NCBI GenBank assembly: GCA_020634565.1
Contig: JACKBN010000020.1
Location: forward strand, 885 to 64,884
Source: Ardenticatenaceae bacterium
GTDB taxonomy: Bacteria; Chloroflexota; Anaerolineae; Promineifilales; Promineifilaceae
Direction of reading: 5' to 3'
Length of the DNA: 64,000 bases
In this document: one piece after another, positions 1 through 64,000 of the stretch
Layout of the letters: each line of letters begins with the position of its first letter
Numbering within the stretch: position 1 is the first letter of the stretch
Notes under the pieces: model-generated
Told to the model about the DNA's origin: nothing
Database searches by the model: none
The model's input: only the letters and a program-made list of their open reading frames with translations
Made by a program: the position numbers and the translations under genes

Positions 1-584
1 ATGTCGGTTTCCACAAAGCCGGGGGCCACCACGCCGACAAAAATGTTGTAAGGGGCCAAATATTTGGCCAGCGACTGGCTCATGGCGTTTAGCCCCGCTT
101 TGCTGGCACCGTAAGCGGGGGCGGTGGGTTCGCCCCTAAAGGCGCCGCGCGAAGAGACGTTGACGATACGGCCGTATCCCTGCTTAATCATCTGCTGCCC
201 TACCAAATAACTTAAATTGGCCACGCCCACCAAATTGACCGCCAGCGTGTTGTGCCAGGCTGTTTGCCACGCCGCAAAGCTCACCTCAGCCAGCGGATGC
301 TCTTCATAAATGCCCGCATTGTTGACGAGGATGTCGATACGGCCGTACTTTTCCACCACCTCCGCTACCAACCGCTCCAACGCTGCCGGATCAGCCATTT
401 CTGCCTGGGCGATGTGATGGTTACTGCCCTGGAGAGAAGCGGCCGTTTCTTCTGCAGCGGCCCGATTGCTGTGGTAATGCACCACCACTTGTGCCCCGTG
501 CTGGGCAAACTGCTGGCAAATTGCCCGCCCAATGCCGCGCGACCCACCAGTGACCAAAACTACTTTTTCTGAAAAATCCATCAT
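1..584 (-). CDS. Short-chain dehydrogenase/reductase (FabG-like); 3' end runs off the left edge of the window
   Basis: Absent from the ORF track because it is open to position 1. My translation of the minus strand from ATG 584 (or 581) gives [22 protein letters not shown]...VNNAG...YGASK. These are the TGxxxGxG Rossmann motif, NNAG and the YxxxK catalytic motif. GGAG sits at 588-591 on the minus strand. Confidence 0.8.
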
Positions 585-680
585 CTTCTCCTGAAAGATT
601 ATTGTTTAAGTTCTACAGATATAAAAAAGACCTGCCAGAATTTTGCTCTGGCAGGTCTGGAATTTTAGCCAAACGGCCGT

Positions 681-3600
681 TTAATTCTCATCGCTGGGTG
701 GTTGGGTGGGGGCAACGGCTTCTGTGGGCGCGATTTCGGTTGGCTCAACGGCCGTATCTTCTGCCCCATTATCTGTTTCTTCAACCGGTTCCTCACTGGC
801 GTCGTCAGCCGGTACATCCTCCTCTAGCGGTTCCTCGATCGATTCTTCATCTGGCGCGTCGATTGGTTCCTCTTCAAACGGCTCTTGCACAGGCTGTTCG
901 ATGGGTTGCGCGGGCGCAAAAATCGGCCCATATTTCAGCACGCGGTTATTGTTCGCATCCGCAATGTAGATGTTGTCCTGGTCGTCAATAAAGATGCCGT
1001 TGATCAGGTTAAAGCTGTTGACATCGGTGCCAAACTGGCCGAACTTGCCGATGTAGTTGCCCAGTTGGTCAAAAATCAGCACGCGCGGTGTTTCCGGATC
1101 CGTCACGTAAACGCGACCGCCGCTGTCAACTGCCAGGTATGGCTTGTTGTTCACCGAGCTATTGGCGGGCCAGCCTGTGTCCAGCAGCCATTCATTCACC
1201 GGAATCAAATCGGAAGTAAGCTGTTGGATACGGCCGTTCCACGTATCGGCCACGTACACAAAACCGTCATTCCCCACGGCAATGCCTACCGGCTCATAAA
1301 ACTGCCCCAGGGCCGAGCCAAACTGGTCGCCACCTGCGCCCAGTTGGCCAATGAAGTTGCCGCTCTGGTCCATCACCTGAATGCGATGATGACCGGTGTC
1401 AGTAACCAGCACAAGGCCATCGGCCGTCAGCGCCACTTCACGGGGTCCAAAGAACAGTCCCAGCCCCTGACCAGACGGATCGTCTGGCGTGTTGCCTGCC
1501 ATGCCATAGCTGCCTACAAACTGCCCATCCAGCGTAAATTTCTGCACGCGATGGTTCCAGGTGTCGGCCACATACACAAAGTTGTCGTCGATATTCAGAC
1601 CCCACGGGCCTTGCCCGTCGGCGCTAAACTGGCCACTGCCTGTGCCGGTGCTGCCGAAGCTGTCTACAAATTGGCCGTCGGCGTTGAACACCTGTACCCG
1701 CTGGTTGCCAGAATCGAGCACGTAGATACGGCCGTCGGCGCTCACCGCCACGTTGCGCGGAGCAGATAGTTGGTCATCGGCTGAGCCAGCCACGCCGCTG
1801 GGGTTGATAACCAGCGAAGGCAGTACGGAAATTTCGCCTTCTTCATAAGGCGGTTCCAGACTGCTAGCCCCCACAGCTTCCAAACCGTAATCCCAAAGGT
1901 CGGCCAGCACGTCGCGGCGGATGTAGAGGCGCAAATCGTCTCGCAATGGCCATTGGCCATCCGTCAGCGTGCCGCCAAACACCTGACTGTACTTGCTAAA
2001 ATCGCGGTAGAAGAAGATGTCCCACATGGCTTCACGCACGTTGGGATTTAACAAGCCGCGCCGCTCCTGGCCCTCTGGTCGGTTCGGGTTGCCCAGAATG
2101 GCGGCCCAATTAATGTTGCGATAATCCTCCATCGGCCACCAGAGGTAGGTGTAGGTGCGATAGGTGTAATTACTGCCCAAGATGCGGTCTACCTCATCCC
2201 AATTGCTGCGGCCCACCAGCACCACCGGAGATTCGTTCAGGGTGGGGGATGGACTTTCGCCGAAGTAGGTGCTGTTGGGATATTCACGCATGTACCAGGT
2301 GAACGGCCAGGAAACGCCGCTGCCGCCAAAGGCTACCCGAATGCTTTTGTCGCCGTTGAGCCGCATGGACAGGGTTTCGAGTTGATCCAGCACCATGCTT
2401 TTGGCTGCGGGTGCGCCGTGGGCATACACCATAAATTCGCGGGCATAATCGGCATTGGGCCAGCTGGATAAATACATGAAGCGCACGGTAAGCAGGCTCA
2501 GCAGGGTAAAGATGCTCAATACGACGAGGGGCCGGCGGAGACGGCCGTTTACCTCCTCCCGTACTTGCTGCCAGAACCAGAACACCACCGCCGCCAGTAC
2601 AATGCCGCCCAATACCTGACCCAGCTGGGTTAGATTATTGAGCTGCTGGTTGCCTAGCTGCACTTTGCCTAGCAAGACGGGTCCCAGCGCCACAAAAACG
2701 GAAATGATCAGCCCTAGCGTCAGCCCGGCAAACAGCAGCGCCTGCCGCGAGACTAGCTCGCGCCAATGAATATCTTTGAACCGCTCATTGATGTACCAGC
2801 CTGCCAGCAGCCCCATAGGAATGACAAAATGGGTGCTCAGCCACGGCATCTTTTCTCCGGCGATGCTGTAGGCTGCCCAGGTAAGCACGAGCCACCAGCT
2901 CACAAAGGCCACAAACTCGCACATAATGTCGCGGGCCAGCAGCTCCATCAGATTTGTCTCCACTCCATGGGCGCGCATAATTTGCCCCCGCCGAATGAAG
3001 AACCAGACCAAAATCGCCACGCCCAAAATGAGCAGCCCGATTAAAATGCCCGGCAGGCGGCTGATTTCCTGGCCGCTGAATACGTTATCCAGATTGAACA
3101 CCCAGTTTCCCAAACTGTAGGCAAGCAGGGCGATGAGAACGGCCGTAAGCCAGTACCCCGTCACCTGATTCAAACGCTGTTTGATTAGCCAAAAGCGAAT
3201 AGCCAGCAGCGAAAAGATCAGCGGCAAGAACTCATAGAAGGGCACCACAAAGAAGTAGTAGAAAGGCGGCTGATTGCCGCGCGCCACCTCCTGCTGCTCT
3301 AGCCAGTAGCCCAGCGAGCCAATCGTACCGCTAAACCAGCCATCCCGAATGTTGGTGAAAACGGAGGTGTACAGCACGAAGAAAATAACGTGGTAAATGA
3401 CGGCAGCAATAATCCAGCGGCGCCGATCCCACCACAGCCCGACCAAAATGGCTGCGGCCAGAGTGAAGACCAGAAAGAGTATCGTCAAAAAGAGGGAGGA
3501 ACCGACAAAATCACCCCAGCAGGTGGCGTTAAACGCGCGGCCAAAGAAAATTTGCACCGACGACATCGCCTCCTGCCCCGGCAAGAAGCAAGTTGCCATG

Positions 3601-4655
3601 GGGTTGCTGTCTTCCAGCGGTTTGCCCCCGGCAAGCACCACAAATAGCGGCGCTGCCATTGGCAAAATAAGGGTGGTAAACAGCAAAATCAGGTCAAACT
3701 CCGCGTAGTTTTTCAAAAACGGCCGAAAACGAGCCGCCATCCAAAATAAACCACCAGCCAGGGCAAAGATGCCCACAATTTCCACCCAGCCGAGCCGCTG
3801 TTCCACAATCGTGAGCGCCTCGTTGGTAGACGAAACAAAGGCATCTTCTACAGGATCGGCCGCAAAAACGCCGCTGTCTTCGGACAAAACGGGTTCTTCC
3901 ATTTGGGTCGCAAATCGCTGCCCCAGAAGCCCGCCGCTGAGCATGAGTAGCCCCAGCAGCACCAGCAGCACGGGCGAGGTGAGCCTGTCCAGATTGTTAC
4001 GCAGCCACGGGGCCATCCAAATTTGGGGCAGCAGGCGCAAAATCAAAAAGCTGCCAAAGATGGCCACGTAAATAAACGACACTTCCTTGGTGGAAAACAT
4101 GAGCGCATTACCCGCGGCAAACCACCACAAATATTTATCTTCCCGCGTCTGGAAGTAATGCCAGATGGCGATGAAAATAATCATCGCCCAGACGATCACG
4201 TAAATGTCGTGGCGAATGTAGCGTGAGTAGTAGGTGAGGTAAGGCGAAATGAGGAAGATGAAGCTGGTGGCCAGCGCGCCCACCTTGCCAAGCCAGGGCC
4301 GCAAAAAGTAGGGCATGGCTACTAAAATGATGCCAAAAATTGCCACGGGCACCCGCGCCGAAAAATCACTATCGCCTAACAGCCAGTAAAAAATGGGCGT
4401 GATGTGGAACAAAAAGGGGCCGTGCATTAGCGGCGTGTGGTTGAAACCATCCCCGATAAAAAATTGGTACGAAAATTGGGTGTGCAGGCTTTCATCATGG
4501 CTCATGACGCGGTCGCCCAGCCCCCAGAAGCGGGTCACAATGGCCACCAGCAAAATCGCGAGGTAAGCTGCTTTTTCCCAATCAATGTACAGGCTGGCCA
4601 GCAGCGGCCGGGATAGAAAATCGGTTTTCGGTTCAGGCGTTGTCAATTCACTCAT
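681..4655 (-). CDS. TIGR03663-like GT-C (PMT/ArnT-like) polytopic membrane protein fused to a six-bladed NHL beta-propeller and an acidic tail
   Basis: 1324-aa ORF. The N-terminal ~900 aa are highly hydrophobic and carry the DE (MSHDESLH) and HGP (PLMHGPFLF) motifs described for TIGR03663. Residues ~925-1245 hold six NHL-type blades (NQRVQVF, NHRVQKF, HHRIQVM, NGRIQQL, TPRVLIF, NNRVLKY). The last ~80 aa form a Glu/Asp/Pro-rich tail. Confidence 0.7.
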   Translation of the reverse strand: MSELTTPEPKTDFLSRPLLASLYIDWEKAAYLAILLVAIVTRFWGLGDRVMSHDESLHTQFSYQFFIGDGFNHTPLMHGPFLFHITPIFYWLLGDSDFSARVPVAIFGIILVAMPYFLRPWLGKVGALATSFIFLISPYLTYYSRYIRHDIYVIVWAMIIFIAIWHYFQTREDKYLWWFAAGNALMFSTKEVSFIYVAIFGSFLILRLLPQIWMAPWLRNNLDRLTSPVLLVLLGLLMLSGGLLGQRFATQMEEPVLSEDSGVFAADPVEDAFVSSTNEALTIVEQRLGWVEIVGIFALAGGLFWMAARFRPFLKNYAEFDLILLFTTLILPMAAPLFVVLAGGKPLEDSNPMATCFLPGQEAMSSVQIFFGRAFNATCWGDFVGSSLFLTILFLVFTLAAAILVGLWWDRRRWIIAAVIYHVIFFVLYTSVFTNIRDGWFSGTIGSLGYWLEQQEVARGNQPPFYYFFVVPFYEFLPLIFSLLAIRFWLIKQRLNQVTGYWLTAVLIALLAYSLGNWVFNLDNVFSGQEISRLPGILIGLLILGVAILVWFFIRRGQIMRAHGVETNLMELLARDIMCEFVAFVSWWLVLTWAAYSIAGEKMPWLSTHFVIPMGLLAGWYINERFKDIHWRELVSRQALLFAGLTLGLIISVFVALGPVLLGKVQLGNQQLNNLTQLGQVLGGIVLAAVVFWFWQQVREEVNGRLRRPLVVLSIFTLLSLLTVRFMYLSSWPNADYAREFMVYAHGAPAAKSMVLDQLETLSMRLNGDKSIRVAFGGSGVSWPFTWYMREYPNSTYFGESPSPTLNESPVVLVGRSNWDEVDRILGSNYTYRTYTYLWWPMEDYRNINWAAILGNPNRPEGQERRGLLNPNVREAMWDIFFYRDFSKYSQVFGGTLTDGQWPLRDDLRLYIRRDVLADLWDYGLEAVGASSLEPPYEEGEISVLPSLVINPSGVAGSADDQLSAPRNVAVSADGRIYVLDSGNQRVQVFNADGQFVDSFGSTGTGSGQFSADGQGPWGLNIDDNFVYVADTWNHRVQKFTLDGQFVGSYGMAGNTPDDPSGQGLGLFFGPREVALTADGLVLVTDTGHHRIQVMDQSGNFIGQLGAGGDQFGSALGQFYEPVGIAVGNDGFVYVADTWNGRIQQLTSDLIPVNEWLLDTGWPANSSVNNKPYLAVDSGGRVYVTDPETPRVLIFDQLGNYIGKFGQFGTDVNSFNLINGIFIDDQDNIYIADANNNRVLKYGPIFAPAQPIEQPVQEPFEEEPIDAPDEESIEEPLEEDVPADDASEEPVEETDNGAEDTAVEPTEIAPTEAVAPTQPPSDEN

Positions 4656-4662
4656 AATGGGT

Positions 4663-5199
4663 TCAATTTGTGTTGATAGGTACGGCCGCTACCGGTGTGG
4701 GCAGCGGAGCCGGGGTGGAGACAAAGTTGGGTTCCGGGTCGATTTGATTGGCGACGGCCGTTTCCGTCGGCATGGTTTGCGTTTCGGTGGCGGCGGGCGT
4801 GTGGGTCATGGTAGCGGTGACGGCTACCATGGTGGGTGGCGAGGGCCATAACGATGGTTGGCCACTGTTAAACCACTGCCAGCCGCCCAACAGGAGCACT
4901 AGCAGCATGGCCACCGCTGCTAACTGCCGTCCCAGCTGGCGTGGGGCAAAGCCTGGCCGGGTCAACCGCCGGCGCTGCGGTATGGTGGGCATGAGCTGTA
5001 CAAGACGGCCGTTATCAACGGCCGTTGCCTTTTGCAGCGTTTGCCTGACCAACTGCCCCACCTGCCGCTCCTGCTGCACCGCAGCCAGCAGGTCCGGGTC
5101 CTGGCTGATTTGGCGCGTTAGCAGCTCTTTTTCCGCAGCGGGCAGCAAATCAAGTACATACTCTTGCAGCAGATTTGTGCTTTTTCTGGTTTCAATCAT
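4663..5199 (-). CDS. Anti-sigma factor, single-pass membrane protein
   Basis: Lies immediately downstream of the ECF sigma gene. I prefer the start MIETRK at ATG 5199, which overlaps the sigma stop (ATGATTGA, 8-nt overlap). It has one hydrophobic helix (LAAVAMLLVLLLGGW) and a Pro/Thr-rich C-terminus. The 210-aa ORF-track start at 5295 would overlap the sigma gene by ~100 nt. Confidence 0.6.
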   Translation of the reverse strand: MIETRKSTNLLQEYVLDLLPAAEKELLTRQISQDPDLLAAVQQERQVGQLVRQTLQKATAVDNGRLVQLMPTIPQRRRLTRPGFAPRQLGRQLAAVAMLLVLLLGGWQWFNSGQPSLWPSPPTMVAVTATMTHTPAATETQTMPTETAVANQIDPEPNFVSTPAPLPTPVAAVPINTN

Positions 5200-5809
5200 G
5201 ATCAATCTGCTCCGCCAGCGCCTCACGCAAAGCGTTGTGCGCCAGCCGCATACGGGATTCGGCAGTTTTAGTGGGAACCCCCAAAATCTGGCCAATTTCC
5301 ACGTAAGTTAGCCCTTCGTAATAACGGAGAACGGCCGTTTCCCGCAGTTTGCCCGATAAATTCTGGATGGCCGTCCACACGACTTGTTGTTTTTCCGTGA
5401 GCTGCATCGTCTCGGCCGGCGTAGGCAAATCGCGATCCGGCACATCTTGGCTCATCAACTGCCCTAGTGAAAACGTGGGCAGCCATTTGCGCCGCCGTTT
5501 GTTGTGGCAGCGGCTCACGGCAATCTGGTACAGCCACGTTTTCAACGCCGATTTGGTGGCGTCATACTGCTCCAGGCGACGAAAAGCATACTCAAAGCTG
5601 TCTTGCAGGACTTCTTCGGCATCTTCCCGATTTTGCAGAAGGCTGTAACAGAGCCGGTAAATCATGCCTGCATACAGGTTATACAGCGCCACATAGGCCG
5701 TATCCTCACCCGCCAGGCAGCGCCGGATGAGCGCCTGACTTTGTTCGTCGGCGTAAGCAGGCGTTTCTGCGCCCCACGAGAGGGTGCCTTGGTCAGAAAA
5801 GGAACTCAT
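5192..5809 (-). CDS. ECF-type RNA polymerase sigma-70 family factor
   Basis: 205 aa. The region 2-like segment reads LYNLYAGMIYRLCYSLLQNREDAEEVLQDSFEYAF. The region 4 HTH reads LRETAVLRYYEGLTYVEIGQILGVPTKTAESRMRLA. Confidence 0.85.
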   Translation of the reverse strand: MSSFSDQGTLSWGAETPAYADEQSQALIRRCLAGEDTAYVALYNLYAGMIYRLCYSLLQNREDAEEVLQDSFEYAFRRLEQYDATKSALKTWLYQIAVSRCHNKRRRKWLPTFSLGQLMSQDVPDRDLPTPAETMQLTEKQQVVWTAIQNLSGKLRETAVLRYYEGLTYVEIGQILGVPTKTAESRMRLAHNALREALAEQIDHD

Positions 5810-5810
5810 G

Positions 5811-7568
5811 TTAGGGCTGTCCTGTCAATAAATCGGCCCGCACCCAGACAATAGCCCGCTCTACAGGCGTAACGGCCGTTGACTGATGAAAAAACCACCA
5901 GCGAAACGTGTCGTACAAAATGGTGGCCGATGGTTCGGTAAGTGGGATGGGCTCCAGACGACGGATGGCAAAATCGCTGCCGCTGTAGCTGACCGCCAGC
6001 GGTAACTCTGGATTGGCGTCGGTAATGATGACTTGCTGCGTGGGTGTTAGCGGCAGCGCGTTGAGCTGCTCCAGTCGGGGATACGCTTTCAGGTACCAGT
6101 TCAGCGCTGGCACATCCAGCCGGGTGCCAATTTGCAGCTGCGTATCAGAATTGGCCAGCTGGCGCGATAGGTCGCGCACGGTGGTATCCAGTTCACGCAT
6201 GGCAAAATCGGTGCCGCTGCTGACCCAGCGCTCGCGCGGATCGTTGGCTCCTTCCTGAGCCAGCCACCAGCCCGTGCCCCATTGGTAAAAAATGAAAAAG
6301 CCTAAAATGGCCAGCAAGACGCCTTGGGGAACGGCCGTTGCATCTTCCGAAGCGGTAAAATAGAGCACCAGCCCCACAAACAAAATCGCAAGCAAAATGA
6401 CCATCAAATAAATGGTGCTTTCTGGTGGATTTACCTGGGCTACACGTCCTAGACGAGCCAGATTTACAAAAATCACAAACGAACCAGCCAGGCTGACACC
6501 CCCAGCAATGCCGCTGAACCAATCCCACCGGCGACGCCAGGCCGCGTTGACCAAAATGCCTGCCAGTAAGGCGGTGGGCAGGGTGAGCAGCAGCCCATTG
6601 CTCATGAACGCTCGCTGGAGCAGCAGCAAAATCAGGCTGCCGCTGAACCAGTAAACGGCAAACAGCGCCAGCGGTTCACTGCGGACGATGGCCCAAATCA
6701 GGCCAAAAACCACCAAAATGACAAGGGCTGGCTCGTACCGCACAAAAGCGAGCAGCGGATCGAGCGTGCGTGCGCCGCCGAACTGCTGGAACCATTCGCC
6801 TGCGAGTCTGGCAGAACCACCCAACCCATTGGGCAGCAGCAAAAAGAAGGTGCTTAGCAGCAAAAACACGACGATGCCAACGGCCGTTCCCTTGCGCCAG
6901 TTGGTTTCGGTTGGTTTTACGTGCCAGCCTTCTACAAATAGCGAAAGCCCCAGTCGCGAATGGACAAACCAGGCTAGCAGCAGCGTCACCAGGCCGCTGT
7001 AAAACAGGGCTGAACTGCTCAATCCGAGGCCCAGCGCGGCAAAAAGCGTGTACAGCCAGCGCACAGCGGCCGTTTCCTGGTAGCGAATAAAGGCGATGAG
7101 CATCAGCAGCAGGGCAAAGAGGGCAATGCTGTCGCCGCCAACCGTGCGGGAGGCAATGGTATTGAGGGGAGAGATGGCCAGGAGAACGGCCGTTACCAAC
7201 GCGCCTTGGGTGCCCAAACGATGGCGCAGCAGCCAGGGCAGGCCGATGAGACCCAGCCCAAACAAGGCTGGAATCAAGCGCATGACCCCATCGCCAAAGC
7301 CAAACACCTGTGTGAGCCAGCTGGTGAGGCTGAAATAGGCAGGGCTTCCTGCGCTGAGCATGACCGCCTCCGGCTGCCAGAAGCGCCACACTTCCAGCGC
7401 TTGCAGCGCTTCAGTATCGGACAAGGGTAGATAACCAAGATTTGCCAGGCGCAAAATCGCGGCTGCCAGCAAGATAAGGCCCAGCAAGCCATCCGCCAGC
7501 GTCAGGCGGCTTAACCAACCGCTAATCGGCTGGCGATGCACAACTTGGGGCGTGGGAAATATCTCCAA
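5811..7568 (-). CDS. Divergent GT-C-fold (PMT_2/ArnT-like) polytopic membrane protein
   Basis: 585 aa with more than 10 hydrophobic segments. The N-terminal arrangement (LRLANLGYLPLSDTEAL) resembles the loop-1 acidic motif of GT39/GT83 enzymes. A hydrophilic C-terminal domain of ~150 aa follows. The stop is 1 nt from the sigma gene start. Confidence 0.5.
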   Translation of the reverse strand: MEIFPTPQVVHRQPISGWLSRLTLADGLLGLILLAAAILRLANLGYLPLSDTEALQALEVWRFWQPEAVMLSAGSPAYFSLTSWLTQVFGFGDGVMRLIPALFGLGLIGLPWLLRHRLGTQGALVTAVLLAISPLNTIASRTVGGDSIALFALLLMLIAFIRYQETAAVRWLYTLFAALGLGLSSSALFYSGLVTLLLAWFVHSRLGLSLFVEGWHVKPTETNWRKGTAVGIVVFLLLSTFFLLLPNGLGGSARLAGEWFQQFGGARTLDPLLAFVRYEPALVILVVFGLIWAIVRSEPLALFAVYWFSGSLILLLLQRAFMSNGLLLTLPTALLAGILVNAAWRRRWDWFSGIAGGVSLAGSFVIFVNLARLGRVAQVNPPESTIYLMVILLAILFVGLVLYFTASEDATAVPQGVLLAILGFFIFYQWGTGWWLAQEGANDPRERWVSSGTDFAMRELDTTVRDLSRQLANSDTQLQIGTRLDVPALNWYLKAYPRLEQLNALPLTPTQQVIITDANPELPLAVSYSGSDFAIRRLEPIPLTEPSATILYDTFRWWFFHQSTAVTPVERAIVWVRADLLTGQP

Positions 7569-7620
7569 TCTCTACTCTCCGATTTTCAATAATCAGTGTT
7601 CAGGCCAATTACTGACTTAC
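7561..7620. repeat. Short spacer built from family A/B repeat words
   Basis: CTCCAATCTCTACTCTCC...TAATCAGTG...AATTACTGACTTACTG lies between the GT-C-like gene start and the YYY-1 stop. Confidence 0.5.
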
Positions 7621-10289
7621 TGCGTACTGTTCTGCCAACGATAGATGGTAACAGAGCCGTTCTGGTAGGCAACTTCGAGCTGCTCGTTGAACTTGCTGGC
7701 ACCGGGCAAACGGCCGTTCACGCCGTAAGTATCCCGCTCCAGCCCACCAACGTAAATGTAAGCCACATCATAGGCATCGAGCACATTGGCAATGTTGTTG
7801 TTGTCCCAGTTGGGCAGCGTGTAAATTTCTCGCACAATGGGATCGCGCTCGGAAGGTTCAGGCGTGCTGTAGCCGCGCCACTGGTATTCATGCCCGGCCC
7901 AACCTAGCAGGGTGGGAATGCCAGTGCTAGCCGAGATACGGCCGTACGCCGAATATTGACCGCCCACTGCCTCAACAATTGTGGGTGTGCCATCTACATT
8001 GTCACGCAGCCACATGATTGCCGCGTACTCATCTGGGTTGAAACTGGCTGTCTGTGCCAAGCCATTTAGCGTAGGTGGTTGCCGATTGACGGAGTCAACC
8101 GGCCCGCGAAACTCGATAGCACGAGTTTGGACGGCAAGAATAGGAAAAAGCAAGGTTCCTATGAAAACGGCCGTATACACCACGGTCACGCCCGCAGGTA
8201 CCAACTTGTGACCGCTTTCTCGCGCCACTAGCCACAAGTAAGAGAGACTAAATAACCCCGCAACGCCAAACATCACCCACGTCTGGTAATAGAATTTAAA
8301 AACTGTGTTTAGCCGCACGCCAAAATTATCGCGCAAATAGACAAACTCTGGCCCAAGAGTGAGCAGAGCGCCAGTAGCGATGAGGAGGAGGATAAATGGG
8401 AGCGGCGAGGGGCTGACCTTTGCCGCAACCGGCACGCTGATTGGTTCTACCGCTTCCTCAGCGAAATTGTCCGCATCTTCCGGCTGGGTTTCTGTTGCGG
8501 TAGCTTCGTCTTCTGCCCCAAATAGTCCTTGCCAGGCCATCACGACCAGCCCCAGCAAAGCTGCCAGCATGAGCGTGACGCCGGGGATGGCCACTTTGGC
8601 CTGCACAATGGCGGGAAGAATGGCAAATACGGCCGTAGCACCCCAGCCAAACGCCACATTTCCTTCTGGACGGGGTGCCAGAGTGAGACCCAGTTCATTA
8701 GCCAAGCCTACAATTCTGCCTGCCCCGTCGGCGCTGCTGGCAACAATTAGCCCCAGCAGCACCGCCAGCACAAACAAACCAAGAATGAGCGAAACGGCCG
8801 TTATCACCCCCGCCTTCCACTGCTTAAACTTGTAGCGACTGACCAAACTCAACACCAATGTCCAAATACTCAGCAGCGGTAGACCAAAAATAATCAAAAA
8901 TTGCGGCAGACGTGTGGGGCGTACCAGCGTAGGCAGCAAATAAGGCGCGCCCGCCTGCGAGCGAAAGCCCAAATAAAATGGCAGGTAAAGAAAAATCGCG
9001 GGAATAACCAGCAAAATGGCCAGCCATATCGCCTCGGTAAGCCACTGGTTGCGCCAGCCAAAGCGTCGCCAGCGGTTCAGTATAAACGCCCCCAGCACCA
9101 CAAATAGATGAACCAGCACATCCCACGTGTTGAGGAAGGACAATCCGCCCAGAATCAGCACGGTAATTGCCCAAAGCGGCTTGTTTGGTACAAGAGATTG
9201 GAGATTAGAGATTATAGATTGATTGCTAGCCTTAATCTCCAATCTGAGGTCTCCGGTCTCCTTTTCTTGTAGCCACCACAAGAACGCCACCGCCAGACTC
9301 AAAAAGGCAAATGGCAGTGCCATGACATGGGGGTGCATATCGCCCAAAATAAAGCTAAAGCCGGGAAATTCTGCAATGGGTTCTAGCCCCTCGATCACTT
9401 GGCCAGACAAGGAATATTCATTAATGACGCGGGAACTGCGCCACCACCATAAATATCGTGGACTTTCTATATCAACTGCTGGTCCATTAATGTTGCGTAC
9501 GTCGAGCCATGCCCAAAATTCGGTGGAACCTATGCCATTCCCGTGTAACGTTTCCAGGATGACCTGTAGGTTTCCCGCTATAGGTAAAGCAATCGCCGCC
9601 ATCAGTCCCAAAGTCAGCGCCAGACGAGACGCGGCCTGTTTGAGGTGTTGCCCGTAACTGAGCACAAGATTATAAACAAGCCCAAATGCACCCACGCCCG
9701 TACCTGCAAGTAGCCAGGCAATGCCTAAATTAAAGGCAACTGGTTCAGAAACGGCCGCTAATCGAGCCAGCACCGAGGTCATCACATAACCAAAATAGTA
9801 GTAGCTAATGGCATAGCCAGAGAGCCATGGATCGACCGGAGGGAAGACTGGGCTGCGGCTGGCTGCGTTGAGAAAAGCAAACTCCATTGGTTTTTCGGTT
9901 CCGACGATGGCCGGGTTTTGAGCGCGCACCCAAACCCACAGGCCAAACAGCACCGCAAAAATCAGCTCGGTGAGCAGAATGTGCCGCCAACTGTCGCTGA
10001 GCCAGGTGCGCAGTTCGGTGCCTGTGTGGCGATATGCCCAGTAAGAAAGGCCCACCACCAGCGCCACCGCCAGCAAAATTCCGCCCAGATTATTTTGCAA
10101 AAAGCCCAGGCTGCCCAGCATCCAGAAAAGGTAGCTCACCAGCAGCAGCGACAGCATCTTGACAAACGCATAGCCGCGATCAGGCAGCTTTTTGAAGAGG
10201 GTGAAGGCCAGGGGGGTAACGGCCGTTCCCAACAGCAACAGCACAGCCCACCATCGAATCGCCGCAAAAATGTCTTCCCAAGCTAGCAT
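7617..10289 (-). CDS. DUF2298 / TIGR03662 'Chlor_Arch_YYY' membrane protein (copy 1)
   Basis: 890 aa and strongly hydrophobic. The signature reads VDPWLSGYAISYYYFGYV (YYYxG motif). Confidence 0.75.
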   Translation of the reverse strand: MLAWEDIFAAIRWWAVLLLLGTAVTPLAFTLFKKLPDRGYAFVKMLSLLLVSYLFWMLGSLGFLQNNLGGILLAVALVVGLSYWAYRHTGTELRTWLSDSWRHILLTELIFAVLFGLWVWVRAQNPAIVGTEKPMEFAFLNAASRSPVFPPVDPWLSGYAISYYYFGYVMTSVLARLAAVSEPVAFNLGIAWLLAGTGVGAFGLVYNLVLSYGQHLKQAASRLALTLGLMAAIALPIAGNLQVILETLHGNGIGSTEFWAWLDVRNINGPAVDIESPRYLWWWRSSRVINEYSLSGQVIEGLEPIAEFPGFSFILGDMHPHVMALPFAFLSLAVAFLWWLQEKETGDLRLEIKASNQSIISNLQSLVPNKPLWAITVLILGGLSFLNTWDVLVHLFVVLGAFILNRWRRFGWRNQWLTEAIWLAILLVIPAIFLYLPFYLGFRSQAGAPYLLPTLVRPTRLPQFLIIFGLPLLSIWTLVLSLVSRYKFKQWKAGVITAVSLILGLFVLAVLLGLIVASSADGAGRIVGLANELGLTLAPRPEGNVAFGWGATAVFAILPAIVQAKVAIPGVTLMLAALLGLVVMAWQGLFGAEDEATATETQPEDADNFAEEAVEPISVPVAAKVSPSPLPFILLLIATGALLTLGPEFVYLRDNFGVRLNTVFKFYYQTWVMFGVAGLFSLSYLWLVARESGHKLVPAGVTVVYTAVFIGTLLFPILAVQTRAIEFRGPVDSVNRQPPTLNGLAQTASFNPDEYAAIMWLRDNVDGTPTIVEAVGGQYSAYGRISASTGIPTLLGWAGHEYQWRGYSTPEPSERDPIVREIYTLPNWDNNNIANVLDAYDVAYIYVGGLERDTYGVNGRLPGASKFNEQLEVAYQNGSVTIYRWQNSTQ
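9194..9262. repeat. Family A heptamer (GGAGATT/AATCTCC) inverted block inside the YYY-1 coding sequence
   Basis: A 13-bp perfect inverted repeat pairs 9195-9207 with 9233-9245, flanked by further GAGATT/TCTCC units. It is translated as EIKASNQSIISNLQSL. Confidence 0.85.
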
Positions 10290-10297
10290 AGAATTAC

Positions 10298-13200
10298 CTA
10301 ATTACTCAACGAAATCGCACTGCCATCCAAAACTTTATAAATACTTGTCCCAGCGTTGCGATAAACTTCCTCTAAAACGCCCATTTCAACCATCTGGTCA
10401 AACTTGTTCAATCCGGCGGGTGTGTACAGCACCCACTCCAACTGGCCAACGTAGATGTAGCTCACGTCATACTTGGCCAGGATGTTTTGCGCTTCTGGCA
10501 CGTTGGTGCTGTTGTACAGCGTAGCCACATCCCGCAGCCGCTGGTCGATAAACTGGCCGGGCAAAATGGCCCGCTGCTGCCGCTGATGGCCACTCCAGCC
10601 AATGATGCCGGGCAGGCCCGTGTACATCGCTACGCGGTTGGTGATGGAGCGATAGTAGTTGTCGCTGTACCCCTCGGCCACCACGGGTGAGCCAGGGATG
10701 TTTTGCTGCATCCACTTCAATGCTTCGTAATCGAAGGAGAGCGGTACGTTACCCCCGCCAGCCGCTCCCTGGCTTTCAAAATAGTTGGCGTAAGGCATGA
10801 AGGCCATACCGTCTAGCGTCACGGGCGCTTCCTGGCTGAGGCGCACTTCCCACTTGGCCTTGGTGGCCAAAATTGGGTAGAGGGCCGCGGCAGCAACGAG
10901 GACACCCAGCACTGCCAGCCACGTTTTGCGTCTGATCTCTTTCTTTTGGATAGAAGGCCAGGCCCAAACGGCCGTTACGCCCCCCACCACGCTTAAAATC
11001 AGCCACACCTGCATGTAAAACTTGAAGACGGTGTTCATGCGCCCGACCGTGTTTTCCACCACAAAAAACTCGACAAACAGGGTGATGGCCAACGCCGAGG
11101 CGATCAAAATGAGCACGATGCGGCGGGCGGTGGGCAAATTGGGCTGCAAACCAAGCAGTCCGGCTATCACCGTGAGCGTTAGCACAACGGGAGCAATCCA
11201 ATAACCCATGCGGAACAAAATCAGCAGCAGGATGATGTACAGGCCCAGCGCCAGGAGCATTGGCGCTGCCGCCGGTTCCCATTGCCGCAAACCATCTTGC
11301 GTCCAGCTTTTGGTCCAGGCGCGAAACTCTCGGGCCAAATGGGTCAGAACGAAAAACAGGAACAGGCCGTAGATGACCAGATAATTTCCCAAATAGCTGG
11401 TTGACCCGTCCCAAGGGGCAAGTGAGTTGAAACCAGCGCCGAAGTTGCTGCTAAACGGCCAAAAGAGCAAGAAGGCCAGGCCGATGAGTACGGCCGTTTT
11501 CAGCCCAATCTGGCCCAAAAGTTGCAGGTTAAAGGTACGGCCGTTCTCCTCAATCACCGCATAAACCACCGCCAACACGCCAATCACGGCGTAGGTCGGC
11601 AAATCCCAAATGTTGGTCGCTTGCAGCACGCCAATGGCCAGCGCCCCCACAAACCAGATGAGCGCCGTTTCCCACCAGGCTGTACCTACAGCATCCGATT
11701 TGTTTTTGGCTTTTAGCGCCAGCGAAATGGCCCAGGCCAGCGCCAGCATTGTCAGCGGCAGGGCAATCATGTGGGCGTGCAAATCGCCGTAGAGGAAGGT
11801 GAAGAAAGGAAATTCAGTGATGGGGCCAGCTTCGCCTTCGTTAAAGTTAAGGGCACGGGAGGCGAGAAAGAACCAGTCGCCGGGATAAATCGGCGCGGGT
11901 GTGCCGCTCAGCACTTTGAAACCGCCGTCCAGGGTGCGAACAGCCGTTCCCACCAGCGGAATGTTCTCTTCCAGCGTCGGATTGCCCGCCTTGTACCACG
12001 CATCGGTTAGCACCCCCACCTCCGCCAGGTTGCCCAGGAGGATGGCCAGGGTGATGGCGATCAAGCCAGCGTAAATACTTGTTCTTTGACCTGGAGACAG
12101 GGTGATAAGGTGACGGGGTGACGGTTCATTCACCTTGTCACCTTGTCTCCGGGTCACCTTGTCACTAGAAGACACTAAATCATACGCTATGGAGAACACC
12201 GCCATGCCCGTAAAGCTGAACAGCATGGACAAATTCAGGTTGTAGGCAATGGTCGGGACGATGCCTAAAATTTTGGTTAGCACGCCAGCATAGACGAAGC
12301 CGTAGTAGTAGTAATTGATGTAGCCGCCCGCAAACCAGGGATCGTAAGGAGGGAAGCTGGTGGATTTGAGAACGGCCGTAAAATAAGTCAGGTCCATCGG
12401 TTTTTCGCCGCCCCAGATCACGTCCCAGACGTCCGGGTTGCGCACGCGGATGAGGATGGCAATCAGGTACAGCGCCACCGCAATGAGTTCCACCACGCCA
12501 ATAAACGCCAGATTCTCCCGCACCCAGGTGCGAATTTCGCCACCGCGCCGGATGAGCACCAGCCCGCTCAAAATCACGATGATCAGCAGGGCCAGCAGGT
12601 GCGTGCCGCGCGAATTTTGGAACAGCTGCATGCTGGCCGTCAGCCAGACAAAGTAAGAGATCAGCAAAATGGAGAGAATGCGCGAGATGATGTAGCCTCG
12701 GCTGGGCAGCCAGCGGAAGATGGCAAAGGTGAGCGGAAACGTAAGCAGGCCCAACGCAATAACCGCCAGCCACCAAACGGCCGCTGCCAGCCCCGAATTC
12801 TGCGATAGTGCGCCATCCGGGTTAAAGATGTTGCTAAAGGTGCCATTGGCCCGCTGGGTTGCCGCGGCGGTTTCCGACAGCATCAGCCCATTCACCGCTT
12901 CTGTCGCCTGGCCGGGATTCATAAACACCGCCTGGCTCAAATCCACTTCGCCCAAAATAGTGGCCGTGTTTTCCCGACTGTACGCCTCGGTTTTGGCAAA
13001 AATCCAGACCGGCGGATGGTCGTAGACGCTAAACGCTTCTTCAGCAGCCAGATCGCCCGGCGGCGGCCAGCCAATCTCTGGCATTTCACCCCAGCCTACT
13101 TGCCCGGTGGTGTCGCTGATGTACAGCGGCCCGATTTGCAGCGGCGCGTGAAATTCAGCCACCAAGTCAAAACCCAGCTCGCCGTTGAACAGCGCTTCGT

Positions 13201-13741
13201 AGTAGCGGGTGGTCATAGGGTAGGTGAGCGGCAGGCGGGGCAGCGACCAGATGGCGCGCTGGCTGCTCAACACCACGTAATCGGCTTCGTCGAGCCAGGC
13301 TACCATCTCTTCCCGCTTTTCCGGGCCGTCGGGATTGGTGATGGGGCGCTGTCCGCCAGTGATTTCGGTGAAATGTGAACCGTAGGCAGAACGGCCGTCT
13401 ACGTCAAACGGTAAAATGCCGTCCCAATGCTCATTCATGAGCAAGCTGGTTTGGGCGCGCACGGTTGTGTTCCCGGCAGTGAGTTCCAGCATGAGTTGTT
13501 GCGGCGTGTTGGCGGGAACGGCCGTATCTGCCAAATCTAGCAGGTAGCTTGCTTCCTCTTCCGTCACCACCAGATCAGTGGTTTCGCTGGAGCCGTTGAT
13601 CAGACCCGCCCGTATGCTAATCTCCTGGCTTTGCCCGGTGCGCAGCCCTGCTGGATCGCTGGGGATGAACAGTTTATTGAGGCGAACGGCCGTTAGCGTA
13701 CCGTCTTCAGGCAATGCCGTCAGCAAAAGAGGGGTTGCCAC
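10298..13741 (-). CDS. DUF2298 / TIGR03662 'Chlor_Arch_YYY' membrane protein (copy 2) with an N-terminal ~330-aa soluble domain
   Basis: 1147 aa. The signature reads [19 protein letters not shown]. The GTG start is taken from the ORF track and no ATG lies nearby. The gene is in the same frame as the upstream frameshifted gene but separated from it by TGA and TAG. Confidence 0.7.
12093..12165. repeat. Family C octamer (CAAGGTGA/TCACCTTG) inverted block inside the YYY-2 coding sequence
   Basis: 12093-12113 pairs with 12130-12150 at 19 of 21 positions, and an extra TCACCTTGTCAC unit follows. It is translated as [26 protein letters not shown]. Confidence 0.85.
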
Positions 13742-13762
13742 CTACTTGAAAATCGTACCCTT

Positions 13763-15366
13763 TCAGGGCAGCGTCAGCTCTTTGGTTTCGCCGTTGGCTT
13801 CATAAATGAGGGTTGCGCCCGTGGGAATATTCTCAAACATCCACTTGGAGGCAGCAATGCGGGTAACCGGCTCCCGGTAAATCTGCACGAAGGCATTGGC
13901 CCACAAAAAGCTGGGAATCACAACCAGGGCAATCAGGCCAGCGGCCAGGGCTTGTTTCAGTGCGCGCCGCTGCTCGCTCTGCCGCGCGCGCTGCCAGATG
14001 GCCCACAGCGCCCAGCCACCCAGCAAAAAGAGGGTGGGTAAATCGGCAAAAAGTAGCGGATTGATTTGACCCAGCGGGTAGCCATGAACAAAAAGTAGAG
14101 CAGGCTCCAGCTAACGGGGATGGCGTGGGCCAGCCAATCGGGCCAGGCGCGCACGATGCGCCACAGCGCCCAAAACAGTCCCGCCCAGGCAGTCAATCCA
14201 GCGGCGATGCCCATGCCATACAGCACCATGTTGGTAAACGGGAAAACAATGGCATCGCGATCGGTCCATTGCAGCGCGGGTGGAAGGAAGCTTCCGGCTT
14301 TGCTGCTGCTGGATTTCATCCATGTTGCTGCGCCACTGCGGGTTGAAGCCCATGAGGGAACGCAGCCAGACCGAGAGTGTGCCCGGTTCCTCACCCGTTT
14401 GGGTGATGATTTCATTGCGGGCAATGGTGGCATCGGCGAAGGCGTATGGCTGGGCCAGGCGGAACACCACCAGCGAGACGGTGGCGGCGACCAATACGCC
14501 CAAAAAGACGCGCTGAAAATTGAGCGCGCCAATGCTGGTATGGCGGATGCTTTGCCAGGTGTGCCCCGGCGTACCAGCCAGGCCACGGCCGAAATGTTGA
14601 TGATCACCGCCAGCGGCGCGACGTTGATGCGGGAAGCCACCGCCAAGCCTAAACTGAGGCCAAACAAAAGCCACCAGTGGATTTGCCACTTCGCTTTGTC
14701 ATCGCCAAATCCTGCGGCGCGTACGGCTGTATACACGCCCAACGCCGTAAAAAAGGCAGCCCAATTGTCCATTGTGAAAAAGTGGGATTGTTGAATGGCC
14801 ATAACGGCCGTTCCCTGAAAAAATGCCGCCAGTAAGCCCGCCTGCCAACTATACAGTCGGCGGCCAATCAGATAGGTGAGCAAAACAGTGAACAAATCAA
14901 CGAGGGCTGAGAGGAAACGGCCGCTTTGCTGCAGGCCATAAAAGCTGTTGTAGGTTTGGGCGCACAGGTCCGGGAAGTTGTTGCAGGCGGAAGCGGCCCA
15001 TTCGGCAAAGTAGCGCGTAAACGTCATGGGGAAGTTGCCGTAGACGTAGAATCCCTTGTCCACATTGTACGGATTCAGCGGCGACTCGGAGGTGCGCATG
15101 TATTCAAAGAAGCTGTCGGCTGGCTGCAAACGGCTGGCGACGTCCATCAGGAAAAATTCGTCGGGGTGTAAGAAGTTGCCTTCGCCCCACGTTAGTCCGG
15201 TGAAGCGAAAATAAGCCGCCATGGCCAGGATGAGTAGCAAAATGAGGACGCTGAGTGATTCCCAGGAAAGGCGTTGTTTGGTTTCTGCTGGAGATTCTAT
15301 TGTTTCAGGAACGGCCGTTTCGGTTTCCAGTTCCTGCTTCTCTTCTGCCACAGTGGTCATAAGCAA
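13763..15366 (-). pseudogene. GT39-like (phospholipid-carrier-dependent glycosyltransferase-like) membrane protein gene interrupted by three frameshifts
   Basis: Plausible protein sequence switches between ORFs. ORF 13957..15366 reads well from 15366 to ~14575 (FLHPDEFFL, YGNFPM motifs). ORF 14111..14689 takes over from ~14575 to ~14290 (HTWQSIRHTSIGALNF...NMDEIQQQQ). The first frame resumes from ~14290 to ~14035 (ALQWTDRDAIVFPFTNMVLYGMG...RYFLPIYP). ORF 13763..14026 covers the rest (LLGGWALWAIWQR...). Each switch lies at a short homopolymer run. Confidence 0.6.
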
Positions 15367-15590
15367 TCATTTTGACTTTGGTGGATTGGTTTTCGCAAGC
15401 TTCTTACTGTTATACACACTCACCCTTTCATTTTTCTTACAAATTGATGAGTACCTGCCCAAAATAAAGTGTATGCCAGCACAAGGGCTGAATTTTAGCG
15501 GAAAGTGGCATCTTTTCCAACGCGCGCCCACGCTTGAGAAGGGTTTTCGGCAGCAAGAAGCTGAAAATCGCTACCTGCTCTGGTACCCGT

Positions 15591-15899
15591 CTAGCGATTC
15601 AGCACCAGCAGTAAAATGACGGCAAACAATGCCCAGAATCCTAGCTGCGCCACAGAAAAAAAGAGCATCCAGATGAGGCGCTTCATGCCGCTAAAAATGG
15701 GCGTTTGGCGAAAGACTAAAAAGATGCCGATTCCCGCGACCAACAGCTGTAAGAGAACCAGCAGGAATACGGCCGTTTCCGTCGTTGCAATGGACGCTTT
15801 TTCAAGGGCCACCGCTGCGGTGATAATGAGCAAACCGGAAAAGATAACGGTTAAGGCCCAGGTAACGGCCGTATAAATCGCGACCTTTTTTGTTGACAT
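15591..15899 (-). CDS. Small hypothetical membrane protein (three hydrophobic helices)
   Basis: I prefer the internal start MSTKKVAIYTAVTW (ATG 15899). The 168-aa ORF-track start overlaps the upstream gene by ~175 nt. Confidence 0.45.
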   Translation of the reverse strand: MSTKKVAIYTAVTWALTVIFSGLLIITAAVALEKASIATTETAVFLLVLLQLLVAGIGIFLVFRQTPIFSGMKRLIWMLFFSVAQLGFWALFAVILLLVLNR

Positions 15900-15922
15900 A
15901 AATAATCTTTTACTTTTCCTTT

Positions 15923-16744
15923 TTATTGAGGAGGTGGCCAAATTTGGCGTAAGTAGGGTTCGATGCCGCGCTCTGGCTGCCAGTTTTGCGGATAGCCCAG
16001 CGACACTTCCTCGAAGCGCACGCCGTCCCGAAGGTGTGTGCCGCGAATGTGCAGATGGCCGTAAACAACGGCCGTTATCGGAAAACGCCTGTGCCAATCT
16101 TCCGTCAGTTTACTGCCGCACCAGAGGGAAAAGCGGGGAATGAGCCGCAAATTCACCAGGTCATAGCGCAGGGGGTAATGGTTGATGAGGATGATGCTGC
16201 CGTGAACGGCCGTTTCCGTGAGCCTGTCCTCTGTATAGCGGCAGCGCGCCTGGCACCACGCCTGTCGTGACGGGTAAGGGTCAGGGTGCAGGATGATTTC
16301 ATCCGTGGCCACCACACCAGCCGCTTCGGCCCAGGCCAGCGCCTCCTCGTCGGGGATTTCGTCCGGGCGAAAGCTGTAATCATAAAGCGTAAAGGTAGGG
16401 GCAATAAAAAGGGGCGATTCGCTATCGGGCCAGGGCACAAATGGATCTTCTGGCGTGTGCACCCCAAATTCCCGGCAAATTTGCACCAGCTGAAAATATT
16501 TGCCGAGGCCGCGCTTGCTTTCTTGATCAGAAGGGATGGTCCAGAGATCGTGGTTGCCGGGCGTCCAGAAAATCCTGCCGAAGCGATGACTCAGCAAATC
16601 CATTGCGCGCCGAAAATCACGAATCTTTTCGGCCACATCACCAGCAACAATGAGCCAATCGTCTGGATAGGCAGCCATCCGGCTGAGCGCCGCCCAATTT
16701 TCTGCGTGATTCAGGTGCAGGTCGCTAATGGCGAGTAAACGCAT
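15923..16744 (-). CDS. Metallophosphoesterase (calcineurin-like)
   Basis: 273 aa. Motifs are MRLLAISDLHLNH, LIVAGDV, TPGNHDLW and VYGHLH. Confidence 0.8.
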   Translation of the reverse strand: MRLLAISDLHLNHAENWAALSRMAAYPDDWLIVAGDVAEKIRDFRRAMDLLSHRFGRIFWTPGNHDLWTIPSDQESKRGLGKYFQLVQICREFGVHTPEDPFVPWPDSESPLFIAPTFTLYDYSFRPDEIPDEEALAWAEAAGVVATDEIILHPDPYPSRQAWCQARCRYTEDRLTETAVHGSIILINHYPLRYDLVNLRLIPRFSLWCGSKLTEDWHRRFPITAVVYGHLHIRGTHLRDGVRFEEVSLGYPQNWQPERGIEPYLRQIWPPPQ

Positions 16745-16754
16745 GACCTGGGGT

Positions 16755-16830
16755 CAGTAATGGGTAAGCCAGTAATCAGTGAGCCGATTTAACGCATACG
16801 GAACACGGTTACCGATTCACTGGTTACTGG
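16755..16830. repeat. Family B (GTAATCAGTGA-type) hairpin element in the phosphoesterase/crp spacer
   Basis: CCAGTAATCAGTGA (16769-16782) pairs with TCACTGGTTACTGG (16817-16830) at 13 of 14 positions. Confidence 0.75.
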
Positions 16831-17544
16831 TTAGATAGAGCCGCCGGAGATTTGAATGAGGTTTTGCAGCTCGTCTTCATCGAGGATGGTGAATTTACGG
16901 CCGCTTACTCTTACCCAGCCCGCGCGCCGGAAGCGCCCCAGCGCTTTGTTAATGCTGACGCGCGTTGCGCCAGTCATTTCTGCCAGATCCGTTTGCGTCA
17001 GGGAAAGCTCAATGCGAATGCCGTCGTCTGTTTTTTGGCCATGCTGAGAAGCCAGTTGCAGCAGCTGGCGGGCCAATCGGGCGGGCAAATCGAGGAAGAA
17101 GATGTCGCTGATTTGGTTGTTGAGCCGTCTGATATGTTGGGCCAGCGTGTGCAGCACATGCAGGGCAAAATCAGGATTGTCGCCTATGTAGCGAATAAAT
17201 TCTTCGCGATGCAGGGTCAATGTTTCTGTTTCTTCCAGCGCCTCTGCGGTGGCGGAGCGGGGAGAGTCATCTAAAAGAGCCAGTTCGCCAAAGAAATCAC
17301 CGGCGCCAAAGATGGCTAGCATTGCTTCTTGCCCATCCAATGTGGTGTGGGTAATTTTCACTTTGCCGTTAACGATTATGTAAAGCAGCCCGCCAGGATC
17401 GCCATGATGAAAGATAACCTGATCAGGTCCAAAGCGACGCAAAACCAATCGTTTGGAGAGGTTTTTGGCTTCATCATCTTGCAGATTATTGAAAAACGGA
17501 ACAAGTTGTAACGCTTGTTTGGCGGCGAATTTCTGGTTTCTCAT
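16831..17544 (-). CDS. Crp/Fnr family transcriptional regulator
   Basis: 237 aa. A cNMP-binding beta-barrel (FGELALLDDSPRSATAEA) precedes a C-terminal HTH (LTQTDLAEMTGATRVSINKAL). Confidence 0.85.
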   Translation of the reverse strand: MRNQKFAAKQALQLVPFFNNLQDDEAKNLSKRLVLRRFGPDQVIFHHGDPGGLLYIIVNGKVKITHTTLDGQEAMLAIFGAGDFFGELALLDDSPRSATAEALEETETLTLHREEFIRYIGDNPDFALHVLHTLAQHIRRLNNQISDIFFLDLPARLARQLLQLASQHGQKTDDGIRIELSLTQTDLAEMTGATRVSINKALGRFRRAGWVRVSGRKFTILDEDELQNLIQISGGSI

Positions 17545-17617
17545 AACATCTCTTCCTGTGGGTGCGTAAACTCTTCTTGTGTTGCCCTAGCCAAATTTAG
17601 GGATGCTGCTGGCGAAG

Positions 17618-18523
17618 TTATTCATTGCCATTGGCTAATTGTATCTCATCATAAACATGTTCCAAACTATATTTTAGCTGCTTTTTAAGCCACTCCTGCG
17701 GCAGAGGTGGGTCGGGGTAGAGGGTTAAAAAGTCTCGTAGATAGCTGTGAATTTCCTCGCGGGGGCGTTGTTCTGCGATGTGGACTTGCAGGCGCTCACG
17801 CATGGTTTGGATGTAGTTGGATACGGCCGTTAGCGCATCCAGGCTGCACGGTTTGCCTCGTCCTGGCACAATATGTTGGATCGGATCGGGCCAATTTTCA
17901 AGTTGCTTGAGCGTTTCCAGCCATGCGGCCGTATCTGCTTCGACCAGTAGCGGGGGGCAGTCAGTCACCACGCAGTCGCCGGTAAACATGACGCCACTTT
18001 GCGGTAAGTAAACACCAATGCTGCCCGCCGTGGGGCCAGGCGCAGCAAACATCTGAATTTCGACCCCACCTTTCCAGATTTGCATGAATTTGGTAAAGCT
18101 CATGCTGGCATGTTCTACCGGGCTTTGGCTTAGCTCGCGGCCAAATTCAGGGTTGCGGCTGCTAAGGCTTTCCAGCAGCTGCTGTGGATATCGTTTGTCA
18201 TAGCTGCGCAATCTATCAGCTGTGGTTTCGTGGGCCACAACGGGTGCATTGAGCCAGCGCGCATTCATAATGCGATCGCCGTGATAATCTGTAAGAATCG
18301 TGTATTGCACGGAGCGGGGAGACAGAGCGTGCAGCCGCATGGCCCAGTCGCGGGCCTGACGCGGATAGGAAGGTGCGTCTATGGCAATGATGCCGCGCCG
18401 GGTACGGATTGCCCCAACATTCACTCCTTCGTACTCTGTTTCTATGAAGATGTTTTCCGCTATTTCTTGCATAAGCTTCCTGTAAGTGGGTAATTGGCGA
18501 TTGATTCTAACGAATCTGGCCAA
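17618..18523 (-). CDS. MBL-fold metallo-hydrolase family protein
   Basis: 301 aa. ILTDYHGDRIMNA is a degenerate HxHxDH region, and FTGDCV also fits. The start may be internal, since the ORF overlaps the alaX-like gene by 17 nt. Confidence 0.55.
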   Translation of the reverse strand: MARFVRINRQLPTYRKLMQEIAENIFIETEYEGVNVGAIRTRRGIIAIDAPSYPRQARDWAMRLHALSPRSVQYTILTDYHGDRIMNARWLNAPVVAHETTADRLRSYDKRYPQQLLESLSSRNPEFGRELSQSPVEHASMSFTKFMQIWKGGVEIQMFAAPGPTAGSIGVYLPQSGVMFTGDCVVTDCPPLLVEADTAAWLETLKQLENWPDPIQHIVPGRGKPCSLDALTAVSNYIQTMRERLQVHIAEQRPREEIHSYLRDFLTLYPDPPLPQEWLKKQLKYSLEHVYDEIQLANGNE

Positions 18524-19733
18524 CGAGCAGCCGTTCTGCTTTTTCGATCGCTTGCTCTACGCGTTCTTTGTCAGTCGCCGGGCCACCGCCTTGGGCCATG
18601 ATGGGGGAACCACCTCCGGCGGCTGAGCCCAAGATTTGCAGGGCGGGTTTGAGGAGCTGGTTCATTTCGCCAGGGGCATCTTTGGCGCGGCAAAAGAGCA
18701 GCTGTGATTTCTCTCCGGCCAGGCCCAGTAGGGCAACAACCTGGCTGTTTTGGGTGAGATGGCTGCCTAAAATGCGCAGTTGGCCGGGATCACACTCATT
18801 GTCAGAAAAAACTCGGGTGATAACGGCCGTTTGTCCCACCATTTTGCTATTTTTGAGCATCTCAGCCGCTTCAAAAAAGAGCAGCTGCTCCTGCTGCTTT
18901 TTGAGCTGGCGGCGATTTTCCTTGTTTTCTTCTTTGGCCCGCAGCACGCTGGGCACCACATCTTCAATGCCGGTGGTCAGCTCATTGGTTAACTGATTAA
19001 CGATACCATTTTTAAGGCGATAATCCTGCAAAGCCCGTTTGCCGCAGGCAAACTCAACGCGCAGCTGGTTGTTTTGTCGCTCTAGCTTAACCACCTTGAT
19101 CATGCCCACTTCCCCTGTGTGGCTCACATGGGTGCCGCCACAGGCGGTCAGGTCAAACTTTTCGATCTCGATGAGCCGCAATTTGCCCTGACGCACGGGT
19201 GGCAGTTTACGCAGCGACAGCTTTTTTGCCTCTTCTAGCGAAACGCTGCGAATATGAATGGGCCGGTTTTGCCAGATGATCTGGTTGGCCAAATATTCAG
19301 CTTCTTCCACCTGGGTGGGGCTAAGCTGGGCCGTGTGCAAATCAATGGTGAGGCTGTTGTCGCTTAAATGAAAGCCCACCGTTTCTGCCTGGGCCACCTG
19401 GATAAAGGATTGAGACAGGATGTGCTGCCCGGTATGCTGCTGCATGTGGTCGAAGCGTCGCGTCCAGTTGATGTGGGCGCTAATTTTATCGTCCCACAAC
19501 TCTCTGGTGTCTAGCCAATGGAGAATGGCTTCATCTTTCTCGCGAATAGAAACGTTGGTTACAGGAATGTTGTTGATGGTGCCAATGTCGAAGGGCTGCC
19601 CGCCTGAGGTGGGGTAAAAGTAGGTTTGGTCGAGAACAACGGCCGTTTGCCCCTCATCTCTTACCCGTTCTACGATGGTGGCTTCAAAGCGGATGTTATA
19701 CGCGTTTTGGTAGTAGAGCCTTTTGCTTATCAT
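18507..19733 (-). CDS. alaX: Alanyl-tRNA editing protein, AlaX-L type (tRNA_SAD plus DHHA1-like C-terminus)
   Basis: 408 aa. Motifs are QTYFYPTSGGQPFDIG, the HTGQHILS metal motif and CGGTHV. Confidence 0.75.
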   Translation of the reverse strand: MISKRLYYQNAYNIRFEATIVERVRDEGQTAVVLDQTYFYPTSGGQPFDIGTINNIPVTNVSIREKDEAILHWLDTRELWDDKISAHINWTRRFDHMQQHTGQHILSQSFIQVAQAETVGFHLSDNSLTIDLHTAQLSPTQVEEAEYLANQIIWQNRPIHIRSVSLEEAKKLSLRKLPPVRQGKLRLIEIEKFDLTACGGTHVSHTGEVGMIKVVKLERQNNQLRVEFACGKRALQDYRLKNGIVNQLTNELTTGIEDVVPSVLRAKEENKENRRQLKKQQEQLLFFEAAEMLKNSKMVGQTAVITRVFSDNECDPGQLRILGSHLTQNSQVVALLGLAGEKSQLLFCRAKDAPGEMNQLLKPALQILGSAAGGGSPIMAQGGGPATDKERVEQAIEKAERLLVGQIR

Positions 19734-19878
19734 GCTACGGTTTCCACTGTGTGGGATTGGTGCGTTTAGAATGAAGACAATAATACCAGAATAATGCGCA
19801 GGTGCATCTATACGGTACTTAAGGGCAAACGAAGTACGCTATGGAGAGGTGGAATTTGCCAGTGGGATCAGGAGGGAA

Positions 19879-22005
19879 TTATTCTGGTGCCAGGGGTAGC
19901 GTGAAGTTAAACCGGGCACCGCCTGTTGGCGCATCATCGACCCAAATACGGCCGTTATGCGCTTCCACAGCTAAACGGCAAAAGGCCAAACCCAGTCCCA
20001 ATCCCTTGGCATTGCTGTCTTTGGACTGAATACGCTCGAACTTTTCAAAGATAGATTCTCTGAACTGCGGAGGAATCCCATGCCCTTGGTCGCTAATGGA
20101 TATCTGAAGGCGTTTGGCATCTACTTGCAACTCACCACTCAAGGTAATCGTCTGGTCTTCGGAACTGTACTTGAGAGCGTTATTAATCAAATTGACCAAA
20201 ACGCGCCGAATCATATCTTCTTCAGCATACACATGCGGTAAATCATCGGGCAGTGAGTTGGCGAAGTGAATACGCCGCTGCTCAAAGTTAGGCAGTTCAA
20301 TTTCGTACACTTCCTGAACCAGATTGTTGATGTTGACACGCACTTGTTCGGTAATCGGTTGGCCAGCTTCAAGTCGGTTAATATCCAACAAGGAGCGAAT
20401 GAGCGTTTCCAACCGACGGCTGCTCCGTCGAGCAATGTCCAACATGGCGTACAGCGGCGAATTGGCCGATTCTGGTGGAATTTCGTAAGCCAGCAGTTCC
20501 AGGCTGGAGATAACGTTGCCCAGCGGACTTTGCAAGTCATGGAACAACATGGCGGTTAAATCTTCCCGCATTTTTTCCAGCTCAACTTGTTCGGTAATGT
20601 CGTGGTGAATCCATTGCAGCAGTTGGTCATCTCCGTGAATGGTCCGTTTGGTGTAGACCTCCATCGGAATGGGGGAAGCGTTTTTAGCTCGAACTTTGCT
20701 TTGGAACATCAAAACTTTGTCTGAGCGGATTTTCTTGGCTTTGGGGAGTACGGCCGTATCCGGGTGTAAATCCTGAATCGACATGTGTAACAATTCGTTC
20801 CGTGTGTAACCCAGCAGATCCGACGACCGACGATTTGCTTCCACAACACGGCCGCGCATATCTGTCAAAATAATCGGGTCCACCGTATCCTGGAACAAGC
20901 TGTTGTAGTGCGTTTCAGCGGCCACAGTTCGGGCATACTGCTGGGCATTGGCAATAGCCGTGCTGGCAATATTGGCCAGATTAACCAGCACATCTAAATC
21001 TTCTTCCGTAAAGGTGCTGTCAATGGGATTGATCGCTTGAACGGTACCCAGCACCTCGCCTTTGAAGATCATGGGGGCGCAAATCATTCCCAATGTTTTG
21101 TAGCCGGTGCGTTCATCACCCAGGTTGTGAAAACGCGGGTCCATTCGCGTTTCAGCCACCAGAGCTGGTTCTGCGTGCTGCACCACCCAGCCAGATAAAC
21201 CTTGATTGCTGGGTAAGCGCAGCCCTACAATTTCCTTGGCGCCAATCCCCTCGGAAACTTGATATACCAATTCATTGGTCTGAACATCAACCAGCGCAAT
21301 GGAGATGGCTTCTGCATTGAGGAAATCATTCATTTGCGCCAGTAGAGATTGCATAATCTCGTTAATGTCGAGCGACGAGTTAATGACGCGGCTGGCTTCA
21401 TTGAGCAAGTCAGAAATTTTTAGCTGACGTTGTGAATCTTCATAAAGGCGTGCATTTTCAATACTGCTGGCTGCCTGGTTAGAGATAGCGGTAAGCAGAT
21501 TCAGATCACGGTCGTCAAATTGATTGATGCCCACTTTATGAATGGTAATGGTACCAATCACGCGATTTCTAACAGAAAATGGGGTGCAAATGACAGACCA
21601 GGAGGTGGTGCTGGTGATGTGCCCAGGTCGAGGCAGCCAGCGTTCGTCTGTTTGGGTATCGCTAATGATGCATGGTTCGTGGTTTCTGATCACCCAGCCA
21701 GCAACACCGCTGTCCATAATGGTTTCCAGGAACTCTTCAGACTGAGCAAAGTGAGCGTTTTCTCCCGTGAGCCAGGCATATTCCACTTTCTGTGCTTCAT
21801 TGACAACAATAATGCTGCCATCATTGGCTTCTAATTGCTGTACAGAAAGATTGAGGACCCTGGGAAGAATGAGATTAATGTTGAGACCATCAGCTTCCAC
21901 CTGCTTAAGCATGTCATTGACGACATAGAGGGTGTGCAGACGGTCGCTGTCTCTCAGCTCTGGGGTATATTCCGCGTCTTTAATAGAGTGTGCCATTGGA
22001 AACAT
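19879..22005 (-). CDS. Cytoplasmic sensor histidine kinase (GAF-GAF-PAS-HisKA-HATPase_c)
   Basis: 708 aa. The H-box reads LFHDLQSPLGNV, the N-box LINNALKYS, and the G-boxes DQGHGIP and GLGLGLAF. Confidence 0.85.
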   Translation of the reverse strand: MFPMAHSIKDAEYTPELRDSDRLHTLYVVNDMLKQVEADGLNINLILPRVLNLSVQQLEANDGSIIVVNEAQKVEYAWLTGENAHFAQSEEFLETIMDSGVAGWVIRNHEPCIISDTQTDERWLPRPGHITSTTSWSVICTPFSVRNRVIGTITIHKVGINQFDDRDLNLLTAISNQAASSIENARLYEDSQRQLKISDLLNEASRVINSSLDINEIMQSLLAQMNDFLNAEAISIALVDVQTNELVYQVSEGIGAKEIVGLRLPSNQGLSGWVVQHAEPALVAETRMDPRFHNLGDERTGYKTLGMICAPMIFKGEVLGTVQAINPIDSTFTEEDLDVLVNLANIASTAIANAQQYARTVAAETHYNSLFQDTVDPIILTDMRGRVVEANRRSSDLLGYTRNELLHMSIQDLHPDTAVLPKAKKIRSDKVLMFQSKVRAKNASPIPMEVYTKRTIHGDDQLLQWIHHDITEQVELEKMREDLTAMLFHDLQSPLGNVISSLELLAYEIPPESANSPLYAMLDIARRSSRRLETLIRSLLDINRLEAGQPITEQVRVNINNLVQEVYEIELPNFEQRRIHFANSLPDDLPHVYAEEDMIRRVLVNLINNALKYSSEDQTITLSGELQVDAKRLQISISDQGHGIPPQFRESIFEKFERIQSKDSNAKGLGLGLAFCRLAVEAHNGRIWVDDAPTGGARFNFTLPLAPE

Positions 22006-22147
22006 AATACCATGTTATTCGACGATATTTCTACTATCTGGTTTACAGTTAATAGTAATAATTTTTATTCAATCTGCCTGTAACCAGCTTAACTAATGAT
22101 ATGGTGCTGGGCGTTTTCGTTTGGTAGCCTATCTCGTGGGAGGATGT

Positions 22148-23161
22148 TTAGGTGAGCTGTAGGCTGGGAATGACGTCCAGATTTAAGGGATCCTGACGGC
22201 CGTTTACAAAATGCCAATGAGCCGCTGCTCCAATCATAGCAGCATTGTCAGTGCAGAGAATAGGAGGGGGGTAACGCACCGGAATGGTGAGCGTTTCAGA
22301 CATGGTGCGCCTGAGTTCTCGGTTGGCCGAGACACCACCCGCCAGATGCACGGCCGTTACGCCATGCGTTTCAGCCGCCCAGGCTGTCTTGGTAACCAAC
22401 GCCTCGATGACGGCCGTTTGGAAGCTGGCAGCTAAATCCTCTACCGGCAGTTTTTTCTTGTCAAAATGTTTGATTTGTCGGGAAACGGCCGTCTTCAAGC
22501 CGCTGAAACTAAAATTGTAGCCATCATCCATAACGGCCCGCGGAAATTTAAATGCGGTCGCATTGCCCGAGGGAGCCAGCTTGTCAATGGCCGGGCCACC
22601 GGGGAACGGCAAGCCCAAAACGCGTCCCACTTTGTCAAACGCCTCACCGGCGGCGTCGTCTAGCGTGCCACCCAGATGTTGGTACTGACCATGACCCGTC
22701 ATTAGATACAATTCTGTGTGTCCACCGCTTACAACCAACGTCAGTAGGGGAAATTCGATCTCATCTACCTGTTCGGTAAGCCAAAGCGAGTAAATGTGCC
22801 CCTCGATGTGGTTGATGCCCAAAAATGGTTTATTGCGCGCCACAGCCAATCCCTTGGCCATGTTTACGCCGACTAGTAGCGATCCCACCAAGCCGGGACC
22901 ACGGGTTACGGCAATGCAATCGATGTCATCCAGCCCCATGTGGGCCTCTTCCAAGGCTTGCTGCACCACGGCATGAATGACTTCTACATGTTTGCGCGAG
23001 GCAACTTCGGGAAAAACGCCACCAAATTGGGCGTGCAGGTCTACCTGGCTGGCAATGATGTTGCTGAGGATGGTACGGCCGTCTTCCACGACAGCCGCAG
23101 AGGTTTCATCGCACGAAGTCTCGATAGCCAAAATACGGCTGTGTTGATCTGTTTTGGTCAT
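22148..23161 (-). CDS. tsaD: tRNA N6-adenosine threonylcarbamoyltransferase TsaD
   Basis: 337 aa. Motifs are ILAIETSCDETSAAVV, GINHIEGHI and the SGGHT Kae1/TsaD signatures. Confidence 0.9.
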   Translation of the reverse strand: MTKTDQHSRILAIETSCDETSAAVVEDGRTILSNIIASQVDLHAQFGGVFPEVASRKHVEVIHAVVQQALEEAHMGLDDIDCIAVTRGPGLVGSLLVGVNMAKGLAVARNKPFLGINHIEGHIYSLWLTEQVDEIEFPLLTLVVSGGHTELYLMTGHGQYQHLGGTLDDAAGEAFDKVGRVLGLPFPGGPAIDKLAPSGNATAFKFPRAVMDDGYNFSFSGLKTAVSRQIKHFDKKKLPVEDLAASFQTAVIEALVTKTAWAAETHGVTAVHLAGGVSANRELRRTMSETLTIPVRYPPPILCTDNAAMIGAAAHWHFVNGRQDPLNLDVIPSLQLT

Positions 23162-23356
23162 AAATGTTGCTAGTAAACGTTTTGATCACTCTTAAACTGG
23201 TTTTGGCAGTTTAACATCAAAACGATAATTAAAATAAGAAGTTTAGCTTATGCGTGCAATTAGCAAAACTTTTCCGCAAGAGGTATGAAATGATGATTTT
23301 TGTTGAACGAAGTCAAAAAGATGGTTTGGTGTGATTCGCGCGAATTTGACTTCTAT

Positions 23357-24763
23357 CTACTGTCCAGTGTTACAGTTTACCAGCGATCGCAGTAATATTT
23401 CAACCTGTTCGGGCAAAATAGTACGAGGGTCTATTAAGAAACGGCCGTCTTGAATACGTCCAATCACCGGGATTTTCTCTTGGCGCAGGCGGGCTGCCAG
23501 CTGATCTGGATCATCATGATTGATGGCCACAACGCGGCTAGGAAGACTGGTGCCAGGTAAGCTGCCGCCGCCCACGGTGGAACGGCCGTCTACCACTTCT
23601 GCCTGAATCCCCTGTTCTTGCAACCGGGCTGCCCAGGTATCCGCCTCTGGTCCAATTTTGTCCAGCGGACGCGAAATCATGCGCCAGACGAGAATCTCCT
23701 CCAGCGCATTTTCGGTGAGGTAATGGGTGAGTGTAGCGGAGAGCCCTGCCAGACAAAGCTTGTCGGCGCGCACGGCGCGGGCCAGCGGATGTTTTTTGAG
23801 CCGCGCCACCAAATCCTGCCGCCCGACCAAGATGCCCGCCTGCGGCCCGCCTAACAGCTTGTCGCCACTGAAAGCCACCACATCGGCCCCCGCCGCCAGG
23901 CCATCAAGCACGGTCGGTTCTGGTTCCAGACCGTACGGACTGCTGTCTAGCAGGGCGCCGCTGCCCTGATCATACAGCAGGGGTAGGTTGTGTTCGTGGG
24001 CCAATTCAGCCAGTTCGGCCAATGTGGGTTCACTTGTGAAGCCGATGACTTTGTAGTTGGAGTGGTGAGCTACGAGCAGAGCGGCCGTGTTTTCCGTAAT
24101 TGCATTTTGGTAATCGCGCAGATGGGTGCGGTTGGTGGTGCCCACTTCTACTAATTTAGCGCCGGATTGGGCCATCACGTCGGGAATGCGGAAGCCGCCA
24201 CCAATTTCGACCAGTTGCCCCCGGCTGATGATCACTTCTTTGCCCTGACAGAGCGTGGTGAGCATGAGCAAAACGGCCGCTGCGTTATTGTTCACCACCA
24301 GCGCCGCCTCAGCGTCGGTGATGCGAGTAAGTAGCTGTTCCGCATGCACAGTGCGGGAACCGCGCTGGCCGCTGGGCAGATCATATTCCAAGGTGCTGTA
24401 CCCTTTGGCCGCATCTTCGATGGCCTGACGCGCGGCGGCGCTAAGCGGCGCACGCCCCAAATTGGTATGCACAATCACACCCGTGCCGTTGATGACGGGT
24501 TGCAGGGTGGGGGCAAGATAACTTTCCAGCCAGACACGGGCATCATCTACCAGCATGGCGTTCATCGGCGCGTAGCTGGCTTTGCCGCCGAGAATAGAGC
24601 TGCGAGCGGCCTCCAAACTTTGGCGCAAGCTTTCTACGGTGAGGGAACGGCCGTACGCCAGCATCATATCCACCGCCATCGCCGTATTCAACAAACGATC
24701 GACACTGGGGAGTTCACGCAGCAAGGTTTGTGTTTTTTCTTTGCTTGGGGATTGCTCTTTCAT
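23357..24763 (-). CDS. selA: L-seryl-tRNA(Sec) selenium transferase SelA
   Basis: 468 aa. Motifs are LRELPSVDRLL, NGTGVIVHTNLGRAPL and FSGDKLLGGPQAGI (the PLP lysine context). Confidence 0.85.
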   Translation of the reverse strand: MKEQSPSKEKTQTLLRELPSVDRLLNTAMAVDMMLAYGRSLTVESLRQSLEAARSSILGGKASYAPMNAMLVDDARVWLESYLAPTLQPVINGTGVIVHTNLGRAPLSAAARQAIEDAAKGYSTLEYDLPSGQRGSRTVHAEQLLTRITDAEAALVVNNNAAAVLLMLTTLCQGKEVIISRGQLVEIGGGFRIPDVMAQSGAKLVEVGTTNRTHLRDYQNAITENTAALLVAHHSNYKVIGFTSEPTLAELAELAHEHNLPLLYDQGSGALLDSSPYGLEPEPTVLDGLAAGADVVAFSGDKLLGGPQAGILVGRQDLVARLKKHPLARAVRADKLCLAGLSATLTHYLTENALEEILVWRMISRPLDKIGPEADTWAARLQEQGIQAEVVDGRSTVGGGSLPGTSLPSRVVAINHDDPDQLAARLRQEKIPVIGRIQDGRFLIDPRTILPEQVEILLRSLVNCNTGQ

Positions 24764-24765
24764 AA

Positions 24766-24836
24766 TCAGGTAATCGGTTATCGGTGAACGGTAATCGGTG
24801 TTTTTACGGATAACTGATAACCGATTACCGTTTACG
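24766..24836. repeat. Family B heptamer (CGGTAAT/ATTACCG) hairpin element in the selA upstream spacer
   Basis: A 14-bp perfect inverted repeat pairs 24769-24782 with 24816-24829, plus flanking heptamer units. Confidence 0.85.
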
Positions 24837-24838
24837 AG

Positions 24839-25393
24839 TTACTGCAAGTTCGCTTGTGCCGTGCGGCTGCGAATTTGTAGCAGGATTTCAAATAAAATAA
24901 GAACGGCCGCAACCAATAACGCGACCGCCAGTCCAAACGTGCGGTTCATTTGCAGCCAAAGGCAAAATGCCACCCAGATGCCCGCCGCCATCGCCTGGCG
25001 CAGCGCCACCATCAGCCGGGAAGATTCGATGCGACCAAAGCGGCGGTCTGTAAAAGCGGTAAAGCGGCGATTCAGCAGGTAGGAAATGGGCAGCGTGAGT
25101 CCGGTAACGGCCGTTAACACCGTCGCCAAAAAGACCAGAATAATTTCATAGTTGGCCGCCTCCAGCAGTGAGGCGGCGTCGGCGCGACCTTCAGCAGCGG
25201 CACGCACCAAATCCAGCCGGTTGATGTCGATAGGCCACCAATTGTTGATGACGTATTCCATCGCCAGCAGCCCCACGGCTATCAAAAGTACGCCTAAAAT
25301 GAGGGCGGAGATAAAGCCAAACCGATCTTTTCCTTCCATAAGGTCCATAAGGTTTATTATACCTTGTTTGTCGCTACTCAAAGATTGGGCCAA
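24839..25393 (-). CDS. Hypothetical membrane protein
   Basis: 184-aa ORF with four hydrophobic segments. I recognise no family. Confidence 0.4.
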   Translation of the reverse strand: MAQSLSSDKQGIINLMDLMEGKDRFGFISALILGVLLIAVGLLAMEYVINNWWPIDINRLDLVRAAAEGRADAASLLEAANYEIILVFLATVLTAVTGLTLPISYLLNRRFTAFTDRRFGRIESSRLMVALRQAMAAGIWVAFCLWLQMNRTFGLAVALLVAAVLILFEILLQIRSRTAQANLQ

Positions 25394-25424
25394 TTTGCTT
25401 AGTCGCGAACACTTCTTTCATAAA

Positions 25425-25853
25425 TTACGCAATTGGTTGTTGGAGCAATTCAAGCAGTGCCTGACCATACGCTTCGCTGGGATCAACGGCCGTAAACTGC
25501 ACTCTCTTCCCACCTAACGAAATTTCACAGGCATACGCTTCGTCTTGCCGCTGGAGCTGAAGGAAACGGCCGTTTCGCGCCGCCAACTCTTCCTCTAAAT
25601 TTTCCCGCAGCTGGCTTTCGGTGGGCATCCAGACCGCTTCATGCGTCAGCAAATAATCCATCGCCCACTCCGATGTGCCGTGGAACATCATCGCGGGCCA
25701 GCCGCGCAGCAGTTCCATTGTCACCATCATGTCTGAGAGTACAAAGATACGGCCGTCCATATCCCGATCAGGAATGGCAAAAAAATCATGCACCGAAGTG
25801 TGCCACACCAATCCAGCTTCTTTCAACTGCACTGCCAACGCTTGAGAAATCAT
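25425..25853 (-). CDS. Conserved hypothetical protein
   Basis: 142-aa ORF with good coding appearance (ALAVQLKEAGLVW...WMPTESQLRE). Function unknown. Confidence 0.4.
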   Translation of the reverse strand: MISQALAVQLKEAGLVWHTSVHDFFAIPDRDMDGRIFVLSDMMVTMELLRGWPAMMFHGTSEWAMDYLLTHEAVWMPTESQLRENLEEELAARNGRFLQLQRQDEAYACEISLGGKRVQFTAVDPSEAYGQALLELLQQPIA

Positions 25854-25892
25854 CCAGCTTCCTTTTTAACCTATCTTTTCTTACATGAATGA

Positions 25893-25963
25893 GGACACAG
25901 ATTTACACAGATGGACACGGATAAAAATAAAAAATCAGTGCAAATTTGTGTTTATCAGTGTCC
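25893..25963. repeat. Family D nonamer (CACAGATTT-type) element in the divergent spacer upstream of dnaE
   Basis: GGACACAGATTTACACAGATGGACACGGAT lies opposite CAAATTTGTGTTTATCAGTGTCC as imperfect inverted blocks. Confidence 0.65.
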
Positions 25964-26021
25964 CATCTTAAGCGAAAAAGCCCTTGCCAATAACCGCTCT
26001 CGAACATATGATCCAAAATGC

Positions 26022-29000
26022 ATGAACGAAACCTTCACCCATCTACGCGTCCATTCCCATTATACCCTGTTGGGCGCAACTGCCACTGTGGAGCAGCTGG
26101 TTGCCCGTGCCGCTAACCAGGCGCTGCCTGCGCTGGCCCTCACCGACGGCGCGGCGCTGTACGGCGCAGTTGCCTTCAACCGCGCCTGCCTCGCCGCTGG
26201 TATTCAGCCAGTGTTGGGTATGACCCTGCGCGTCACGCTGCCGGAAGCGATGAACTTGCCGGGGCCGGGCTGGGGCGAACTGGTGCTGCTGGCCAAAGAC
26301 TCGGTGGGCTATCGCTCATTGTGCGGCCTTTCTTCGCTGATGCAGGGCAGCGGACAGCGAGAGCAGATTTTGCGGCAGGGGCTGGATTGGGATGAATTAC
26401 GGCCGTTTACCCCCCATCTCATCGCCATCGACAGCGGCAAAACCGGCTGGCTGGCCCGACTGGTTGCTGCCGGACAACCTAAACTGGCCGCGCGGTATGC
26501 TTCTCGCCTGGCCGGGCTGTTCGAGTCAGATGGTTACCTGGGCGTCACGATTCAACAGCCCGCCGACGTGGCCCTGGCGCGGGAAGCCAGCAGCGTGGCG
26601 GCTCGATTTGGTTTGCAAGCGGCGGCGCTCCAGCCCATTTTTTGCCTGGAACCAGACGAAGCGCCCCGACTGCGCCTGCTGGCGGCGATTGACCAGAACT
26701 GCCATCTCACGGAGGTGCCTGCCGAATCACTGCCCGGTGGTGGTGGGGCCGATGCGGAGCTGCATTGGCTACCTGCCGAAACGGTAGCGGAACGATTTGC
26801 CGATCTGCCGGAAGCAGTGGCCACGGTAGGCAAAATTGTGGCCAAATGCGAACCGGCGCTGCCGGACGGCCGTCCCATCTGGCCCAAGCTGGATTTACCA
26901 GCGGAGCAGACGGTGGAGGATGCGCTGGCGGCAGCGGCGCAGGCTGGATTGCGCGAGAAATATGGCCCTTCCCCCGATTCTTCAATTTTTGCTCGGCTGG
27001 AAAAAGAAATCGCCTCCATCAATCGGTACGGTTTTGCCCCGCTCTTTTTGCTGGTGGCCGACATCACCCGCTTTGCCCGCGAAACGGCCGTACCCGTGAA
27101 CACGCGCGGCAGCGTGGCCAACTCGCTGGTGGCCTACTGCCTGGGCATCACCCAGGTGGACCCCATTGCCAACGAGCTGCTGTTTGAGCGGTTTCTTAAC
27201 CCGGCGCGGGCTAATTTGCCCGATATCGACCTTGATTTTTGCAGCCGCCGCCGGGACGAGGTGCTGAATTACGTGCGCGAAAAGTATGGCGAAGACCGCG
27301 TCGCCCTCGTGGCCACGATTAGCACCATGCAGCCCACATCGGCCGTGCGGGAGACGGCCAAAGCCCACGGTTTGCCCGAAGCGGAGATCAAGGCGCTGAC
27401 GGCGCTGCTGCCCCGTGGCTGGGCATCCCGCTCCGCGCCGCCGCAGCGAAAAACCGCTGGACGATGTGCGGGCCGAGGTGGAAGACGTGGCGCAGCATAA
27501 AGTTCTCGCCGATGCTTTTTCCCTCATCGGGCAGCCGCATCATCTGAGCATTCATCCCGGCGGCATCGTCATTTCGCCGGGGCCGATGACCGACTACGTG
27601 CCGGTGCAACTTGCCCCCAAAGGGTTTCTCATCACCCAATACGACCATCGGGACGTGGAGAAAATTGGCCTGCCCAAGATTGATTTGCTGGGCATCCGCG
27701 CCCTCACGGTGCTGGCGGACACGGCCGAAGCGATTCGCACCACGCTGGACCCTGCGTTTGATTTGCTAAACATACCGCCAGACGATGAGGAAACGGCCGT
27801 TCACCTGCAAACCGGCCAAACCATCGGTGTTTTTCAATGCGAAAGCTCCGGGGCGCGGCGCACGCTGCGGCAATTGAATGCTGCCAATCTGCGCGATTTG
27901 GCGGTGGCCAACGCTTTCTTCAAGCCAGGCCCAGCCACGGGCGGCATGGCCCAGGCCTTTGTGCGGCGCTATCGCGGCGAGGAGCAGGTCGCTTTTTTGC
28001 ATCCGGCGCTGGAACCCATTTTGGGCAGCACCCAGGGCGTCATGCTGTTTCAGGAGCAAGTTTTGCGTGTAGCCACTGAGATTGCGCATCTTAGTTGGGC
28101 TGAAGCGGATCATTTGCGGCGCGGTATGAGCAAATTCAAGGCGGATGAGATGGCGGCGATGCGACAGCGTTTTGTGCTGGGCTGCCAGGAGAAAAGTGAC
28201 TTTAGCAAAGAACAGGCAACCACGCTTTGGGATCAGGTGATGCCCTTTGCGGGCTATGGTTTTAATCAGGGGCACGCCACGGCTTATGCGGATGTTAGTT
28301 ATCGCTCGGCTTATTTGAAGGCGCATTATCCGGCGCAGTTTTTGTGCGCTCGGCTGCGCGATTATGGCGGCTTTCACCATCCGGCCATTTATATTGCTGA
28401 AGCGCAGCGGTTGGGCATTGGGGTGCGTCCGCCGCATGTGAATTTTAGCGGGCGCAAGTTTACGCTGACAACCGGCGAGCCATCCCCGATTTTGTGGATG
28501 GGGTTGGGGCAGGTGCGGGATTTGCGGCGGTCGGCGGTGCGGGCGATTGTGCAGGCGCGGGAGGAACGGCCGTTCACGAACCTCCACGATCTGCTTAGCC
28601 GGGTCGATCTGCAAAAGAAAGAAATCAGCCACCTGATCCAGTGTGGCGGATTGGATGGCCTGGGCGAAAGCCGCGCCGCGCTGCTGGCGGAGGCGGCGGA
28701 TGTGGCTCGGGCGGGCAGCGCGCACCAGTTGGGTTTTGATTTGGGCTTGAAAACCAAAATTGAGGCGGAAAGTTTAGCGGAGCGTTTGGCCTGGGAAACG
28801 GCCGTTCTTGGTTGGCCTGTTTCGGCTAGTCCGGTGGCAGTGGTGCAAGATCAGGCTGCGGATGATGTGCCGCTGCGCTATGTGCCTCGTTTGCGTAACC
28901 AAAAAACGACGGTGGCTGGGGTTCGCTTGCCGGGCTGGACAGGTGGACGCGGCTTCTATTTTGGCGATGGTGATAGTTTTGAAATTGTGCAGCTGCAAAA

Positions 29001-29121
29001 AACGGCCGTTGCCAAAAGCAAGATTAAAGCGTGGCTGCCAGCGCGCCTGACAGGGTATTGGCGGGAAGATGCCTGGGGCGGTGGGTGGTTCGAAGCGGTA
29101 GATGTTGCTATCCTCTTATAA
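26022..29121 (+). CDS. dnaE: DNA polymerase III alpha subunit family (DnaE) with one reading-frame break near 27400-27425
   Basis: ORFs 25911..27500 and 27415..29121 together read as one DnaE. The PHP domain is HLRVHSHYTLLGA...LALTD. The palm/fingers region reads DIDLDFCSRRRDEVLNYVREKYG, HPGGIVISPGPM, GLPKIDLLGIRALT and FQCESSGARR. The OB fold lies near the end (TVAGVRLPGWTGGRGFYFGDGDSFEIVQL). The likely true start is MNETFTHLRVH at 26022. The join LLPRGW/HPAPRRRSEKPLDD needs a 1-nt shift at the GGG run 27421-27423. Confidence 0.8.
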
Positions 29122-29206
29122 ACAACCCATAAAATTTGTGACTTGAATTCTATGTGGGGGTTCTAACTTGGGGACGCAAAATGGGCGTCATTTAATCTGG
29201 TAAATT

Positions 29207-29211
29207 GGAGG
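29207..29211 (+). promoter_or_regulatory. Shine-Dalgarno (GGAGG) for mscL
   Basis: GGAGG lies 10 nt upstream of ATG 29222. Confidence 0.55.
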
Positions 29212-29221
29212 AAAAAGGAAA

Positions 29222-29596
29222 ATGTTTAAAGAGTTTCGGGCGTTTATTGCCAAAGGAAATGTGCTGGATTTGGCCGTGGCGGTCATTATCGGTGGTGCGT
29301 TTGGCGCGATTGTGACTTCATTGGTTAATGACATTATCATGCCGTTAATCGGGGTGATTTTGGGAGGTGTTGATTTCACCTCATTGGCTATTCAAGCGGG
29401 CGATGCCAGTATCACTTACGGTAATTTCATTCAAGCCATTATCAATTTCTTGATTATCGCCTTTGTCATTTTCATGATTGTGCGGACGGCCGACAATATG
29501 AAAAAGAAAGAAGAGGCAGCCCCTGCACCGCCCGCCGGACCCACCACTGAAGAACTTCTGGTGCAAATTCGTGATTTGCTAAAAGAAAAGGCTTAG
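29222..29596 (+). CDS. mscL: Large-conductance mechanosensitive channel MscL
   Basis: 124 aa. The N-terminus [44 protein letters not shown] is canonical for MscL. Confidence 0.92.
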
Positions 29597-29634
29597 CTTT
29601 TCGCTTCGTTCTTGTTTTGAAACCCCACACAGGC

Positions 29635-29672
29635 AAACGGCCGCTTCCAGTTTTAATTGGAAGCGGCCGTTT
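29635..29672. terminator. Bidirectional intrinsic terminator between convergent mscL and the receiver gene
   Basis: A perfect 15-bp stem pairs AAACGGCCGCTTCCA (29635-29649) with TGGAAGCGGCCGTTT (29658-29672) around an 8-nt loop. A T-rich run (TTTGCTTTT) follows on the plus strand. The arms contain one-mismatch variants of the iterated palindrome. Confidence 0.75.
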
Positions 29673-29677
29673 TGCTT

Positions 29678-30064
29678 TTACGCTGCCGGCGCCAACAGCC
29701 GTTCGATGAGGGCTGAAAACTCCATGACGTGCAGCGGTTTGGCCACAAAATAGTCACAGCCGTTGGCCAGCAAAAACGCTTCATCAAATTGAAACGCGTG
29801 GGCGGTTAAGGCTATCAGCGGCACATCGGGGCCAATGAGCTGGCGTAAGGGGAAAAGCAGTTGGCTGTGCGCTTCTTCGATGCTGTTGTCTGGCAGTAAA
29901 ATGTCAGTGAGTACGAGGTTGTACTGCTTGGTTTGAACAAGTTGCAGGGCAGAAACGGCCGTTGTTGCCCGATCCACCTCTAATCCCAAACGATTTAAAA
30001 TACGCTCCACCAGGCGGAAATTGTCATCATTGTCCTCGATGTACAGGATTTGCTGATTACTCAT
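29678..30064 (-). CDS. Single-domain response regulator (receiver only)
   Basis: I prefer the start MSNQQILYIEDNDDN at ATG 30064, which overlaps the kinase stop by 8 nt (ATGAGTAA). Receiver motifs are YIEDNDD, LVLTDILLPD and LTAHA. Confidence 0.8.
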   Translation of the reverse strand: MSNQQILYIEDNDDNFRLVERILNRLGLEVDRATTAVSALQLVQTKQYNLVLTDILLPDNSIEEAHSQLLFPLRQLIGPDVPLIALTAHAFQFDEAFLLANGCDYFVAKPLHVMEFSALIERLLAPAA

Positions 30065-31922
30065 CAGGCGTGTCGCTTTCTGACAGATTGCGTGGCAGCG
30101 TGACCACAAACTTGGAGCCTTGCCCCACTATACTCTCCACAGCGATTGATCCCCCGTGGAGCTGTATCAAATCGCGGGCAATTGGCAGCCCCAGGCCCGT
30201 TCCGCGCAGGGTGCGGTTTTTGGGTGTGTCTACCTGGGTAAAGGTCTCGAATAAGGCAGACATCTGATCGGCAGGGATACCAATGCCGTTGTCTTCGACG
30301 ATGAACTGAATAGAAACGGCCGTTGCCTCAGCCGTCAACTTCACCCAGCCCTCATCGGTGAACTTGAACGCATTGCTCAGCAAATTGAGCAAAACTTGTT
30401 TGATACGCATTGTGTCTACAATGAATTCAGGTAACTCAGGATCGGCGATTACAATAAATTCCACACCATTTTTGGCTGAGCGGGCTACCACATCAGCCAC
30501 CTCATGCACAATTAGCCAGGGAGAGGCGCGTTCTGGGTAAATAACCAGCTTACCCGTTTCAATCTTGGCCATATCCAACACTTCGTTGACCAATTCCAAC
30601 AGGTGTAGACCATTTTTGTGGATGCGCTGAACATCTTCTACCAGCATCAAATTTTGCTGCTCAGTCAGCTCCAGCTCAATAAGTTCCGCAAAACCGATAA
30701 TAGAGTTGAGCGGCGTGCGCAGCTCGTGACTCATTGTCGCCAAAAACCGGCTTTTGGCCTGACTGGCCTGAAGAGCTTGTTCCTCGGCTCGTTTGCGTTC
30801 TTGAATTTCTCGCTCTAACTCTTTGGCTTTTTGTTGAAGCAGTTCAGCTTCACGGTGGGCTGCCTCTGTACGATAAGCTACTTCCAGATCATGCCGTGCT
30901 TGTTTTGATTTTTCATCGAAAACAATCTCTTTGAGTTTGTGAAATTGTTGGAAGCAGTGCAGCGCCCGCTCAAAATTGCCCATGCCTTTGTATGCTTCAG
31001 CCAGTTTTTCATACACTTCGAAAATGAACTGTTTGCCTGCTGAAGATTTGGCAATTTCTAGCGATTCCTCAAGATGTTTAACTGCTTCTGGATAGCGGTG
31101 CTGTAAAATACAAAGCTTACCCAGATTCCATAAGGAATGGAGACGGCGCGGTTTCAAGCTCTCAGTTTGCAAAAAGTCTAAATTTTGCTGAAAGTAGGTA
31201 ACTGCCTGCTCTAGCTGGCCTAAGCCCATGTATCCTTCACCAATCCGATTTCTGGCAAAAACTGCGCTGAACAGATTGTTATTGGACAGGGTGATGGCCA
31301 GTGCCCGCTGACCGTATGCCAATGCCTGCGCAAACTCACCGATTTTCACGTATTCCAGGGCGCAGTTGTTAAGCGCGAATTCAACTCCCGGTAAATTGTG
31401 GGCTTCTTTGAGTGTCAGAACCTGGTTCAGGTGGCGCAGCGCTTGCTCACTGTTGCCCATCTCCCCATACACCAGCCCAATGCCGCTTAGCGCCTCGGCT
31501 TCGGCCAGAAGATTCTCTTCCCGGCGGCTCAGTTCCAACGCTTGAAGGTAGTAAGACAATGCTTCCGTAAAGTTGCCCAACTCCATTTGCACAAAACCGA
31601 GCAGCCGCAAAATGCTGGCTTTCTGCACGTTTTCGTGATGCGCTTCTGTCAGTGCAGCCGCTTTTTCTAGGTAATGGATAGCGGCCTCATTGTTGCGCAG
31701 ATCGTTGAACAAGCTGCCGATTTGTTTAAAAATGGGGATGGAAAGCTTCGGGTCGAGGTTGTGTGTTTCTACGATTTCCTGGGCTTTGTTTAGATGAACG
31801 ATCGCCTCTTGGAAATCAAAGGTGGCAAAGTAATCAGCCAACTCGTGCAGCGCAGTGACTGTTTGTAGCGGGGTTTCGGCGTGGGTTACGGCCGTCTGGA
31901 GTTGTTCTAGCGTTTGGTTCAT
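30057..31922 (-). CDS. TPR-repeat sensor histidine kinase (soluble)
   Basis: 621 aa. The N-terminal ~330 aa are TPR-like repeats (AL.YY.QAL, A..Y..EAL periodicity), followed by a coiled coil. The H-box reads FLATMSHELRTPLNSI, the N-box LLSNAFKFT and the G2 box GTGLGLPI. Confidence 0.85.
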   Translation of the reverse strand: MNQTLEQLQTAVTHAETPLQTVTALHELADYFATFDFQEAIVHLNKAQEIVETHNLDPKLSIPIFKQIGSLFNDLRNNEAAIHYLEKAAALTEAHHENVQKASILRLLGFVQMELGNFTEALSYYLQALELSRREENLLAEAEALSGIGLVYGEMGNSEQALRHLNQVLTLKEAHNLPGVEFALNNCALEYVKIGEFAQALAYGQRALAITLSNNNLFSAVFARNRIGEGYMGLGQLEQAVTYFQQNLDFLQTESLKPRRLHSLWNLGKLCILQHRYPEAVKHLEESLEIAKSSAGKQFIFEVYEKLAEAYKGMGNFERALHCFQQFHKLKEIVFDEKSKQARHDLEVAYRTEAAHREAELLQQKAKELEREIQERKRAEEQALQASQAKSRFLATMSHELRTPLNSIIGFAELIELELTEQQNLMLVEDVQRIHKNGLHLLELVNEVLDMAKIETGKLVIYPERASPWLIVHEVADVVARSAKNGVEFIVIADPELPEFIVDTMRIKQVLLNLLSNAFKFTDEGWVKLTAEATAVSIQFIVEDNGIGIPADQMSALFETFTQVDTPKNRTLRGTGLGLPIARDLIQLHGGSIAVESIVGQGSKFVVTLPRNLSESDTPDE

Positions 31923-32034
31923 AGATTTTGGGTTGTGTAACTAGAAAATGGGTTCACAACGGCCGTATGGCTCTGCCCCTCGTATTGCGCCCCGAAAGTT
32001 CGCATCAGGTTTATGAAAATGGCGCAATACTTAA

Positions 32035-32086
32035 ACAGTCCGGCAAACTCGACATAATGAAGTCATTTAGATTTGCGCCGGACTGT
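32035..32086 (-). terminator. Possible terminator hairpin downstream of the PEP-utilising enzyme gene
   Basis: A perfect 10-bp stem pairs ACAGTCCGGC (32035-32044) with GCCGGACTGT (32077-32086). The loop is long at 32 nt and the U-tract is weak. Confidence 0.3.
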
Positions 32087-32134
32087 ACTAGTATAGTTTT
32101 TTAACCCAAGATCGCCAGTGAATTTTGCCAGAAA

Positions 32135-34813
32135 TTACAGAATCTCCACAAACCCTTCATCCCCATGTACGCGAATGTGCTGCCCAGTTTGTATTTGCCG
32201 CGTAGCATCCGCTACGCCGACGACGGCGGGGATGCCATATTCGCGGGCCACTACCGAGCCGTGGGTCATCAGGCCACCCACTTCCATTACTAGGGCGGCA
32301 GCGTTAATAAACAGCGGTGTCCAGCCCGGATCGGTGAATGGGGCAATGAGGATTTCGCCCTTGGCCAGCACATCTTTGGTGGGGTCCATTACGACTTTGG
32401 CAATGCCCTCGATGGTGCCACTGGAAGCAGCGCTGCCCACCAGCGCACCTTCGGGCAGGCCTTCCCGGCTGATTTTGGCCTGCACAATTTCGCCGTCGCT
32501 GGTGAGCAGGCGGGGCGGGGTGAGCTTGTGGCAGCGGGCAAATTCTGCCTGGCGCTGCGAGATAAGCGGCCGTATTTCCAGTTCCGGGTTGGCGGCAAAC
32601 TGAATCAACTCGGCCAGGTCGAGGTGGTAAATGTCGTCGGGGTGGGTGATACGGCCGTTTTCAACCAATCGCCCCGCCTCTTCCTGCAAAATTGGCTTGA
32701 CCATGCCCAACAGCTTGATGATGCAAAACTTGGGATGCTCTCGCCCCGGTGTGTAGCCGCGCACTGTTTTCACCAGGCGGCGCACCAGCGGACGGCGCAC
32801 AAAACCAAACAATCCTTGCCCGGCTGCGGCGATGAGCCGCTGGCCAGCCGCTTCGCCTGCGGCAGACATTTGGGCGTGGTGGGCGCGATGGCTGCCCGGT
32901 TCTTTGTGCTGCAAGTTGCCAATCACAAATTGCAACAACGAGGTGGGGTCTTCGCGCCAGCGGAGGCGCGAAATGTCAATTTCTGACGGGCCACGCATGC
33001 CATAGCGAGCCAGAAAATCGGCCCAGCCCGCCAGAAATGGGGCGCTGCCGGGCACGCTGGCGGCGCTGGCCAATGCCTGTGCTGGCGGATTGTTTTGAAA
33101 ATGAGCGACCAGTTCGGGTGACTGTCGCACCAAATCGGCCAAATCGCCAACGGCGAGGTCCATTTCGGTGGTGACATTGCCAGAGAGTCCGCGGGCAACG
33201 GCCGTTAAATCATCCGGGTTGGCGCGCTGGCTCATGAGCTTAGCCAGCAGCCGCTGCGAAGCGATGCCGCTGGCCACCAGGGCGGCAAAATCGGGGAGTA
33301 GGAAGTTAAAGACGCCACCAATTTCTTGCTCGATTTGTTGCAGGCGGGCGGCTCCCGCTGGTTGGGCCAAAATGCGCTGCTGGCTGGCTGCTACCAGTGT
33401 GTCCATCCGGTCGGTTAGCTCCTGGAGCGTGGCTTGTGGCTCGCGTCGCAGCACAAATTTGAAGACCGTTTTGATGATGGGGCCGAGGTAGGAAAATACG
33501 TCCCGCAGGTGCGTTTTGGGATGAAGTTGGGCCAGGCGCTGCCGAAATTCAGGCCGCTCGATTGCCGCCCGAATGCCTGCGGCAATTTGCTCATCGGCCA
33601 GGGTGAGGAAGATGGGTACCAGCTTGCGGCCCAGGCGCAGGTTGAGTAGGGGCGTTGTGTCAATGTACATGCGGCCGCCGGCTGCGGCGACGCTTTGGCT
33701 GCGGCTAGTCGGGCCAGCGATCTTTTGCGTGGGGAACATCAGCCGCCAAAAGTCCAGCCCCAGTCGCTTGACGGGGTCCAGCATCACCTGGGCGTGGCTC
33801 AGGCTGACGTAGAGGTGGAGTGCGTCATCCTGCGGCTGCGGTTCGGGCAGGGGGAAAAGCGTGGTGATGGGGCGGGTTTGCAGCAGGTAGATTTCCCCGT
33901 CGGCGATGGCCCATTCGATGTCTTGTGGCTTGTGGTAATGGGCTTCGATGCGCTTGCCCAGCTTTGCCAGGGCGATGGCTTGCGCTTGGCTGAGGACCTG
34001 GGCGTGGCGCTGGTCATCGCTGAGGGTTTCCTGGATGGTGCCGCCTTGGGGTAACGGCCGTATCGCCAACTGCTTGTCCCCAATTTTTGTTTCGATGAGC
34101 TGATGGGTGCGGCTGTCTACTCGGTACAAATCGGCCGTGACCAGCCCGGCGACAAGTGCTTCACCCAAGCCGTAGCTGGCGTCGATAGAGCAGATGTGGC
34201 GATGCTGGCTGACTGGATCGGCGGTGAACAGGATGCCGGAGATGTCTGGCAACACCATTTGCTGCACCACGACGGAGAGGGCAACCTCTTCATGAGCAAA
34301 GCCGTTGCGCTGGCGGTACAAAATCGCCCGATCGGTGAAAAGCGATGCCCAGCAGCGGCGCACGGCATCCAAAATATCGGCTTCGCCCTGCACGTTGAGG
34401 TAGGTGTCTTGCTGCCCGGCAAAGGAAGCGTCGGGCAAATCTTCGGCGGTGGCGCTGGAACGCACGGCGTAGGCGGCGTTAGGGTCGAGGTGATGGAGAG
34501 TTTGAGTAACGGCCGTACCAATCGCATCGGGTATGGCTGTTTCATGCAGCGCCTGGCGAATTTGCTCGCCAACTTTGCGCGTAGTCACTAAATCTTCCGC
34601 TGGGATGGCGTCCAGGGCGGCGTAAAAATCGGACATTTGCGGGCAGGCGGCCACAAAATCGTGGAAGGCACGGGTAGTAACGCAGAAGCCGGGCGGCACG
34701 GGGAAGCTGGCCCGGGACATTTCGCCCAGGTTGGCTCCCTTGCCGCCGACCAGCGGCAGATCAGCGGCGGAAATTTGTTGAAAGGGAAGTGTGTAGGGAA
34801 TATGGTTTGTCAT
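32135..34813 (-). CDS. PEP-utilising enzyme family protein (PpsA / rifampicin-phosphotransferase-like three-domain architecture)
   Basis: 892 aa. The N-terminal PPDK_N ATP-grasp region reads LVGGKGANLGEM and AVRSSATAEDLPDASFAGQQDTYLN. A central domain follows. The C-terminal swivel His domain reads FTDPGWTPLFINAAALVMEVGGLMTHGSVVAREYGIPAV. Confidence 0.75.
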   Translation of the reverse strand: MTNHIPYTLPFQQISAADLPLVGGKGANLGEMSRASFPVPPGFCVTTRAFHDFVAACPQMSDFYAALDAIPAEDLVTTRKVGEQIRQALHETAIPDAIGTAVTQTLHHLDPNAAYAVRSSATAEDLPDASFAGQQDTYLNVQGEADILDAVRRCWASLFTDRAILYRQRNGFAHEEVALSVVVQQMVLPDISGILFTADPVSQHRHICSIDASYGLGEALVAGLVTADLYRVDSRTHQLIETKIGDKQLAIRPLPQGGTIQETLSDDQRHAQVLSQAQAIALAKLGKRIEAHYHKPQDIEWAIADGEIYLLQTRPITTLFPLPEPQPQDDALHLYVSLSHAQVMLDPVKRLGLDFWRLMFPTQKIAGPTSRSQSVAAAGGRMYIDTTPLLNLRLGRKLVPIFLTLADEQIAAGIRAAIERPEFRQRLAQLHPKTHLRDVFSYLGPIIKTVFKFVLRREPQATLQELTDRMDTLVAASQQRILAQPAGAARLQQIEQEIGGVFNFLLPDFAALVASGIASQRLLAKLMSQRANPDDLTAVARGLSGNVTTEMDLAVGDLADLVRQSPELVAHFQNNPPAQALASAASVPGSAPFLAGWADFLARYGMRGPSEIDISRLRWREDPTSLLQFVIGNLQHKEPGSHRAHHAQMSAAGEAAGQRLIAAAGQGLFGFVRRPLVRRLVKTVRGYTPGREHPKFCIIKLLGMVKPILQEEAGRLVENGRITHPDDIYHLDLAELIQFAANPELEIRPLISQRQAEFARCHKLTPPRLLTSDGEIVQAKISREGLPEGALVGSAASSGTIEGIAKVVMDPTKDVLAKGEILIAPFTDPGWTPLFINAAALVMEVGGLMTHGSVVAREYGIPAVVGVADATRQIQTGQHIRVHGDEGFVEIL

Positions 34814-34822
34814 GATTTATCC

Positions 34823-35893
34823 TCAATGGTTTTGCCCGAAAATGGTGGTTTGGGGGTGAAATTCGCTCCAGCCCAGCCAAAATTGGCGTTGGATGGGGAG
34901 GGGTTGGGTGGTGTCGAGACGGCCGTCTTCCGTTTGGCGGTAGGCGTGCAGGCGGTCATTTGGGGCATCATAAAACACCGTTACCAGCACGCCACCGAGT
35001 GTGTCAGGAATTAGCTTTGCATTTTTTAGGTGGGTTAAAGGGTAAGCGCGCGCTTCGCCGTTGAGCAGTAGCCCCCCCACTTCTTCATGGGAGGGCAGGC
35101 GGGTGTCGTTGCGGTTGAGACCGGGAGTTTTGTAGCTGCCGGTGAATTTCTCTAGCAAAAACTCAAGCTGTTGAAAAGAAAGTAATCCTTGGGGCGGATT
35201 GGTTGGTTCGATGGAAACGGCCGTTTGTGGATGTCGCCTTACCCAATCGTGCCAGGTGGTTTGCTCGCCGCCGATGAGTTCAAGCTGCGCGCCTTTGAGC
35301 GGCCCATGCAGCGCTTCACCCGTGGCTTGCTGCCAAATGGTGCCCGTTTCACGATCCTGCATGATGAGATTTCGTCGCCAGACGCCGAGCACCTCAAAGG
35401 TGAGTCGCTGGCCATTGACCGTGGCGGCGTACACGAGGCCGCTGCGGCAAGCCGCTCAGTAAGCTGCCAGAACGGGTATTTGCCCAATGACATCGTTGAT
35501 GAGGTGGCGCGGCACTAAATTGGCGTAGTCCCAGGCGTGGGGCTGCTCCCCGACAAGTGTGCCAAGGATGACGGCCGTATTTGTCAGATTCACTCTTTTG
35601 GCAGGGGCGTGGGGTGGATCGATTAGGTCCACAAAAATGCGGCGCGGTTCTAAAAATTGGGATTGCAGGGCAAAGATGGTGCCGGGCAGCAGCATCAATC
35701 CACGACGCAGTGAAGGTGCCTTGCGCCAATTCTGCCAAATGAGCAGCCAACCCAGCAGCCCCAACGTGCGCCGCAGCGGATTGACGTTGCCCAGGCGAGC
35801 CAGGGTGCCAATGCCTAGCTGGGGCAGAAATGCGGGAAACATAGGGGCAAGGCCCCCGATGGCGGCTAAAAGCACGCCCAAAAATGATTTCAT
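34823..35893 (-). CDS. DUF3179 domain protein with in-frame TGA at 35456-35458 (candidate selenocysteine, UxxC)
   Basis: ORFs 35456..35893 and 34823..35434 share one frame and are separated only by TGA plus 7 sense codons. The joined sequence reads HLINDVIGQIPVLAAY-U-AACRSGLVYAATVNGQRLTFEV...DRETGTIWQQ...TTWHDWVRRHPQTAV, which is DUF3179-like. A second degenerate DUF3179-like half follows. Confidence 0.6.
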
Positions 35894-36002
35894 TTTTCTC
35901 TTCTATGGTTCTGAACTTACGCAGATTGGACCAATTTTAGTTGGGAATAGGTCGCAGGCTCGGTAATTAAATTGGTCCAATCTTTTATCAATGGCGTCAG
36001 TC

Positions 36003-36770
36003 TTATGGTTGTTTTAGACCGTCTAAAAATAGTTCGGTGATGAAAACGGCCGTTTCTTGCGGCTCTGGGTTGGGCAGCTTGTAGTAGATAGGCATGATTA
36101 AACCGAACGACAAAATCATCCCCGTCAAGGCGGTGGCCGCTTGCTGCGGATCGATGGGACGGAGCTGCCCGGCATCCATTTGGCTTTGTAAAAAGTTGGC
36201 CACCCGGCTGAGACTGCGCTGCTGAAACGGCCGTAAATTCATCAACTCATCGCGCCATTCGCGGGCATTGCTAAAGCTGTGCTGCACCATATCCTGATGC
36301 TCCAGAATGAACCGGATCATCGTTTCGACCAACTGCGCCAAATCATGTCGCAAATCACCCGTCAATTCATGTTCTGTTACCGGCAAATGCGGGTGAAATG
36401 CCTGCAAGAAGGCGCGCAGCAGCCCGGTTTTGTCACCAAAATGGCGATACACGGTGGCCACACCGACGTTGGCTTCCTCTGCGATTTGCTCCATCGTGGG
36501 GATCATCAGGCCTTGCTGGGCAAACAGGGTGCGCGCAGCCTGCAAAATGCGGTTCGGCGCATCTTGCTGTTCCAGATCGTCCAGGCCGTGCTCGGTGGCC
36601 AGCCGCTTGAGGATCGCTTTTTTGCCGCCAAGCTGGCGGTAAAGGGTGGCGCGGGAAACACCAGCTTTTGCGGCGAGCTGGTCCATGGTGAAGGAAACGG
36701 CCGTTTCCTCCGCCAATTCTCGCGCGGCGTTCAGTACCTGCTTTTCATCTAATTCGCTTTGAGATGACAT
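36003..36770 (-). CDS. TetR/AcrR family transcriptional regulator
   Basis: 255 aa with two TetR-type HTH-like segments (FTMDQLAAKAGVSRATLYRQ and PTMEQIAEEANVGVATVYRHF). Confidence 0.8.
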   Translation of the reverse strand: MSSQSELDEKQVLNAARELAEETAVSFTMDQLAAKAGVSRATLYRQLGGKKAILKRLATEHGLDDLEQQDAPNRILQAARTLFAQQGLMIPTMEQIAEEANVGVATVYRHFGDKTGLLRAFLQAFHPHLPVTEHELTGDLRHDLAQLVETMIRFILEHQDMVQHSFSNAREWRDELMNLRPFQQRSLSRVANFLQSQMDAGQLRPIDPQQAATALTGMILSFGLIMPIYYKLPNPEPQETAVFITELFLDGLKQP

Positions 36771-36860
36771 GATAGATATTTTATCTATCGTTTCGTATCA
36801 TGTCAATAGCTGCGTAAAAACGGGGTTGCCCAGGGTGAGTGCCGCTCTTACAATCAGGAG

Positions 36861-37595
36861 ATGCAACTTTATATGATCAGACACGCACAATCGGAAAATA
36901 ATGAATTGTGGGCGCGAACGGGCAGCAGCAACGGCCGTTCGCCGGACCCCCTTTTAACGGAAATTGGTGAGCAACAAGCGGCACATTTAGCCCAGCAAAT
37001 CGCCCAAAATTGGGAGAATGCCGACCCAGACAACGATCTGCACAATCGCCGTGGTTACCAGTTCACACACCTGTACAGCAGCCTCATGGTGCGGGCCATC
37101 ACCACCGGCATGGCGATTGCCGAACAGGTGGGTATGCCCTTAGTCGCCTGGGAAACGATTCACGAATTTGGCGGTATTTTTGAACGGGATCACGAAACGG
37201 AGGAGCGCACAGGTCTGCCAGGGCCCAATCGGCCGTTTTTTGCCAAACATTATCCAAACGTCGTCTTGCCAGATTATTTGGGCGAGGCGGGCTGGTGGGA
37301 ACGGCCGTATGAAACGCGCGAGCAGGGGATGCAGCGTGCCCAACTTTTTTTGGATGAGCTGCAAGAACGGCATCAGCCCGAAGACCGCGTGGCGATTGTG
37401 ACCCATGGCGGCTTTTTTGTGGCGGTGCTGCGTACCTTGTTTGGCTATACAACCATGGATAATTCTGAAGCTCAGAATCGCATCTGGCTGCATGCCAACA
37501 ATACCTCCATCTCCCGGCTGGATTTTAATGAAGAGCGGGTGGAACTTGTTTATCTAAACCGGGTCGATCATTTACCGATTGACCTCATTACCTGA
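36861..37595 (+). CDS. Histidine phosphatase (phosphoglycerate mutase-like) family protein
   Basis: 244 aa. Motifs are LYMIRHAQSENN (RH motif) and IVTHGGFF (second catalytic His). Confidence 0.75.
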   Translation: MQLYMIRHAQSENNELWARTGSSNGRSPDPLLTEIGEQQAAHLAQQIAQNWENADPDNDLHNRRGYQFTHLYSSLMVRAITTGMAIAEQVGMPLVAWETIHEFGGIFERDHETEERTGLPGPNRPFFAKHYPNVVLPDYLGEAGWWERPYETREQGMQRAQLFLDELQERHQPEDRVAIVTHGGFFVAVLRTLFGYTTMDNSEAQNRIWLHANNTSISRLDFNEERVELVYLNRVDHLPIDLIT

Positions 37596-37605
37596 GCCTG
37601 ACGGC

Positions 37606-38064
37606 ATGAAAGCGATCAACTTCAAGAAAACGATTCAGATTGGGGCGACGGCAACGGCCGTTTATGAGCATCTCGCCAACATCCAGAACCATCCTGGCTT
37701 GCAGCCGCTGGTTGTGGCCACAGAAGAAATCGCGCGCCGTGTGGATGCGGCTGGCCACACGGTTGTGGAATTTTACGCGGTTGAATTGTTCCGCTTTCTG
37801 GGGATTTTGTCCTATCGCAACAAAATTCGGGTGACGATGACGCAGCTGCCAGCAGAAAACCTGCTGATTCAGGCGGTAGATAGCTTCCCCAACATTCGTT
37901 TGGTGAGCCGGACCGTGTTTGTGGAAGTGGCTGGCGGAACGGCCGTTACCGAAACCATCGACATTGAATCCCCCAATTTGGTGGCCAACTTTGTGGCAAA
38001 AACGGCCGATTCAGCCCATGAAACTCTGCTACAAAACTTGAAAAAACGTTTAGAAGCAGGTTAG
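37606..38064 (+). CDS. SRPBCC (polyketide cyclase/START-like) family protein
   Basis: I prefer the ATG at 37606 (MKAINFKKTIQIGATATAVYEHL). The ORF-track TTG start at 37579 overlaps the previous gene. Size and N-terminal pattern are typical of SRPBCC proteins. Confidence 0.5.
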   Translation: MKAINFKKTIQIGATATAVYEHLANIQNHPGLQPLVVATEEIARRVDAAGHTVVEFYAVELFRFLGILSYRNKIRVTMTQLPAENLLIQAVDSFPNIRLVSRTVFVEVAGGTAVTETIDIESPNLVANFVAKTADSAHETLLQNLKKRLEAG

Positions 38065-38117
38065 CCGCCCATCCAGAAGGTGATCTCAGCTACTAAACGA
38101 TTGGATAAAAAGAGACT

Positions 38118-38888
38118 ATGTTTAATTTAGCCAACTCCCATCGCTCTATTCGCGCCTACACCAACCAGGATGTAGACGACAGTTTATTGAATGAACTGCT
38201 CATGACCGGTTTGCGCAGCTCAAGCTCTGGCAATATGCAAACCTGGTCGGTCATTGTCACCAGAGACGAAGCCGCCAAACAGAAGCTTTACGAAGCCCAT
38301 TATGAACAGCCAATGGTTTTGCAGGCCCCCATCGTACTGACCTTTTGCTCGGATGTGTTCCGCATGCGGGAATGGATTCGGGTGAATCAGTCCAAGCAAA
38401 GCTTTGATGACTTTTTGGGTTTTCTCACCGGCGCTGTCGATGCTGTGATTGCCGCGCAAACTATCTACCTGGCGGCCGAATCGAAGGGGCTGGGCATCTG
38501 CTACATGGGCACCACTTGGTGGTCGGCCGATGACATCATCGAGATTTTGGGGCTGCCGCAGGGCGTTTTTCCGGTGACCAGCATTGTGCTGGGGCATCCC
38601 GCCGAAGACCCCGCACTGCGCGATCGCCTGCCGCTGGAACTGTTAGTGCATCGGGAGCGGTATCACATTTTGTCCGACGCGGAAATCAAAGCGCAGCACG
38701 CGGCGCGGGAGAAAAATGCGTGGGCGCGCTACAACGCCAATGAGGAACTGCGTGACACACTGGCGGCAGCGGGCATTACCAAAGTGACCGATTTTTACAC
38801 GTCGGAATACAAATATTCCAAAGAGCTGCACCAGCGCGTCAGCGAAATGTTGGTAGCAACGTTACAAAAGCAAGGTTTGTGGCTGTAG
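38118..38888 (+). CDS. NfsA-like NADPH-dependent nitroreductase family protein
   Basis: 256 aa. SHRSIRAYTNQDV, RSSSSGNMQTWSVIV and GLGICYMG match the NfsA/Frp pattern. Confidence 0.75.
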   Translation: MFNLANSHRSIRAYTNQDVDDSLLNELLMTGLRSSSSGNMQTWSVIVTRDEAAKQKLYEAHYEQPMVLQAPIVLTFCSDVFRMREWIRVNQSKQSFDDFLGFLTGAVDAVIAAQTIYLAAESKGLGICYMGTTWWSADDIIEILGLPQGVFPVTSIVLGHPAEDPALRDRLPLELLVHRERYHILSDAEIKAQHAAREKNAWARYNANEELRDTLAAAGITKVTDFYTSEYKYSKELHQRVSEMLVATLQKQGLWL

Positions 38889-38898
38889 TCTAAGCCAC

Positions 38899-40629
38899 TT
38901 ACATTGAGATGGAGCCTTTGCGGAAATCGGTCTTGCCAATCATGACGTTGATCAGGACGGGACGGCCGTTTTCTGCCACCGCTTTCCCCTGAGCCAAAAT
39001 CTCATTCAATTGCACTGGATCATCGACACAAAAACCATCGCCGCCGTATCCTTGGGCGACGACATGGTAGTTGGTTTGGGCCAGATCTGTGCCCAGCGGC
39101 GTGCCTAAAATTTCCACCTGGTCTCTGGCAATTTGCGCCCACGAGGCGTCGTTGCCAATCAGGGCAATAATGGCCACGCCGTGCCGGGCAAACGTGTCGA
39201 ATTCCGCCAACGAATACCCTGCGGAGCCATCCCCATAGAGCAGCCACACTTCCGCATCGGGACGGCACAGCTTGGCGGCCAGGGCAAAGCCACCGCCCGC
39301 ACCCAGCGTGCCAAAGGCGCCGGGGTCCAGCCAGCTCAGCGGCCCGCGTGGCCGCACGATGTAGCTGGCCGTGGCCACAAAATCGCCGCCATCGCCAATG
39401 AGAACGCTGTCTTCGGCAACGGCCGTTTCCAACTGCTGGCACAACCAAACCGGATTCACCAGCCCGGTCTCTTCTTCGGCTGTCTGGCTGATTTCAGCAT
39501 CCCGCGCGGCATCGCGTTCGATGAGCGTGTTGTGCCACGTTTGCCAGCTGTTGTCTGGCTGCCAGTTGGCCGCCAGCGTACGCAAAAATGCGCCGGGATC
39601 GGCGAGAATGCCGATGTCGGGCCGGCGGTTTTTGTTCAAATCTTCTTCACTTCGGTTGATTGAGATGTAGGTAGCCCGTTTGGGAATGGAACGGCCGTAT
39701 CCCAGTCGGAAATCGGCGGGCACACCGGCCAAAATAATCACATCCGCCTCGCGCAGCGCCTTGCTGCGCTTGTGCCGCAAATGCAGCGCGTCCCGCCCCA
39801 ATAATCCCCGGGCCATGCCAGAAAGGTAGGTGGGGATGTTTAGCTTTTGCACCGCTGCTTGCAAAGCGTCCCCCTGTGCGGCGTCAATCAATGCCTGGCT
39901 GCCGATGATGAGTAACGGCCGTTTGGCTCCGGCCAGTGCTTTGGCCACCTGCTGCACCTCGCCGCTGGCGGGTAGTGAGGGGATGACCAGCGGCGGCTCG
40001 CTGGCGCGCTGCTCCCAGGCGCGGCCAAACGTGCGGCGCAGATGGGTCTCAAAGTAAAGCGACATCGCTTTGCCTGCCAGCCCTTTGCCGCTGGAACCCA
40101 TCGTCCAGCTGCGCACCACATCCTCTGGGTAAAGCAAATCAATCGGAATTTCCAGGAAAACGGGGCCGGGCACGCCCTGCTGGCACGTTTGGAACGCTTC
40201 TTCGAGCAAAGGCACGATGTCGCGCACTTTTTTGGCGGCGCGTGCCCACTTGACGATAGGCCGCACCAGCGCCAGTTGGTCGATGTCTTGCAGCGCGCCA
40301 CGTCCTTTGAGCAGCGTTGCCGCCGAGCCGCCAATCAGCACCAGCGGCGATTGGGCCATTTGCGCATTTTTGAGGGCGGTGATCGTGTTGGTGACGCCTG
40401 GCCCGGCGGTGACGGCGGCCACACCGGGCACACCGGTTAATCGGGCCGTGGCGTCGGCGGCAAAAACGGCCGTTGCCTCATGCCGCACATCAATGACCCG
40501 GATGCCTTGTGCTTCGGCCCCCACCAAAATCGGCGAAATGTGCCCACCGCAGAGCGTATACAAAAATTGCACACCTTGCTTTTGCAGCACCTCGCCAACC
40601 AACACGCCACCATTCATTTCTACTGCCAT
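38899..40629 (-). CDS. Thiamine-pyrophosphate-dependent enzyme (acetolactate synthase / 2-hydroxyacyl-CoA lyase family)
   Basis: 576 aa. The TPP_N segment reads [16 protein letters not shown] and [14 protein letters not shown]. The TPP-binding segment reads [15 protein letters not shown]...[11 protein letters not shown]...NN-like. Confidence 0.8.
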
Positions 40630-40650
40630 ACCCTACTCCTTTGCGATTTG

Positions 40651-40719
40651 GAACACAGATAGACGCAGATTTCACGGATTTTTAGATTTATCTGTGTTTA
40701 TCTGTGGAAATCCGTGTCC
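40651..40719. repeat. Family D nonamer element between the TPP enzyme start and the kinase stop
   Basis: CACAGATAG ACGCAGATT TCACGGATT is followed by ATCTGTGTT TATCTGTGG AAATCCGTG. Confidence 0.7.
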
Positions 40720-40726
40720 TATTTTA

Positions 40727-41824
40727 TCATGCGGAGAGGGGTAGGGTGAGGGTGAAGCTGCTGCCCTGATTGAGTCCGGGGGAAACGGCCGTAACTTCCC
40801 CACCATGCGCCTTGGCAATCGCCCGCACGATGGCCAGCCCCAGGCCCGTGCCGCCGCTTTCCCGGCTGCGCGACGGGTCGGCGCGGTAAAACCGGTCGAA
40901 GACGTGGCTGATCTGCTCGGGCGTCATGCCGCTGCCGCTGTCCTGCACTCGAATTTCGAGCACCTCATTGACCTGCTCCACGGCCAACAAAATGTGGCCG
41001 CCTGCGGGCGTGTGGCGCAGGGCGTTGCCTACCAGATTGTGCAGGCTTTGGCGCAATCGCGCCTCATCTGCCTGAATGGGGGGCAGATGGCCGAGCAGTT
41101 CGGCATGCAGCTCCACTTCCTGCGTTTGGGCGATGGGTTGGAAGGCAACGGCCGTTTCCTTCACCAAAGTCGCCACGTCCACGGTTGCCATGTTTAGCGA
41201 CAATTGGGACGCTTCTGCCTGGGCCAGCTCGCGCAAATCGTCGATGAGGCGCGTGAGCAGGCGGGTTTGCTCGTACAGGCGGGCCACTTCTTCTTTTTCC
41301 AGCGGATACACATCGTCCAAAATGGCCCGCAAATTGCCCTGGATGACGGTGACGGGCGTGCGCAGCTCGTGGGCCACGTCGGCCAGCAGATTGCGCCGCA
41401 GCGTTTCGGCTTCTTCCAGCCGCCCGGCCATCTCGTTAAACGCATCGGCCAGGGCGACGATTTCTTCGCTGCCGCTGACCTGCACGCGCTGGCTCAGGTT
41501 GCGGCTGCCAAAACTGCGGGCGGCGGCGGCCAGTTTGTCTAACGGCCGTACCAGTGACCGCGCCAGAAAAATCCCCATCACCAGCCCCACCGTCCCGCCG
41601 CCGATGATAAAAATGGCAATCTGCCGTGGAATAAACTCGCGGAAAAACAGTTGGAACTGGGCCACCGTTTCGGCGGGCAGCGTTTCCAGCGCGGCAATCA
41701 GTTCGGGCGTTGGCTCCACCAGGTTAAACGTGCGCATCAAAGCGGAAAAGGTGAGCGGGATGAGCATCACCAAAAAAATGACGCTGACAAAGGCCAGAAT
41801 AAAGCGCGTTTGCAGCCGGTTCAT
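40727..41824 (-). CDS. HAMP-domain sensor histidine kinase
   Basis: 365 aa with two TM segments and a HAMP domain. The H-box reads [16 protein letters not shown], the N-box LVGNALRHT and the G box GTGLGLAIV. Its ATG overlaps the regulator stop (ATGA at 41821-41824). Confidence 0.88.
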
Positions 41825-42534
41825 GGTTGCTCCACCAGGCGGTAACCCACGCCATAAACGGTCTGAATCAGGGAGGGATTTTTGGGATCTGGCTCAATTT
41901 TGCGCCGTAGATTTTTGATGTGGCTGTCCAGCGTGCGGTCCATGCCGATGTACTCTTGCCCCAGCCCGTGCTCAATCAGTTCGCTGCGAGTGAAAACGAA
42001 GCCGGGGTTTTCTAGCATGGTTTGCAGCAAGCTAAATTCGGAAGGGGTGAGATCGACGGCACGGCCGTTTACCGACACCGTGCGCCGACCTGTGTCCAAA
42101 TGAATCCCGCTGACCTGGAAGACGGCCGTTTCCAATCCCTCATCACTACTGATTAACCGGCTTTTGGCGCGCAGCTGGGCGCGGACCCGGGCCACCACCT
42201 CGGCCGGATTAAACGGCTTGGTCACGTAATCATCCGCGCCCAACTCCAGCCCCACGATTTTGTCGCTATCCTCGACTCGCGCCGTGAGCATGATGATGGG
42301 CATGGGTCGCAGCGTTTCTTCTTGCCGCACCAGCCGGGTGATGTCGTAGCCATCCATGTCTGGCAGCATCAGGTCCAGCACGAGTAAATCCGGCTTTTCC
42401 CGGCGCAGGCTGTGAACGGCCGTACGGCCGTCATGCGCCACCAGCACGTCAAACCCCGCCTTTTCCAGATACCCCCGCAGCAGCCGGGCAATCTCTTTAT
42501 CGTCGTCAACTACCAGAATTTGTTGCTTTTTCAT
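41821..42534 (-). CDS. OmpR/PhoB-type response regulator
   Basis: 237 aa. The receiver domain reads ILVVDDD, LLVLDLMLPDMDG and MLTAR. The winged-helix domain reads LTPSEFSLLQTM and VYGVGYRL. Confidence 0.9.
   Translation of the reverse strand: MKKQQILVVDDDKEIARLLRGYLEKAGFDVLVAHDGRTAVHSLRREKPDLLVLDLMLPDMDGYDITRLVRQEETLRPMPIIMLTARVEDSDKIVGLELGADDYVTKPFNPAEVVARVRAQLRAKSRLISSDEGLETAVFQVSGIHLDTGRRTVSVNGRAVDLTPSEFSLLQTMLENPGFVFTRSELIEHGLGQEYIGMDRTLDSHIKNLRRKIEPDPKNPSLIQTVYGVGYRLVEQP
42416..42431. repeat. Two abutting copies of the dispersed palindrome ACGGCCGT
   Basis: ACGGCCGTACGGCCGT lies inside the response-regulator gene and is read as D-G-R-T-A-V-H. It represents ~134 dispersed copies in the window. 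Confidence 0.95.
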
Positions 42535-42540
42535 GGTCTT

Positions 42541-42640
42541 TGTAATTTGGTAATTGAGTAATTGGGTAATTCACCCCTTCACCCGTTCACCTTGTCACCA
42601 AGCGTTCGAAGAACGCAGTCACCCCTTCACCTTGTCAAAA
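42541..42640. repeat. Family C octamer tract (plus GTAATTG heptamers) in the regulator/ABC permease spacer
   Basis: The tract reads GGTAATTGAGTAATTGGGTAATT, then TCACCCCT TCACCCGT TCACCTTG TCACCA. The small palindrome GCGTTCGAAGAACGC follows, then GTCACCCCTTCACCTTGTCA. Confidence 0.75.
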
Positions 42641-42645
42641 CTATA

Positions 42646-43866
42646 TCACTCATACCGCAGTGCTTCAATCGGCCGTAACCCAGCGGCCCGCCAGGCCGGA
42701 TAAATGCCAAACGCCAGACCCACGCCAGCAGCAAACCCGGTGGCCAGCAGCACCGTGCTCGCTTCGACAACCGGCTCGATATCCAGCGCCGGGCCGGTGA
42801 CAGAAGCAATCAGTACGCCCAAGGTGATGCCCAAAGCGCCACCCAACAGGCTCAGCAGCAGCGACTCCAGCAAAAACTGGGCGAGAATATCCCGCTTGAG
42901 GGCCCCCACTGCCTTGCGGATGCCAATCTCTCGCGTCCGTTCCGTTACGCTTACCAGCATGATGTTCATAATGCCGATGCCGCCCACCAGCAGCGAAATG
43001 CCGGCGATGGCGCCGAGGAAGGCCGTCAGCGTGGCCGTGACTGTATCAAAGGTGGCAATCAGGTCTGTCTGGCTGAAGATGGAAAAATCATCTTCGCCAG
43101 CGTAAGCAATGCGGTGTTCCTCGCGTAGAATGTCCGTTACCTGAGTGATGGCCGCATCTGTTTGATCTTCGCTGACAACCTGAGCCAGGATGCTGTTGAC
43201 CGCTTTGTCGCCGCTGCGGGTGCGCGTGGGATACAGGCGGCTTTGCGCCGTGGAGATGGGAATGTAGACCGTTTCGTCTGGGCTGTTGCCCAGGCCCAGG
43301 CCCTGCTGAGCCAAAACGCCCACCACTTCATAGCTGACGCCGCTGATTTTGACCGATTTGCCTACCGGGTACTCGTCGCCAAATAGCTCGGTCACCACGT
43401 TGGAACCCAGTACCGCCACGCGGGCGCTGGTTTCGATGTCGTTGTCGGTGAGACCATCGCCCGCCGTGAAGTCGGTCAGGTTGGTGAGGGCAAAGTAGTT
43501 GGCAGTGACGCCATTGACGGATTGTGAGGCAGAGCCGCCTGCGTAAACAATTTCTTGCTGCCCGGCAACGCTGGCACCCACCTGGGCAATGTCTGGCGCA
43601 TAGAGCGGGTCAGACAGCGCATCAACATCATCCAGGCTCAGCGAGGGCAGGCCGCCGCTGTTTTCTAGGTCGGTGCTGATGGTGAGCAGGTTGGAGCCGA
43701 TGCTCTGGATTTCACTGGTGACAGAGGCGCTGACGCCGCTGCCAATGGCCATCAAGGCAATCACGGCCGCTACGCCAATAATCACGCCCAGCATGGTCAA
43801 AATTGCTCGCATTTTGTTGGCCATCAAGCTATCAACGGCCGTTAAAAAACTTTCTGAAAGATTCAT
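42646..43866 (-). CDS. ABC transporter permease, MacB/FtsX type
   Basis: 406 aa. A MacB_PCD periplasmic domain lies between TM1 and the C-terminal FtsX region (GIGIMNIMLVSVTERTREIGIRKAVGA). Confidence 0.88.
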   Translation of the reverse strand: MNLSESFLTAVDSLMANKMRAILTMLGVIIGVAAVIALMAIGSGVSASVTSEIQSIGSNLLTISTDLENSGGLPSLSLDDVDALSDPLYAPDIAQVGASVAGQQEIVYAGGSASQSVNGVTANYFALTNLTDFTAGDGLTDNDIETSARVAVLGSNVVTELFGDEYPVGKSVKISGVSYEVVGVLAQQGLGLGNSPDETVYIPISTAQSRLYPTRTRSGDKAVNSILAQVVSEDQTDAAITQVTDILREEHRIAYAGEDDFSIFSQTDLIATFDTVTATLTAFLGAIAGISLLVGGIGIMNIMLVSVTERTREIGIRKAVGALKRDILAQFLLESLLLSLLGGALGITLGVLIASVTGPALDIEPVVEASTVLLATGFAAGVGLAFGIYPAWRAAGLRPIEALRYE

Positions 43867-43886
43867 GATTTCCTCTAAAAATTAGT

Positions 43887-43944
43887 CACAGATTTCGCAG
43901 ATTACACAGATTTTTGATACAAAATTGAATCTGCGAAATCTGTG
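43887..43944. repeat. Family D hairpin element between the ABC permease and ATPase genes
   Basis: A 17-bp perfect inverted repeat pairs CACAGATTTCGCAGATT (43887-43903) with AATCTGCGAAATCTGTG (43928-43944). Confidence 0.9.
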
Positions 43945-43946
43945 GA

Positions 43947-44615
43947 TTATAAATGCTCCACGATCACGCCGTCGCGAATCCAGATGGTGCGTTGGGCGTG
44001 TTCGGCCACTTCGGGGTCGTGGGTGATCATCACAATGGTCATTCCCTTGGCGTGCAGGTCCTTGAAGATGTTCAGGATTTCTTCACCCGATTGGGTATCC
44101 AGCGCGCCGGTTGGCTCGTCGGCCAGGATGATGCTGGGGGTGGTTGCCAGGGCGCGGGCGATAGCCACACGCTGCTGCTGCCCACCAGACAGTTCGTCTG
44201 GTTTGTGGTCGATTCGTTGGCCTAACCCTACGGCCGTTAATGCTTCTTTGGCTCGTTCTAAGCGTTCGGAACGGCCGTAACCGCCATACATCAAAGGCAG
44301 GGCGACTTGTTTTTCGGCCGTGGTGCGCGGCAGCAAATTAAACTGCTGGAAGACAAAACCAATGCGCTGGTTGCGTACTTTGGCTTGCTCATCGTCGCTC
44401 ATCTGGCTGACGTCGATGCCGTCCAGCGTGTAGCGCCCGCCGGATGGGATATCCAGACAGCCAATCACGTTCATCAGCGTGCTTTTGCCCGAGCCAGACG
44501 GCCCCATGATGGCCACAAATTCGCCTTCGTTGATGGTCAGGTCCACGCCGCGCAGGGCATGTACCATCATCTCACCCATCTCGTATGACTTGGTAATGTT
44601 GGTTAGTTCAATCAT
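43947..44615 (-). CDS. ABC transporter ATP-binding protein (MacB/LolD-like)
   Basis: Walker A reads GPSGSGKST, the signature [15 protein letters not shown] and Walker [10 protein letters not shown] prefer the start [11 protein letters not shown] at ATG 44615, because the ORF-track N-terminal extension reads through a repeat element. Confidence 0.9.
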
Positions 44616-44638
44616 TTTACGTTCCTGATTCTTATCAA

Positions 44639-44678
44639 CAGATTTCACAGATTAAAAAGATTAAATCTGTAAAATCTG
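44639..44678. repeat. Family D hairpin element between the ABC ATPase and HlyD genes
   Basis: CAGATTTCACAGATT (44639-44653) pairs with AATCTGTAAAATCTG (44664-44678) at 14 of 15 positions. Confidence 0.85.
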
Positions 44679-44702
44679 CGAAATCTTTGATTCTTTCCTT
44701 TC

Positions 44703-46322
44703 TTAATTTCCGCTGAACGGACCATTACCGGGCGTAAACAAATCATCCACGGGAACGGCCGTTTCAATCAACAGTTCATCTCCAGCGGTTAAGCCGCTGG
44801 TAATTTGCGTATATTCATCATCGCGCAGGCCGATGGTCACTTCAATCACCTCGCCGTCGGCGCGGGTCACATAAAATTTGTCAGCGGCGCGATCCTGAGT
44901 GATGGCGCGGTTGGGCACCAGCAGCACGTCGCTGCGCTGGGCGGTGATCAGGTTCGCATTGGCCGTCATGCCGACGCGGATGGGCAGGTTGGTGTCGCCC
45001 AGCGCCAGGTAAACGGCGTAGGTAACCAGCCCGCTGCCCTGGGAAGCCGTGTTGCGTGGCGCAATCGAAACCACCGTGGCCTCAATTTCTTCGTCCGGCC
45101 AGGTTTCCAGGGTGATGACGGCCTGTTGGTCCAGAATGATGTTGCTGATGTCTACCTCGTCCACATCCAGCACCAGCTCCAGGCTGTCGGGATTAAACAT
45201 CTCGACCACCACGCCGCTGGCCTGCTCGCCGATGCTGACGTTTACGGCCGTAATCACCCCGGCATATGGCGCGGTCAACGTGGCGTTGGCCAGATTTTGC
45301 TCGGCGCGGGCCAGATTGGTTTGCGCCTGGATGAGTTGCGCCTCAGCAATGGCAATTTGCTCGTCGGAGGCGCCGCGCACCAGCCGATCCAGCGTGGCTT
45401 CCGCTGAGGCCAGCGTCGCTTCGGCCTGGGCAATTTGCACGTCGGAGGCGCCTTCTTGCACCTGTTGTAGACGCAGTTCGGCCGTTTTCAGTGAAGCTGA
45501 GGCCAGACTCACCGATGCCTGGGCAGCGGCAATCGAGTTTGGATCGCCGTTGAGCAGTTCGTTCAGCGTTTCCTGGGCGGCTTGTAGTTCGGCGTTGGCT
45601 TGCAAAGCGGCCGTTCGTGCCGCTAGTTCCATGTTCGCCAGCTGATCTTCAGAGATGTAGTCGTTTTCCGTTACCAAAACGGTGCTGTGCTGCTCGGCGG
45701 CTTGCGTAGCGGCCGTTTGGGCCAGTTCCAGCTGAATTTGGGCGGCGGCGATCGCTTCGGCATCGGCTGCGGCTCTCAAGTCAGACAGGCGAGCGTAGGC
45801 GGCGTTAAGTTCTGCCTGAGCCGCCTGGACATCGGCTTCGGCAGCAGCGATGTCGTTGGCATTGGGGCCGTCCAGTAAATCAGCCAGATTGGCTTCGGCG
45901 CTGGCGACGCTGGCTTCGGCGGCGGCCAAATCAGCCTCGGTGGCGGGTTCTTGCAGCGTGTCCAGGTTGGTTTCCTGAATGATGACGGCTTGGGTAGCAT
46001 TGGCGACATCGCGTTCGAGAGCGGCCGTTTCCAGCTGCAAAAGTGGTTGTCCGGCGGTGACGGAATCACCCACCGCCACGTAGATTTCCGCTACCGTGCC
46101 GCCGCGCAGCAGCGCGAGAGCGGCCGTTTGCTCGGCCTCAATGTTGCCGCTGGCGGTGGCGCTGGCTGATAAATCGCCGATGAAAGCGGTGACGATGTCA
46201 CCGGTTTGCGGCTCCTGTGCGGCGGCGCTGCGCTGTCCCTGCTGCACAAAAAACAGGGCGGTGATGAGCGCTAATGTGCCAATGCCAATTAAAAACCATC
46301 TGCTTCGTAGTAACTTTTTCAT
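44703..46322 (-). CDS. HlyD-family periplasmic adaptor subunit (copy 2)
   Basis: I prefer the start MKKLLRSRWFLIGIG at ATG 46322. The protein has a signal-anchor, a long Ala/Gln/Glu-rich coiled coil and a C-terminal beta-barrel (GMTANANLITAQRSDVLLVPNRAI). Confidence 0.85.
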   Translation of the reverse strand: MKKLLRSRWFLIGIGTLALITALFFVQQGQRSAAAQEPQTGDIVTAFIGDLSASATASGNIEAEQTAALALLRGGTVAEIYVAVGDSVTAGQPLLQLETAALERDVANATQAVIIQETNLDTLQEPATEADLAAAEASVASAEANLADLLDGPNANDIAAAEADVQAAQAELNAAYARLSDLRAAADAEAIAAAQIQLELAQTAATQAAEQHSTVLVTENDYISEDQLANMELAARTAALQANAELQAAQETLNELLNGDPNSIAAAQASVSLASASLKTAELRLQQVQEGASDVQIAQAEATLASAEATLDRLVRGASDEQIAIAEAQLIQAQTNLARAEQNLANATLTAPYAGVITAVNVSIGEQASGVVVEMFNPDSLELVLDVDEVDISNIILDQQAVITLETWPDEEIEATVVSIAPRNTASQGSGLVTYAVYLALGDTNLPIRVGMTANANLITAQRSDVLLVPNRAITQDRAADKFYVTRADGEVIEVTIGLRDDEYTQITSGLTAGDELLIETAVPVDDLFTPGNGPFSGN

Positions 46323-46335
46323 GAGATTATTCCTT

Positions 46336-47883
46336 TTACCCGCCAAACGGTCCTGGTCGGTTGAATTCTTCAGTTGGCTGGCTGCTGACGAGGCGCAAGA
46401 CGTCGCCTTCGACCAGGCCAGCGGTAATTTGCGTGTTTTCGCCGTCGCGCAGGCCAATCGACACTTCCACCTGGCGGAAGCTGCCGTCCGACTGCTGTAC
46501 ATCGACAAAATATTTGCCTGCGGCGCGGTCGGGCGTGATGGCGGCGTTGGGCACCAGCAGCACGTCTTCGCGTTGGGCTGTAATCAGGTTGGCGTTGGCC
46601 GTCAGGCCGATGAGCGTGGGCAGGTCGTCGGCCTGGTAAGCCAGGTGCACCTCGTAGGTGACCAGCGCGCTGTTTTGGTTGCTGGCGCTGGGGGCGATGG
46701 TCACGATTTCGCTGTCGAATTCGCGCTCCGGCCACGCTTCCAGCGTCACAATGGCGGGCTGACCGACGTCGAAGCTGCCAATGTCTACCTCATCCACACT
46801 CAGGACCAGCTCCAGGCTGCTGCTGTCTACCAGCTCCACCACGGGGCCGCTGGCAATTTCACCTTCGCTGACGTAAACGGCCGTTACTACCCCGGCAAAT
46901 GGGGCCACAATCGAGGCGTCGGCCAACGCTTCTTGCGCCTCAGCCAGCGTCAGTTCCGCTTGGGCGACTTCTGCTTCGGCAGCACGGATTTCTTCGGTAG
47001 TGGGGCCAGCCTGTAAATTGGACAAATTGGCCTGGGCTTGAGCAACGGCCGCTTCTGCATTGGCGATATTGGCGGCTGTGGCACCGGCCAGCGTGCTGTC
47101 CAGATCGATCTGGCTGCCAGCGACGCGGGCATTGGCGGCAGCGACGCTGCTTTGCGCGGCGTTGGTGCTGGGGCCAGCTTGCAGCGTATCCAGCTGCGCT
47201 TGAGCGTTGGCTACGGCTTGTTCAGCTTGCAGCCGCGCCTGGTGATTGGCCTCATTCGGGTTGTCTTCGTTGATTTCGATGGCGCGATCCAGCTGCTGCT
47301 GTGCGGCCAGCAAGTTTGCTTCGGCGGCGGTAATTTGGGATTGGCTAATGCTGCTCTGGCTGTTGTTCAAATCGGCAACGGAGGCATTGAGTTGGGCCTG
47401 AGCGGAGGCAACGGCCGTTTCGCCAAGTGCGATTTCTGTTTCTGTGGGGCCAGCTAACAGATTGTCTAGCTGAGTTTGGGCGCTGGCCAGGGCGGCCTGG
47501 GCGCTGGCAATTTCGGCGTCGGTGGCTGGAGCTAGCAAATTATCCAGACGGGCCTGAGCCAGCACCACCGTTTGGGCGGCGTTGTCTACAGTAAATTGCA
47601 AATCGGTGCTGTCTAGCTGGACCAGCAGATCGCCGGGCTGGACGACATCGCCCAGCCGCACGGCCACGGTGGTGACGCGAGCGGGGCTGCTGGCAGTGAG
47701 TACCGCCTCGCGCTGGGGCAGTACCTGCCCGCTGGCCGTGGCGCTGGCTGATAGATCGCCGATGGTGGCAACGGCCGTTTCTGTCTCTGGCGCGGCGCTG
47801 GAATTGGTGGCGGTGCAGCTAATCAGCAGCGCGGCCAAAATGGTGAAGACTGTGCCCAGGGCCAGCCATCTTTTTTTGTTCAT
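46336..47883 (-). CDS. HlyD-family periplasmic adaptor subunit (copy 1, lipobox-like LISC)
   Basis: I prefer the start MNKKRWLALGTVFTILAALLISCTA at ATG 47883. It is a paralogue of the downstream gene (GLTANANLITAQREDVLLVPNAAI). Confidence 0.85.
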   Translation of the reverse strand: MNKKRWLALGTVFTILAALLISCTATNSSAAPETETAVATIGDLSASATASGQVLPQREAVLTASSPARVTTVAVRLGDVVQPGDLLVQLDSTDLQFTVDNAAQTVVLAQARLDNLLAPATDAEIASAQAALASAQTQLDNLLAGPTETEIALGETAVASAQAQLNASVADLNNSQSSISQSQITAAEANLLAAQQQLDRAIEINEDNPNEANHQARLQAEQAVANAQAQLDTLQAGPSTNAAQSSVAAANARVAGSQIDLDSTLAGATAANIANAEAAVAQAQANLSNLQAGPTTEEIRAAEAEVAQAELTLAEAQEALADASIVAPFAGVVTAVYVSEGEIASGPVVELVDSSSLELVLSVDEVDIGSFDVGQPAIVTLEAWPEREFDSEIVTIAPSASNQNSALVTYEVHLAYQADDLPTLIGLTANANLITAQREDVLLVPNAAITPDRAAGKYFVDVQQSDGSFRQVEVSIGLRDGENTQITAGLVEGDVLRLVSSQPTEEFNRPGPFGG

Positions 47884-48187
47884 CGTGATGCTCCTCAAGA
47901 TTTCGTTGAGACCGGACAGGTTTACTGCGTTGGCTGCTGGAGAAGATATTTTGCTCGGCAAAGTTTCTGAAGTGAGACGTTGCTTTGTAAACCTGTCGGG
48001 TCTTGTAAATTTCGTATGATGAACAGTTTAGCGGGCGAATCTGGAGAAGTTATGGAGAAGTGTGGTAGATAGTTTGCAAATGATGCCGGTTGGGCGACAG
48101 CGTGAGAAGGGCAGCAACTGCCGGTCGCCGTTTGGGGGAAACGGCCGTAACCAATTCATGGTTTTCAAGTGCTCGGAGGTCACCAAT

Positions 48188-48232
48188 AGGGCGACGCACA
48201 TCTGTGGTGTTTTGCTACAAGTGCGTCGCCCT
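48188..48232 (-). terminator. Stem-loop just downstream of the SET-domain gene
   Basis: A perfect 12-bp stem pairs AGGGCGACGCAC (48188-48199) with GTGCGTCGCCCT (48221-48232) around a 21-nt loop. No clear U-tract. Confidence 0.4.
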
Positions 48233-48244
48233 GACTCAAGGTGG

Positions 48245-48841
48245 TTAGGCGGGATGGGTTGGGGTGTTGTGCAGGGCCTGAACGGAGCGGAAGTTGCCTA
48301 GCGCCAGATCTTGGGTAACGGCCGTTTGTGTTTCTTCGTCCAGGTAGCGCCAGAGGGGCTGTTCCAGACTGTTGAGCTGGCCCAGGGCGGCGCTGAGTTG
48401 GGCATCCCATTGGTGAACGAGGGCGGTGAAGTCAGACGGCCGTATGCTGCCACGGCAGGCCGCATGGCCACAGGCGCAGGGCATGTCGTAGGGCAGATTG
48501 AATTGGCCGTAATCATCGGTGATTTCTTCGCCTGGCTGGATGTCGCGCACGGCAATCTCAAAGCCGTAGCCGGTGCTCAGGGCATTACTCTGACAGCTGT
48601 GGTTTACGTATCGGGCAATGTCCCAGCTCAGCAGGCGAGAGCCGTCTTTTTCAACCGTGCTGTACTTGTCCAGAATGGGCTGGTAGATGTCGGCGGTAAG
48701 CAGGGGGTGGTCGGCGGGAAGAACAATTTCCAGTGCATCCTGGACGTAAACGATGGTGCCTTGGGGGATGAAGGTGGTGGCAAAAACGCCAAAGCCAATC
48801 GAGGGGCTGATGTAGCGTAATTCGGTTGCCGGATGAATCAT
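48245..48841 (-). CDS. SET-domain protein (putative lysine methyltransferase)
   Basis: I prefer the start MIHPATELRYISPSIGFGVFA at ATG 48841. Motifs are NHSCQSNA, GEEITDDYG and the post-SET-like Cys cluster CACGHAACRG. Confidence 0.75.
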   Translation of the reverse strand: MIHPATELRYISPSIGFGVFATTFIPQGTIVYVQDALEIVLPADHPLLTADIYQPILDKYSTVEKDGSRLLSWDIARYVNHSCQSNALSTGYGFEIAVRDIQPGEEITDDYGQFNLPYDMPCACGHAACRGSIRPSDFTALVHQWDAQLSAALGQLNSLEQPLWRYLDEETQTAVTQDLALGNFRSVQALHNTPTHPA

Positions 48842-48982
48842 AGAGTTGCTTGTCTTGCTCCTTGTTCTTGCAAAAGAACGAAAAAAGTTTCTCGCAGTAT
48901 AGCGCAACTGAGGCGCTTTTCAAGCAATTTGGACGCAACGGGAACGGCCGTTTTTGCGTACAGTTTGCCAGGAGTGTGAGAA

Positions 48983-49423
48983 ATGATTAACCAATGGCGA
49001 ACGCGTGAAGGTGATCTGTTTATGGCTTCGATTGTGGCTGGAATTCTGGCGGCTGGCGGGCTGATGTGGTTGTTTCGCCTGCACTTTTTTCTGGCGCTGA
49101 TTGTCTTTTTAATCGTCTTTGTGTTTACCTTTGACCGGACGCGTCTTTACCACAAAACAATGGTGAAAGTGTTTGCCGCTTCCTTCGCAGATACGCGTCA
49201 AATTGTGCACAATGTCCTCAAGGAAAAAGGATTGCCGTTCTTGCCTATGGGCAGCGATCAATACCTGATCGAGGATGAGGTGAGCATTAAGTTGATGCCC
49301 TTTAATAAGCAAGGATTTCAAGGAACGGCAGTTTCCCTCATTCCCCAAAACCACGAGAGCCAGCAACTCATCTTCAGCCTGCGCAACAAGCTGGATGAAG
49401 CCTTTCGTCCGCGTGGTTTGTGA
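48983..49423 (+). CDS. Hypothetical membrane protein
   Basis: 146-aa ORF with two N-terminal hydrophobic helices. I recognise no family. Confidence 0.4.
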   Translation: MINQWRTREGDLFMASIVAGILAAGGLMWLFRLHFFLALIVFLIVFVFTFDRTRLYHKTMVKVFAASFADTRQIVHNVLKEKGLPFLPMGSDQYLIEDEVSIKLMPFNKQGFQGTAVSLIPQNHESQQLIFSLRNKLDEAFRPRGL

Positions 49424-49427
49424 GACC

Positions 49428-50891
49428 CTACGCCAAATCTTCTAACACCAATTCAGCCGCCACCTTGCCGGAGAGTGTGACCATCGGGACGCCGCCGCCA
49501 GGGTGGGTGGTGCCCCCGGCAAAATAAAGCCCTGCAATTTGGTTGGAGCGGTTGTGCGGCCGTTTAAAAGCAGCCCAACGTGAATTTGGGGACGCGCCAT
49601 ACAGCGCTCCCTGCCACGCGCCGCTGCCTGCGGCCAAATCGTGCGGCGTCAAAATCTGCTCGGTAACGATGTGATCTCGCACGTCAAAGCCAAAGTTAGC
49701 AATTTTTTGCAGGATGAGATCGCGGTAATTTTGTTGGTTCGTGTGCCAATCGAAACGGCCGTCTAGCGGCGGCGCGTTGACCAGCACAAACCAGTTTTCG
49801 CCACCCTCCGGCGCGTGCTCTGGGTCGGTTTTGCTGGTGATGGCGATGTAGATGGTGGGATCATCTGGCGGTTGGCCTTGCGCAAAGATGGCCTCAAATT
49901 CGGCCGGGTAATCCGGCGAGAAGAGTATGTTGTGGTGCGCCAGTTCGGGAAACTGCTTGTTGATGCCCAGCAGGAGGATGAAGCCGGAGCAAGATGGGTC
50001 GAATTGTGAATTGTGAATGGTGGATTGTGAATTTTTAAGTAAGTGTTTTTGGGTGGTGGTGACGTCGAGGTTGCTGACGACGGCCGTTCCCTTTACTTTT
50101 TCCCCGTTTTCCAGGATGAGGTGGGAGAAACGGCCGTTAACCACCCCGATTTCCTGCACGCCGCAGTTGGTATGAATCGTCACGCCCAGTTCCTTGGCCA
50201 GCCTGGCCATCGCCTGGGCAATGGCGTAGATGCCGCCGCGCGGGTACCAGACGCCGCCGTTCAGCTCCACGTGGGCGATGACGTTGAGTGTGGCCGGGGC
50301 CAGGTATGGGCTGCCGCCGACGTAGGTGGCAAAGCGGCCCAAAAGCTGCCGCAGCTCTGGCGATTGCACATGATTTTCAATCGCCTGCTGCATCGTGCGC
50401 AGGCCGTCAATCTTGAACCAGTCTGGGAAGGGCACGCGCAGAAAACTGCGCCAGGTAGGTGGTCGGTCGTAGATGAAGACGGGGCCGGTGATGCGGTGAA
50501 TTTGCTCAGCGTAGCGCAAATACTTCTCATAGCCAGCCACATCTTCTGCGGCGATTTTGCGGATTTGCGTGGCCATCGCTTCCGGGTTTTCCTTGGCGTC
50601 GAGGACGGTGCCGTTAGGGTAAAAGTATCGTGTCAGCGGATCGACGGGTTCGAGCGTGAGGTAATCTTCTAGGCGGCGTCCGGCGCTGGTGAATAGCTCC
50701 TCAAACACGTGCCGCATGGTGATTACCGACGGGCCAATATCCCAGCGGAAGCCGTCGGCCTCGATTTGGCCCATCTTGCCACCCACTTGTGGGTTCTTTT
50801 CGTAAATCGTGACGCGCTGCCCGGCGGCCGCCAGCCGGATGGCTGTGCTCAGTCCGCCGATGCCTGCGCCGATGATGAGGATTTCGTTCAT
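49428..50891 (-). CDS. Phytoene-desaturase-family oxidoreductase (CrtD-like carotenoid 3',4'-desaturase candidate)
   Basis: 487 aa. The FAD motif reads ILIIGAGIGGLSTAIRLAAAGQRVTIYEKNPQVGGK. The C-terminal CrtI-family motif reads GLYFAGGTTHPGGGVPMV. It is the last gene of the carotenoid cluster. Confidence 0.7.
   Translation of the reverse strand: MNEILIIGAGIGGLSTAIRLAAAGQRVTIYEKNPQVGGKMGQIEADGFRWDIGPSVITMRHVFEELFTSAGRRLEDYLTLEPVDPLTRYFYPNGTVLDAKENPEAMATQIRKIAAEDVAGYEKYLRYAEQIHRITGPVFIYDRPPTWRSFLRVPFPDWFKIDGLRTMQQAIENHVQSPELRQLLGRFATYVGGSPYLAPATLNVIAHVELNGGVWYPRGGIYAIAQAMARLAKELGVTIHTNCGVQEIGVVNGRFSHLILENGEKVKGTAVVSNLDVTTTQKHLLKNSQSTIHNSQFDPSCSGFILLLGINKQFPELAHHNILFSPDYPAEFEAIFAQGQPPDDPTIYIAITSKTDPEHAPEGGENWFVLVNAPPLDGRFDWHTNQQNYRDLILQKIANFGFDVRDHIVTEQILTPHDLAAGSGAWQGALYGASPNSRWAAFKRPHNRSNQIAGLYFAGGTTHPGGGVPMVTLSGKVAAELVLEDLA
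50001..50036. repeat. Family E heptamer tandem (GAATTGT x5, imperfect) inside the CrtD-like coding sequence
   Basis: GAATTGT GAATTGT GAATGGT GGATTGT GAATTTT is translated on the minus strand as KNSQSTIHNSQF. Confidence 0.8.
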
Positions 50892-50901
50892 AGGTAATTG
50901 G

Positions 50902-50968
50902 GGAGATTGGAGACTGGAGATTGGAGATTAAAAAGTCTCCAGTTTCTAATCTCCAATCTCCAATCTCC
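50902..50968. repeat. Family A heptamer hairpin at the GT2 / CrtD-like junction
   Basis: A 15-bp perfect inverted repeat pairs 50916-50930 with 50947-50961. A nested GGAGACT/AGTCTCC pair is also present. The right arm encodes the last residues (LEIGD) and the stop of the GT2 ORF. Confidence 0.9.
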
Positions 50969-52058
50969 TGCCTTTCCACTCTGCCGTGCCGTGCCGCTGC
51001 CACTGAATTGATTGGAAGGCGATGCGGGTCATCATCAGGACGGAGATGGGCATGAGCAGGGCATCAAGGGGGCGTTGGTGGGTGAAAACGGCCGTTCCGC
51101 CCCGCAACACCACGCCAGCCAATCCCAAACCCAACGGCCACACATCCAAAGTGGTGGCAAACCAGAGCCAGGGAAACAGAAAAATGATCCAGTGAAATAC
51201 GGTCGAGAGCAGCAAAAAAGGGATGCTGTTGCCGTGCCCGGCCAGAATATTTTTGGCAAAGCCCGCCCGTACTTCTGGCCAATTTTGGTACATGCGGCAG
51301 CTTACCAGCCGGTTGCCATCGGCCATGCGCAGCCGCAATTTGTGCGCTTTGATAGCTTTGGCCAGGGCTACATCCTCGATGACGTTGTTGTGAACGGCCG
51401 TATGCCCCCCCACTTTTTCATACGCCTCGCGCCGGAACAGCAAGCATTGCCCGTTGGCAGCGGCGAAGGCGGGCAGATTTGTGTAATGCACCGGCAGGAT
51501 AGGCAGATAACACAAAATGGCAAAGCTCATGAGGGGCACAACGAGTCGTTCTGGCCAGGTTTCTGTTTGCTGCGTGGGCCAGACGGTGAGCAGGTCGGCC
51601 TGCTCGGTTTGGGCCAGGGCCAGCAGCGCCGCCAGCGCGTTAGGTGCCCAGCGCACGTCCGCATCTGCGAAGAGCAAGTACTCCCCGGTGGCGGCCTGGC
51701 TGAGCTGGTGACAGGCCCAATTTTTGCCCAACCAGCCGGGTGGCAGCGGCGTGCCAGACAGCAACCGGAAGCGGGCGTCGCCATTAGCGGCTTGGGTGGC
51801 GATGGCTCCGGTGCCGTCGTCGGACTGGTCGTCGAGGAGGATGAGTTCAAAGTTGGTGACCGTTTGCGCCAATAAAGCCCGAATCGTTTGGCCGATAACG
51901 ACCGCTTCGTTACGCGCTGGTATCAAAATAGAGAGTTTGGGCTGCTGCGCCAGTTGGGTTGCCTTGAGGCGGGGGAAGAAGAGGAAGTTGGAAACGGCCG
52001 TTATCCCCAAAATCAGCAGTGCGAATGAAGTGAATCCCCCGAGTATCGTTAAAATCAT
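50946..52058 (-). CDS. Family 2 glycosyltransferase (candidate carotenoid glycosyltransferase, CruC-like role)
   Basis: Motifs are LSILIPARNEAVVIGQTI, the ILLDDQSDDGT DxD region and FADADV. I prefer the start MILTILGG at ATG 52058, which forms an ATGA overlap with the upstream plsY-like stop. Confidence 0.7.
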   Translation of the reverse strand: MILTILGGFTSFALLILGITAVSNFLFFPRLKATQLAQQPKLSILIPARNEAVVIGQTIRALLAQTVTNFELILLDDQSDDGTGAIATQAANGDARFRLLSGTPLPPGWLGKNWACHQLSQAATGEYLLFADADVRWAPNALAALLALAQTEQADLLTVWPTQQTETWPERLVVPLMSFAILCYLPILPVHYTNLPAFAAANGQCLLFRREAYEKVGGHTAVHNNVIEDVALAKAIKAHKLRLRMADGNRLVSCRMYQNWPEVRAGFAKNILAGHGNSIPFLLLSTVFHWIIFLFPWLWFATTLDVWPLGLGLAGVVLRGGTAVFTHQRPLDALLMPISVLMMTRIAFQSIQWQRHGTAEWKGRRLEIGD

Positions 52059-52657
52059 GGGTTTGTTTTTTTGCGGCGACGAGACGGCCGTTTTCCCAAA
52101 TCCGCCCGGTGATTGTACGCCAGTAACCCCATCTGCACCGCCCACACGCCCAGTAAAACTGGGTCATCGAACCAGACGAGCAGCGCGATGAGCATGCCCA
52201 CCATTGTCAGCATCACCGCCCAGCCGGACGGCGTGATGAGCAGCGTAAACAGAATCAGCAGCGAGAGTGAAATGGGCGGCATTGTCCAAATGGTGATGCC
52301 GATCCAGACGCCAAATGCGGAGGCAATCGCTTTGCCCCCGCGCCAGTTGAGAAAAGGTGAAAAAGTGTGTCCTAAGGGTGGGGCCAACGAAATTGGAATG
52401 AGCGGCCAGCCTTCCACGCCAAAAATGTGTACTGCCAATCCCAGCGGCAGCGCCCCCTTCGCGATATCCAACATGAGCGCCAAAATGAAAGGCGGCATCC
52501 CGCCCGCGCGTAGCACGTTGGTCGCCCCAGGATTTTTGTCGCCGAATTGGCGAATATCTTTGCCCAGCATTAATTTGCCCACCCAAACAGAAAACGGCAG
52601 CGCGCCGAGCGTAAAACCGAAGAGGGTCCAGAGGAGGGTGGGGAGGAGTTGGTTCAT
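52055..52657 (-). CDS. plsY: PlsY-family acyl-phosphate acyltransferase
   Basis: 200 aa. GALPFSVWVGKLMLGKDIRQFGDKNPGATNVLRAGG and RGGKAIASAFG match PlsY (PF02660). Confidence 0.75.
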   Translation of the reverse strand: MNQLLPTLLWTLFGFTLGALPFSVWVGKLMLGKDIRQFGDKNPGATNVLRAGGMPPFILALMLDIAKGALPLGLAVHIFGVEGWPLIPISLAPPLGHTFSPFLNWRGGKAIASAFGVWIGITIWTMPPISLSLLILFTLLITPSGWAVMLTMVGMLIALLVWFDDPVLLGVWAVQMGLLAYNHRADLGKRPSRRRKKTNP

Positions 52658-52695
52658 AAGAAAGTGTGCAAGTGAGCAAGTGAACTGATTACCGA

Positions 52696-53505
52696 TTACT
52701 GCTTACTGAATACCGAGCGCCAGCCTAGCCAAACAAATAAACCCATCACCGTGCCGCCGACGAGGGCGGGGCCGACCAGACCCCAGAAGAAGAGCAGGCC
52801 GAATGTTTCCAGAAACCAGGTGATGGTGTAGATGATCAGCAGCGGGCGGGCGGGTAGATTTTGCGGTCGGATGAGGGCGGTGAGCAGTACGGCCGTTCCT
52901 AACCATCCCACATAATTGACCCAGGGAATACCAAAATAGCCGCTGGGTTCATGCCAGACCCACAATCCCCAACTAACCATTTGCGGATCGAGAAACAAAT
53001 CCCAGGCGGTGAAGGCTAGTCCGGCCAGCAGCAGGTACAGCCAGCGATTGTTGGCCCATCTGCCGGGCAGCTGCGCTTGCATGAGACGGGCCACGACCCA
53101 GGCGGCGGGCAGCATCATGAACCAGGCGAAGGGAATAAGTACTGGCACGTGGGCAATTTGCGGCTGCATCAAATCGGTGTAGCTGTAGCTGCCGAAGGGG
53201 AAGCCGGTGGTGGAGCCGAGCCATTCTACAAACAGGGTCAGTGCAGCGATGAGTACGGCCGTTCCCATCGTTTTGGGCCAGCCCCAGGAATCACGCACCA
53301 TTAGGAAAACGGCCGTTGCTTGCAGCAACACGCCCAACGTCAGCCCCAGCGGAATGATTTCCGGCCCCCAAATCCACTTCATGATGGGCAGGCTGATCAT
53401 GGCCAGCACCCAGAGGGCGATGAGGGTGGTGGTTAGAGATGGGGAGCCGGTAATCAGTGATCGGTAATCAGTAATCAGTTGCGGTTGGACTCGTTTGCTT
53501 TCCAC
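52696..53505 (-). CDS. cruF: Carotenoid biosynthesis protein, PF04240/CruF-like (carotenoid 1,2-hydratase candidate)
   Basis: 269-aa membrane protein. LFVEWLGSTTGFPFGSYSYTD, FTAWDLFLDPQMV and GIPWVNYVGW resemble the CruF family. The N-terminus is uncertain because codons ~9-20 are a heptamer repeat block. An alternative ATG lies at 53400. Confidence 0.65.
   Translation of the reverse strand: MESKRVQPQLITDYRSLITGSPSLTTTLIALWVLAMISLPIMKWIWGPEIIPLGLTLGVLLQATAVFLMVRDSWGWPKTMGTAVLIAALTLFVEWLGSTTGFPFGSYSYTDLMQPQIAHVPVLIPFAWFMMLPAAWVVARLMQAQLPGRWANNRWLYLLLAGLAFTAWDLFLDPQMVSWGLWVWHEPSGYFGIPWVNYVGWLGTAVLLTALIRPQNLPARPLLIIYTITWFLETFGLLFFWGLVGPALVGGTVMGLFVWLGWRSVFSKQ
53447..53480. repeat. Family B heptamer tandem at the 5' end of the cruF-like ORF
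   Basis: CCGGTAATCAGTGATCGGTAATCAGTAATCAGTT is translated as QLITDYRSLITG if the ORF-track start is used. Confidence 0.8.
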
Positions 53506-53508
53506 TTT

Positions 53509-54330
53509 TTATTTTTCACTCGTTACGGGTAGCCGGTTGATACGCCATTGGGAGACGGCCGTTTTCATCTGTGCCAACCGTTCCTGACTTTCTGTTGCTA
53601 AAAACAGCGTCATGCCGAAGGTGACCAGGACGTTGGTGATGAGGAAGAAGAGAAACTCTTCAAAGGGCAGAATGCCGCCAAGATACCAATTTAGCGTTTG
53701 GGCCGGGTCAATGGTCCAGATGCCGTCGTAGATGGCCAGGGCGTCGGCAGCAGCGAGGAAAAGGGTGGGGGGTACCAGTCCCAGCAGCACGATTTTACGG
53801 TGCTGCCACAGAATATCGCCGCCAAAGCCTACTTGCAGCATGATGGGCAGCAGCGCCCAGGCTAGAATCAGGGCCATGTAGGTGCCGGGTGCCCAACTGG
53901 TGACCAGGATAGCAACCATGATGACCCAAATAATGCCTAAAATGGTGAGGGCGGTGTAACGGAAACGGCCGTTTTCCCATCCCTTCTGCACTGTGTCCGG
54001 CTGACGCCGCAGCCAAAACAGCAGCCACAGCCCCGTCATGATTGGCTGCACAAGGAAAAAGGTGTACTCCTCGATGGGCACATAGCCGAATACAATGCCG
54101 GTCACCTTCGCCTGGTCGTACCACCAAACGGAAGTTGCCACCAGATAGTTATCCCACGGCGTGGTGTAGACCAAAGCCATTGCCAAATGCAGCGCCAAAA
54201 TCGCATAAGGTGGATAGCTGGCAAAGCACCGGGGCACCTGGCGGCCCAAACGGGCATCGCGCCAGGTAAGCCCCAGCAATATCACAATGGGAATGGCCAA
54301 GAAGAGGCTGAGAAAGCCGAAGTAGGTCAT
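53509..54330 (-). CDS. Fused heterodimer-type lycopene cyclase (two lycopene_cyc domains, CrtYc-CrtYd-like)
   Basis: 273-aa membrane protein. The two halves each carry a PxEE(x) motif context (VPIEEYTFFLVQP and LPFEEFLFFLITN), typical of TIGR03462 lycopene cyclase domains. Confidence 0.75.
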   Translation of the reverse strand: MTYFGFLSLFLAIPIVILLGLTWRDARLGRQVPRCFASYPPYAILALHLAMALVYTTPWDNYLVATSVWWYDQAKVTGIVFGYVPIEEYTFFLVQPIMTGLWLLFWLRRQPDTVQKGWENGRFRYTALTILGIIWVIMVAILVTSWAPGTYMALILAWALLPIMLQVGFGGDILWQHRKIVLLGLVPPTLFLAAADALAIYDGIWTIDPAQTLNWYLGGILPFEEFLFFLITNVLVTFGMTLFLATESQERLAQMKTAVSQWRINRLPVTSEK

Positions 54331-54334
54331 GTTT

Positions 54335-54441
54335 TTCCGTTATCGGTAATCCGTTATCGGTAATCCGTGAACCGTGAACGGTAATCGGTAAGCGTTTTTA
54401 TCGTTTACCGACCACCGATTACTGATTACCGTTTACCGAAC
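54335..54441. repeat. Family B heptamer inverted block filling the cyclase/crtI spacer
   Basis: The left block reads CCGTTAT CGGTAAT CCGTTAT CGGTAAT CCGTGAA CCGTGAA CGGTAAT CGGTAAG. The right block reads CGTTTAC CGACCAC CGATTAC TGATTAC CGTTTAC CGAACAC. Confidence 0.85.
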
Positions 54442-55956
54442 ACTGACAGGCGCGCCCATGATCAAATCTTCCGCAATTTTGCTGGAGGAGAGCACACCGG
54501 GCAAACCTGCGCCGGGGTGCGTACCTGCACCGACAAAGTAGAGATTGTCGATATCTTCCGAGCGGTTGTGCGGACGGAACCAGGCCGACTGCGTCAAAAT
54601 TGGTTCGACGGAGAAGGCGGAGCCGAGATGGCTGTTGAGATTCCCCTGGAAGTGGCGGGGGTCAATGTGCCGCTCGGTGACGATGTTGGCCTGCAAATCG
54701 GGCAGGTAATTGTCTTCCAGAAACTGCATGATGGCGTCGCGATATGGCTTGGCCGTTTTGTCCCAGTCGATGCCGGAACCAAGGTGCGGCACGGGGGACA
54801 GGACGTAGAATCCTTCGTGCCCTTCGGGCGCAATGCTGGGGTCCGTCGTCGTGGGCATGTGTAGGTAAAGCGAAAAGTCATCGGACAGCTGCTTGTTTTT
54901 GAAGATGTCTTGTAGCAACCCTTTGTACCGTTCGCTAAGAATGATGTTGTGGTGGGCCAGATGGCCGTCGTTGTACCGCTTTTTCGTCCCAAAATAAATC
55001 ACAAAGAGGGACATGCTGTAGCGCGTCAGGTTTTTGTAGCGGAAGTCGGAGTTGCGCAGGCTGCGGTTTTTGCTGTCGATGAGTTGGGTGTAGGTGAAGG
55101 CGACATCAGCGTTGGAGATGACGTGGTCGGCATAATGCACGGTGCCGTCCTTGAGACGAATGCCAGTGGCGCGTTTGTTTTCTACGAGAATTTCATCTAC
55201 TTCGGCGTTGAGGTGGAAACGGCCGTTTAACTCCTCAATCAAGCGTCCAAAGGCACGTACTAAGGCTCCGGTGCCGCCCATCACGTAATGCACACCCCAT
55301 TCCCGCTCCAGGTAATGGATCATGGCGTAAATGGAGGTGGTGTCGAACGGGTTGCCGCCCACCAGCAGCGGATGGAACGAGAAGCAGCGGCGCAAAAATT
55401 CATTCTCGATGAACTGCGAGGCGTAATTGTAGACCGTTTTGTGCGACTGCAAGCGCAGCAGGTCAGGAATGACGCGAATCATGTCATTGACAGACAAAAA
55501 TGGTTGGTCGGCCAGCTCCACGAACCCTTTTTCAAAGATCGCTTTGGTGGTAGCCATAAACCGCTTGTACCCTTCACGGTCGGCCCGGTTCCACTTCTCA
55601 ATCTGGTTGAGGATGAATTCTTCGTCGTTGTTGTAGTCTAGATAACGGCCGTTATGGTCAAAGATGCGGTAGAACGGATCGCAGGCCACAAACTCCACGT
55701 AATCTTCCCGCTTGCGCCCCGCCAGCTCAAAAATATCGTCGAACATGAACGGCGCGGTGATGACCGTCGGGCCAGCATCAAACTTGAAGCCGTCTTGCTC
55801 AAAGACGTAGGCCCGGCCACCGGGCTGGTCCAATTTCTCAAAAATATCGACCTGGTAACCTTGTGCGGCCAGCCGTGCGGCTGCGCCCAAACCACCAAAT
55901 CCACTGCCAATGATGATAACTTTTTCTTTCATGATTTCGCTTTTCTGGGAGTACAT
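54433..55956 (-). CDS. crtI: Phytoene desaturase CrtI
   Basis: 507-aa ORF. The likely true start is [22 protein letters not shown] at ATG 55932. The C-terminal motif reads [18 protein letters not shown]. Confidence 0.88.
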
Positions 55957-56083
55957 CCCAGGCTAAAGTTGGGGGATGTTTTACTCTACCCCGCTGGTAA
56001 AATGATATTTTTGCAGCAGGAAAAAGTGATGGCTCCACCCTTTTCCCTACTTCCCTCTTTTTACTTCGATTAAATAAGTTTAT

Positions 56084-56141
56084 AGAAGTTCAACTTTTGG
56101 CTAATTACGGCGTTGCGTCGTTGAGAAAAAGTTGAACTTCT
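56084..56141. repeat. Perfect 15-bp inverted repeat in the crtB/crtI spacer
   Basis: AGAAGTTCAACTTTT (56084-56098) pairs with AAAAGTTGAACTTCT (56127-56141) around a 28-nt loop. Confidence 0.85.
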
Positions 56142-56156
56142 CTCTTAACACCGTAT

Positions 56157-57230
56157 TTACCCTTGCGGCACCGCATACAAATTTTCAGTTTCGATGGGTG
56201 ATTGATGCGAACAGGCAACCAGCGCTGGCTGGGTGTGGACCGGTTTGTCTACCAAATGGATGTACTGGTTGGTTTTGGAACGCCACCAGATGCCGGGCAG
56301 ATGGGCCATTTTTTCTTGCTTGGTTGTGTGGGCGCGGCGGCTGAAAACATCGTAATCGTGCGCTTCGATGTCGTCCAGGATGGCACGGTACAGTTCGGCG
56401 GCGGCGGCAATGGCGAAACGGCCGTTTTTACCCAACATAGCCACCCCTGGCAGCGCCTCCGCGTAAAGCTGCCGCGCCCGCCGAATCTGGAAGCGCATGA
56501 AGGCGCGCCAGCGGTGGTCGATAATGCCTGCGGCAATATCCTCTTCTGTCAGATTAAACATGCGTAATTCTTCAAGGGGGAGGTAGAGACGGCCGTTTTC
56601 CCAATCTTCCTGCACATCACGCAAAATATTGGTAAGTTGCAGCGCTACGCCCAGCTTAATGGCATAAGGAATCGCTTTGTGCCCGTCGTAACCCACAATG
56701 TGCATGGCCATCAGGCCCACTGTGGAGGCCACGCCATAGCAATATTGGGCCAGCTCACTGAACGTTTCGTAACGGCTGTGAACCAGGTCAGATGTGACCC
56801 CGTCTAGCAACTGCTCCGCATAGCGGCGCGGAATGTTGAAATTGGCGCGCGTATCGGCCCAGGCCAGCGCCACCAAATTGTAAATGGGGGGGTGATTAGC
56901 CAAACTTTCTTGCCGCCATTGCAAAATGCGCTGGTGCTGATTTTCGCTTTCTTTGTCTACCAAATCATCACTAACGCGGCAAAAAGCGTACAAAGCACGC
57001 GCAGCTTGCCGTTGGTCTTTAGGAAGAAGTCCAGATGCCAAATAAAACGTGCGGCTGTGATGTTTGGTGATGACGGCGCAATATTCATACGCTTGGGCCA
57101 GGTGTTCGCGGCCATTATAAACAGGCTCATTAATGCTCTCATGATCCAGGGCGTGATGAGCTAAGCGCAGTAAACGTGTTTCCCAAACTGTTGGTTCTAA
57201 AGTTTCTAACGCCATCTCTTCCTCCTTCAA
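56157..57230 (-). CDS. crtB: Phytoene synthase CrtB (squalene/phytoene synthase family)
   Basis: 357 aa. The Asp-rich motifs are [12 protein letters not shown] and [18 protein letters not shown]. Confidence 0.88.
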
Positions 57231-57309
57231 AAACTGATTGCCTCAAAAATAAGTGCGCAAGTTGTCGGGGGCGTCTAAATAGAAAACAGCTTTTTAGAAG
57301 CTTGAGAAG

Positions 57310-57338
57310 ATGTTAGCCCACTCAATTTATTTTGTCAA
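57310..57338 (-). promoter_or_regulatory. Sigma-70-like promoter candidate for the carotenoid operon
   Basis: On the minus strand, TTGACA (57338-57333) is followed by a 17-nt spacer and TAACAT (57315-57310), about 80 nt upstream of the crtB ATG. Confidence 0.3.
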
Positions 57339-57487
57339 GGTATTGTTTATATTTTGGATTGATTTTTGCGGTTTTCGGCCTAGTTCGCCTTGAATAGTTG
57401 TGCAAAACATGCGTTTGAACAGGTTTTGTAGAGCGTGCCTGGAAAATGTGCAGGTAGCAAATTGCCTCAAACGGCCGTTACAAATCC

Positions 57488-59608
<2,121 letters not shown>

Positions 59609-59647
59609 TTTTTTTAGTTAAAAGTAAAAAGTAACAAGTGGCACTTT

Positions 59648-60550
59648 TTACGCCTGAATTTTTGGTAATAAGTGGGCTACCACGTCGGCATCGTTTTGCG
59701 GAGTGGGGACATTGTTGAAAAGCTGCCATGTTTCGGTGTGGCTGGCGGTGGCGTCTGGTTCTAGCCGCACCAGCGGTGCGAGGCTTTCCAACTCCATGAT
59801 CTCGTTGTTGGTGAACAGTTCAGCCGAACAGTTGCGGTCTGGATAGTTAGCCTGTGGATCGTGAGGCGGGAATGTTTTGAGGAAGAAACGGCCGTTGTGT
59901 ACATATCCCAACCAACCCGGAAAATTGTCGCTGCCGATCTTTTGCGGTGTGGCTGCCTCTGGGTCTTGACGCAGCAAAATGAACTGCTCGCCCCAGGTCC
60001 AGCGTGGGTCCGCCATGTTGGTGTAGGCCCAGGTGACGAGGTTTCCGGTGGGCAGCAGGTTGCCTTCGTGACTGCCGCGCGGGGGAAGAGGGAATACGGC
60101 CGTTCCCCCCGTCGTCATCACCGAGAGCGCCCAAGGCGCCAGCTCTACAGCCCATGGATTCAGATTTTGCACGGTGTGCGTTAACGTGACTTTCGCCTCT
60201 TGCGGGTCAAGGGCAATGTCGATGATTTTTTGCATGCGTGTAGTGGTTTCTACGGGGGCGATGAAGCGGACAAACGCGCCATGATCTTCCACCGTGACCG
60301 GATTGTTATCCGGGTAGTATGTGCGCGGCTGCTGTTCAGGGGCCAGCCAGAAGCGGTGGCCACCATAGCTCTGCCATTCGGCATCCCCTGTGCGGCCAAC
60401 CTGGCCCGCAAGTTCGGCAAAGATATTTTCTCCGCCGACAAAGCTGAAGTGAATAATGCGGGGGCCAACATCGGCCGTCACGACAAGTTCGATCTGTTGG
60501 TTGCTGAGCTGAATGCAGTTTTCCCAGCCGAGAAAGGATATCTGTTTCAC
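59648..60550 (-). CDS. Hypothetical protein, DUF4380-like (aldose-epimerase-like fold suspected)
   Basis: 300-aa ORF with good coding appearance (GGHRFWLAPE). The family assignment is from memory and weak. Confidence 0.4.
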   Translation of the reverse strand: MKQISFLGWENCIQLSNQQIELVVTADVGPRIIHFSFVGGENIFAELAGQVGRTGDAEWQSYGGHRFWLAPEQQPRTYYPDNNPVTVEDHGAFVRFIAPVETTTRMQKIIDIALDPQEAKVTLTHTVQNLNPWAVELAPWALSVMTTGGTAVFPLPPRGSHEGNLLPTGNLVTWAYTNMADPRWTWGEQFILLRQDPEAATPQKIGSDNFPGWLGYVHNGRFFLKTFPPHDPQANYPDRNCSAELFTNNEIMELESLAPLVRLEPDATASHTETWQLFNNVPTPQNDADVVAHLLPKIQA

Positions 60551-60854
60551 ACTAACTCCTTGGAATCTTTTTTAGCGCAGAGTTACAGAGGTGCAGAGGT
60601 AAAAATGGGTGCTGCGTCTGTACCGCACCCGGAAATTTTACTATGAATGGCGGGGAAATGCAGGAGAACGGCCGTAATCCCAAAATTCCCTTTTAAGCAA
60701 CCGCCCCCTCACTTGTCATTTCGAGGTCCTCCGAGAAATCCCATTCAAAATTCACCTAAAGTTACCTTCATTAAGTAAGCCATTCTCAATTTCACTCCCA
60801 CCCCCAATCCTCACTTAAATCCTGCCATTTTGGGTTCATTCCACACGCGACGCC

Positions 60855-60917
60855 CTAAGTGCCGACGTAGAGGGTGCCGCTAAGGCTGCTCATGATGTAG
60901 AAGTAGTATTGTTTCAT
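60855..60917 (-). pseudogene. Remnant of a small GIY-YIG (UPF0213-type) nuclease gene
   Basis: The minus-strand translation MKQYYFYIMSSLSGTLYVGT* matches the characteristic N-terminus of small GIY-YIG proteins. Shifted frames downstream still read RRVW and NPKWQDL fragments. Confidence 0.45.
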
Positions 60918-61005
60918 GGTTTGGGTGGCAGTTGATTGGGATTTCTCCCGATGGTCGAAATGACAAGAGTGTGTTGTGTTGCTTTGAGTTTTTCGCTTAC
61001 CAAAA

Positions 61006-61033
61006 TCACCTTGTCACCCTGTCACCTTGTCAC
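61006..61033. repeat. Family C octamer tandem overlapping the stop of the ABC-2/GldG gene
   Basis: TCACCTTG TCACCCTG TCACCTTG TCAC. The TGA stop at 61030-61032 lies inside the last unit. Confidence 0.8.
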
Positions 61034-63120
61034 AAACGCTTCCGGCGCGAAACCCACACCCATACGCCCGCCAGTGCCAGCAGACCCGGCGTGAGGAAAA
61101 TGCTAACCAATTGCAGCAGCGTGAGCTGGCTTTGGGTGATGGTCACCTGTCGCGGGATCGATTCGCGGGCGGAGAGTTGAATCGAGACGACGTCATCCAC
61201 CAGCCAATTGGCAGCATTTTCAAAGAGGAAGCTATTGCCGCCCTGCTGAATGAAGCTGTTGCTTAGGAAATCGGTGTCGCCGAAGACGACGAGGCGGGCG
61301 CCGCTGGTGGTGTTGAGCGCGCTCAAGGCGACGGTCAGTTGGCCGGCAGCGTCTTCTGCGTCTGGGGAGACTTCACCGGCATTGATCATCTGCTCAAAGT
61401 TGGTTTCGCCCCAAGCCAGTTCGCTAGTGGTGATGAGATTTACGGCCGTTACATCCCCCGGTAGTTCTGTCGCAATGGAGCGGGCCACGTTGAAAATGGT
61501 GCCAAACTGCGCCAAATCCTGAGTGATGGGGCTGTCACCGTATTGTGCCCCGATGAACGTGAGGCCAATTGTTTGCCCCGCCTGCGCCAGCGAAGCGTCG
61601 ATAATCAAGTCATTGCGCAGAGTGATGCCCCAGCTATCTTGCAGCCAGGCCAGCAGTCCGTCATCTTCGGCAGCGATGCGACCTTCGGTATCGACTGCGT
61701 CGCGGGCCAGGAAGAGGGCGCCGCCGCTGTCTACGTAGCGGGTGAGGGCGTCCAGTTCGGCAGCGGCCAGCGGGGCTTGCTGATCAATCAAGAAAACGGC
61801 GCTGGCGTCGGCTGGAACCTCGCCTTCGGTGAACAAATTGAGCGATTGGATGGTGAAGCCGCTTTCTTGCAGGAGGGTAACGGCCGTTCCAATCCCCTCT
61901 TCGCTAAAATCTTGCCAATCCCGCTCGCCGTGCCCCGTGAGGAAGTAGGCGATTTTGACAGTGGGATTGAGCGTGCGCACCAGGGCGGTATGCAAATCCC
62001 GGTCGGTGAGGGTGGACGCTTTGGCGAAGCTGCCATCATCACGGGTAAAGACCAGCGTCCCAGCAAAAGAAAGATCATACTGCTCCGCCAGCAGCGGGTT
62101 TTCATTGGGATCGATAAACTCATAGCTGAGCTGGTCGCTGTACGCCTGCATCGTTTGCAGGGCGGCTTCCGCCTGGCTTTGCTGCAAGGCGGTTTCGGCC
62201 GTGTAAAAACCGATAACGTGAATAGGCTCGTCTAAACTTTGCAGCAGCGTGACGGTTTCTGGCAGCGGGGTGAGGGCGTTGTCGGCGGTGGTATCGTAGC
62301 GCCAGCCAGGGTTTTGGAAGGTGAAGACGTAGAGCAGGCCGAAAATGGCGATCGTTCCCGCCAATTTTGCCCAATCCAATGTGGCCAATCGCCCCCGCTT
62401 GCTTTTGAGGATGAGCGTGGTGGCTAGCAGGAAAACGGCCGTTATCGCCACAAAATAGAGCCCATCCTTTGCCAGCAGCACGCCGCGGAAAAAGTTGTCT
62501 TGGTGGTTGGCCAGAGAGAGTTCGGTTAGGAGGGTAACGGCCGTTTCGCCCACAGCAAACGCCTGGGCCACAATGGTGAGCAGATACAGCAGCAGCGTGA
62601 TGCCTAGCGCCACGATGAAGGCCACAATCTGGTTTTCCGTGAGCGCAGAGGCCAGCAGGCCAATGCCCAGCAGCGCTGCGCCGTAGAGCAGCACGCCCAG
62701 ATAGGCGGACCAAATCGGGCCAGGGTCAGGATTGCCAAAGATGAACAGAATGAGCGGAAACACAAAGGTGAGGGCGGCGGTAAGCGCGTAAAACAAGAAT
62801 CCCGCCAAAAATTTGCCCAGCACCAGTTCGCCATCTCGGATGGGTAGGGAGAGCAGCAGTTCCAGCGTGCCGCTGCGCTGCTCTTCGGCCAGCAGGCGCA
62901 TGGTGAGTGCAGGCGTGGCAAACAGATAAAGGAAGGTGAACAGTCCGAGCACGCTTTGTACGTCTAGCGGTAATACGCCGGGTTGGGTGGCATGAACGAA
63001 CAGCTCGGAGGCAAAAATGTAGCCGGTTAGCAGTAGTAGTACCACGCCAAAAACGTAGGCCAGCGGCTGGGCAAACAGGGCACCCAGTTCCCGCCGGGCA
63101 ATTTGCCAGACGTTATGCAT
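61030..63120 (-). CDS. Fused ABC-2 permease (GldF-like) plus GldG-like extracytoplasmic domain protein
   Basis: 696 aa. The N-terminal ~240 aa form a six-TM ABC-2 permease. A large soluble domain follows, of the ABC_transp_aux/GldG type, with a C-terminal TM anchor. Confidence 0.65.
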   Translation of the reverse strand: MHNVWQIARRELGALFAQPLAYVFGVVLLLLTGYIFASELFVHATQPGVLPLDVQSVLGLFTFLYLFATPALTMRLLAEEQRSGTLELLLSLPIRDGELVLGKFLAGFLFYALTAALTFVFPLILFIFGNPDPGPIWSAYLGVLLYGAALLGIGLLASALTENQIVAFIVALGITLLLYLLTIVAQAFAVGETAVTLLTELSLANHQDNFFRGVLLAKDGLYFVAITAVFLLATTLILKSKRGRLATLDWAKLAGTIAIFGLLYVFTFQNPGWRYDTTADNALTPLPETVTLLQSLDEPIHVIGFYTAETALQQSQAEAALQTMQAYSDQLSYEFIDPNENPLLAEQYDLSFAGTLVFTRDDGSFAKASTLTDRDLHTALVRTLNPTVKIAYFLTGHGERDWQDFSEEGIGTAVTLLQESGFTIQSLNLFTEGEVPADASAVFLIDQQAPLAAAELDALTRYVDSGGALFLARDAVDTEGRIAAEDDGLLAWLQDSWGITLRNDLIIDASLAQAGQTIGLTFIGAQYGDSPITQDLAQFGTIFNVARSIATELPGDVTAVNLITTSELAWGETNFEQMINAGEVSPDAEDAAGQLTVALSALNTTSGARLVVFGDTDFLSNSFIQQGGNSFLFENAANWLVDDVVSIQLSARESIPRQVTITQSQLTLLQLVSIFLTPGLLALAGVWVWVSRRKRL

Positions 63121-63177
63121 TGGTGGCCTCGCGGGGGATTTTTAACGCAAAGGCGCAAAGGCGCAGCGGTGGGGTGT

Positions 63178-64000
63178 TCATGAGGGCACCTTGTTTTCTT
63201 CGAAGGGAATGGGGGCGGTTTGGGCTTCCTTGAGCTTTTCCAGGAAGAGGGTTTCCAGACTGAGCCGGTTGGTTTTCAGTTCGAGTAGGCCCCAATTTTG
63301 AGACACGGCCGTTTCGGCCACCAGTTGTTTCGTTTCATCTCGGCCGTCGAAGCTGAGCAGGAATTGGTTGGGGGTGTCGGGATAAACGGCCGTTACGCCC
63401 GCAATGCTTTGCAAAATGTCGTAGCTGTTTTCGGCTGGATTGGCTAGCTGGAGGGTGAGCTGGCTGCTGCCCTGTTTGATTTGGCTCATGGGTAGGTCGG
63501 CCTGAATACGGCCGTTCATCAACAAAATCACCCGGTTGCATACTTGCTCTACCTCGGCCAGCAGGTGCGTGCTTAGCAGCACCGTGCGCTGGCGGCCCAC
63601 CGTGGCAATCAGTTGGCGAATGTCCACAATTTGCGCCGGGTCGAGGCCAATCGTTGGCTCATCGAGGATGAGTACATCTGGATCATGCAGCAGCGCTTGC
63701 GCCAGGCCGACACGCTGGCGCATCCCTTTAGACAGTTTGCCGATGAAGCTTTCGGCGCGGTCGAGCAAGCCGACCGCTTCCAGCACCTCGTCCACGCGGT
63801 CCCACACGTCGTCCAGCCGCCGCACCTGGCCGATAAAGTGCAGATAGCCTTCCACCGTCATCTCCGGGTAGAGGGGGACGGTTTCAGGCAGGTAGCCTAA
63901 ATGCCGTCGTGCCTGCAAACTGTCATTGACGGTGTGGTGTCCGGCGATAAATGCTTCGCCAGCGCTGGGCGGCAGATAGCCGGTGAGCAGGCGCATGGTG
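63178..64000 (-). CDS. ABC transporter ATP-binding protein (GldA-like); 5' end outside the window
   Basis: The frame is open to the window edge and the Walker A motif is missing. The signature LSKGMRQRVGLAQAL, Walker B LILDEPTIGLD and H-loop STHLL are present. Confidence 0.85.
   Translation of the reverse strand, partial: TMRLLTGYLPPSAGEAFIAGHHTVNDSLQARRHLGYLPETVPLYPEMTVEGYLHFIGQVRRLDDVWDRVDEVLEAVGLLDRAESFIGKLSKGMRQRVGLAQALLHDPDVLILDEPTIGLDPAQIVDIRQLIATVGRQRTVLLSTHLLAEVEQVCNRVILLMNGRIQADLPMSQIKQGSSQLTLQLANPAENSYDILQSIAGVTAVYPDTPNQFLLSFDGRDETKQLVAETAVSQNWGLLELKTNRLSLETLFLEKLKEAQTAPIPFEENKVPS

Follow-up and report, generated by a model that had tools for sequence, protein, structure and literature searches.

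A highly iterated palindromic octamer in the genes and phages of one Anaerolineae clade

The octamer in the 64-kb window

The analysed window, a stretch of 64 kb and the sole portion of this genome considered, derives from an Anaerolineae lineage (Chloroflexota) near Candidatus Leptofilum. Its 64,000 bases contain 134 exact copies of the palindromic octamer ACGGCCGT (2.09 per kb, i.e., 2094 per Mb; Table 1), precisely the number that a first-pass annotation had estimated by eye (~134). The example coordinates given there are correct but for two (7711 should read 7710, and 22197 should read 22196), the six spacer copies it named were found where it had placed them, and the peptides it cited (RETAVLRY, DGRTAVH, WNGRIQQ, ADGRIYV) are all present. 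The clustering of the variant GCGGCCGT in an HlyD-family gene was likewise found, with four occurrences. The abutting pair of copies in a response-regulator gene reads D-G-R-T-A-V, such that two motif frames adjoin within one gene.

Table 1. Copies of the octamer and associated features in the window
Feature	Position	Strand	Remarks
ACGGCCGT field, 134 copies	1..64000		128 in coding sequence, 6 in spacers; mean spacing 476 bp, largest gap 1633 bp
ACGGCCGT starts, first part	168, 339, 673, 748, 1230, 1728, 2541, 3139, 4754, 5005, 5018, 5331, 5872, 6331, 6880, 7186, 7710, 7938, 8167, 8629, 8794, 10219, 10968, 11490, 11537, 12372, 13391, 13518, 13686, 14804, 15311, 15769, 15865, 16068, 16206, 17823, 18823, 19639, 19948
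ACGGCCGT starts, second part	20750, 22196, 22350, 22410, 22485, 23075, 23441, 23582, 24647, 25107, 25486, 25566, 25749, 26399, 26866, 27084, 27793, 28566, 28798, 29002, 29955, 30316, 31888, 31959, 32651, 33198, 34054, 34509, 34919, 35217, 35571, 36046, 36227, 36697, 36931, 37301, 37654, 37939, 38962, 39419, 39691, 39915
ACGGCCGT starts, third part	40466, 40785, 41148, 41542, 42061, 42122, 42416, 42424, 43835, 44230, 44271, 44755, 45244, 46877, 47411, 47771, 48141, 48318, 48436, 48944, 49755, 50080, 50130, 51088, 51394, 51994, 52084, 52889, 53255, 53309, 53555, 53965, 55219, 55645, 56418, 56589, 57471, 57855, 57909, 58058, 58575, 59196, 59547, 59888
ACGGCCGT starts, fourth part	60096, 60668, 61442, 61880, 62435, 62537, 63305, 63386, 63508
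Intergenic copy	673..680		outside all called genes
Intergenic copy	31959..31966		outside called genes
Intergenic copy, context gggGAAACGGCCGTaac	48141..48148		outside called genes
Intergenic copy, context gGGAACGGCCGTTtt	48944..48951		outside called genes
Intergenic copy, just downstream of Tex gene	57471..57478		outside called genes
Intergenic copy	60668..60675		outside called genes
Two abutting copies (ACGGCCGTACGGCCGT)	42416..42431		in response-regulator gene 41821-42534(-)
Two copies 13 bp apart (ACGGCCGTTATCAACGGCCGT)	5005..5025
Tex-like gene, six copies (57855, 57909, 58058, 58575, 59196, 59547)	57488..59608	-	Tex domains by Pfam
Block syntenic with loci L001, L010 and L002	49435..63999		~80% nucleotide identity
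Four one-off variants GCGGCCGT/ACGGCCGC at 45607, 45709, 46021, 46120	45607..46128		HlyD-family gene 44703-46508(-)

From base composition about 1.45 copies are expected (observed/expected ~92), and 100 dinucleotide-preserving shuffles contained 1.17 on average and 4 at most, none of them reaching 134. Markov models of orders 1, 2, 3 and 4 predict 2.4, 4.3, 9.9 and 27.6 occurrences on both strands, compared with 268 observed. The outlier ranking of 8-mers that the first-pass annotation had proposed, carried out here on the window, puts ACGGCCGT first by far at orders 1-4 (z = 82 at order 3), and the words ranking after it all overlap it. Among palindromic octamers the runner-up occurs 7 times in the window; across 848 kb of related motif-rich DNA it is the same picture, with 68 copies of the second-ranked palindrome compared with 1825 of ACGGCCGT. 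Cyanobacterial HIP1 (GCGATCGC) occurs 4 times in the window, as previously estimated, which is chance level.

Concerning the unit of enrichment, 134 of the 181 CGGCCG hexamers (74%) carry A...T flanks, and the other 47 are close to the 37-55 expected, so that the enriched unit is the 8-10-mer and not the hexamer, as had been suggested. Immediately outside the octamer, the flanking base is A in 90 and T in 91 of the 134 copies; in frame-0 copies, position -1 is A in 78% (background at third codon positions 15%) and position +1 is T in 72% (background 19%). This preference is symmetric and graded to about ±4 (GGAA-core-TTCC), where conservation ends; the element has a defined extent of ~8-16 bp. 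The two half-sites vary independently, and the palindromic flank extensions differ by lineage. The 8-bp core is invariant, and its inner six positions tolerate almost no change; matches at seven of eight positions are over-used about 3 times and those at six of eight occur at expectation. The over-use of seven-of-eight matches together with the flank bias amounts to graded recognition. Little or no excess complementarity exists between flanks from ±2 to ±8 (largest z = 2.2, at ±4), so that selection for a hairpin is not in evidence; at ±1 a small excess (z = 5) does occur, which probably results from the pooling of genomes with differing flank preferences and from the search pattern.

Copies lie in genes of both orientations, and 96% are in-frame within genes, where they are read as T-A-V (83), [N/D/Y]-G-R (37) or x-R-P-x (8); the six others are in spacers, at a density of 1.4 per kb compared with 2.1 per kb in coding sequence. 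Nearly every peptide context able to hold the octamer does hold it: 83 of 86 T-A-V and 37 of 39 [N/D/Y]-G-R tripeptides are encoded by the motif, the latter with CGT, although this codon serves only 13% of Arg residues elsewhere. GCC and GGC are preferred codons. After shuffling of synonymous codons, 19.7 ± 3.7 copies remain, and after shuffling of codon order 2.2, whereas 128 coding copies are observed, such that the enrichment exceeds what codon usage yields. The T-A-V tripeptide is itself 10-fold over-represented (86 observed, 8.8 expected), and the motif has therefore reshaped proteins. The distribution over all three frames, the spacer copies, the near-total codon saturation and the shuffle controls place the signal at the level of DNA and not of protein, as the first-pass annotation had maintained; ACGGCCGT is a signal of double-stranded DNA, and not a peptide, RNA or mobile repeat.

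Distribution, origin and spacing of the copies

The octamer is specific to one Anaerolineae clade near Candidatus Leptofilum. Six related genomes (GC 0.44-0.59) contain it at 1.4-3.2 per kb, whereas sister lineages lack it, all other Chloroflexota loci having 0-0.2 per kb, and 820 kb from other phyla contain only 3 copies; the motif-bearing genomes, including the window, constitute one group in 167 of 200 bootstraps. The phages and plasmid-like contigs of the clade carry it at host-like density: motif-rich IMG/VR DNA comprises 357 kb with 825 copies, on contigs with terminase, portal, capsid, primase and DnaB genes and on a 100-kb element with ParA and FtsK-like genes. The clearest phage-host case is that of phage contig L163 and host locus L004, which agree in flank preference and GC. 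In contrast, a restriction cassette in locus L347 (GC 0.45, flanks 0.56-0.59) is a recent acquisition without the motif density of the clade, having 1 copy in 2.1 kb.

The Tex-like gene served as marker for relatives and for site-by-site reconstruction, in a codon alignment with 15 relatives. Outgroups differ from the motif at 1-7 of its 8 positions (usually 3-6), and no insertions or deletions are found at the sites in this alignment. The copies were thus created singly by point substitutions, and not only by synonymous ones, since amino acids changed from VAAV to VTAV, from TATIYP to TTAVYP and from NG[LAG]F to NGRF; the comparison with orthologues advised in the first-pass annotation hence supports gain by substitution.

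Once present, sites are retained at orthologous positions far above background. In the syntenic block shared with L001, L010 and L002, 26 of 29 window sites (0.90) are also sites in L001, compared with 0.22 for all octamers in the same alignments; the respective values are 0.65 and 0.20 for L010 and 0.75 and 0.15 for L002, and retention in L004 is 0.44 compared with 0.05. Site conservation alone is compatible with both selection and continuing conversion bias, and the 14 lost sites are too few for their substitution spectrum to indicate a methylated cytosine.

Copies are spread more evenly than by chance, with a coefficient of variation of spacing of 0.77 in the window (P < 0.0005), 0.63 in L001 and 0.70 in both L010 and L003, and a per-gene dispersion index of 0.77; the exceptions are L005 and L002, two of the six chromosomal loci.

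A putative host reader and competing explanations

We consider it probable, though well short of certain, that ACGGCCGT is a HIP-type highly iterated palindrome of one Anaerolineae clade for which a host reader exists. The octamer would then be recognised by a symmetric (dimeric) protein of the host, either a DNA enzyme or a DNA-binding protein, which would act on all DNA resident in the cells of the clade, such that substitutions toward the motif become fixed more often than those away from it, whether through biased repair or conversion, through selection, or through a combination of the two. If HIP1 is taken as a guide, the likeliest reader might be a methyltransferase-linked repair or recombination system, possibly targeting CGGCCG, the EagI-type core, and/or the GGCC at its centre. 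Methylated sites could then label DNA as resident or kin at short intervals, helping repair to tell the strands apart or favouring recombination.

The 64-kb window encodes no DNA methyltransferase, Vsr or other candidate reader. In the 848 kb of motif-rich DNA, in which chromosomes are thinly sampled, no CGGCCG/GGCC methyltransferase of known matching specificity is found; only two C5-methyltransferases occur, one in a PstI-family restriction cassette and the other on a mobile element. Neither is there a Vsr homologue, chromosome sampling being far too thin for this to mean absence. The link to a CGGCCG/GGCC methyltransferase, to VSP-type repair or to recombination that the first-pass annotation raised is therefore kept as a suggestion. 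Type II methyltransferases usually exhibit no graded flank preference out to ±4, and the preference described above fits a DNA-binding protein better.

Alternatively, the octamer might label DNA for uptake, or as kin DNA, in natural transformation, as the most recent hypothesis on HIP1 proposes, with a surface or periplasmic receptor preferring ACGGCCGT DNA and with uptake bias and homologous recombination spreading copies through the gene pool of the clade as a molecular drive. The density of ~2 per kb, the preferred frames within genes, the distortion of peptides, the lineage-specific flanks, the lesser enrichment of one-off variants and the evenness of spacing all resemble USS/DUS; the recently acquired island lacks the motif, and type IV pilus genes are present in most Chloroflexota MAGs from activated sludge. 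We nevertheless regard this as unlikely: known uptake sequences are asymmetric, whereas ACGGCCGT is perfectly palindromic and its flanks are symmetric too; in spacers it occurs singly and does not form inverted terminator pairs; the DNA sampled showed no competence gene; and accumulation driven by uptake does not predict host-like density in phages that encode replication and packaging functions of their own.

The phages also weigh against the view that the copies form an array bound by an abundant dimeric protein, nucleoid-associated or chromosome-organising, and are maintained by selection for compaction or architecture, since the architecture of the host chromosome does not require the structural and replication genes of phages to carry the motif as densely as the host does. 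The symmetric, graded preference to about ±4 and the independent half-sites are typical of dimeric binding sites, even spacing and site conservation would agree, and HIP1 has been proposed to contribute to nucleoid structure (Xu et al. 2018); the invariant core with its almost intolerant inner six positions is, however, sharper than is usual for nucleoid proteins, and this explanation appears rather improbable to us.

Slightly less credible still is a pure drive in which functionless copies are a neutral by-product of context-dependent mutation or repair bias, akin to the repair ratchet proposed for HIP1 by Elhai. It would account for the motif in all DNA replicating in these cells, phages included, for its lack in recent arrivals, and for the origin of copies by substitution. 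Such a bias would, however, have to cover all eight positions and override amino-acid constraints in conserved proteins (T-A-V 10-fold), whereas very-short-patch repair restores only C at deaminated sites and leads to far smaller enrichments; moreover, spacing more even than random is not predicted, and spacer density is no higher than coding density.

That the pattern is a by-product of protein composition, codons or dipeptides, or else stems from a dispersed mobile repeat or from faulty assembly, can practically be dismissed: two thirds of the copies do encode T-A-V and GCC and GGC are preferred, but such readings are refuted by both shuffles, by the use of three frames and spacers, by the rare Arg codon CGT in [NDY]GR, by the end of conservation at about ±4 and the absence of indels at sites in orthologue alignments, and by the presence of the motif at the same positions in separately deposited genome assemblies.

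Comparison with known systems

REP/BIME, Correia elements and MITEs are equally dispersed, palindromic and highly repeated; they are, however, units of 30-150 bp, mostly intergenic and spread by transposition, whereas ACGGCCGT measures ~8-16 bp, lies to 96% in genes and arose by substitutions and not insertions. In E. coli, the Dcm sites (CCWGG) are a methyltransferase palindrome that gains copies via very-short-patch mismatch correction, phage DNA included. As target palindromes gaining copies by biased correction they are comparable; this effect is small and confined to deaminated cytosine, whereas ACGGCCGT is driven at all eight positions, to about 100-fold.

Chi, the hotspot of RecBCD/AddAB, is likewise a short word, over-represented and linked to how self-DNA is handled, and a HIP1 transformation study likened HIP1 to it. 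Chi is, however, asymmetric, orientation-dependent, strand-skewed, roughly ten times rarer and only modestly over-represented, whereas the octamer, being palindromic, conveys no orientation information. The USS of Pasteurellaceae and the DUS of Neisseriaceae share with it about one to two copies per kb, mostly in genes, with preferred frames and peptide effects, flank preferences that are clade-specific like dialects, even spacing, accumulation by point mutation and a scarcity of copies in recently acquired DNA. They differ in being asymmetric 9-12-mers that often stand in terminators as inverted pairs and whose readers are known competence proteins; ACGGCCGT is palindromic, single in spacers and at full density in phages.

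The general similarity is greatest with HIP1 (G-CGATCG-C), which is methylated by DmtC and DmtA. Both are perfect 8-bp palindromes of the form N-CG-NNNN-CG-N', the inner hexamer of which is a classical type II site (PvuI CGATCG in HIP1, EagI CGGCCG in ACGGCCGT), and both lie within genes in all frames and in spacers. The 2094 copies per Mb and the observed/expected ratio of ~92 fall within the ranges reported for HIP1 (300-2700 per Mb and 55-228; Elhai 2015). Copies of both arise by nucleotide substitution and are conserved at orthologous positions well above background (for HIP1, Xu et al. 2018), one-off variants are favoured more weakly, palindromic flank extensions depend on the lineage, and the trait has an apparent single origin in one clade. 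The HIP1-like behaviour noted in the first-pass annotation thus extends to density, enrichment ratio, substitution origin, orthologous conservation, lineage-specific flanks and one-off enrichment. In some cyanobacteria HIP1 is replaced by other palindromes, e.g., GGGATCCC and CAGGCCTG, and TCGATCGA co-occurs with it in some cyanobacterial genomes.

Despite these similarities, the two differ in sequence and phylum (Chloroflexota, class Anaerolineae); ACGGCCGT is documented at host-like density on phage and plasmid-like contigs; the periodicity of HIP1 is of 10-90 kb, whereas the evenness of ACGGCCGT is sub-kilobase and seen within 64 kb; and the main lead for HIP1 consists in cognate orphan methyltransferases, to which no counterpart was identified in the 848 kb sampled. 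Full-text literature searches found no description of ACGGCCGT as an element, in agreement with the first-pass annotation. It is a HIP-type element, new in both sequence and phylum, and a non-cyanobacterial counterpart of the still-unexplained HIP1, present in the genes and phages of its clade.

Abundance of the octamer and its relation to coding sequence

The palindrome ACGGCCGT occurs exactly 134 times in the 64 kb of the window, i.e., once per 478 bp, whereas dinucleotide-preserving shuffles contain 1.17 copies on average and never more than four; at the GC content of 55.6%, base composition predicts about 1.45 copies, which corresponds to an observed/expected ratio of about 92. Counted on both strands, 268 occurrences stand against 2.4, 4.3, 9.9, and 27.6 expected under Markov models of order 1, 2, 3, and 4, respectively. 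Under the order-3 model the motif is the leading outlier of all octamers (z = 82), all other strong outlier words overlap with it, and the runner-up among palindromic octamers reaches 7 copies. In the pooled 848 kb of motif-rich DNA, 1825 copies are found vs. 68 of the runner-up palindrome. Concerning the unit that is enriched, 134 of the 181 CGGCCG hexamers in the window carry the A...T flanks, and the 47 that do not are near the expectation for the hexamer (37-55); therefore, the octamer and not the EagI-type hexamer is the enriched unit. The first-pass annotation had estimated about 134 copies, had considered the enriched unit longer than the hexamer, and had reported only about four copies of HIP1 (GCGATCGC), the highly iterated palindrome of cyanobacteria. 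The exact counts (four in the case of HIP1) agree with all of this, and the octamer survey under Markov models that it had proposed, carried out on the window, finds ACGGCCGT dominant, as does the palindrome count in the 848 kb of related DNA; of the details cited there, only the coordinates 7711 and 22197 had to be corrected (to 7710 and 22196).

According to the curated gene map of the window (93% coding), 128 of the 134 copies lie in genes and six in spacers, and the spacer density (1.4 per kb) is not above the coding density (2.1 per kb). All three frames are represented, with 83 copies read as T-A-V (frame 0), 37 as N/D/Y-G-R (frame 1), and 8 as x-R-P-x (frame 2); the position of the copies relative to gene length showed no clear pattern. 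If synonymous codons are shuffled within each gene, such that proteins and codon usage stay unchanged, 19.7 ± 3.7 copies are retained (maximum 30), and if codon order is shuffled, 2.2 are retained, vs. the 128 coding copies observed. Explanations at the protein level or by codon and dipeptide usage, the latter named in the first-pass annotation as one possible refutation, are rejected by these shuffles and by the presence of copies in three frames and in spacers, and its placement of the signal in the DNA and not in the protein holds.

The motif saturates every permissive context. Among the tripeptides encoded in the window, 83 of 86 T-A-V (12.8 expected) and 37 of 39 [N/D/Y]-G-R (1.6 expected) are written with it, such that tripeptide saturation is almost complete; CGT is otherwise rare (13% of the Arg codons). 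The pressure extends to the protein sequence itself: T-A-V occurs 86 times vs. 8.8 expected from amino-acid composition and N-G-R 22 times vs. 2.9, whereas the reversed tripeptides V-A-T (14 vs. 8.8) and R-G-N (1 vs. 2.9) are at or below expectation. Recognition is graded, with encodings that match at seven of eight positions used at about three times expectation in the genes of the window (e.g., A-A-V as GCGGCCGT, 7 vs. 2.0 expected; T-A-[ADEG] as ACGGCCG, 17 vs. 6.1 expected) and those that match at six of eight used at expectation.

Concerning the flanks, A precedes the core in 78% of the frame-0 copies and T follows it in 72% (both are third codon positions, with a background of 15% A and 19% T), and C before and G after the core are virtually excluded. 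A weaker symmetric preference, in part frame-dependent, reaches out to about ±4 (GGAA-ACGGCCGT-TTCC). Across 1821 sites from all motif-rich DNA, there is little or no excess of flank complementarity at ±2 to ±8 (maximum z = 2.2 at ±4), and covariation indicating a selected hairpin or cruciform was not detected beyond ±1; such a structure is therefore not under selection, and the flanks look as if a symmetric protein had a separate preference for each half-site. Across the lineages in the 848 kb of motif-rich DNA the core is invariant and the favoured flank varies: depending on the locus, the share of A at -1 extends from 100% down to almost even base usage, and 40% of the copies in one relative (L003) have C as the flank.

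Distribution, gain, and retention of copies

When one genome per species was searched with the Tex-like protein of the window, the best matches were Anaerolineae MAGs with 90%, 88%, and 87% identity, of which the third carries the label Candidatus Leptofilum. Six relatives (L001, L002, L003, L004, L005, and L010; Tex identity 69-90%, GC from 44% to 59%) carry the motif at 1.36-3.21 per kb, the remaining Chloroflexota loci at 0-0.2 per kb, and other phyla contain three copies in 820 kb. The motif is limited to one clade: neighbour joining on Tex places the genomes that carry it in a single group in 167 of 200 bootstraps, and a single origin of the trait would fit these data. A metagenome scan revealed 60 more motif-rich stretches (324 kb, 672 copies, GC 0.44-0.64) from activated sludge, sediments, and other habitats.

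The Tex codons of the window were aligned with those of the six relatives that carry the motif and of nine outgroups; at nine positions of this alignment, one or more of the genomes have the motif. The outgroups deviate from it at 1-7 of the 8 positions, usually at 3-6, and insertions or deletions at motif sites are absent from the alignment. One site is common to the whole clade and another is found in all but one member, and others are found in L003 alone, in L004 alone, or only in the window and L010. Conserved stretches exhibit replacements at motif sites (VAAV to VTAV, TATIYP to TTAVYP, NG[L/A/G]F to NGRF, and QTPEQ to QTAVQ), i.e., the motif overrides some protein constraints. According to this alignment, which follows the mapping onto orthologues suggested at the outset, the copies are created by point substitution, and some of the substitutions change amino acids. 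A mobile repeat and an assembly artefact are both rejected as explanations, since the alignments contain no insertions or deletions and the sites are conserved in relatives. The substitution spectrum at one-off orthologous sites, which was aimed at methylated cytosine, comprised 14 cases only.

Retention was determined within a block that is syntenic with L001, L010, and L002 at about 80% nucleotide identity, with the same alignments used for all octamers. Motif sites were kept in 26 of 29 cases (0.90) in L001, in 15 of 23 (0.65) in L010, and in 9 of 12 (0.75) in L002, vs. fully conserved fractions of 0.22, 0.20, and 0.15 for all octamers, respectively; for the more distant L004, the values are 4 of 9 (0.44) vs. 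0.05. Site retention of the same kind was used by Xu et al. to argue for selection on HIP1.

The copies in the window are also more evenly spread than under random placement: the coefficient of variation of their spacing is 0.77 (0 of 2000 simulations as low), the largest gap between copies is 1633 bp (P = 0.004), and the per-gene dispersion index is 0.77. Even spacing is found as well in L001 (coefficient of variation 0.63), L010 (0.70), and L003 (0.70), but not in L005 or L002. A drive without function is argued against by this even spacing.

Mobile elements and candidate enzymes

Scans of IMG/VR, the viral collection, yielded many contigs rich in the motif, which together comprise 357 kb and 825 copies (2.3 per kb). 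Several of these are genuine phages, namely a 49-kb contig (L086/L097) with large terminase, portal, primase, and DnaB-like helicase, a contig with terminase and capsid (L163), and a contig with head protease and capsid (L148). Four stretches (L096, L171, L231, and L240) were sampled from a 100-kb element that encodes ParA, a transglycosylase, and an FtsK/SpoIIIE-like protein, and each of them is rich in the motif. The phage contig L163 agrees with the host locus L004 in GC and in flank preference. Such a match fits a process acting on every replicon in the cell, and a tag for protection or kinship would account for it better than a role confined to the chromosome or a spread by uptake alone, both of which are hard to reconcile with phages and plasmid-like elements that match their hosts.

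A restriction-modification cassette in chromosomal context (L347) differs in GC from its flanks (0.45 vs. 0.56-0.59) and contains one copy of the motif in 2.1 kb, and it lies in a motif-free stretch of 2.5 kb. Because of its low GC and its paucity of the motif, the cassette looks recently acquired; together with the motif-rich phage and plasmid-like DNA, this means that long-resident replicons are marked and recent arrivals are unmarked. CTGCAG, the PstI site, is present twice in the window vs. about 19 expected from base composition. Two further palindromes were encountered among viral contigs. In IMGVR_UViG_3300040801_001003, CGTCGACG (15 copies in its part L241 and 6 in L223) is enriched together with ACGGCCGT (11 and 6 copies), such that its host lineage may have a second iterated palindrome. 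In unrelated viral contigs (L098, L133, L170, and L175; 66-70% GC), CGAGCTCG, with a SacI core, reaches 0.75-1.7 per kb and may be another hyperabundant palindrome of a different host group.

Pfam scans of all substantial genes and motif regexes detected no DNA methyltransferase, Vsr, or competence gene in the window. A tblastn search of the 848 kb of motif-rich DNA with E. coli Vsr and M.HaeIII as queries detected no Vsr homologue. Across the window, the related loci, and the 848 kb, the methyltransferase searches returned only enzymes of mobile elements and the one PstI-family cassette. The motif-rich mobile elements encode five methyltransferases, two of the D12 class, two of the N6_N4 class, and one C5 enzyme; when the sequence of the latter was compared with the solved structures in the Protein Data Bank, no clue to its specificity emerged. 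Since a GGCC-specific enzyme of cyanobacteria belongs to the D12 class (Elhai), the mobile-element methyltransferases are candidate modifiers of the motif centre. Some outgroup loci of Anaerolineae/Chloroflexota strongly avoid CGGCCG (0 in L011 and L009, 3 each in L015 and L016, vs. 6-15 expected; the expectation for L011 is about 10), and L011 also avoids GGCC (44 vs. 130 expected); this hints, as a lead only, at EagI/HaeIII-type restriction systems in sister lineages without the iterated motif.

The window itself encodes ordinary housekeeping functions, i.e., membrane proteins of the glycosyltransferase and DUF2298 types, an NHL-repeat protein, SelA, TsaD, DnaE, a PEP-utilising phosphotransferase, two-component systems, an HlyD/MacB efflux set, a carotenoid cluster, Tex, and ABC transporters. 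The splitting of the DNA polymerase III alpha subunit could be due to a sequencing or assembly indel, to a pseudogene, or to a real frameshift.

Coordinates of features in the window and in related loci
Location	Coordinates	Strand	Feature
Window	681-15366	-	Run of large membrane and glycosylation genes, suggesting a cell-envelope glycosylation locus; includes a 1324-aa protein with PMT_2 domain and NHL repeats, two paralogous DUF2298 proteins (890 and 1147 aa), and two more PMT_2 proteins
Window	25911-29121	+	DNA polymerase III alpha subunit in two overlapping reading frames (529 and 568 aa); frame change near an A5 run (GCAGCGAAAAACCGC), junction about 27415-27500
Window	48245-48907	-	Bacterial SET-domain protein, putative lysine methyltransferase, between two of the six intergenic motif copies
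Window	49428-57230	-	Carotenoid gene cluster, syntenic with L001 and L010: two amine-oxidase-type desaturases, glycosyltransferase, PlsY-like protein, phytoene synthase, proteins with carotenoid synthesis and lycopene cyclase domains
Window	57488-59608	-	Tex-like gene
L213	8303-9151	-	Mobile-element DNA methyltransferase
L229	72-995	+	Mobile-element DNA methyltransferase
L229	9698-10996	-	Mobile-element DNA methyltransferase
L231	2960-4684	-	Mobile-element DNA methyltransferase
L237	9018-9839	-	Mobile-element DNA methyltransferase
L347	10143-12251		Restriction-modification cassette; C5 methyltransferase adjoining BsuBI/PstI-family endonuclease

Interpretation and comparison with known systems

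ACGGCCGT is a palindromic signal at the DNA level that is kept at orthologous sites and is common to the long-term mobile elements of the clade. A host-encoded symmetric protein would read the site and would bias fixation toward the motif by conversion, by selection, or by both. This reader would most likely be a repair or recombination system that is linked to a methyltransferase and works on the CGGCCG/GGCC core, by analogy with HIP1, whose inner CGATCG and GATC are methylation targets of DmtC and DmtA. The chances that the site of ACGGCCGT is methylated are about even, and each single functional model of the motif is, taken alone, unlikely. A tentative but serious possibility is that the mechanism of HIP1 has originated independently outside the cyanobacteria, with the host reading a methylatable N-CG-NNNN-CG-N' and imprinting all replicons, phages included, as a clade-wide tag of kin DNA. 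If this applies, two unrelated phyla with different motifs would allow comparative genomics to find the shared machinery and to settle the purpose of HIP, and flank preferences would be a direct marker tying phages to hosts.

A second HIP-like system with another sequence and in another phylum constitutes an independent replicate of HIP1, such that genes co-occurring with both motifs, and only those, are candidates for the machinery. Hypotheses are constrained by a pressure strong enough to rewrite conserved proteins, by spacing more even than chance, and by the agreement of phages and plasmid-like elements with their hosts, and these three constraints may extend to HIP1 if the mechanism is common to both. 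In practice, the octamer marks the DNA and the phages of an abundant lineage of wastewater filaments and could aid metagenome binning, and it predicts dense EagI/HaeIII-type sites, which is relevant to cloning and methylome analysis.

Among the known classes of repeated motifs, REP and MITE elements have a conserved unit of at least 30 bp, are mainly intergenic, and are inserted as a block, whereas in ACGGCCGT the information lies within about ±4 bases of the core, 128 of 134 copies are in genes, and the alignments contain no insertions. Chi sites are orientation-dependent and strand-skewed, whereas a palindrome has no orientation. Uptake sequences (USS/DUS) share with ACGGCCGT the even spacing and the clade-specific dialects, but they are asymmetric and frequently form inverted pairs in terminators, whereas ACGGCCGT is perfectly palindromic and none of its six spacer copies is paired.

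With HIP1 in the strict sense, i.e., GCGATCGC in a cyanobacterial genome, the window cannot be equated, its host being an Anaerolineae bacterium. Membership in the HIP-type class is, however, highly probable. ACGGCCGT is a short perfect palindrome that is enriched about 92-fold over base composition and dominates other octamers; it is found in all coding frames and in non-coding DNA, with codon and peptide usage insufficient as a cause; it has spread by nucleotide substitution rather than by insertion of a mobile unit; its sites are conserved above other octamers between related genomes; and it is a clade-wide trait with lineage-specific palindromic extensions. The first-pass annotation did not recognise the octamer as a described element, and full-text searches for the octamer, for the hexamer and palindrome terms, and for HIP-like elements in Chloroflexota returned nothing relevant, the HIP papers examined treating cyanobacteria only; within the literature searched, it is an undescribed HIP-type element in a second phylum.

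The HIP class also exhibits a periodic distribution at 10-90 kb; in the 64 kb of the window, evenness is found at the sub-kb scale. Cognate, usually orphan, methyltransferases recognising the inner tetramer or hexamer belong to the class as well; the window contains none, and in the motif-rich DNA covered, which includes little of the chromosomes, the enzymes found are the five of mobile elements and the C5 enzyme of the PstI-family cassette. The function of HIP1, which has been studied in cyanobacteria only, is unsettled after three decades; it has been proposed to serve in methyl-directed repair, in the structure of the nucleoid, or as a tag for DNA uptake or kinship. The lineage-specific palindromic extensions of HIP1 parallel the variable flanks of ACGGCCGT. 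As an unplanned positive control, three metagenome contigs found by chance (L351, L245, and L284), presumably cyanobacterial, carry HIP1 at 1.5-2.1 per kb, a density of the same order as that of ACGGCCGT.

Follow-up and report, generated by a model that had tools for sequence, protein, structure and literature searches.

A probable six-gene operon of a filamentous Chloroflexota bacterium, predicted to encode four giant polytopic membrane proteins and an ECF sigma/anti-sigma pair

What kind of system combines a row of giant GT-C-like and 'YYY' membrane proteins with an embedded ECF sigma/anti-sigma pair? The question is raised by an array on the minus strand of the window, the 64,000-nt stretch of DNA analysed here, to whose positions all coordinates refer. 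The locus reads as a six-gene operon from a Promineifilaceae-type member of the Chloroflexota, a filamentous bacterium of activated sludge/wastewater, and its predicted products are four giant polytopic membrane proteins, an ECF sigma factor and a membrane anti-sigma factor. What the analysis established is the structure of the genes, the families they belong to, the conservation of motifs and of synteny, and an anatomy like that of an operon.

Gene structure and boundaries of the array

As read from the window, the co-directional open reading frames are the five genes listed below between 681 and 10289, followed by 10298-13741 and 13763/13957-15366.

15409..15418, minus strand: promoter-like extended -10, TGTGTATAAC, conserved in the window and five close relatives
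10298..15360, minus strand: PMT_2-DUF2298 fusion gene, ~1689 aa (intact orthologues of 1689-1712 aa)
fusion residues ~1-540, minus strand: N-terminal module, PMT_2-type GT-C (Pfam PMT_2)
fusion residues ~541-860, minus strand: soluble middle domain without family match
fusion residues ~860-1689, minus strand: DUF2298/TIGR03662 'YYY' module with a soluble domain at the C-terminus
7617..10289, minus strand: YYY-1, stand-alone DUF2298/TIGR03662 protein, 890 aa (DUF2298 370 bits; TIGR03662 508 bits)
5811..7568, minus strand: polytopic GT-C-type (PMT_2) protein, 585 aa (PMT_2 39 bits; TIGR03663 66 bits)
5192..5809, minus strand: ECF (group 4) sigma-70 factor, 205 aa (Sigma70_r2, Sigma70_r4, TIGR02937)
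4663..5199, minus strand: single-pass anti-sigma factor, 178 aa (NF052375 33 bits, weak)
681..4655, minus strand: Agl23-family (TIGR03663) polytopic membrane protein with NHL, 1324 aa (TIGR03663 204 bits)
1956-4655, minus strand: membrane part of the 1324-aa protein, residues ~1-900 (HDE and HGP motifs)
921-1808, minus strand: NHL beta-propeller of the 1324-aa protein, residues ~950-1245 (NHL 138 bits, 5 repeats)
628..658, minus strand: intrinsic terminator with a GC-rich hairpin of 13 bp and a U-run behind it (scan and folding)

In operon order from the fusion gene the gaps are 8, 48, 1, -8 and 7 nt, and the range of -8 to 48 nt given in the first-pass annotation was reproduced from the ORF coordinates. 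The sigma/anti-sigma pair lies between the genes for the third (585-aa) and fourth (Agl23-NHL) membrane proteins, the sigma start codon being 1 nt past the stop of the 585-aa gene and the anti-sigma ATG overlapping the sigma stop by 8 nt. The extended -10, which looks like a housekeeping element, is found ~50 nt 5' of the fusion-gene ATG inside a 230-nt intergenic region; a consensus scan gave a second sigma-70-like site at 15520-15492. At the other end, the terminator lies 23 nt 3' of the last stop codon and folds with a dG of -27.6 kcal/mol (z -5.4; 0 of 200 shuffles equally stable). The gene beyond it, with its start at 581, encodes an SDR. Tight gaps, one conserved promoter-like element 5' and one strong terminator 3' bear out the operon-like anatomy proposed earlier. 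Among the genes next to the operon in the window there is no GT2 for donor synthesis, no flippase and no sugar-nucleotide gene.

The 5' part of the array had been read as a frameshifted GT39-like gene followed by a separate 'YYY-2' gene of 1147 aa, giving seven genes. In GCA_020634525.1, which is 98.5% identical over 12.7 kb, the locus carries a single 1689-aa PMT_2+DUF2298 ORF, and all relatives are likewise intact. Compared with this assembly, the fusion gene of the window has seven 1-base deletions, every one in a homopolymer run (at ~13728, 13730, 13765, 14035, 14281, 14295 and 14563). The extra base is present at 7/7 sites in contigs of four independent activated-sludge/wastewater metagenome runs, and some of these contigs differ from the window's allele in nothing else. 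Because independent contigs carry each missing base, we attribute the frameshifts and an in-frame stop to assembly errors; the array therefore consists of six genes. Taken at face value, the seven deletions and the stop would make the first gene a true pseudogene, or a gene phase-variable by homopolymer slippage, in a strain in which the array is decaying. This is highly improbable: the four metagenome runs, contigs of the same allele included, and the intact public assembly contradict it, and the window has at least one further disputed 1-base indel, in dnaE. Furthermore, 150 of the 174 substitutions between the fusion gene and the public allele are synonymous (86%), which places the gene under purifying selection.

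Families, motifs and folds of the membrane proteins

Searches with HMMs (TIGR03662, TIGR03663, DUF2298, PMT_2) agreed with the family assignments made at first pass, namely two DUF2298/TIGR03662 proteins, TIGR03663 with NHL, a GT-C-like 585-aa protein, an ECF sigma factor and an anti-sigma factor. The invariant motifs of the PMT_2-type modules lie in the loop after TM1. In the fusion protein this is HPDE, present in 48/48 orthologues, with the YYY motif of the same protein invariant in 53/53. The N-terminal module of the fusion shows homology to the 585-aa protein in hhalign (probability 96.5%).

TIGR03663 now carries the name Agl23 in NCBIfam. The 1324-aa protein passes the family cut-off of 126 bits and keeps the family's HDE and HGP motifs, HDE and the H-G of HGP being invariant in 31/31 and the Pro in 30/31. 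Its NHL region matches propellers in the PDB (TRIM71 at 5e-53, the PknD sensor at 6e-10) and is followed by an acidic, Pro-rich tail. The 585-aa protein falls below the cut-off; its alignment to an Agl23-like profile (hhalign) had a probability of 100% and an E of 6e-49 over 514 columns, and BLASTP gave 28% identity (E 3e-12). Of the DE dyad only the Glu is kept, and E53-A54 is invariant in 52/52. These alignments mark the protein as a diverged paralogue of the Agl23/TIGR03663 family. In Haloarcula, Agl23 serves N- and O-glycan synthesis, and the purified protein flips lipid-linked oligosaccharide in liposomes (PMC11182771). The array had been described as essentially uncharacterised in function, a description that still fits DUF2298 and no longer fits TIGR03663. 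At the level of family profiles, both window proteins resemble Agl23 of Haloarcula hispanica ('flippase activity-associated protein') in being polytopic and PMT_2-like, and both would be expected to handle polyprenyl-phosphate-linked sugars. They differ from it in their bacterial host and in forming two diverged copies whose operon also holds DUF2298 proteins and an ECF sigma factor; the 1324-aa protein is, moreover, ~3 times longer, with insertions of ~300 aa, the C-terminal NHL propeller and the acidic tail added.

Both YYY proteins are well above the TIGR03662 cut-off of 300 bits, the YYY part of the fusion with 480 bits (DUF2298 350 bits), and they are paralogues (31% identity, E 5e-43). 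YYY-1 has ~16-17 hydrophobic segments and a soluble domain at its C-terminus. Across 80/80 orthologues E132, M135, D153, W155 and D317-x-H-P-H are invariant, as are all residues of the I-S-Y-Y-Y-F-G-Y motif except Y165 (77/80). Invariant acidic and histidine residues of this kind are as expected of an active site. The TM1-TM2 loop, on the other hand, is short and positively charged, with an Asp in 66/80 orthologues, and is thus unlike the first external loop of GT-C enzymes.

Are the YYY proteins glycosyltransferases at all? The first-pass annotation had placed DUF2298 in a GT-C set, an assignment that we could not establish. The alternative, in which these proteins act as transporters, flippases, polymerase- or ligase-like enzymes or scaffolds beside the PMT_2/Agl23-type enzymes, is possible, though we think it doubtful. 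It is favoured by the profile comparisons, as DUF2298 showed no significant similarity to PMT_2-type profiles (hhalign), no match to Pfam GT-C families even at E <= 5 and no relative among PDB sequences. In the AF2 model of YYY-1 (pLDDT 76.8, pTM 0.83) the N-terminal half matched no GT-C fold and resembled transporters only, weakly (MATE, probability <= 0.2). Against it stand the invariant E132, D153 and D317xHPH, which resemble a catalytic or metal site, and the constant association of DUF2298 with a PMT_2 module, to which it is always adjacent or fused. In addition, the best full-length fold match of the model (Foldseek) was a GT-C enzyme, AglB, with a probability of 1.0 and a TM-score of only 0.29; AftA came next (probability 0.66-0.8), as a weak structural match (TM-score 0.27-0.35).

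The array was also compared with GT-C glycosyltransferases fed by lipid-phosphate sugars (Pmt/GT39, ArnT, AglB/PglB, mycobacterial Emb/Aft). The PMT_2-type modules fall in the same Pfam family as relatives of Pmt and ArnT and have the invariant acidic motif directly after TM1. Large size, a polytopic membrane part and soluble domains on the extracytoplasmic side are further shared traits, and, as in embCAB, one operon holds several paralogues. None had a significant sequence match to any solved GT-C structure, and the long first external loop is missing from DUF2298.

Conservation of the cluster and the place of the sigma factor

TIGR03662 (Chlor_Arch_YYY) and TIGR03663 co-occur as neighbour families according to TIGRFAMs. 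The array fits this pairing, with the same two families, confirmed by NCBIfam matches, adjacent in a Chloroflexota genome, in multiple copies and with the YYYxG, DE and HGP motifs. It goes beyond the pairing in its fixed order of PMT_2-YYY fusion, YYY, short Agl23-like protein and Agl23-NHL. The core (fusion, YYY, GT-C) was conserved in 41/45 evaluable Anaerolineae-type loci, counted as complete core order in 15/15 near and 26/30 distant ones, and Agl23-NHL comes next in 16/16 of the near loci and 11/26 of the distant ones. Within the Promineifilaceae-type clade the sigma/anti-sigma insertion is fixed, the pair having an identical position in 15/16 species-level loci. The synteny is thus not peculiar to this genome, the GT-C/YYY core being class-wide. 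Fixed gene order, class-wide conservation and a clade-specific ECF insertion were absent from the family descriptions and literature searched. Co-directional extras in distant Anaerolineae loci were a further PMT_2 protein (28 loci), VanZ-GT4 (19), a methyltransferase (17; fused to PMT_2 in the single annotated representative), an LPG_synthase_TM protein (10) and an NDP-sugar dehydratase (7).

The sigma factor scored 84.5 bits with TIGR02937 (cut-off 42.9). Its partner has an anti-sigma domain at the N-terminus and a single TM helix, and ends in an extracytoplasmic tail of ~70 aa that is rich in Thr and Pro and carries the conserved motifs AVTATxTxTP... and TPAPLPTPVAA. As in SigW-RsiW and SigE-type ECF/ZAS modules, a two-domain sigma factor (r2, r4) is translationally coupled to a single-pass anti-sigma factor, and orthologues of the latter (L012-L026) have the HxxxCxxC zinc motif. 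The window protein differs from these modules in having lost the zinc ligands, with Q, D and L at the motif positions in a by-eye reading against one orthologue. Further differences are the external part, where a short conserved tail takes the place of a folded sensor domain, and the location of the pair in mid-operon among glycosylation-type membrane proteins, with no intergenic space 5' of the sigma gene for a promoter of its own.

The sigma factor had been called dedicated to this operon, a qualifier that we drop, as it was drawn from linkage and the search upstream of the operon turned up no ECF-type promoter motif. The pair could instead be a passenger, placed inside the operon by history, that answers general envelope stress and controls genes elsewhere. 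For this reading, which we hold to be unlikely, speak the missing ECF-like promoter, upstream of the sigma gene as well as of the operon, and the loci without a pair, which include most distant loci with the core and one of the near clade (L014); IS elements and a methyltransferase have also been inserted in the cluster without consequence. It is opposed by the retention of the slot in the near clade, down to ~50% protein identity, and by the translational coupling to both neighbours. Distant lineages also have pairs of this type (ZAS, one TM, Pro/Thr-rich tail) linked to the cluster, at three other positions.

A putative extracytoplasmic glycan-assembly system

Taken together, we consider it somewhat probable that the operon encodes an ECF-controlled extracytoplasmic glycan-assembly system fed by lipid-linked sugars; the donor, the acceptor, DUF2298 catalysis and the sigma targets are what we infer. 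The first-pass reading of envelope glycosylation or polymer assembly with lipid-linked sugars fits the invariant acidic loop motifs (HPDE, HDE with HGP in 30-31/31, E53), the homology of the 585-aa protein to Agl23 and the GT4, NDP-sugar dehydratase, methyltransferase and PMT_2 genes of distant loci. Polyprenyl phosphate would be loaded with sugars in the cytoplasm, and the Agl23-like proteins would translocate or hand over the lipid-linked sugars. On the external side of the membrane, the PMT_2-type modules would then transfer them, via the acidic loop motifs, to an envelope acceptor, either a polysaccharide of the wall or sheath or a protein of the surface; the YYY modules would probably also transfer sugars, using their invariant E/D/H constellation, while the NHL propeller, which would face outward, and other soluble domains may hold the acceptor. 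The anti-sigma factor would retain the sigma factor until an envelope signal removes it, and the freed sigma factor may adjust how envelope genes are expressed, this operon perhaps among them.

Two more specific versions were weighed. In protein O-glycosylation, the PMT_2-type modules would act like bacterial Pmt and move hexose from its polyprenyl-phosphate carrier to Ser/Thr residues in proteins that are secreted or belong to the S-layer or sheath. The invariant DE dyad that follows TM1, the role of Haloarcula Agl23 in O- as well as N-glycan synthesis and the binding of proteins or ligands typical of NHL propellers are in line with this, and the conserved Thr/Pro-rich tail of the anti-sigma factor is of the sequence type that Pmt enzymes modify. 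The broken N-terminal ORF matched PF02366 (PMT; 33.5 bits, cut-off 22.7) besides PMT_2, whereas the intact fusion orthologue scored with PMT_2 only. We regard this version as improbable, as five large modules exceed the needs of a single-sugar O-mannosylation step, the GT4, dehydratase and methyltransferase of the extended loci point to a glycan of greater complexity and no candidate substrate protein is encoded nearby. In an Emb/Aft-like assembly of wall or sheath polysaccharide or lipoglycan, GT-C-type enzymes would add or branch sugars from lipid-phosphate donors on an extracytoplasmic polymer. This is a tentative option, for which no sequence-level relation to Emb/Aft families was found and the structural match to AftA was weak. 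It would agree with the grouping of several large membrane paralogues in a single operon, which recalls embCAB and aft, with the AftA match itself, with the sugar-related genes and extra PMT_2 proteins of distant loci and with the filamentous growth of the hosts. Both versions narrow the proposed glycan-assembly system rather than oppose it; in the former, the NHL propeller would bind the protein substrate.

Gene content, alleles and putative transcription signals of the array

All genes of the array lie on the minus strand of the window. The first-pass annotation had counted seven genes, including a separate frameshifted GT39-like gene and an 1147-aa YYY-2 gene; these two are actually one gene and the array comprises six. 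The gaps of −8 to 48 nt that it had stated were recovered (8, 48, 1, −8 and 7 nt), and every family that it had named was confirmed by Pfam and NCBIfam scores.

Open reading frames of the array in the window
15366/15360-13957 and 14026-13763, minus: pieces of the broken fusion gene, with PMT_2/PMT matches
13741-10298, minus: DUF2298 ORF of 1147 aa from the ORF call, part of the fusion gene
10289-7617, minus: YYY-1, 890 aa, DUF2298/TIGR03662
7568-5811, minus: 585-aa GT-C-type protein, PMT_2
5809-5192, minus: ECF sigma, 205 aa, regions 2 and 4
5199-4663, minus: anti-sigma, 178 aa from an ATG overlapping the sigma stop, weak match to an anti-sigma model
4655-681, minus: Agl23-NHL, 1324 aa, TIGR03663 plus NHL

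YYY-1 is encoded identically in the public assembly GCA_020634525.1, the contig of which is 98.5% identical to window positions 7550-20282. Where the window shows the first two 'genes', this assembly has a single 1689-aa ORF with PMT_2 and DUF2298 modules, and a single fusion ORF was present in every relative examined (1689-1712 aa in annotated close relatives). Compared to GCA_020634525.1, the fusion gene of the window has seven single-base deletions, each within a homopolymer run, and the apparent stop separating the two 'genes' is the product of one of them. Contigs from four independent activated-sludge/wastewater metagenome runs carried the extra base at 7/7 sites, and some of these contigs were otherwise identical to the allele of the window. 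The deletions are thus assembly errors of the window; the true fusion gene spans 15360-10298 (minus) and its product is a 1689-aa two-module fusion protein. A pseudogene or a phase-variable first gene is ruled out, as the metagenome contigs and the near-identical assembly restore all seven bases, and the record for the window is herewith corrected in that the 'pseudogene' arose as an artefact of assembly.

There are 190 differences between the public assembly and the window, about 184 of them inside the fusion gene (10298-15360), corresponding to roughly 3.4% divergence, with only six differing positions in about 7.6 kb of flanks (within 7550-20282). The substitutions in the gene were synonymous in 150 of 174 cases (86%) and 144/174 were at third codon positions. 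Judged by this pattern, the fusion gene in the window is a diverged allele under purifying selection, the presence of which most simply suggests import by recombination. Metagenome contigs over the fusion gene were fragmented and polymorphic, indicating strain microdiversity at this surface-related gene, and the polymorphism may be the source of the poor assembly consensus. Elsewhere in the window, dnaE (DNA polymerase III alpha; 25911-29121, plus strand) is split into the overlapping ORFs 25911-27500 and 27415-29121, and at about 27421 metagenome contigs of two of these runs were without one base present in the window. This split is probably another 1-base assembly error, and the window's assembly is therefore indel-prone.

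Ahead of the fusion gene the window has 230 nt of intergenic DNA, and a strong terminator follows the last gene:

15520-15492, minus: sigma-70-like site from a consensus scan
15418-15409, minus: extended −10-like block TGTGTATAAC, conserved among close relatives
628-658, minus: 13-bp GC-rich hairpin followed by a U-run, terminator, 23 nt past the last stop codon

When 17 loci were searched enumeratively for a bipartite ECF-type promoter shared upstream of the fusion gene, the conserved −10 block was all that emerged. In close relatives the GTAAG...TGTGTATAA block, which resembles an extended −10, was the sole block above shuffles (6 loci vs a maximum of 4). The terminator hairpin folded with −27.6 kcal/mol (z −5.4), and an SDR gene starts beyond it at 581. 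Terminator-like matches inside the array were short, without clear excess over shuffles (33 vs 23.9 ± 5.2 for the whole 17 kb), and the scan found no strong terminators in the array interior. Given the short gaps, the lack of strong internal terminators, the one strong terminator and the conserved upstream element, the anatomy alone fits a single transcription unit of six genes. Just upstream of the promoter region, at 15591-15899 (minus), the window encodes a conserved 102-aa membrane protein with about three TM segments and no significant family match; genes of 102 and 103 aa occupy the same position in the comparison loci L001 and L003.

GT-C-type, Agl23-type and DUF2298 proteins

Three modules of the array scored above the cut-off (26.1 bits) of PMT_2 (PF13231), a recognised GT-C family: the fusion N-module (35-38 bits), the 585-aa protein (39 bits) and Agl23-NHL (33 bits). 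All three have conserved acidic residues in the putative first extracytoplasmic loop after TM1. In the fusion N-module an H-P-D-E motif directly after the first TM helix was invariant in 48/48 orthologues; in the 1324-aa protein H53-D54-E55 and H78-G79 were invariant in 31/31 and P80 was kept in 30/31; in the 585-aa protein only the Glu of the DE dyad is retained, E53 being present in 52/52. An invariant N-terminal DE dipeptide and an HGP tripeptide are traits of the TIGR03663 family in its TIGRFAMs description. The broken 469-aa ORF of the window matched PF02366 (PMT) with 33.5 bits (cut-off 22.7), whereas the intact 1689-aa orthologue matched PMT_2 only. Joined to DUF2298, the fusion protein has an architecture unlike that of known Pmt proteins (GT39). 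Between its two modules lies a soluble domain of about 320 aa without family match.

Membership of TIGR03663 was assigned to whole proteins scoring at or above the curated cut-off of 126.25 bits. The 1324-aa protein passed with 203.8 bits; the 585-aa protein (66.3 bits) and the fusion N-module (20.9 bits) remained below and are therefore relatives rather than members. These two are related to each other (hhalign 96.5%), and the 585-aa protein aligned to Agl23/TIGR03663 with an hhalign probability of 100% (E 6e-49, 514 columns; BLASTP E 3e-12). By these alignments it is a divergent paralogue of the family. At its C-terminus the 1324-aa protein carries an NHL beta-propeller, of which five repeats were detected, followed by an acidic Pro-rich tail. 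The best PDB relatives of the propeller were the NHL domains of TRIM71, and the sensor domain of PknD also matched.

The name of TIGR03663 now refers to Haloarcula hispanica Agl23. This protein is described in a passage of PMC11182771 citing Lu et al. 2020 (doi 10.1111/mmi.14577) as a putative hexose-phosphodolichol flippase, which in purified form translocates lipid-linked oligosaccharide in proteoliposomes. It is the sole TIGR03663 member with known activity on lipid-linked sugars. Both families had been presented in the first-pass annotation as of unknown function. As Agl23 is characterised, one of the two has a characterised member that acts on lipid-linked sugars and the description no longer holds for TIGR03663; it stands for DUF2298/TIGR03662.

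Both DUF2298 modules of the array, 31% identical to each other, clearly belong to this second family, with 507.6 bits (YYY-1) and 480.3 bits (fusion C-module) against TIGR03662 (cut-off 300.25) and 369.8 and 350 bits against PF10060 (cut-off 27.8). Among 80 YYY-1 orthologues (35-100% identity) every residue of the motif I-S-Y-Y-Y-F-G-Y was present in 80/80 except for the third Tyr (77/80), and the fusion modules have N-Y-Y-Y-[YF]-G with the YYY triplet and the Gly invariant in 53/53. E132, M135, D153, W155 and D317-x-H-P-H were likewise invariant in 80/80 orthologues of YYY-1, and position 136 was Glu or Asp in all. Taken together, these residues resemble a metal-dependent active site more than a transporter.

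Whether DUF2298 is itself of the GT-C type was approached by structure and by profile comparison. The AF2 model of YYY-1 was reasonably confident (pLDDT 76.8, pTM 0.83). For the full-length model the top Foldseek match in the PDB was the archaeal oligosaccharyltransferase AglB (7e9s), with E 2e-3 and probability 1.00 but a TM-score of 0.29. The next match was the arabinosyltransferase AftA (probability 0.66-0.8), the TM-scores overall reaching only 0.27-0.35. A separate model of residues 1-469 gave no GT-C match and only weak matches to transporters. A profile search of the PDB found no sequence-related solved structure for DUF2298; hhalign against the three PMT_2-type profiles was not significant, the probabilities of 1-52% being confined to C-terminal TM regions; and no GT-C family was hit by 36 DUF2298 members in Pfam searches at E ≤ 5. 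A conserved acidic residue in the first loop after TM1 is absent from both DUF2298 modules: the TM1-TM2 loop is about 8 residues long and rich in Lys/Arg, and Asp37 of its LPDRGY sequence, considered as catalytic Asp, is ruled out, as Asp occurs in only 66/80 and 34/53 sequences and is replaced by Ser in the window's fusion module. GT-C membership aside, DUF2298 is a probable extracytoplasmic enzyme, and the family could conceivably represent a new, sequence-orphan class of extracytoplasmic glycan-processing enzymes. The literature on DUF2298, TIGR03662, TIGR03663 and PF10060 yielded incidental mentions only. DUF2298 relatives were encoded in at least 589 of the 600 listed species-representative stretches matching either of two short peptide patterns, and more than 6,000 proteins had E ≤ 1e-10 among the candidates examined.

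Conserved gene order and the sigma/anti-sigma pair

Four loci found by exact-protein look-up and 80 species-representative GTDB loci, all GTDB records being titled Chloroflexota or an Anaerolineae/Ardenticatenia-type lineage thereof, were compared by searching the window proteins against six-frame ORFs. In the near clade, of the Promineifilaceae/Ardenticatenaceae type, YYY-1 is 48-84% identical to that of the window, the nearest named relative being Ca. Leptofilum (84%). The core order fusion gene, YYY, GT-C was complete in 15/15 evaluable loci of this clade, Agl23-NHL followed the core in 16/16, and sigma came directly after the 585-aa gene in 15/16, locus L014 being without sigma. In the distant Anaerolineae-type lineages (35-41% identity) the core was complete in 26 of 30 evaluable loci and followed by Agl23-NHL in 11 of the 26. 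The synteny is not confined to the genome of the window. In L002 (3467-4597, 15800-17146) and L004/L005 (8248-10014) transposases (DDE_Tnp_1, DDE_5) and an N6_N4 DNA methyltransferase with a partner ORF lie between cluster genes; the inserted genes leave the gene order and reading frames of the cluster intact.

Sigma is mostly missing from the distant loci. In five of them, however, a sigma gene is followed by one for a ZAS anti-sigma factor with one TM helix and a Pro/Thr-rich tail:

L042, L043: in the same slot as in the window
L038, L055: between the fusion gene and YYY-1
L084: upstream of the fusion gene

The recurrence of the pair at the cluster in these five distant loci argues for a functional link over chance.

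The sigma factor of the window matched Sigma70_r2 (54.6 bits), Sigma70_r4 (36.1 bits) and TIGR02937 (84.5 bits, cut-off 42.9), and no equivalog-level match was found in NCBIfam, the best being SigW (102 vs 209 bits). By these scores it is a generic ECF (group 4) sigma with regions 2 and 4 only. Its start codon lies one base after the stop of the 585-aa gene, so that the window has no room for a separate sigma promoter there. In the close relatives L002, L003, L006, L007 and L008 an insert of about 70-120 nt with palindromic arms (GGAACACAGAG ... CTCTGTGTTCC) separates the two genes; it is missing from the window (aligned position about 5809-5811) and resembles less a promoter than a small hairpin or repeat element. 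A GGAAC motif in this spacer of the relatives was rejected as a promoter, being an arm of the roughly 100-nt palindromic insert.

The anti-sigma factor consists of an N-terminal anti-sigma domain, one TM helix and an external tail of about 70 aa. This tail has 34-44% Pro+Ser+Thr, and the motifs AVTATxTxTP... and TPAPLPTPVAA are conserved across orthologues. ZAS factors were recognised by HxxxCxxC in the N-terminal domain. In the window this domain has neither the motif nor any Cys or His; aligned by eye to one HxxxCxxC orthologue, it has Q, D and L in place of the three zinc ligands. Its two nearest relatives of this type are likewise without Cys. Since HxxxCxxC is present in the orthologues L012-L026, more distant members of the clade, and in all five distant pairs, the anti-sigma of the window is a derived zinc-less member of a ZAS lineage. 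In the close relatives L002, L004, L006, L008 and L009 the anti-sigma was called at only 132-145 aa, seemingly without the first helices of the anti-sigma domain. Behind this could be a different start codon, degeneration of the gene, or a fault of annotation or assembly.

Proposed function and genomic surroundings

The best-supported reading of these sequences is that the array encodes an extracytoplasmic system for glycan assembly or glycosylation that draws on polyprenyl-phosphate sugars. In this scheme the lipid-linked sugars would be presented or translocated by Agl23-type proteins and passed on to an envelope acceptor by the PMT_2-type modules and probably by the YYY modules. Soluble domains, the NHL propeller among them, would bind this acceptor, which by analogy may be a protein (Pmt-like) or a polysaccharide (Emb/Aft-like). 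In the Promineifilaceae-type clade the ECF sigma/anti-sigma pair would make the system responsive to an envelope signal; that sigma drives the array operon we infer from linkage only. The Thr/Pro tail of the anti-sigma could conceivably act as a built-in reporter substrate or as a ligand of the NHL propeller, its glycosylation status being the signal sensed by the ECF sigma, although we consider this improbable. A glycosylated or propeller-bound tail would then resist proteolysis and keep sigma sequestered; upon a fall in lipid-linked sugar supply or enzyme capacity the bare tail would be cleaved, sigma released and expression increased. If true, this would be a homeostatic loop with glycosylation status sensed by the ECF system.

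That TIGR03662 and TIGR03663 lie next to each other is already stated in the TIGRFAM descriptions, and GT-C enzymes and ECF modules are of well-known kinds. New here, as read from the sequences, are the class-wide gene order including the two-module PMT_2-YYY fusion, the recognition of the 585-aa protein as an Agl23 paralogue, the clade-fixed, recurrent ECF insertion with its Thr/Pro-tailed anti-sigma, and the extended glycan-locus context. In Anaerolineae-type Chloroflexota, DUF2298 is found in fixed order with PMT_2/Agl23-type proteins, and one clade adds a dedicated-looking ECF sigma system. For the large DUF2298/TIGR03662 family this provides a concrete and testable functional context, envelope glycan assembly from lipid-linked sugars. 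Filamentous and abundant in activated sludge, the host bacteria influence floc structure, bulking and foaming through their surface properties, and their envelope glycans are therefore of practical relevance; the main value of the array is a concrete handle on DUF2298 in these wastewater filaments.

The extended context consists of co-directional genes upstream of the cluster in many distant loci:

another PMT_2 protein: 28 loci
VanZ-GT4 glycosyltransferase: 19 loci
methyltransferase, PMT_2-fused in the sole annotated representative: 17 loci
LPG_synthase_TM protein: 10 loci
NDP-sugar dehydratase/epimerase: 7 loci

This set, also present at L019 and L021 and exemplified by L037 (486-5789) and L079 (2-5365), is what one would expect around a glycan pathway. 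The lineage of the window has unrelated genes in this neighbourhood, for a metallophosphoesterase, a Crp-type regulator, a lactamase_B protein and an AlaX-like protein, and the rest of the window has no linked donor-synthase, flippase or sugar-nucleotide gene. The extended set may have been lost from this lineage or kept elsewhere in the genome.

The sole GT2 of the window belongs to a carotenoid cluster about 36 kb from the array (49428-57230, minus), together with two phytoene-desaturase-like oxidases, a PlsY-like acyltransferase, Caroten_synth, lycopene cyclase and phytoene synthase; its product is probably a glycosylated or acylated carotenoid. Two further regions contain ordinary genes unrelated to the array: a two-component system beside a MacB/FtsX-ABC-HlyD efflux set (40727-47961, minus), and tsaD with selA (22148-24763, minus), the latter encoding selenocysteine synthase and thus implying selenoprotein use.

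Follow-up and report, generated by a model that had tools for sequence, protein, structure and literature searches.

The window, here meaning the whole 64,000-nucleotide stretch of DNA that was analysed, carries several families of small palindromic repeats, about 45-115 bp long, which are best explained as dispersed elements that are non-coding by origin. Their structure is always that of imperfect tandem words of 7-9 nt, a short tip and then the complementary words, in a single polarity. On balance, these are most likely DNA-level repeats, palindromic and probably selfish, which slippage reshapes and which survive in harmless positions. They are multi-copy with unrelated flanking sequences, and strains and species differ by their gain and loss. 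Units are added or removed whole, entire elements flip, and one site can hold different word families in related species. They persist wherever this does no harm: in the gaps between stop and start codons, at gene ends, where they provide new stop codons, and in frame in regions that encode surface segments or loops.

In the window, 37 arrays with a period of 7-10 and 10 stutter hairpins were identified, against means of 9.9 and 0.03 in 30 Markov-3 shuffles. Arrays with periods of 7, 8 and 9 number 12, 10 and 12, where 1.8, 1.95 and 1.35 are expected. The density is 15.6 per 100 kb, compared to 1.6 in 1.27 Mb of unrelated genomes. Of 11 elements folded, 9 have z scores of -4 or below, with free energies of -20 to -42 kcal/mol. 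An earlier, sequence-only reading of this DNA was partly confirmed, in that the repeats it described are real but their placement was only partly right. All of the locations it gave contain period 7-10 arrays by TRF, and the perfect stems it quoted are exact (17/17 at 43887-43903/43928-43944, 15/15 at 50916-50930/50947-50961 and 14/14 at 24769-24782/24816-24829). TRF also found five arrays that it had missed, at 42542-42571 (GTAATTGG), 52662-52683 (AAGTGAGC), 59616-59639 (AGTAAAA), 60577-60600 (GCAGAGGT) and 63146-63165 (CGCAAAGG). It had proposed at least five recurring word families. Families A, B, C and D use words that exceed dinucleotide shuffles 2-7 fold, but family E consists of one array, whose word, GAATTGT, is not over-represented (7 occurrences against 8.5 expected). 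A run of words followed by a run of their complements describes the 10 hairpins, but about half of the elements are one-armed arrays, including those at 50001-50036, 52681-52712, 53447-53480 and 61006-61033, which may be decayed or partial forms. An assembly artefact was ruled out because NCBI, ENA and JGI assemblies, which are independent, all contain the elements, as do four sequencing runs.

The elements were said to sit precisely in short gaps within operons. Several do fill spacers. A family B hairpin (CGGTAAT/ATTACCG) at 16745-16830 occupies the whole 86-nt spacer between a Crp-type regulator gene and a metallophosphoesterase gene (dG -25.4, z -4.1), and another at 24764-24838, with a perfect 14-bp stem, fills the 75-nt spacer upstream of selA, its 3' arm ending 6 nt before the ATG (dG -23.6, z -4.5). 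Hairpins of family D, which is built from CACAGATTT/AAATCTGTG with a period of 9-10, are present in the divergent spacer upstream of dnaE (25890-25966; dG -23.7, z -5.6), between the genes for a histidine kinase and a TPP enzyme (40648-40722; dG -21.3, z -4.7), in the ABC ATPase-to-permease spacer (43884-43947; perfect 17-bp stem, dG -28.5, z -8.4) and in the HlyD-to-ABC ATPase spacer (44636-44690; dG -20, z -5.8). The permease-to-response-regulator spacer contains a composite element with no long hairpin (42542-42640), in which a GTAATTGG x3.8 array is followed by direct arrays of family C flanking a small palindrome; part of it, 42571-42636, had been listed as a hairpin, but the fold has a z score of +0.2. 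Small arrays are also found 8-30 nt upstream of the start of tex (AGTAAAA x3.4, 59616-59639), upstream of the ORF at 59648-60550 (GCAGAGGT x3, 60577-60600) and in the spacer upstream of an ABC-2 permease gene (CGCAAAGG x2.5, 63146-63165). Four contigs of the same lineage have the word AAAGGCGC of this last array, at 4 sites in all.

Other elements do not respect the gaps. The repeats at 50902-50968, 54335-54441, 52687-52716 and 61006-61033 overlap the gene upstream of them at its 3' end or stop codon. The first of these belongs to a family A hairpin (50899-50971; perfect 15-bp stem, dG -42.2, z -8.4) that covers the last codons and the stop (50946) of a GT2 gene and most of the spacer before crtD. 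The second is part of the longest family B hairpin (54331-54445; dG -41.4, z -4.7), which takes in the crtI stop and occupies the whole 102-nt spacer ahead of a lycopene-cyclase-like gene. At 52662-52716, a AAGTGAGC x2.8 array and a one-armed family B array together run across the 3' end of a Caroten_synth gene and the spacer before plsY, and a one-armed family C array at 61006-61033 overlaps the ABC-2 permease gene (61030-63120) at its stop codon. A further one-armed array of family B, whose sense strand is TTACTGA-like, lies within the first 20 codons of a called Caroten_synth ORF (53447-53480).

Three elements, at 9194-9262, 12093-12165 and 50001-50036, are in frame within ORFs, where single Pfam matches to DUF2298 or Amino_oxidase span them. 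A degenerate hairpin of family A (GGAGATT/AATCTCC) at 9190-9265 encodes amino acids 342-365 of the DUF2298 gene at 7617-10289 on the minus strand (dG -21.1, z -2.6); the frame stays open through the element and one DUF2298 match, 50-674, extends across it. Orthologs have EIGDWRLE..QSLISNLQSL at the corresponding loop. The AlphaFold model of the 890-aa protein (mean pLDDT 56) lends weak support to this placement, putting the segment in a predicted low-confidence loop between helices. A hairpin of the family C octamer (CAAGGTGA/TCACCTTG) at 12093-12168 encodes amino acids 525-549 of a PMT_2-DUF2298 paralog, 10298-13741 on the minus strand (dG -30.5, z -4.2), and 7 of the 12 SNPs of one population contig fall within it. 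Population contigs spanning these two in-frame elements have SNPs only and no length variants. The third is a one-armed GAATTGT x4.7 array at 50001-50036 (family E) within a CrtD-like desaturase ORF, 49428-50891, encoding KNSQSTIHNSQFD with zero net length change in comparison with PDB 4REP.

Of 153 family A cases taken from a wider sample, 50 are in frame and the other 103 lie outside long ORFs. All six reading frames of the GGAGATT family are free of stop codons. None of about 8 two-armed family B (CGGTAAT) hairpins is in frame, and one of its arms carries TAA. The proteins with in-frame copies include DUF2298 proteins, AroB, homoisocitrate/isopropylmalate dehydrogenase, MutS, a LeuA-like protein, KsgA, IleS, a molybdopterin oxidoreductase and a PBP transpeptidase. 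In some conserved proteins the net insertion is 15-23 aa; in AroB the stutter takes up a segment of native length and the net insertion is zero. Predicted peptides across the junctions of in-frame copies are, for example, ...WWLQEKETGDLR... and, in AroB and KsgA, GDWRLEI/ISNLQSP. A search of NCBIfam with stutter-coded peptides gave nothing meaningful.

The GGAGATT hairpin is found on at least 120 metagenome contigs, and in one subfamily a 13-nt tip, GTGAACCTTCATC, is common to 16 loci that have unrelated flanks, in either orientation. The polarity of the hairpin is fixed: among hairpins collected without ascertainment, 33 are one way and none the opposite way. In four activated-sludge runs the depth of the words at elements is raised 5-15 fold, with loose ends agreeing at about 0.5; for the array at 53447-53480 the depth is 5-10 fold, also with loose ends of about 0.5 agreement. 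The family A hairpin was not found on viral contigs.

The host is a filamentous activated-sludge member of the Chloroflexota, related to Candidatus Leptofilum (Anaerolineae), and the nearest relatives of the window's proteins are from Ca. Leptofilum, Ardenticatenaceae and Anaerolineae. A permease scan of the genome collection returned relatives at no more than 49% identity. The suspicion that this is a non-cyanobacterial genome was therefore correct, as was the report of a HIP-like palindrome alongside the repeats, with ACGGCCGT present in 134 copies against 1.17 expected. As a test for a cyanobacterial host, GCGATCGC was counted and has a mere 4 occurrences. Many contigs of the lineage rich in ACGGCCGT share the window's vocabulary of words.

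Comparison of related genomes revealed polymorphism between strains in both the presence and the copy number of elements. Strains whose encoded ATPase is identical can still vary in the number of 8- or 9-nt units, which come and go whole, in the orientation of a whole hairpin and in whether an element is present. Among them the spacer containing the hairpin at 43884-43947 is 71, 80 or 89 nt, and the whole hairpin is inverted in contigs L082, L084 and L085. The element at 44636-44690 is absent from L084, leaving a 9-nt spacer in place of 87 nt, and L082 lacks one 8-nt unit in the 42542-42640 spacer (103 versus 111 nt). In nine strain contigs, the Crp-type regulator/metallophosphoesterase spacer is 86 nt in most, with one poorly aligned at 87 nt, and the spacers of the others differ by 3.5-8.6%. 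Turnover is also seen between species. The orthologous spacers in L086 and L088 contain family B as well, but rebuilt. At one site in the DUF2298 paralog, where the window has family C (12093-12168), L086 and L088 have a heptamer hairpin of family A; a second site is empty in the window and filled in these two, adding 15-23 aa. Orthologous hairpins are near-perfect, with dG of -61 and -51, between species that are about 80% identical in protein. In one species, represented by four strains (L087-L090), 8.1 kb is identical save for 2 SNPs. Some positions of elements are kept across species. Conservation of both position and sequence in distant relatives, which would have spoken against a dispersed repeat family, is not what was found because the sequence at the kept positions has been remodelled.

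This behaviour would be accounted for if the elements act and are maintained at the level of DNA. Replication slippage could gain and lose units, and pairing of the arms, as a hairpin or cruciform with template switching or gene conversion, may preserve their complementarity and invert the element. New copies would arise by the copying of existing elements, preferentially into or beside existing ones. Any effects on mRNA stability or downstream translation would be a by-product and not the reason for the elements' existence.

It is also conceivable, but unlikely, that these are host cis-regulatory arrays, or hairpins in mRNA leaders, that tune translation initiation, coupling or mRNA stability within operons. 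Many arrays or hairpin 3' arms end 5-20 nt before a start codon, where a canonical Shine-Dalgarno sequence is often missing; in three cases in the window family B 3' arms end 6-11 nt ahead of starts. The position in the Crp-metallophosphoesterase spacer is retained across species. There are analogues in the TAACTGA repeats about 1 nt before starts (PMC4679880) and in the Nostoc heptamer repeats that alter recF/recO expression (bioRxiv 10.1101/2022.06.06.494920). Such kept positions and ends before starts fit a host function as well, and count against a selfish origin together with the related arrays of Nostoc and Beggiatoaceae, which are proposed, and for Nostoc partly shown, to affect expression. 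However, roughly one family A copy in three lies within an unrelated ORF. The spacer types are occupied roughly in proportion to their supply, with GGAGATT hairpins in co-directional, convergent and divergent spacers at 42:15:7 against 310:93:79 available in a wider sample, so there is no specificity for spacers within operons. Presence, unit number and orientation vary among strains whose flanking proteins are identical, and one site can hold different word families. Finally, G.U mismatches between the arms are not in excess of A.C on the sense strand (20:28 and 26:25, modest counts from family A only), showing no bias to the RNA strand. A search of RNA runs found none that contains this locus.

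It is quite improbable that the repeats are purely local simple sequences, each grown in place by slippage from a chance proto-repeat and given its second arm by quasi-palindrome correction, with no copying between loci. Units are indeed gained and lost whole, there are many distinct words, several of which occur once only in the window, and heptamers are generally the most slippage-prone class of long simple sequence repeats (Mrazek 2007, as cited in PMC4692102 and PMC4679880). The same-length replacements in AroB and CrtD also fit; they are not predicted by a simple insertion model and so are an observation against the preferred explanation. Against local growth are the identical words, and even the 13-nt tip, at many loci with unrelated flanks, the conserved proteins with a net gain of 15-23 aa, the fixed polarity and a density tenfold above that of other genomes.

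Ordinary intrinsic terminators or attenuators, for which stable and intergenic hairpins might be mistaken, are highly improbable, as the earlier reading had held, because none of the 27 terminator-like sites between 38000 and 57000, a number equal to that in shuffles, is on an element, the elements lack U tracts, and copies are found in frame in ORFs and in divergent spacers. There was also no match of the elements to Rfam at the gathering threshold. The unbiased G.U and A.C mismatches, the fixed polarity, the near-perfect orthologous hairpins and the lack of a terminator tail or an Rfam family all argue for constraint on the elements as DNA over constraint as RNA.

No mobilising gene was found within 10 kb on either side of chosen genes. 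In a search for GTAG and CGTC up to 15 nt from the ends of 140 hairpins, each tag occurred 4-12 times, where chance predicts about 12.6. Target-site duplications were not found either, the longest direct repeats in the flanks being 3-5 nt, as by chance, with borders blurred by decaying units. When the empty site in L084 is aligned with the window, direct repeats of 5-8 nt flank the insert; the empty site gives no clean match and the pair is ambiguous. In comparison with MITEs, the entire element is the inverted repeat. With none of these found, the description of the elements as mobile comes only from their distribution.

The likeness to STRR and REP sequences suggested by the sequence-only reading was borne out, in that these are dispersed short-unit repeats with their words at many unrelated loci. 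In a study by Rehm et al. (2015, PMC4692102), which also cites the cyanobacterial STRR heptamers, 89-93% of the heptamers of Xanthomonas (GGGAATC) and Nostoc PCC 7120 (GGGGAYT) are intergenic, and most lie between ORFs of the same direction. In Xanthomonas 70-75 convergent pairs are able to form stem-loops, and among close relatives the length and sequence differ although the position is often kept (PMC4692102). These are shared features: tandem 7-nt words at many loci, mainly intergenic, of variable sequence and kept position, with stem-loop pairs. The Nostoc word GGGGATT is one substitution from the GGAGATT/GGAGACT of family A. The differences are the Chloroflexota host, the co-existence of families with words of 7, 8 and 9 nt, the hairpin form as a rule and the third of copies that are in frame. 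Furthermore, GGAGATT, CGGTAAT, CAAGGTGA and CACAGATTT do not contain the GGG of those heptamers, and without a G-tract the units would not form a G-quadruplex. The STRR units are said to be the CCCCAGT, TTGGTCA and CAACAGT of Mazel et al. in 1990. The first, STRR1, presumably equals GGGGACT after rotation and complementation, one substitution from the GGAGACT of family A, which is the nearest approach; none of the consensus units in the window is equal to an STRR unit. Families A and B are like STRR in being period-7 arrays at many loci, whereas the units are 8 nt in family C and 9-10 nt in family D and the host is not a cyanobacterium.

The TAACTGA repeats of Beggiatoaceae, cyanobacteria and Bacteroidetes comprise 169 direct sets and one indirect, in a single orientation relative to the gene, with ends about 1 nt before start codons (MacGregor 2015, PMC4679880); that paper makes no mention of Chloroflexi. 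They too are heptamer arrays near start codons in large filamentous bacteria, with a translatable 'reverse' strand and stops in the 'forward' strand. TAATCGG, TAACCGA, TTACTGA and exact TCAGTTA of family B are the same word or one substitution away from it; exact (TCAGTTA)n runs are present in contig L172 and in part at 24764-24838, most units being one-substitution variants. Family B differs in being mostly paired into hairpins and in both orientations. The RPE of Rickettsia, as far as the account in PMC10969869 of Ogata et al. 2000 and 2002 goes, are about 100-150 bp, have a family consensus and are from an obligate intracellular alphaproteobacterium. In that account they resemble the present elements in being palindromic repeats in frame in many unrelated, often essential genes, adding a peptide at tolerated positions. 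RPE have CGTC-type ends (PMC3733652), which were not found here, where the elements are 45-115 bp of 7-9 nt words. REP and REPIN (PMC3733652, PMC3116915) are also short, abundant, imperfect palindromes that are mostly extragenic and sometimes intragenic, strain-variable, thought to be selfish and able to form hairpins between co-transcribed genes, but the present elements lack a GTAG/CGTC tag and their arms are arrays of tandem words.

A more tentative possibility is that the filamentous Chloroflexota, in Anaerolineae and possibly also in Chloroflexia, have an as yet undescribed class of stutter-hairpins of fixed polarity, in frame in essential genes at a rate like that of Rickettsia RPE, kept palindromic by homogenisation between arms, turning over at hot spots where word families are swapped and spreading without inverted termini, tags or target duplications. 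Their words, one substitution from the heptamers of filamentous cyanobacteria and Beggiatoaceae, might then point to a shared heptamer-generating machinery or to exchange among large filamentous bacteria. A literature search for the words and peptides found no description of them.

If this picture holds, Rickettsia would no longer be the sole lineage with palindromic repeats routinely in frame in housekeeping genes, and the second such lineage would be free-living, abundant and environmentally important. Three poorly understood literatures, on STRR, TAACTGA repeats and Xanthomonas heptamers, would be linked, and differences in unit number, inversion and empty versus filled sites provide a natural allelic series for deciding between selfish DNA and regulators. 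The elements also break short-read assemblies; the region at 52662-52716 is the end point of many metagenome contigs with unrelated flanks. Annotated enzymes of Chloroflexota from wastewater acquire low-complexity peptides from them, GDWRLEI and SNLQSPI for example, and they give rise to spurious short 'hypothetical proteins'. A protein search with a synthetic stutter peptide returned mostly short spurious ORFs, and its named matches are mostly from Chloroflexi/Chloroflexota, with others from Ca. Viridilinea, one Nostoc protein and one fungal protein.

Arrays with a period of 7-10 were recovered by Tandem Repeats Finder at every position given by the sequence-only reading, and five more were identified in the window: GTAATTGG at 42542-42571, AAGTGAGC at 52662-52683, AGTAAAA at 59616-59639, GCAGAGGT at 60577-60600 and CGCAAAGG at 63146-63165. 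The three perfect stems reported earlier were all exact on re-checking. The window contains 12, 10 and 12 arrays of period 7, 8 and 9, against 1.8, 1.95 and 1.35 in Markov-3 shuffles, and 10 arrays have a complementary arm close by, against 0.03 in the shuffles. The words GGAGATT (family A), CGGTAAT (family B), TCACCTTG and CACAGATTT are 2-7 fold above dinucleotide shuffles in the window; GAATTGT is not over-represented against such shuffles, and 'family E' is a single array. When the sense strand was folded as RNA, 9 of 11 elements had z ≤ -4 (dG -20 to -42 kcal/mol). The fold of the element at 9190-9265 is weaker (z -2.6), and 42571-42640, previously described as a hairpin, has a z of +0.2 and consists of direct arrays flanking a small palindrome. 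Hairpin density is 15.6 per 100 kb in the window and 1.6 per 100 kb across 1.27 Mb sampled from loci of unrelated genomes. Unrelated control genomes have dense stutter-hairpin sets of their own, built from different words: TCTAAAT/ATTTAGA in a Patescibacteria MAG (L034, 5803-13780), AGGTTCTN, GTGACTN and TTGTTGG in a Dialister MAG (L022, 1986-14420) and a GCGAATA word of ~11 nt in an Anaerolineales MAG (L006, 6732-7760). The architecture may therefore be much commoner than the literature suggests.

By Pfam annotation, nearly all genes in the window are on the minus strand, and the gene contexts first described (HlyD/ABC ATPase/FtsX permease, crtI/cyclase and GT2/crtD-like) are right. The placement of elements precisely in gaps between genes holds for those that are truly intergenic, which start at or just past a stop codon, end 5-20 nt before the next start and occupy almost the entire spacer. 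It fails for elements within ORFs and at gene ends. Those at 9194-9262 and 12093-12165 are inside two long DUF2298 (YYY-type) membrane-protein ORFs, where the reading frame stays open and a single unbroken DUF2298 match runs across each element. The array at 50001-50036 is inside a CrtD-like desaturase and that at 53447-53480 falls among codons 1-20 of a called ORF. The element at 50902-50968 contains the stop codon of the GT2 gene, and the crtI, Caroten_synth and ABC-2 permease genes likewise end inside arrays. Adjacent arrays of different word families share a single spacer at 42535-42645 (GTAATTGG beside the octamer family C), at 52658-52716 (AAGTGAGC beside family B) and at about 1040-1124 of another locus, L132 (the nonamer family D beside family A), which suggests that elements land in or adjoining existing elements.

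The host is, as proposed, not a cyanobacterium. Its relatives are Chloroflexota, including Ca. Leptofilum; the best hits among species-level genomes are likewise Chloroflexota and have only 49% identity. A window DUF2298 protein is 83-84% identical to 'Candidatus Leptofilum sp.' proteins and 55-80% identical to those of Ardenticatenaceae, Anaerolineae and Promineifilaceae MAGs. Assembly GCA_020634525.1, found by exact-protein match, has 177 mismatches to the window over 20,669 positions and no indel. The locus turns up in sequencing runs from activated-sludge and wastewater metagenomes, and Ca. Leptofilum lives in activated sludge as a filamentous heterotroph (PMC10746286). The HIP-like palindrome is also present: ACGGCCGT has 134 copies across the 64-kb window where shuffles give 1.17, lies both in genes and in spacers, and occurs as two adjacent copies at 42416-42431. 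The cyanobacterial HIP1, GCGATCGC, occurs 4 times in the window. No mention of ACGGCCGT as an iterated palindrome was found in a literature search.

A scan of JGI metagenome contigs for (GGAGATT)2 N4-34 (AATCTCC)2 identified at least 120 contigs. Among the matches listed, 53 of the 120 contigs have ACGGCCGT at more than 0.5 per kb and 60 lack it; therefore more than one lineage has the element. Among these listed matches, 34 of the 97 family A copies with a judgeable context are in frame, with the ORF open for at least 60 codons on either side, or 50 of 153 by a looser definition. The intergenic copies are co-directional, convergent and divergent in the ratio 42:15:7, against a supply of 310:93:79, and the restriction to operon spacers first proposed is wrong. 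Pfam and PDB alignments confirmed genuine proteins in which the element falls within a domain or between two, the in-frame hosts being AroB, homoisocitrate/isopropylmalate dehydrogenase, MutS, a LeuA-like synthase, KsgA, IleS, a molybdopterin oxidoreductase and a PBP transpeptidase. The element adds a net 21 aa to KsgA and 18 aa to the dehydrogenase. In contrast to these and to DUF2298, the stutter peptide stands in place of an equally long stretch in AroB (L107, 722-764) and in the CrtD-like protein of the window (50001-50036), with no net insertion relative to PDB homologs.

GGAGATT and its complement are stop-free in every frame, whereas CGGTAAT contains TAA. In keeping with this, none of the two-armed family B hairpins in the wider metagenome sample was in an ORF, and the only family B sequences in ORFs there are two one-armed arrays, both on the stop-free strand. 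This contrast fits a survival filter imposed by selection. Gene callers render intergenic hairpins as 'hypothetical proteins' of 30-100 aa with GDWRLEI/SNLQSPI repeats. The named stutter-peptide proteins among P0121-P0240 are mostly from Chloroflexi/Chloroflexota MAGs; others are from Candidatus Viridilinea mediisalina (class Chloroflexia), one Nostoc sp. and one fungus.

Four short ENA contigs have an ABC ATPase identical to that of the window and differ in the flanking elements. Between ATPase and permease the spacer measures 80 nt in the window; three contigs have 71 nt there and one has 89 nt, the steps being complete 9-nt units. The alleles with 71 nt have the entire hairpin, including its tip, as the reverse complement of that in the window, between unaltered flanks. 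Loss of one 8-nt unit separates the two lengths of the permease-regulator spacer, 111 and 103 nt. Presence/absence variation between relatives, raised as a sign of mobility, is seen in strain contig L084, where the ATPase is identical, the HlyD-ATPase spacer is 9 nt rather than 87 nt and the family D hairpin is missing. Most of nine strain contigs have a Crp-metallophosphoesterase element of 86 nt; that of L218 has 87 nt, and its ungapped alignment is poor. In contigs other than L218, 3.5-8.6% of positions in this spacer differ, against about 1-2% in the gene beside it (4.6% in one contig). The two in-frame window elements have SNPs in the population contigs, in which no length variants of them were seen.

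Orthologous regions were also compared in the complete Ca. Leptofilum genome (L086) and a second species (L087-L090). All homologs with at least about 75% identity to the 890-aa DUF2298 protein have its in-frame element in the same loop, with the peptide 'EIGDWRLE...QSLISNLQSL' translated from (GGAGATT)n and (AATCTCC)n. At 57-63% identity the loop element is patchy, and some homologs have the same peptides at other loops, at about aa 85-104 and 240-260. The orthologous DUF2298 hairpins of L086 and L088 are near-perfect (dG -60.9 and -51.2 for 126 nt) in proteins with only about 80% identity. Site 1 of the PMT_2-DUF2298 paralog has octamer family C in the window, where both relatives have heptamer family A; site 2, vacant in the window, has a family A hairpin in the relatives (+23 and +15 aa). 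Family B is in the Crp-metallophosphoesterase spacer of all three species, with differing unit order and number. Element positions can thus be long-lived even as their sequence keeps being rebuilt or exchanged.

The flanks of 140 family A hairpins have nothing in common except decaying units, and neither GTAG/CGTC tags nor target duplication were above chance in them. A 13-nt tip, GTGAACCTTCATC, is common to 16 hairpins with unrelated flanks, 13 in one orientation and 3 in the other, all on ACGGCCGT-rich contigs; independent origin of this tip at sixteen loci cannot be the case. In four sequencing runs, word depth is 5-15 fold higher in element-containing bins, and contigs terminate at arrays with differing continuations. 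On contigs of the lineage, family B is found at 23 sites (16 contigs), family D and AAAGGCGC at 4 sites each and family C at 3 sites. Hairpins have a fixed polarity, with the word run ahead of the complement run in 33 cases and behind it in 0 (family A beyond the ascertained copies, B and D pooled).

A hairpin selected in mRNA would be expected to tolerate G.U and not A.C on the sense strand. The G.U:A.C ratio is 20:28 in 42 in-frame family A hairpins and 26:25 in 42 from co-directional spacers, with no strand asymmetry of arm mismatches in either set. No U tract was found at elements in a terminator scan of 38000-57000 of the window, and no element matched an Rfam family. Coupled with the flipping of whole hairpins and the slippage of units, these results argue for DNA-level maintenance, and the elements may have side effects on expression. 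The somewhat favoured reading is of a selfish, DNA-level element, one that slippage and correction between its arms would reshape.

Family A is one substitution away from the Nostoc heptamer word and presumably also from the STRR1 word, and family B is one substitution away from TAACTGA and identical in places. For 7-mers compared in all rotations such matches are only mildly unlikely by chance, and they serve as a lead. In style, the elements match three repeat types that are described but little understood: STRR, the Nostoc and Xanthomonas heptamers and TAACTGA. Of the Nostoc GGGGAYT and Xanthomonas GGGAATC repeats, 89-93% are intergenic, and Xanthomonas has 70-75 convergent pairs; heptamer repeats vary among close relatives with their position retained (PMC4692102). 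TAACTGA repeats are known from Beggiatoaceae, cyanobacteria and Bacteroidetes as 169 direct sets, most ending beside start codons (PMC4679880). The in-frame habit of family A parallels Rickettsia RPEs and intragenic REPs (PMC10969869, PMC3733652). However, the tails of terminators, the words and cyanobacterial host of STRR, the G-tracts of the Xanthomonas and Nostoc heptamers, the direct-only forward orientation of TAACTGA arrays and the GTAG/CGTC tags of REP and RPE are all missing here. No published description of the words or encoded peptides was found, nor any of such repeats in Chloroflexota in a literature search. The original view of STRR/REP-like dispersed repeats in a non-cyanobacterial genome was right in kind. 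The observation is genuine and richer than that account, and the elements should be filed as heptamer/short-unit dispersed repeats in hairpin form, often in frame in genes, of filamentous Chloroflexota.

Other features of the window concern individual genes. ORFs of 145 aa and 203 aa (DUF3179) are adjacent in the same frame at 34823-35893 on the minus strand, with only a TGA (35456-35458) between them. Reading through the TGA would give ...PVLAAY-U-AACRSG..., possibly a U-x-x-C redox motif, at a position where the DUF3179 family presumably has a Cys-x-x-Cys-type motif. The selenocysteine synthase gene selA is in the same window (23357..24763), and no SECIS was matched in an Rfam scan. The pair may be a selenoprotein. 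The dnaE gene (DNA polymerase III alpha, 25911-29121, plus strand) is broken into two ORFs that overlap and differ in frame: 25911..27500 encodes the PHP and N-terminal part, and 27415..29121 the finger and HhH. A frameshift, an assembly error or a programmed event could account for the split. [quoted passage not shown]
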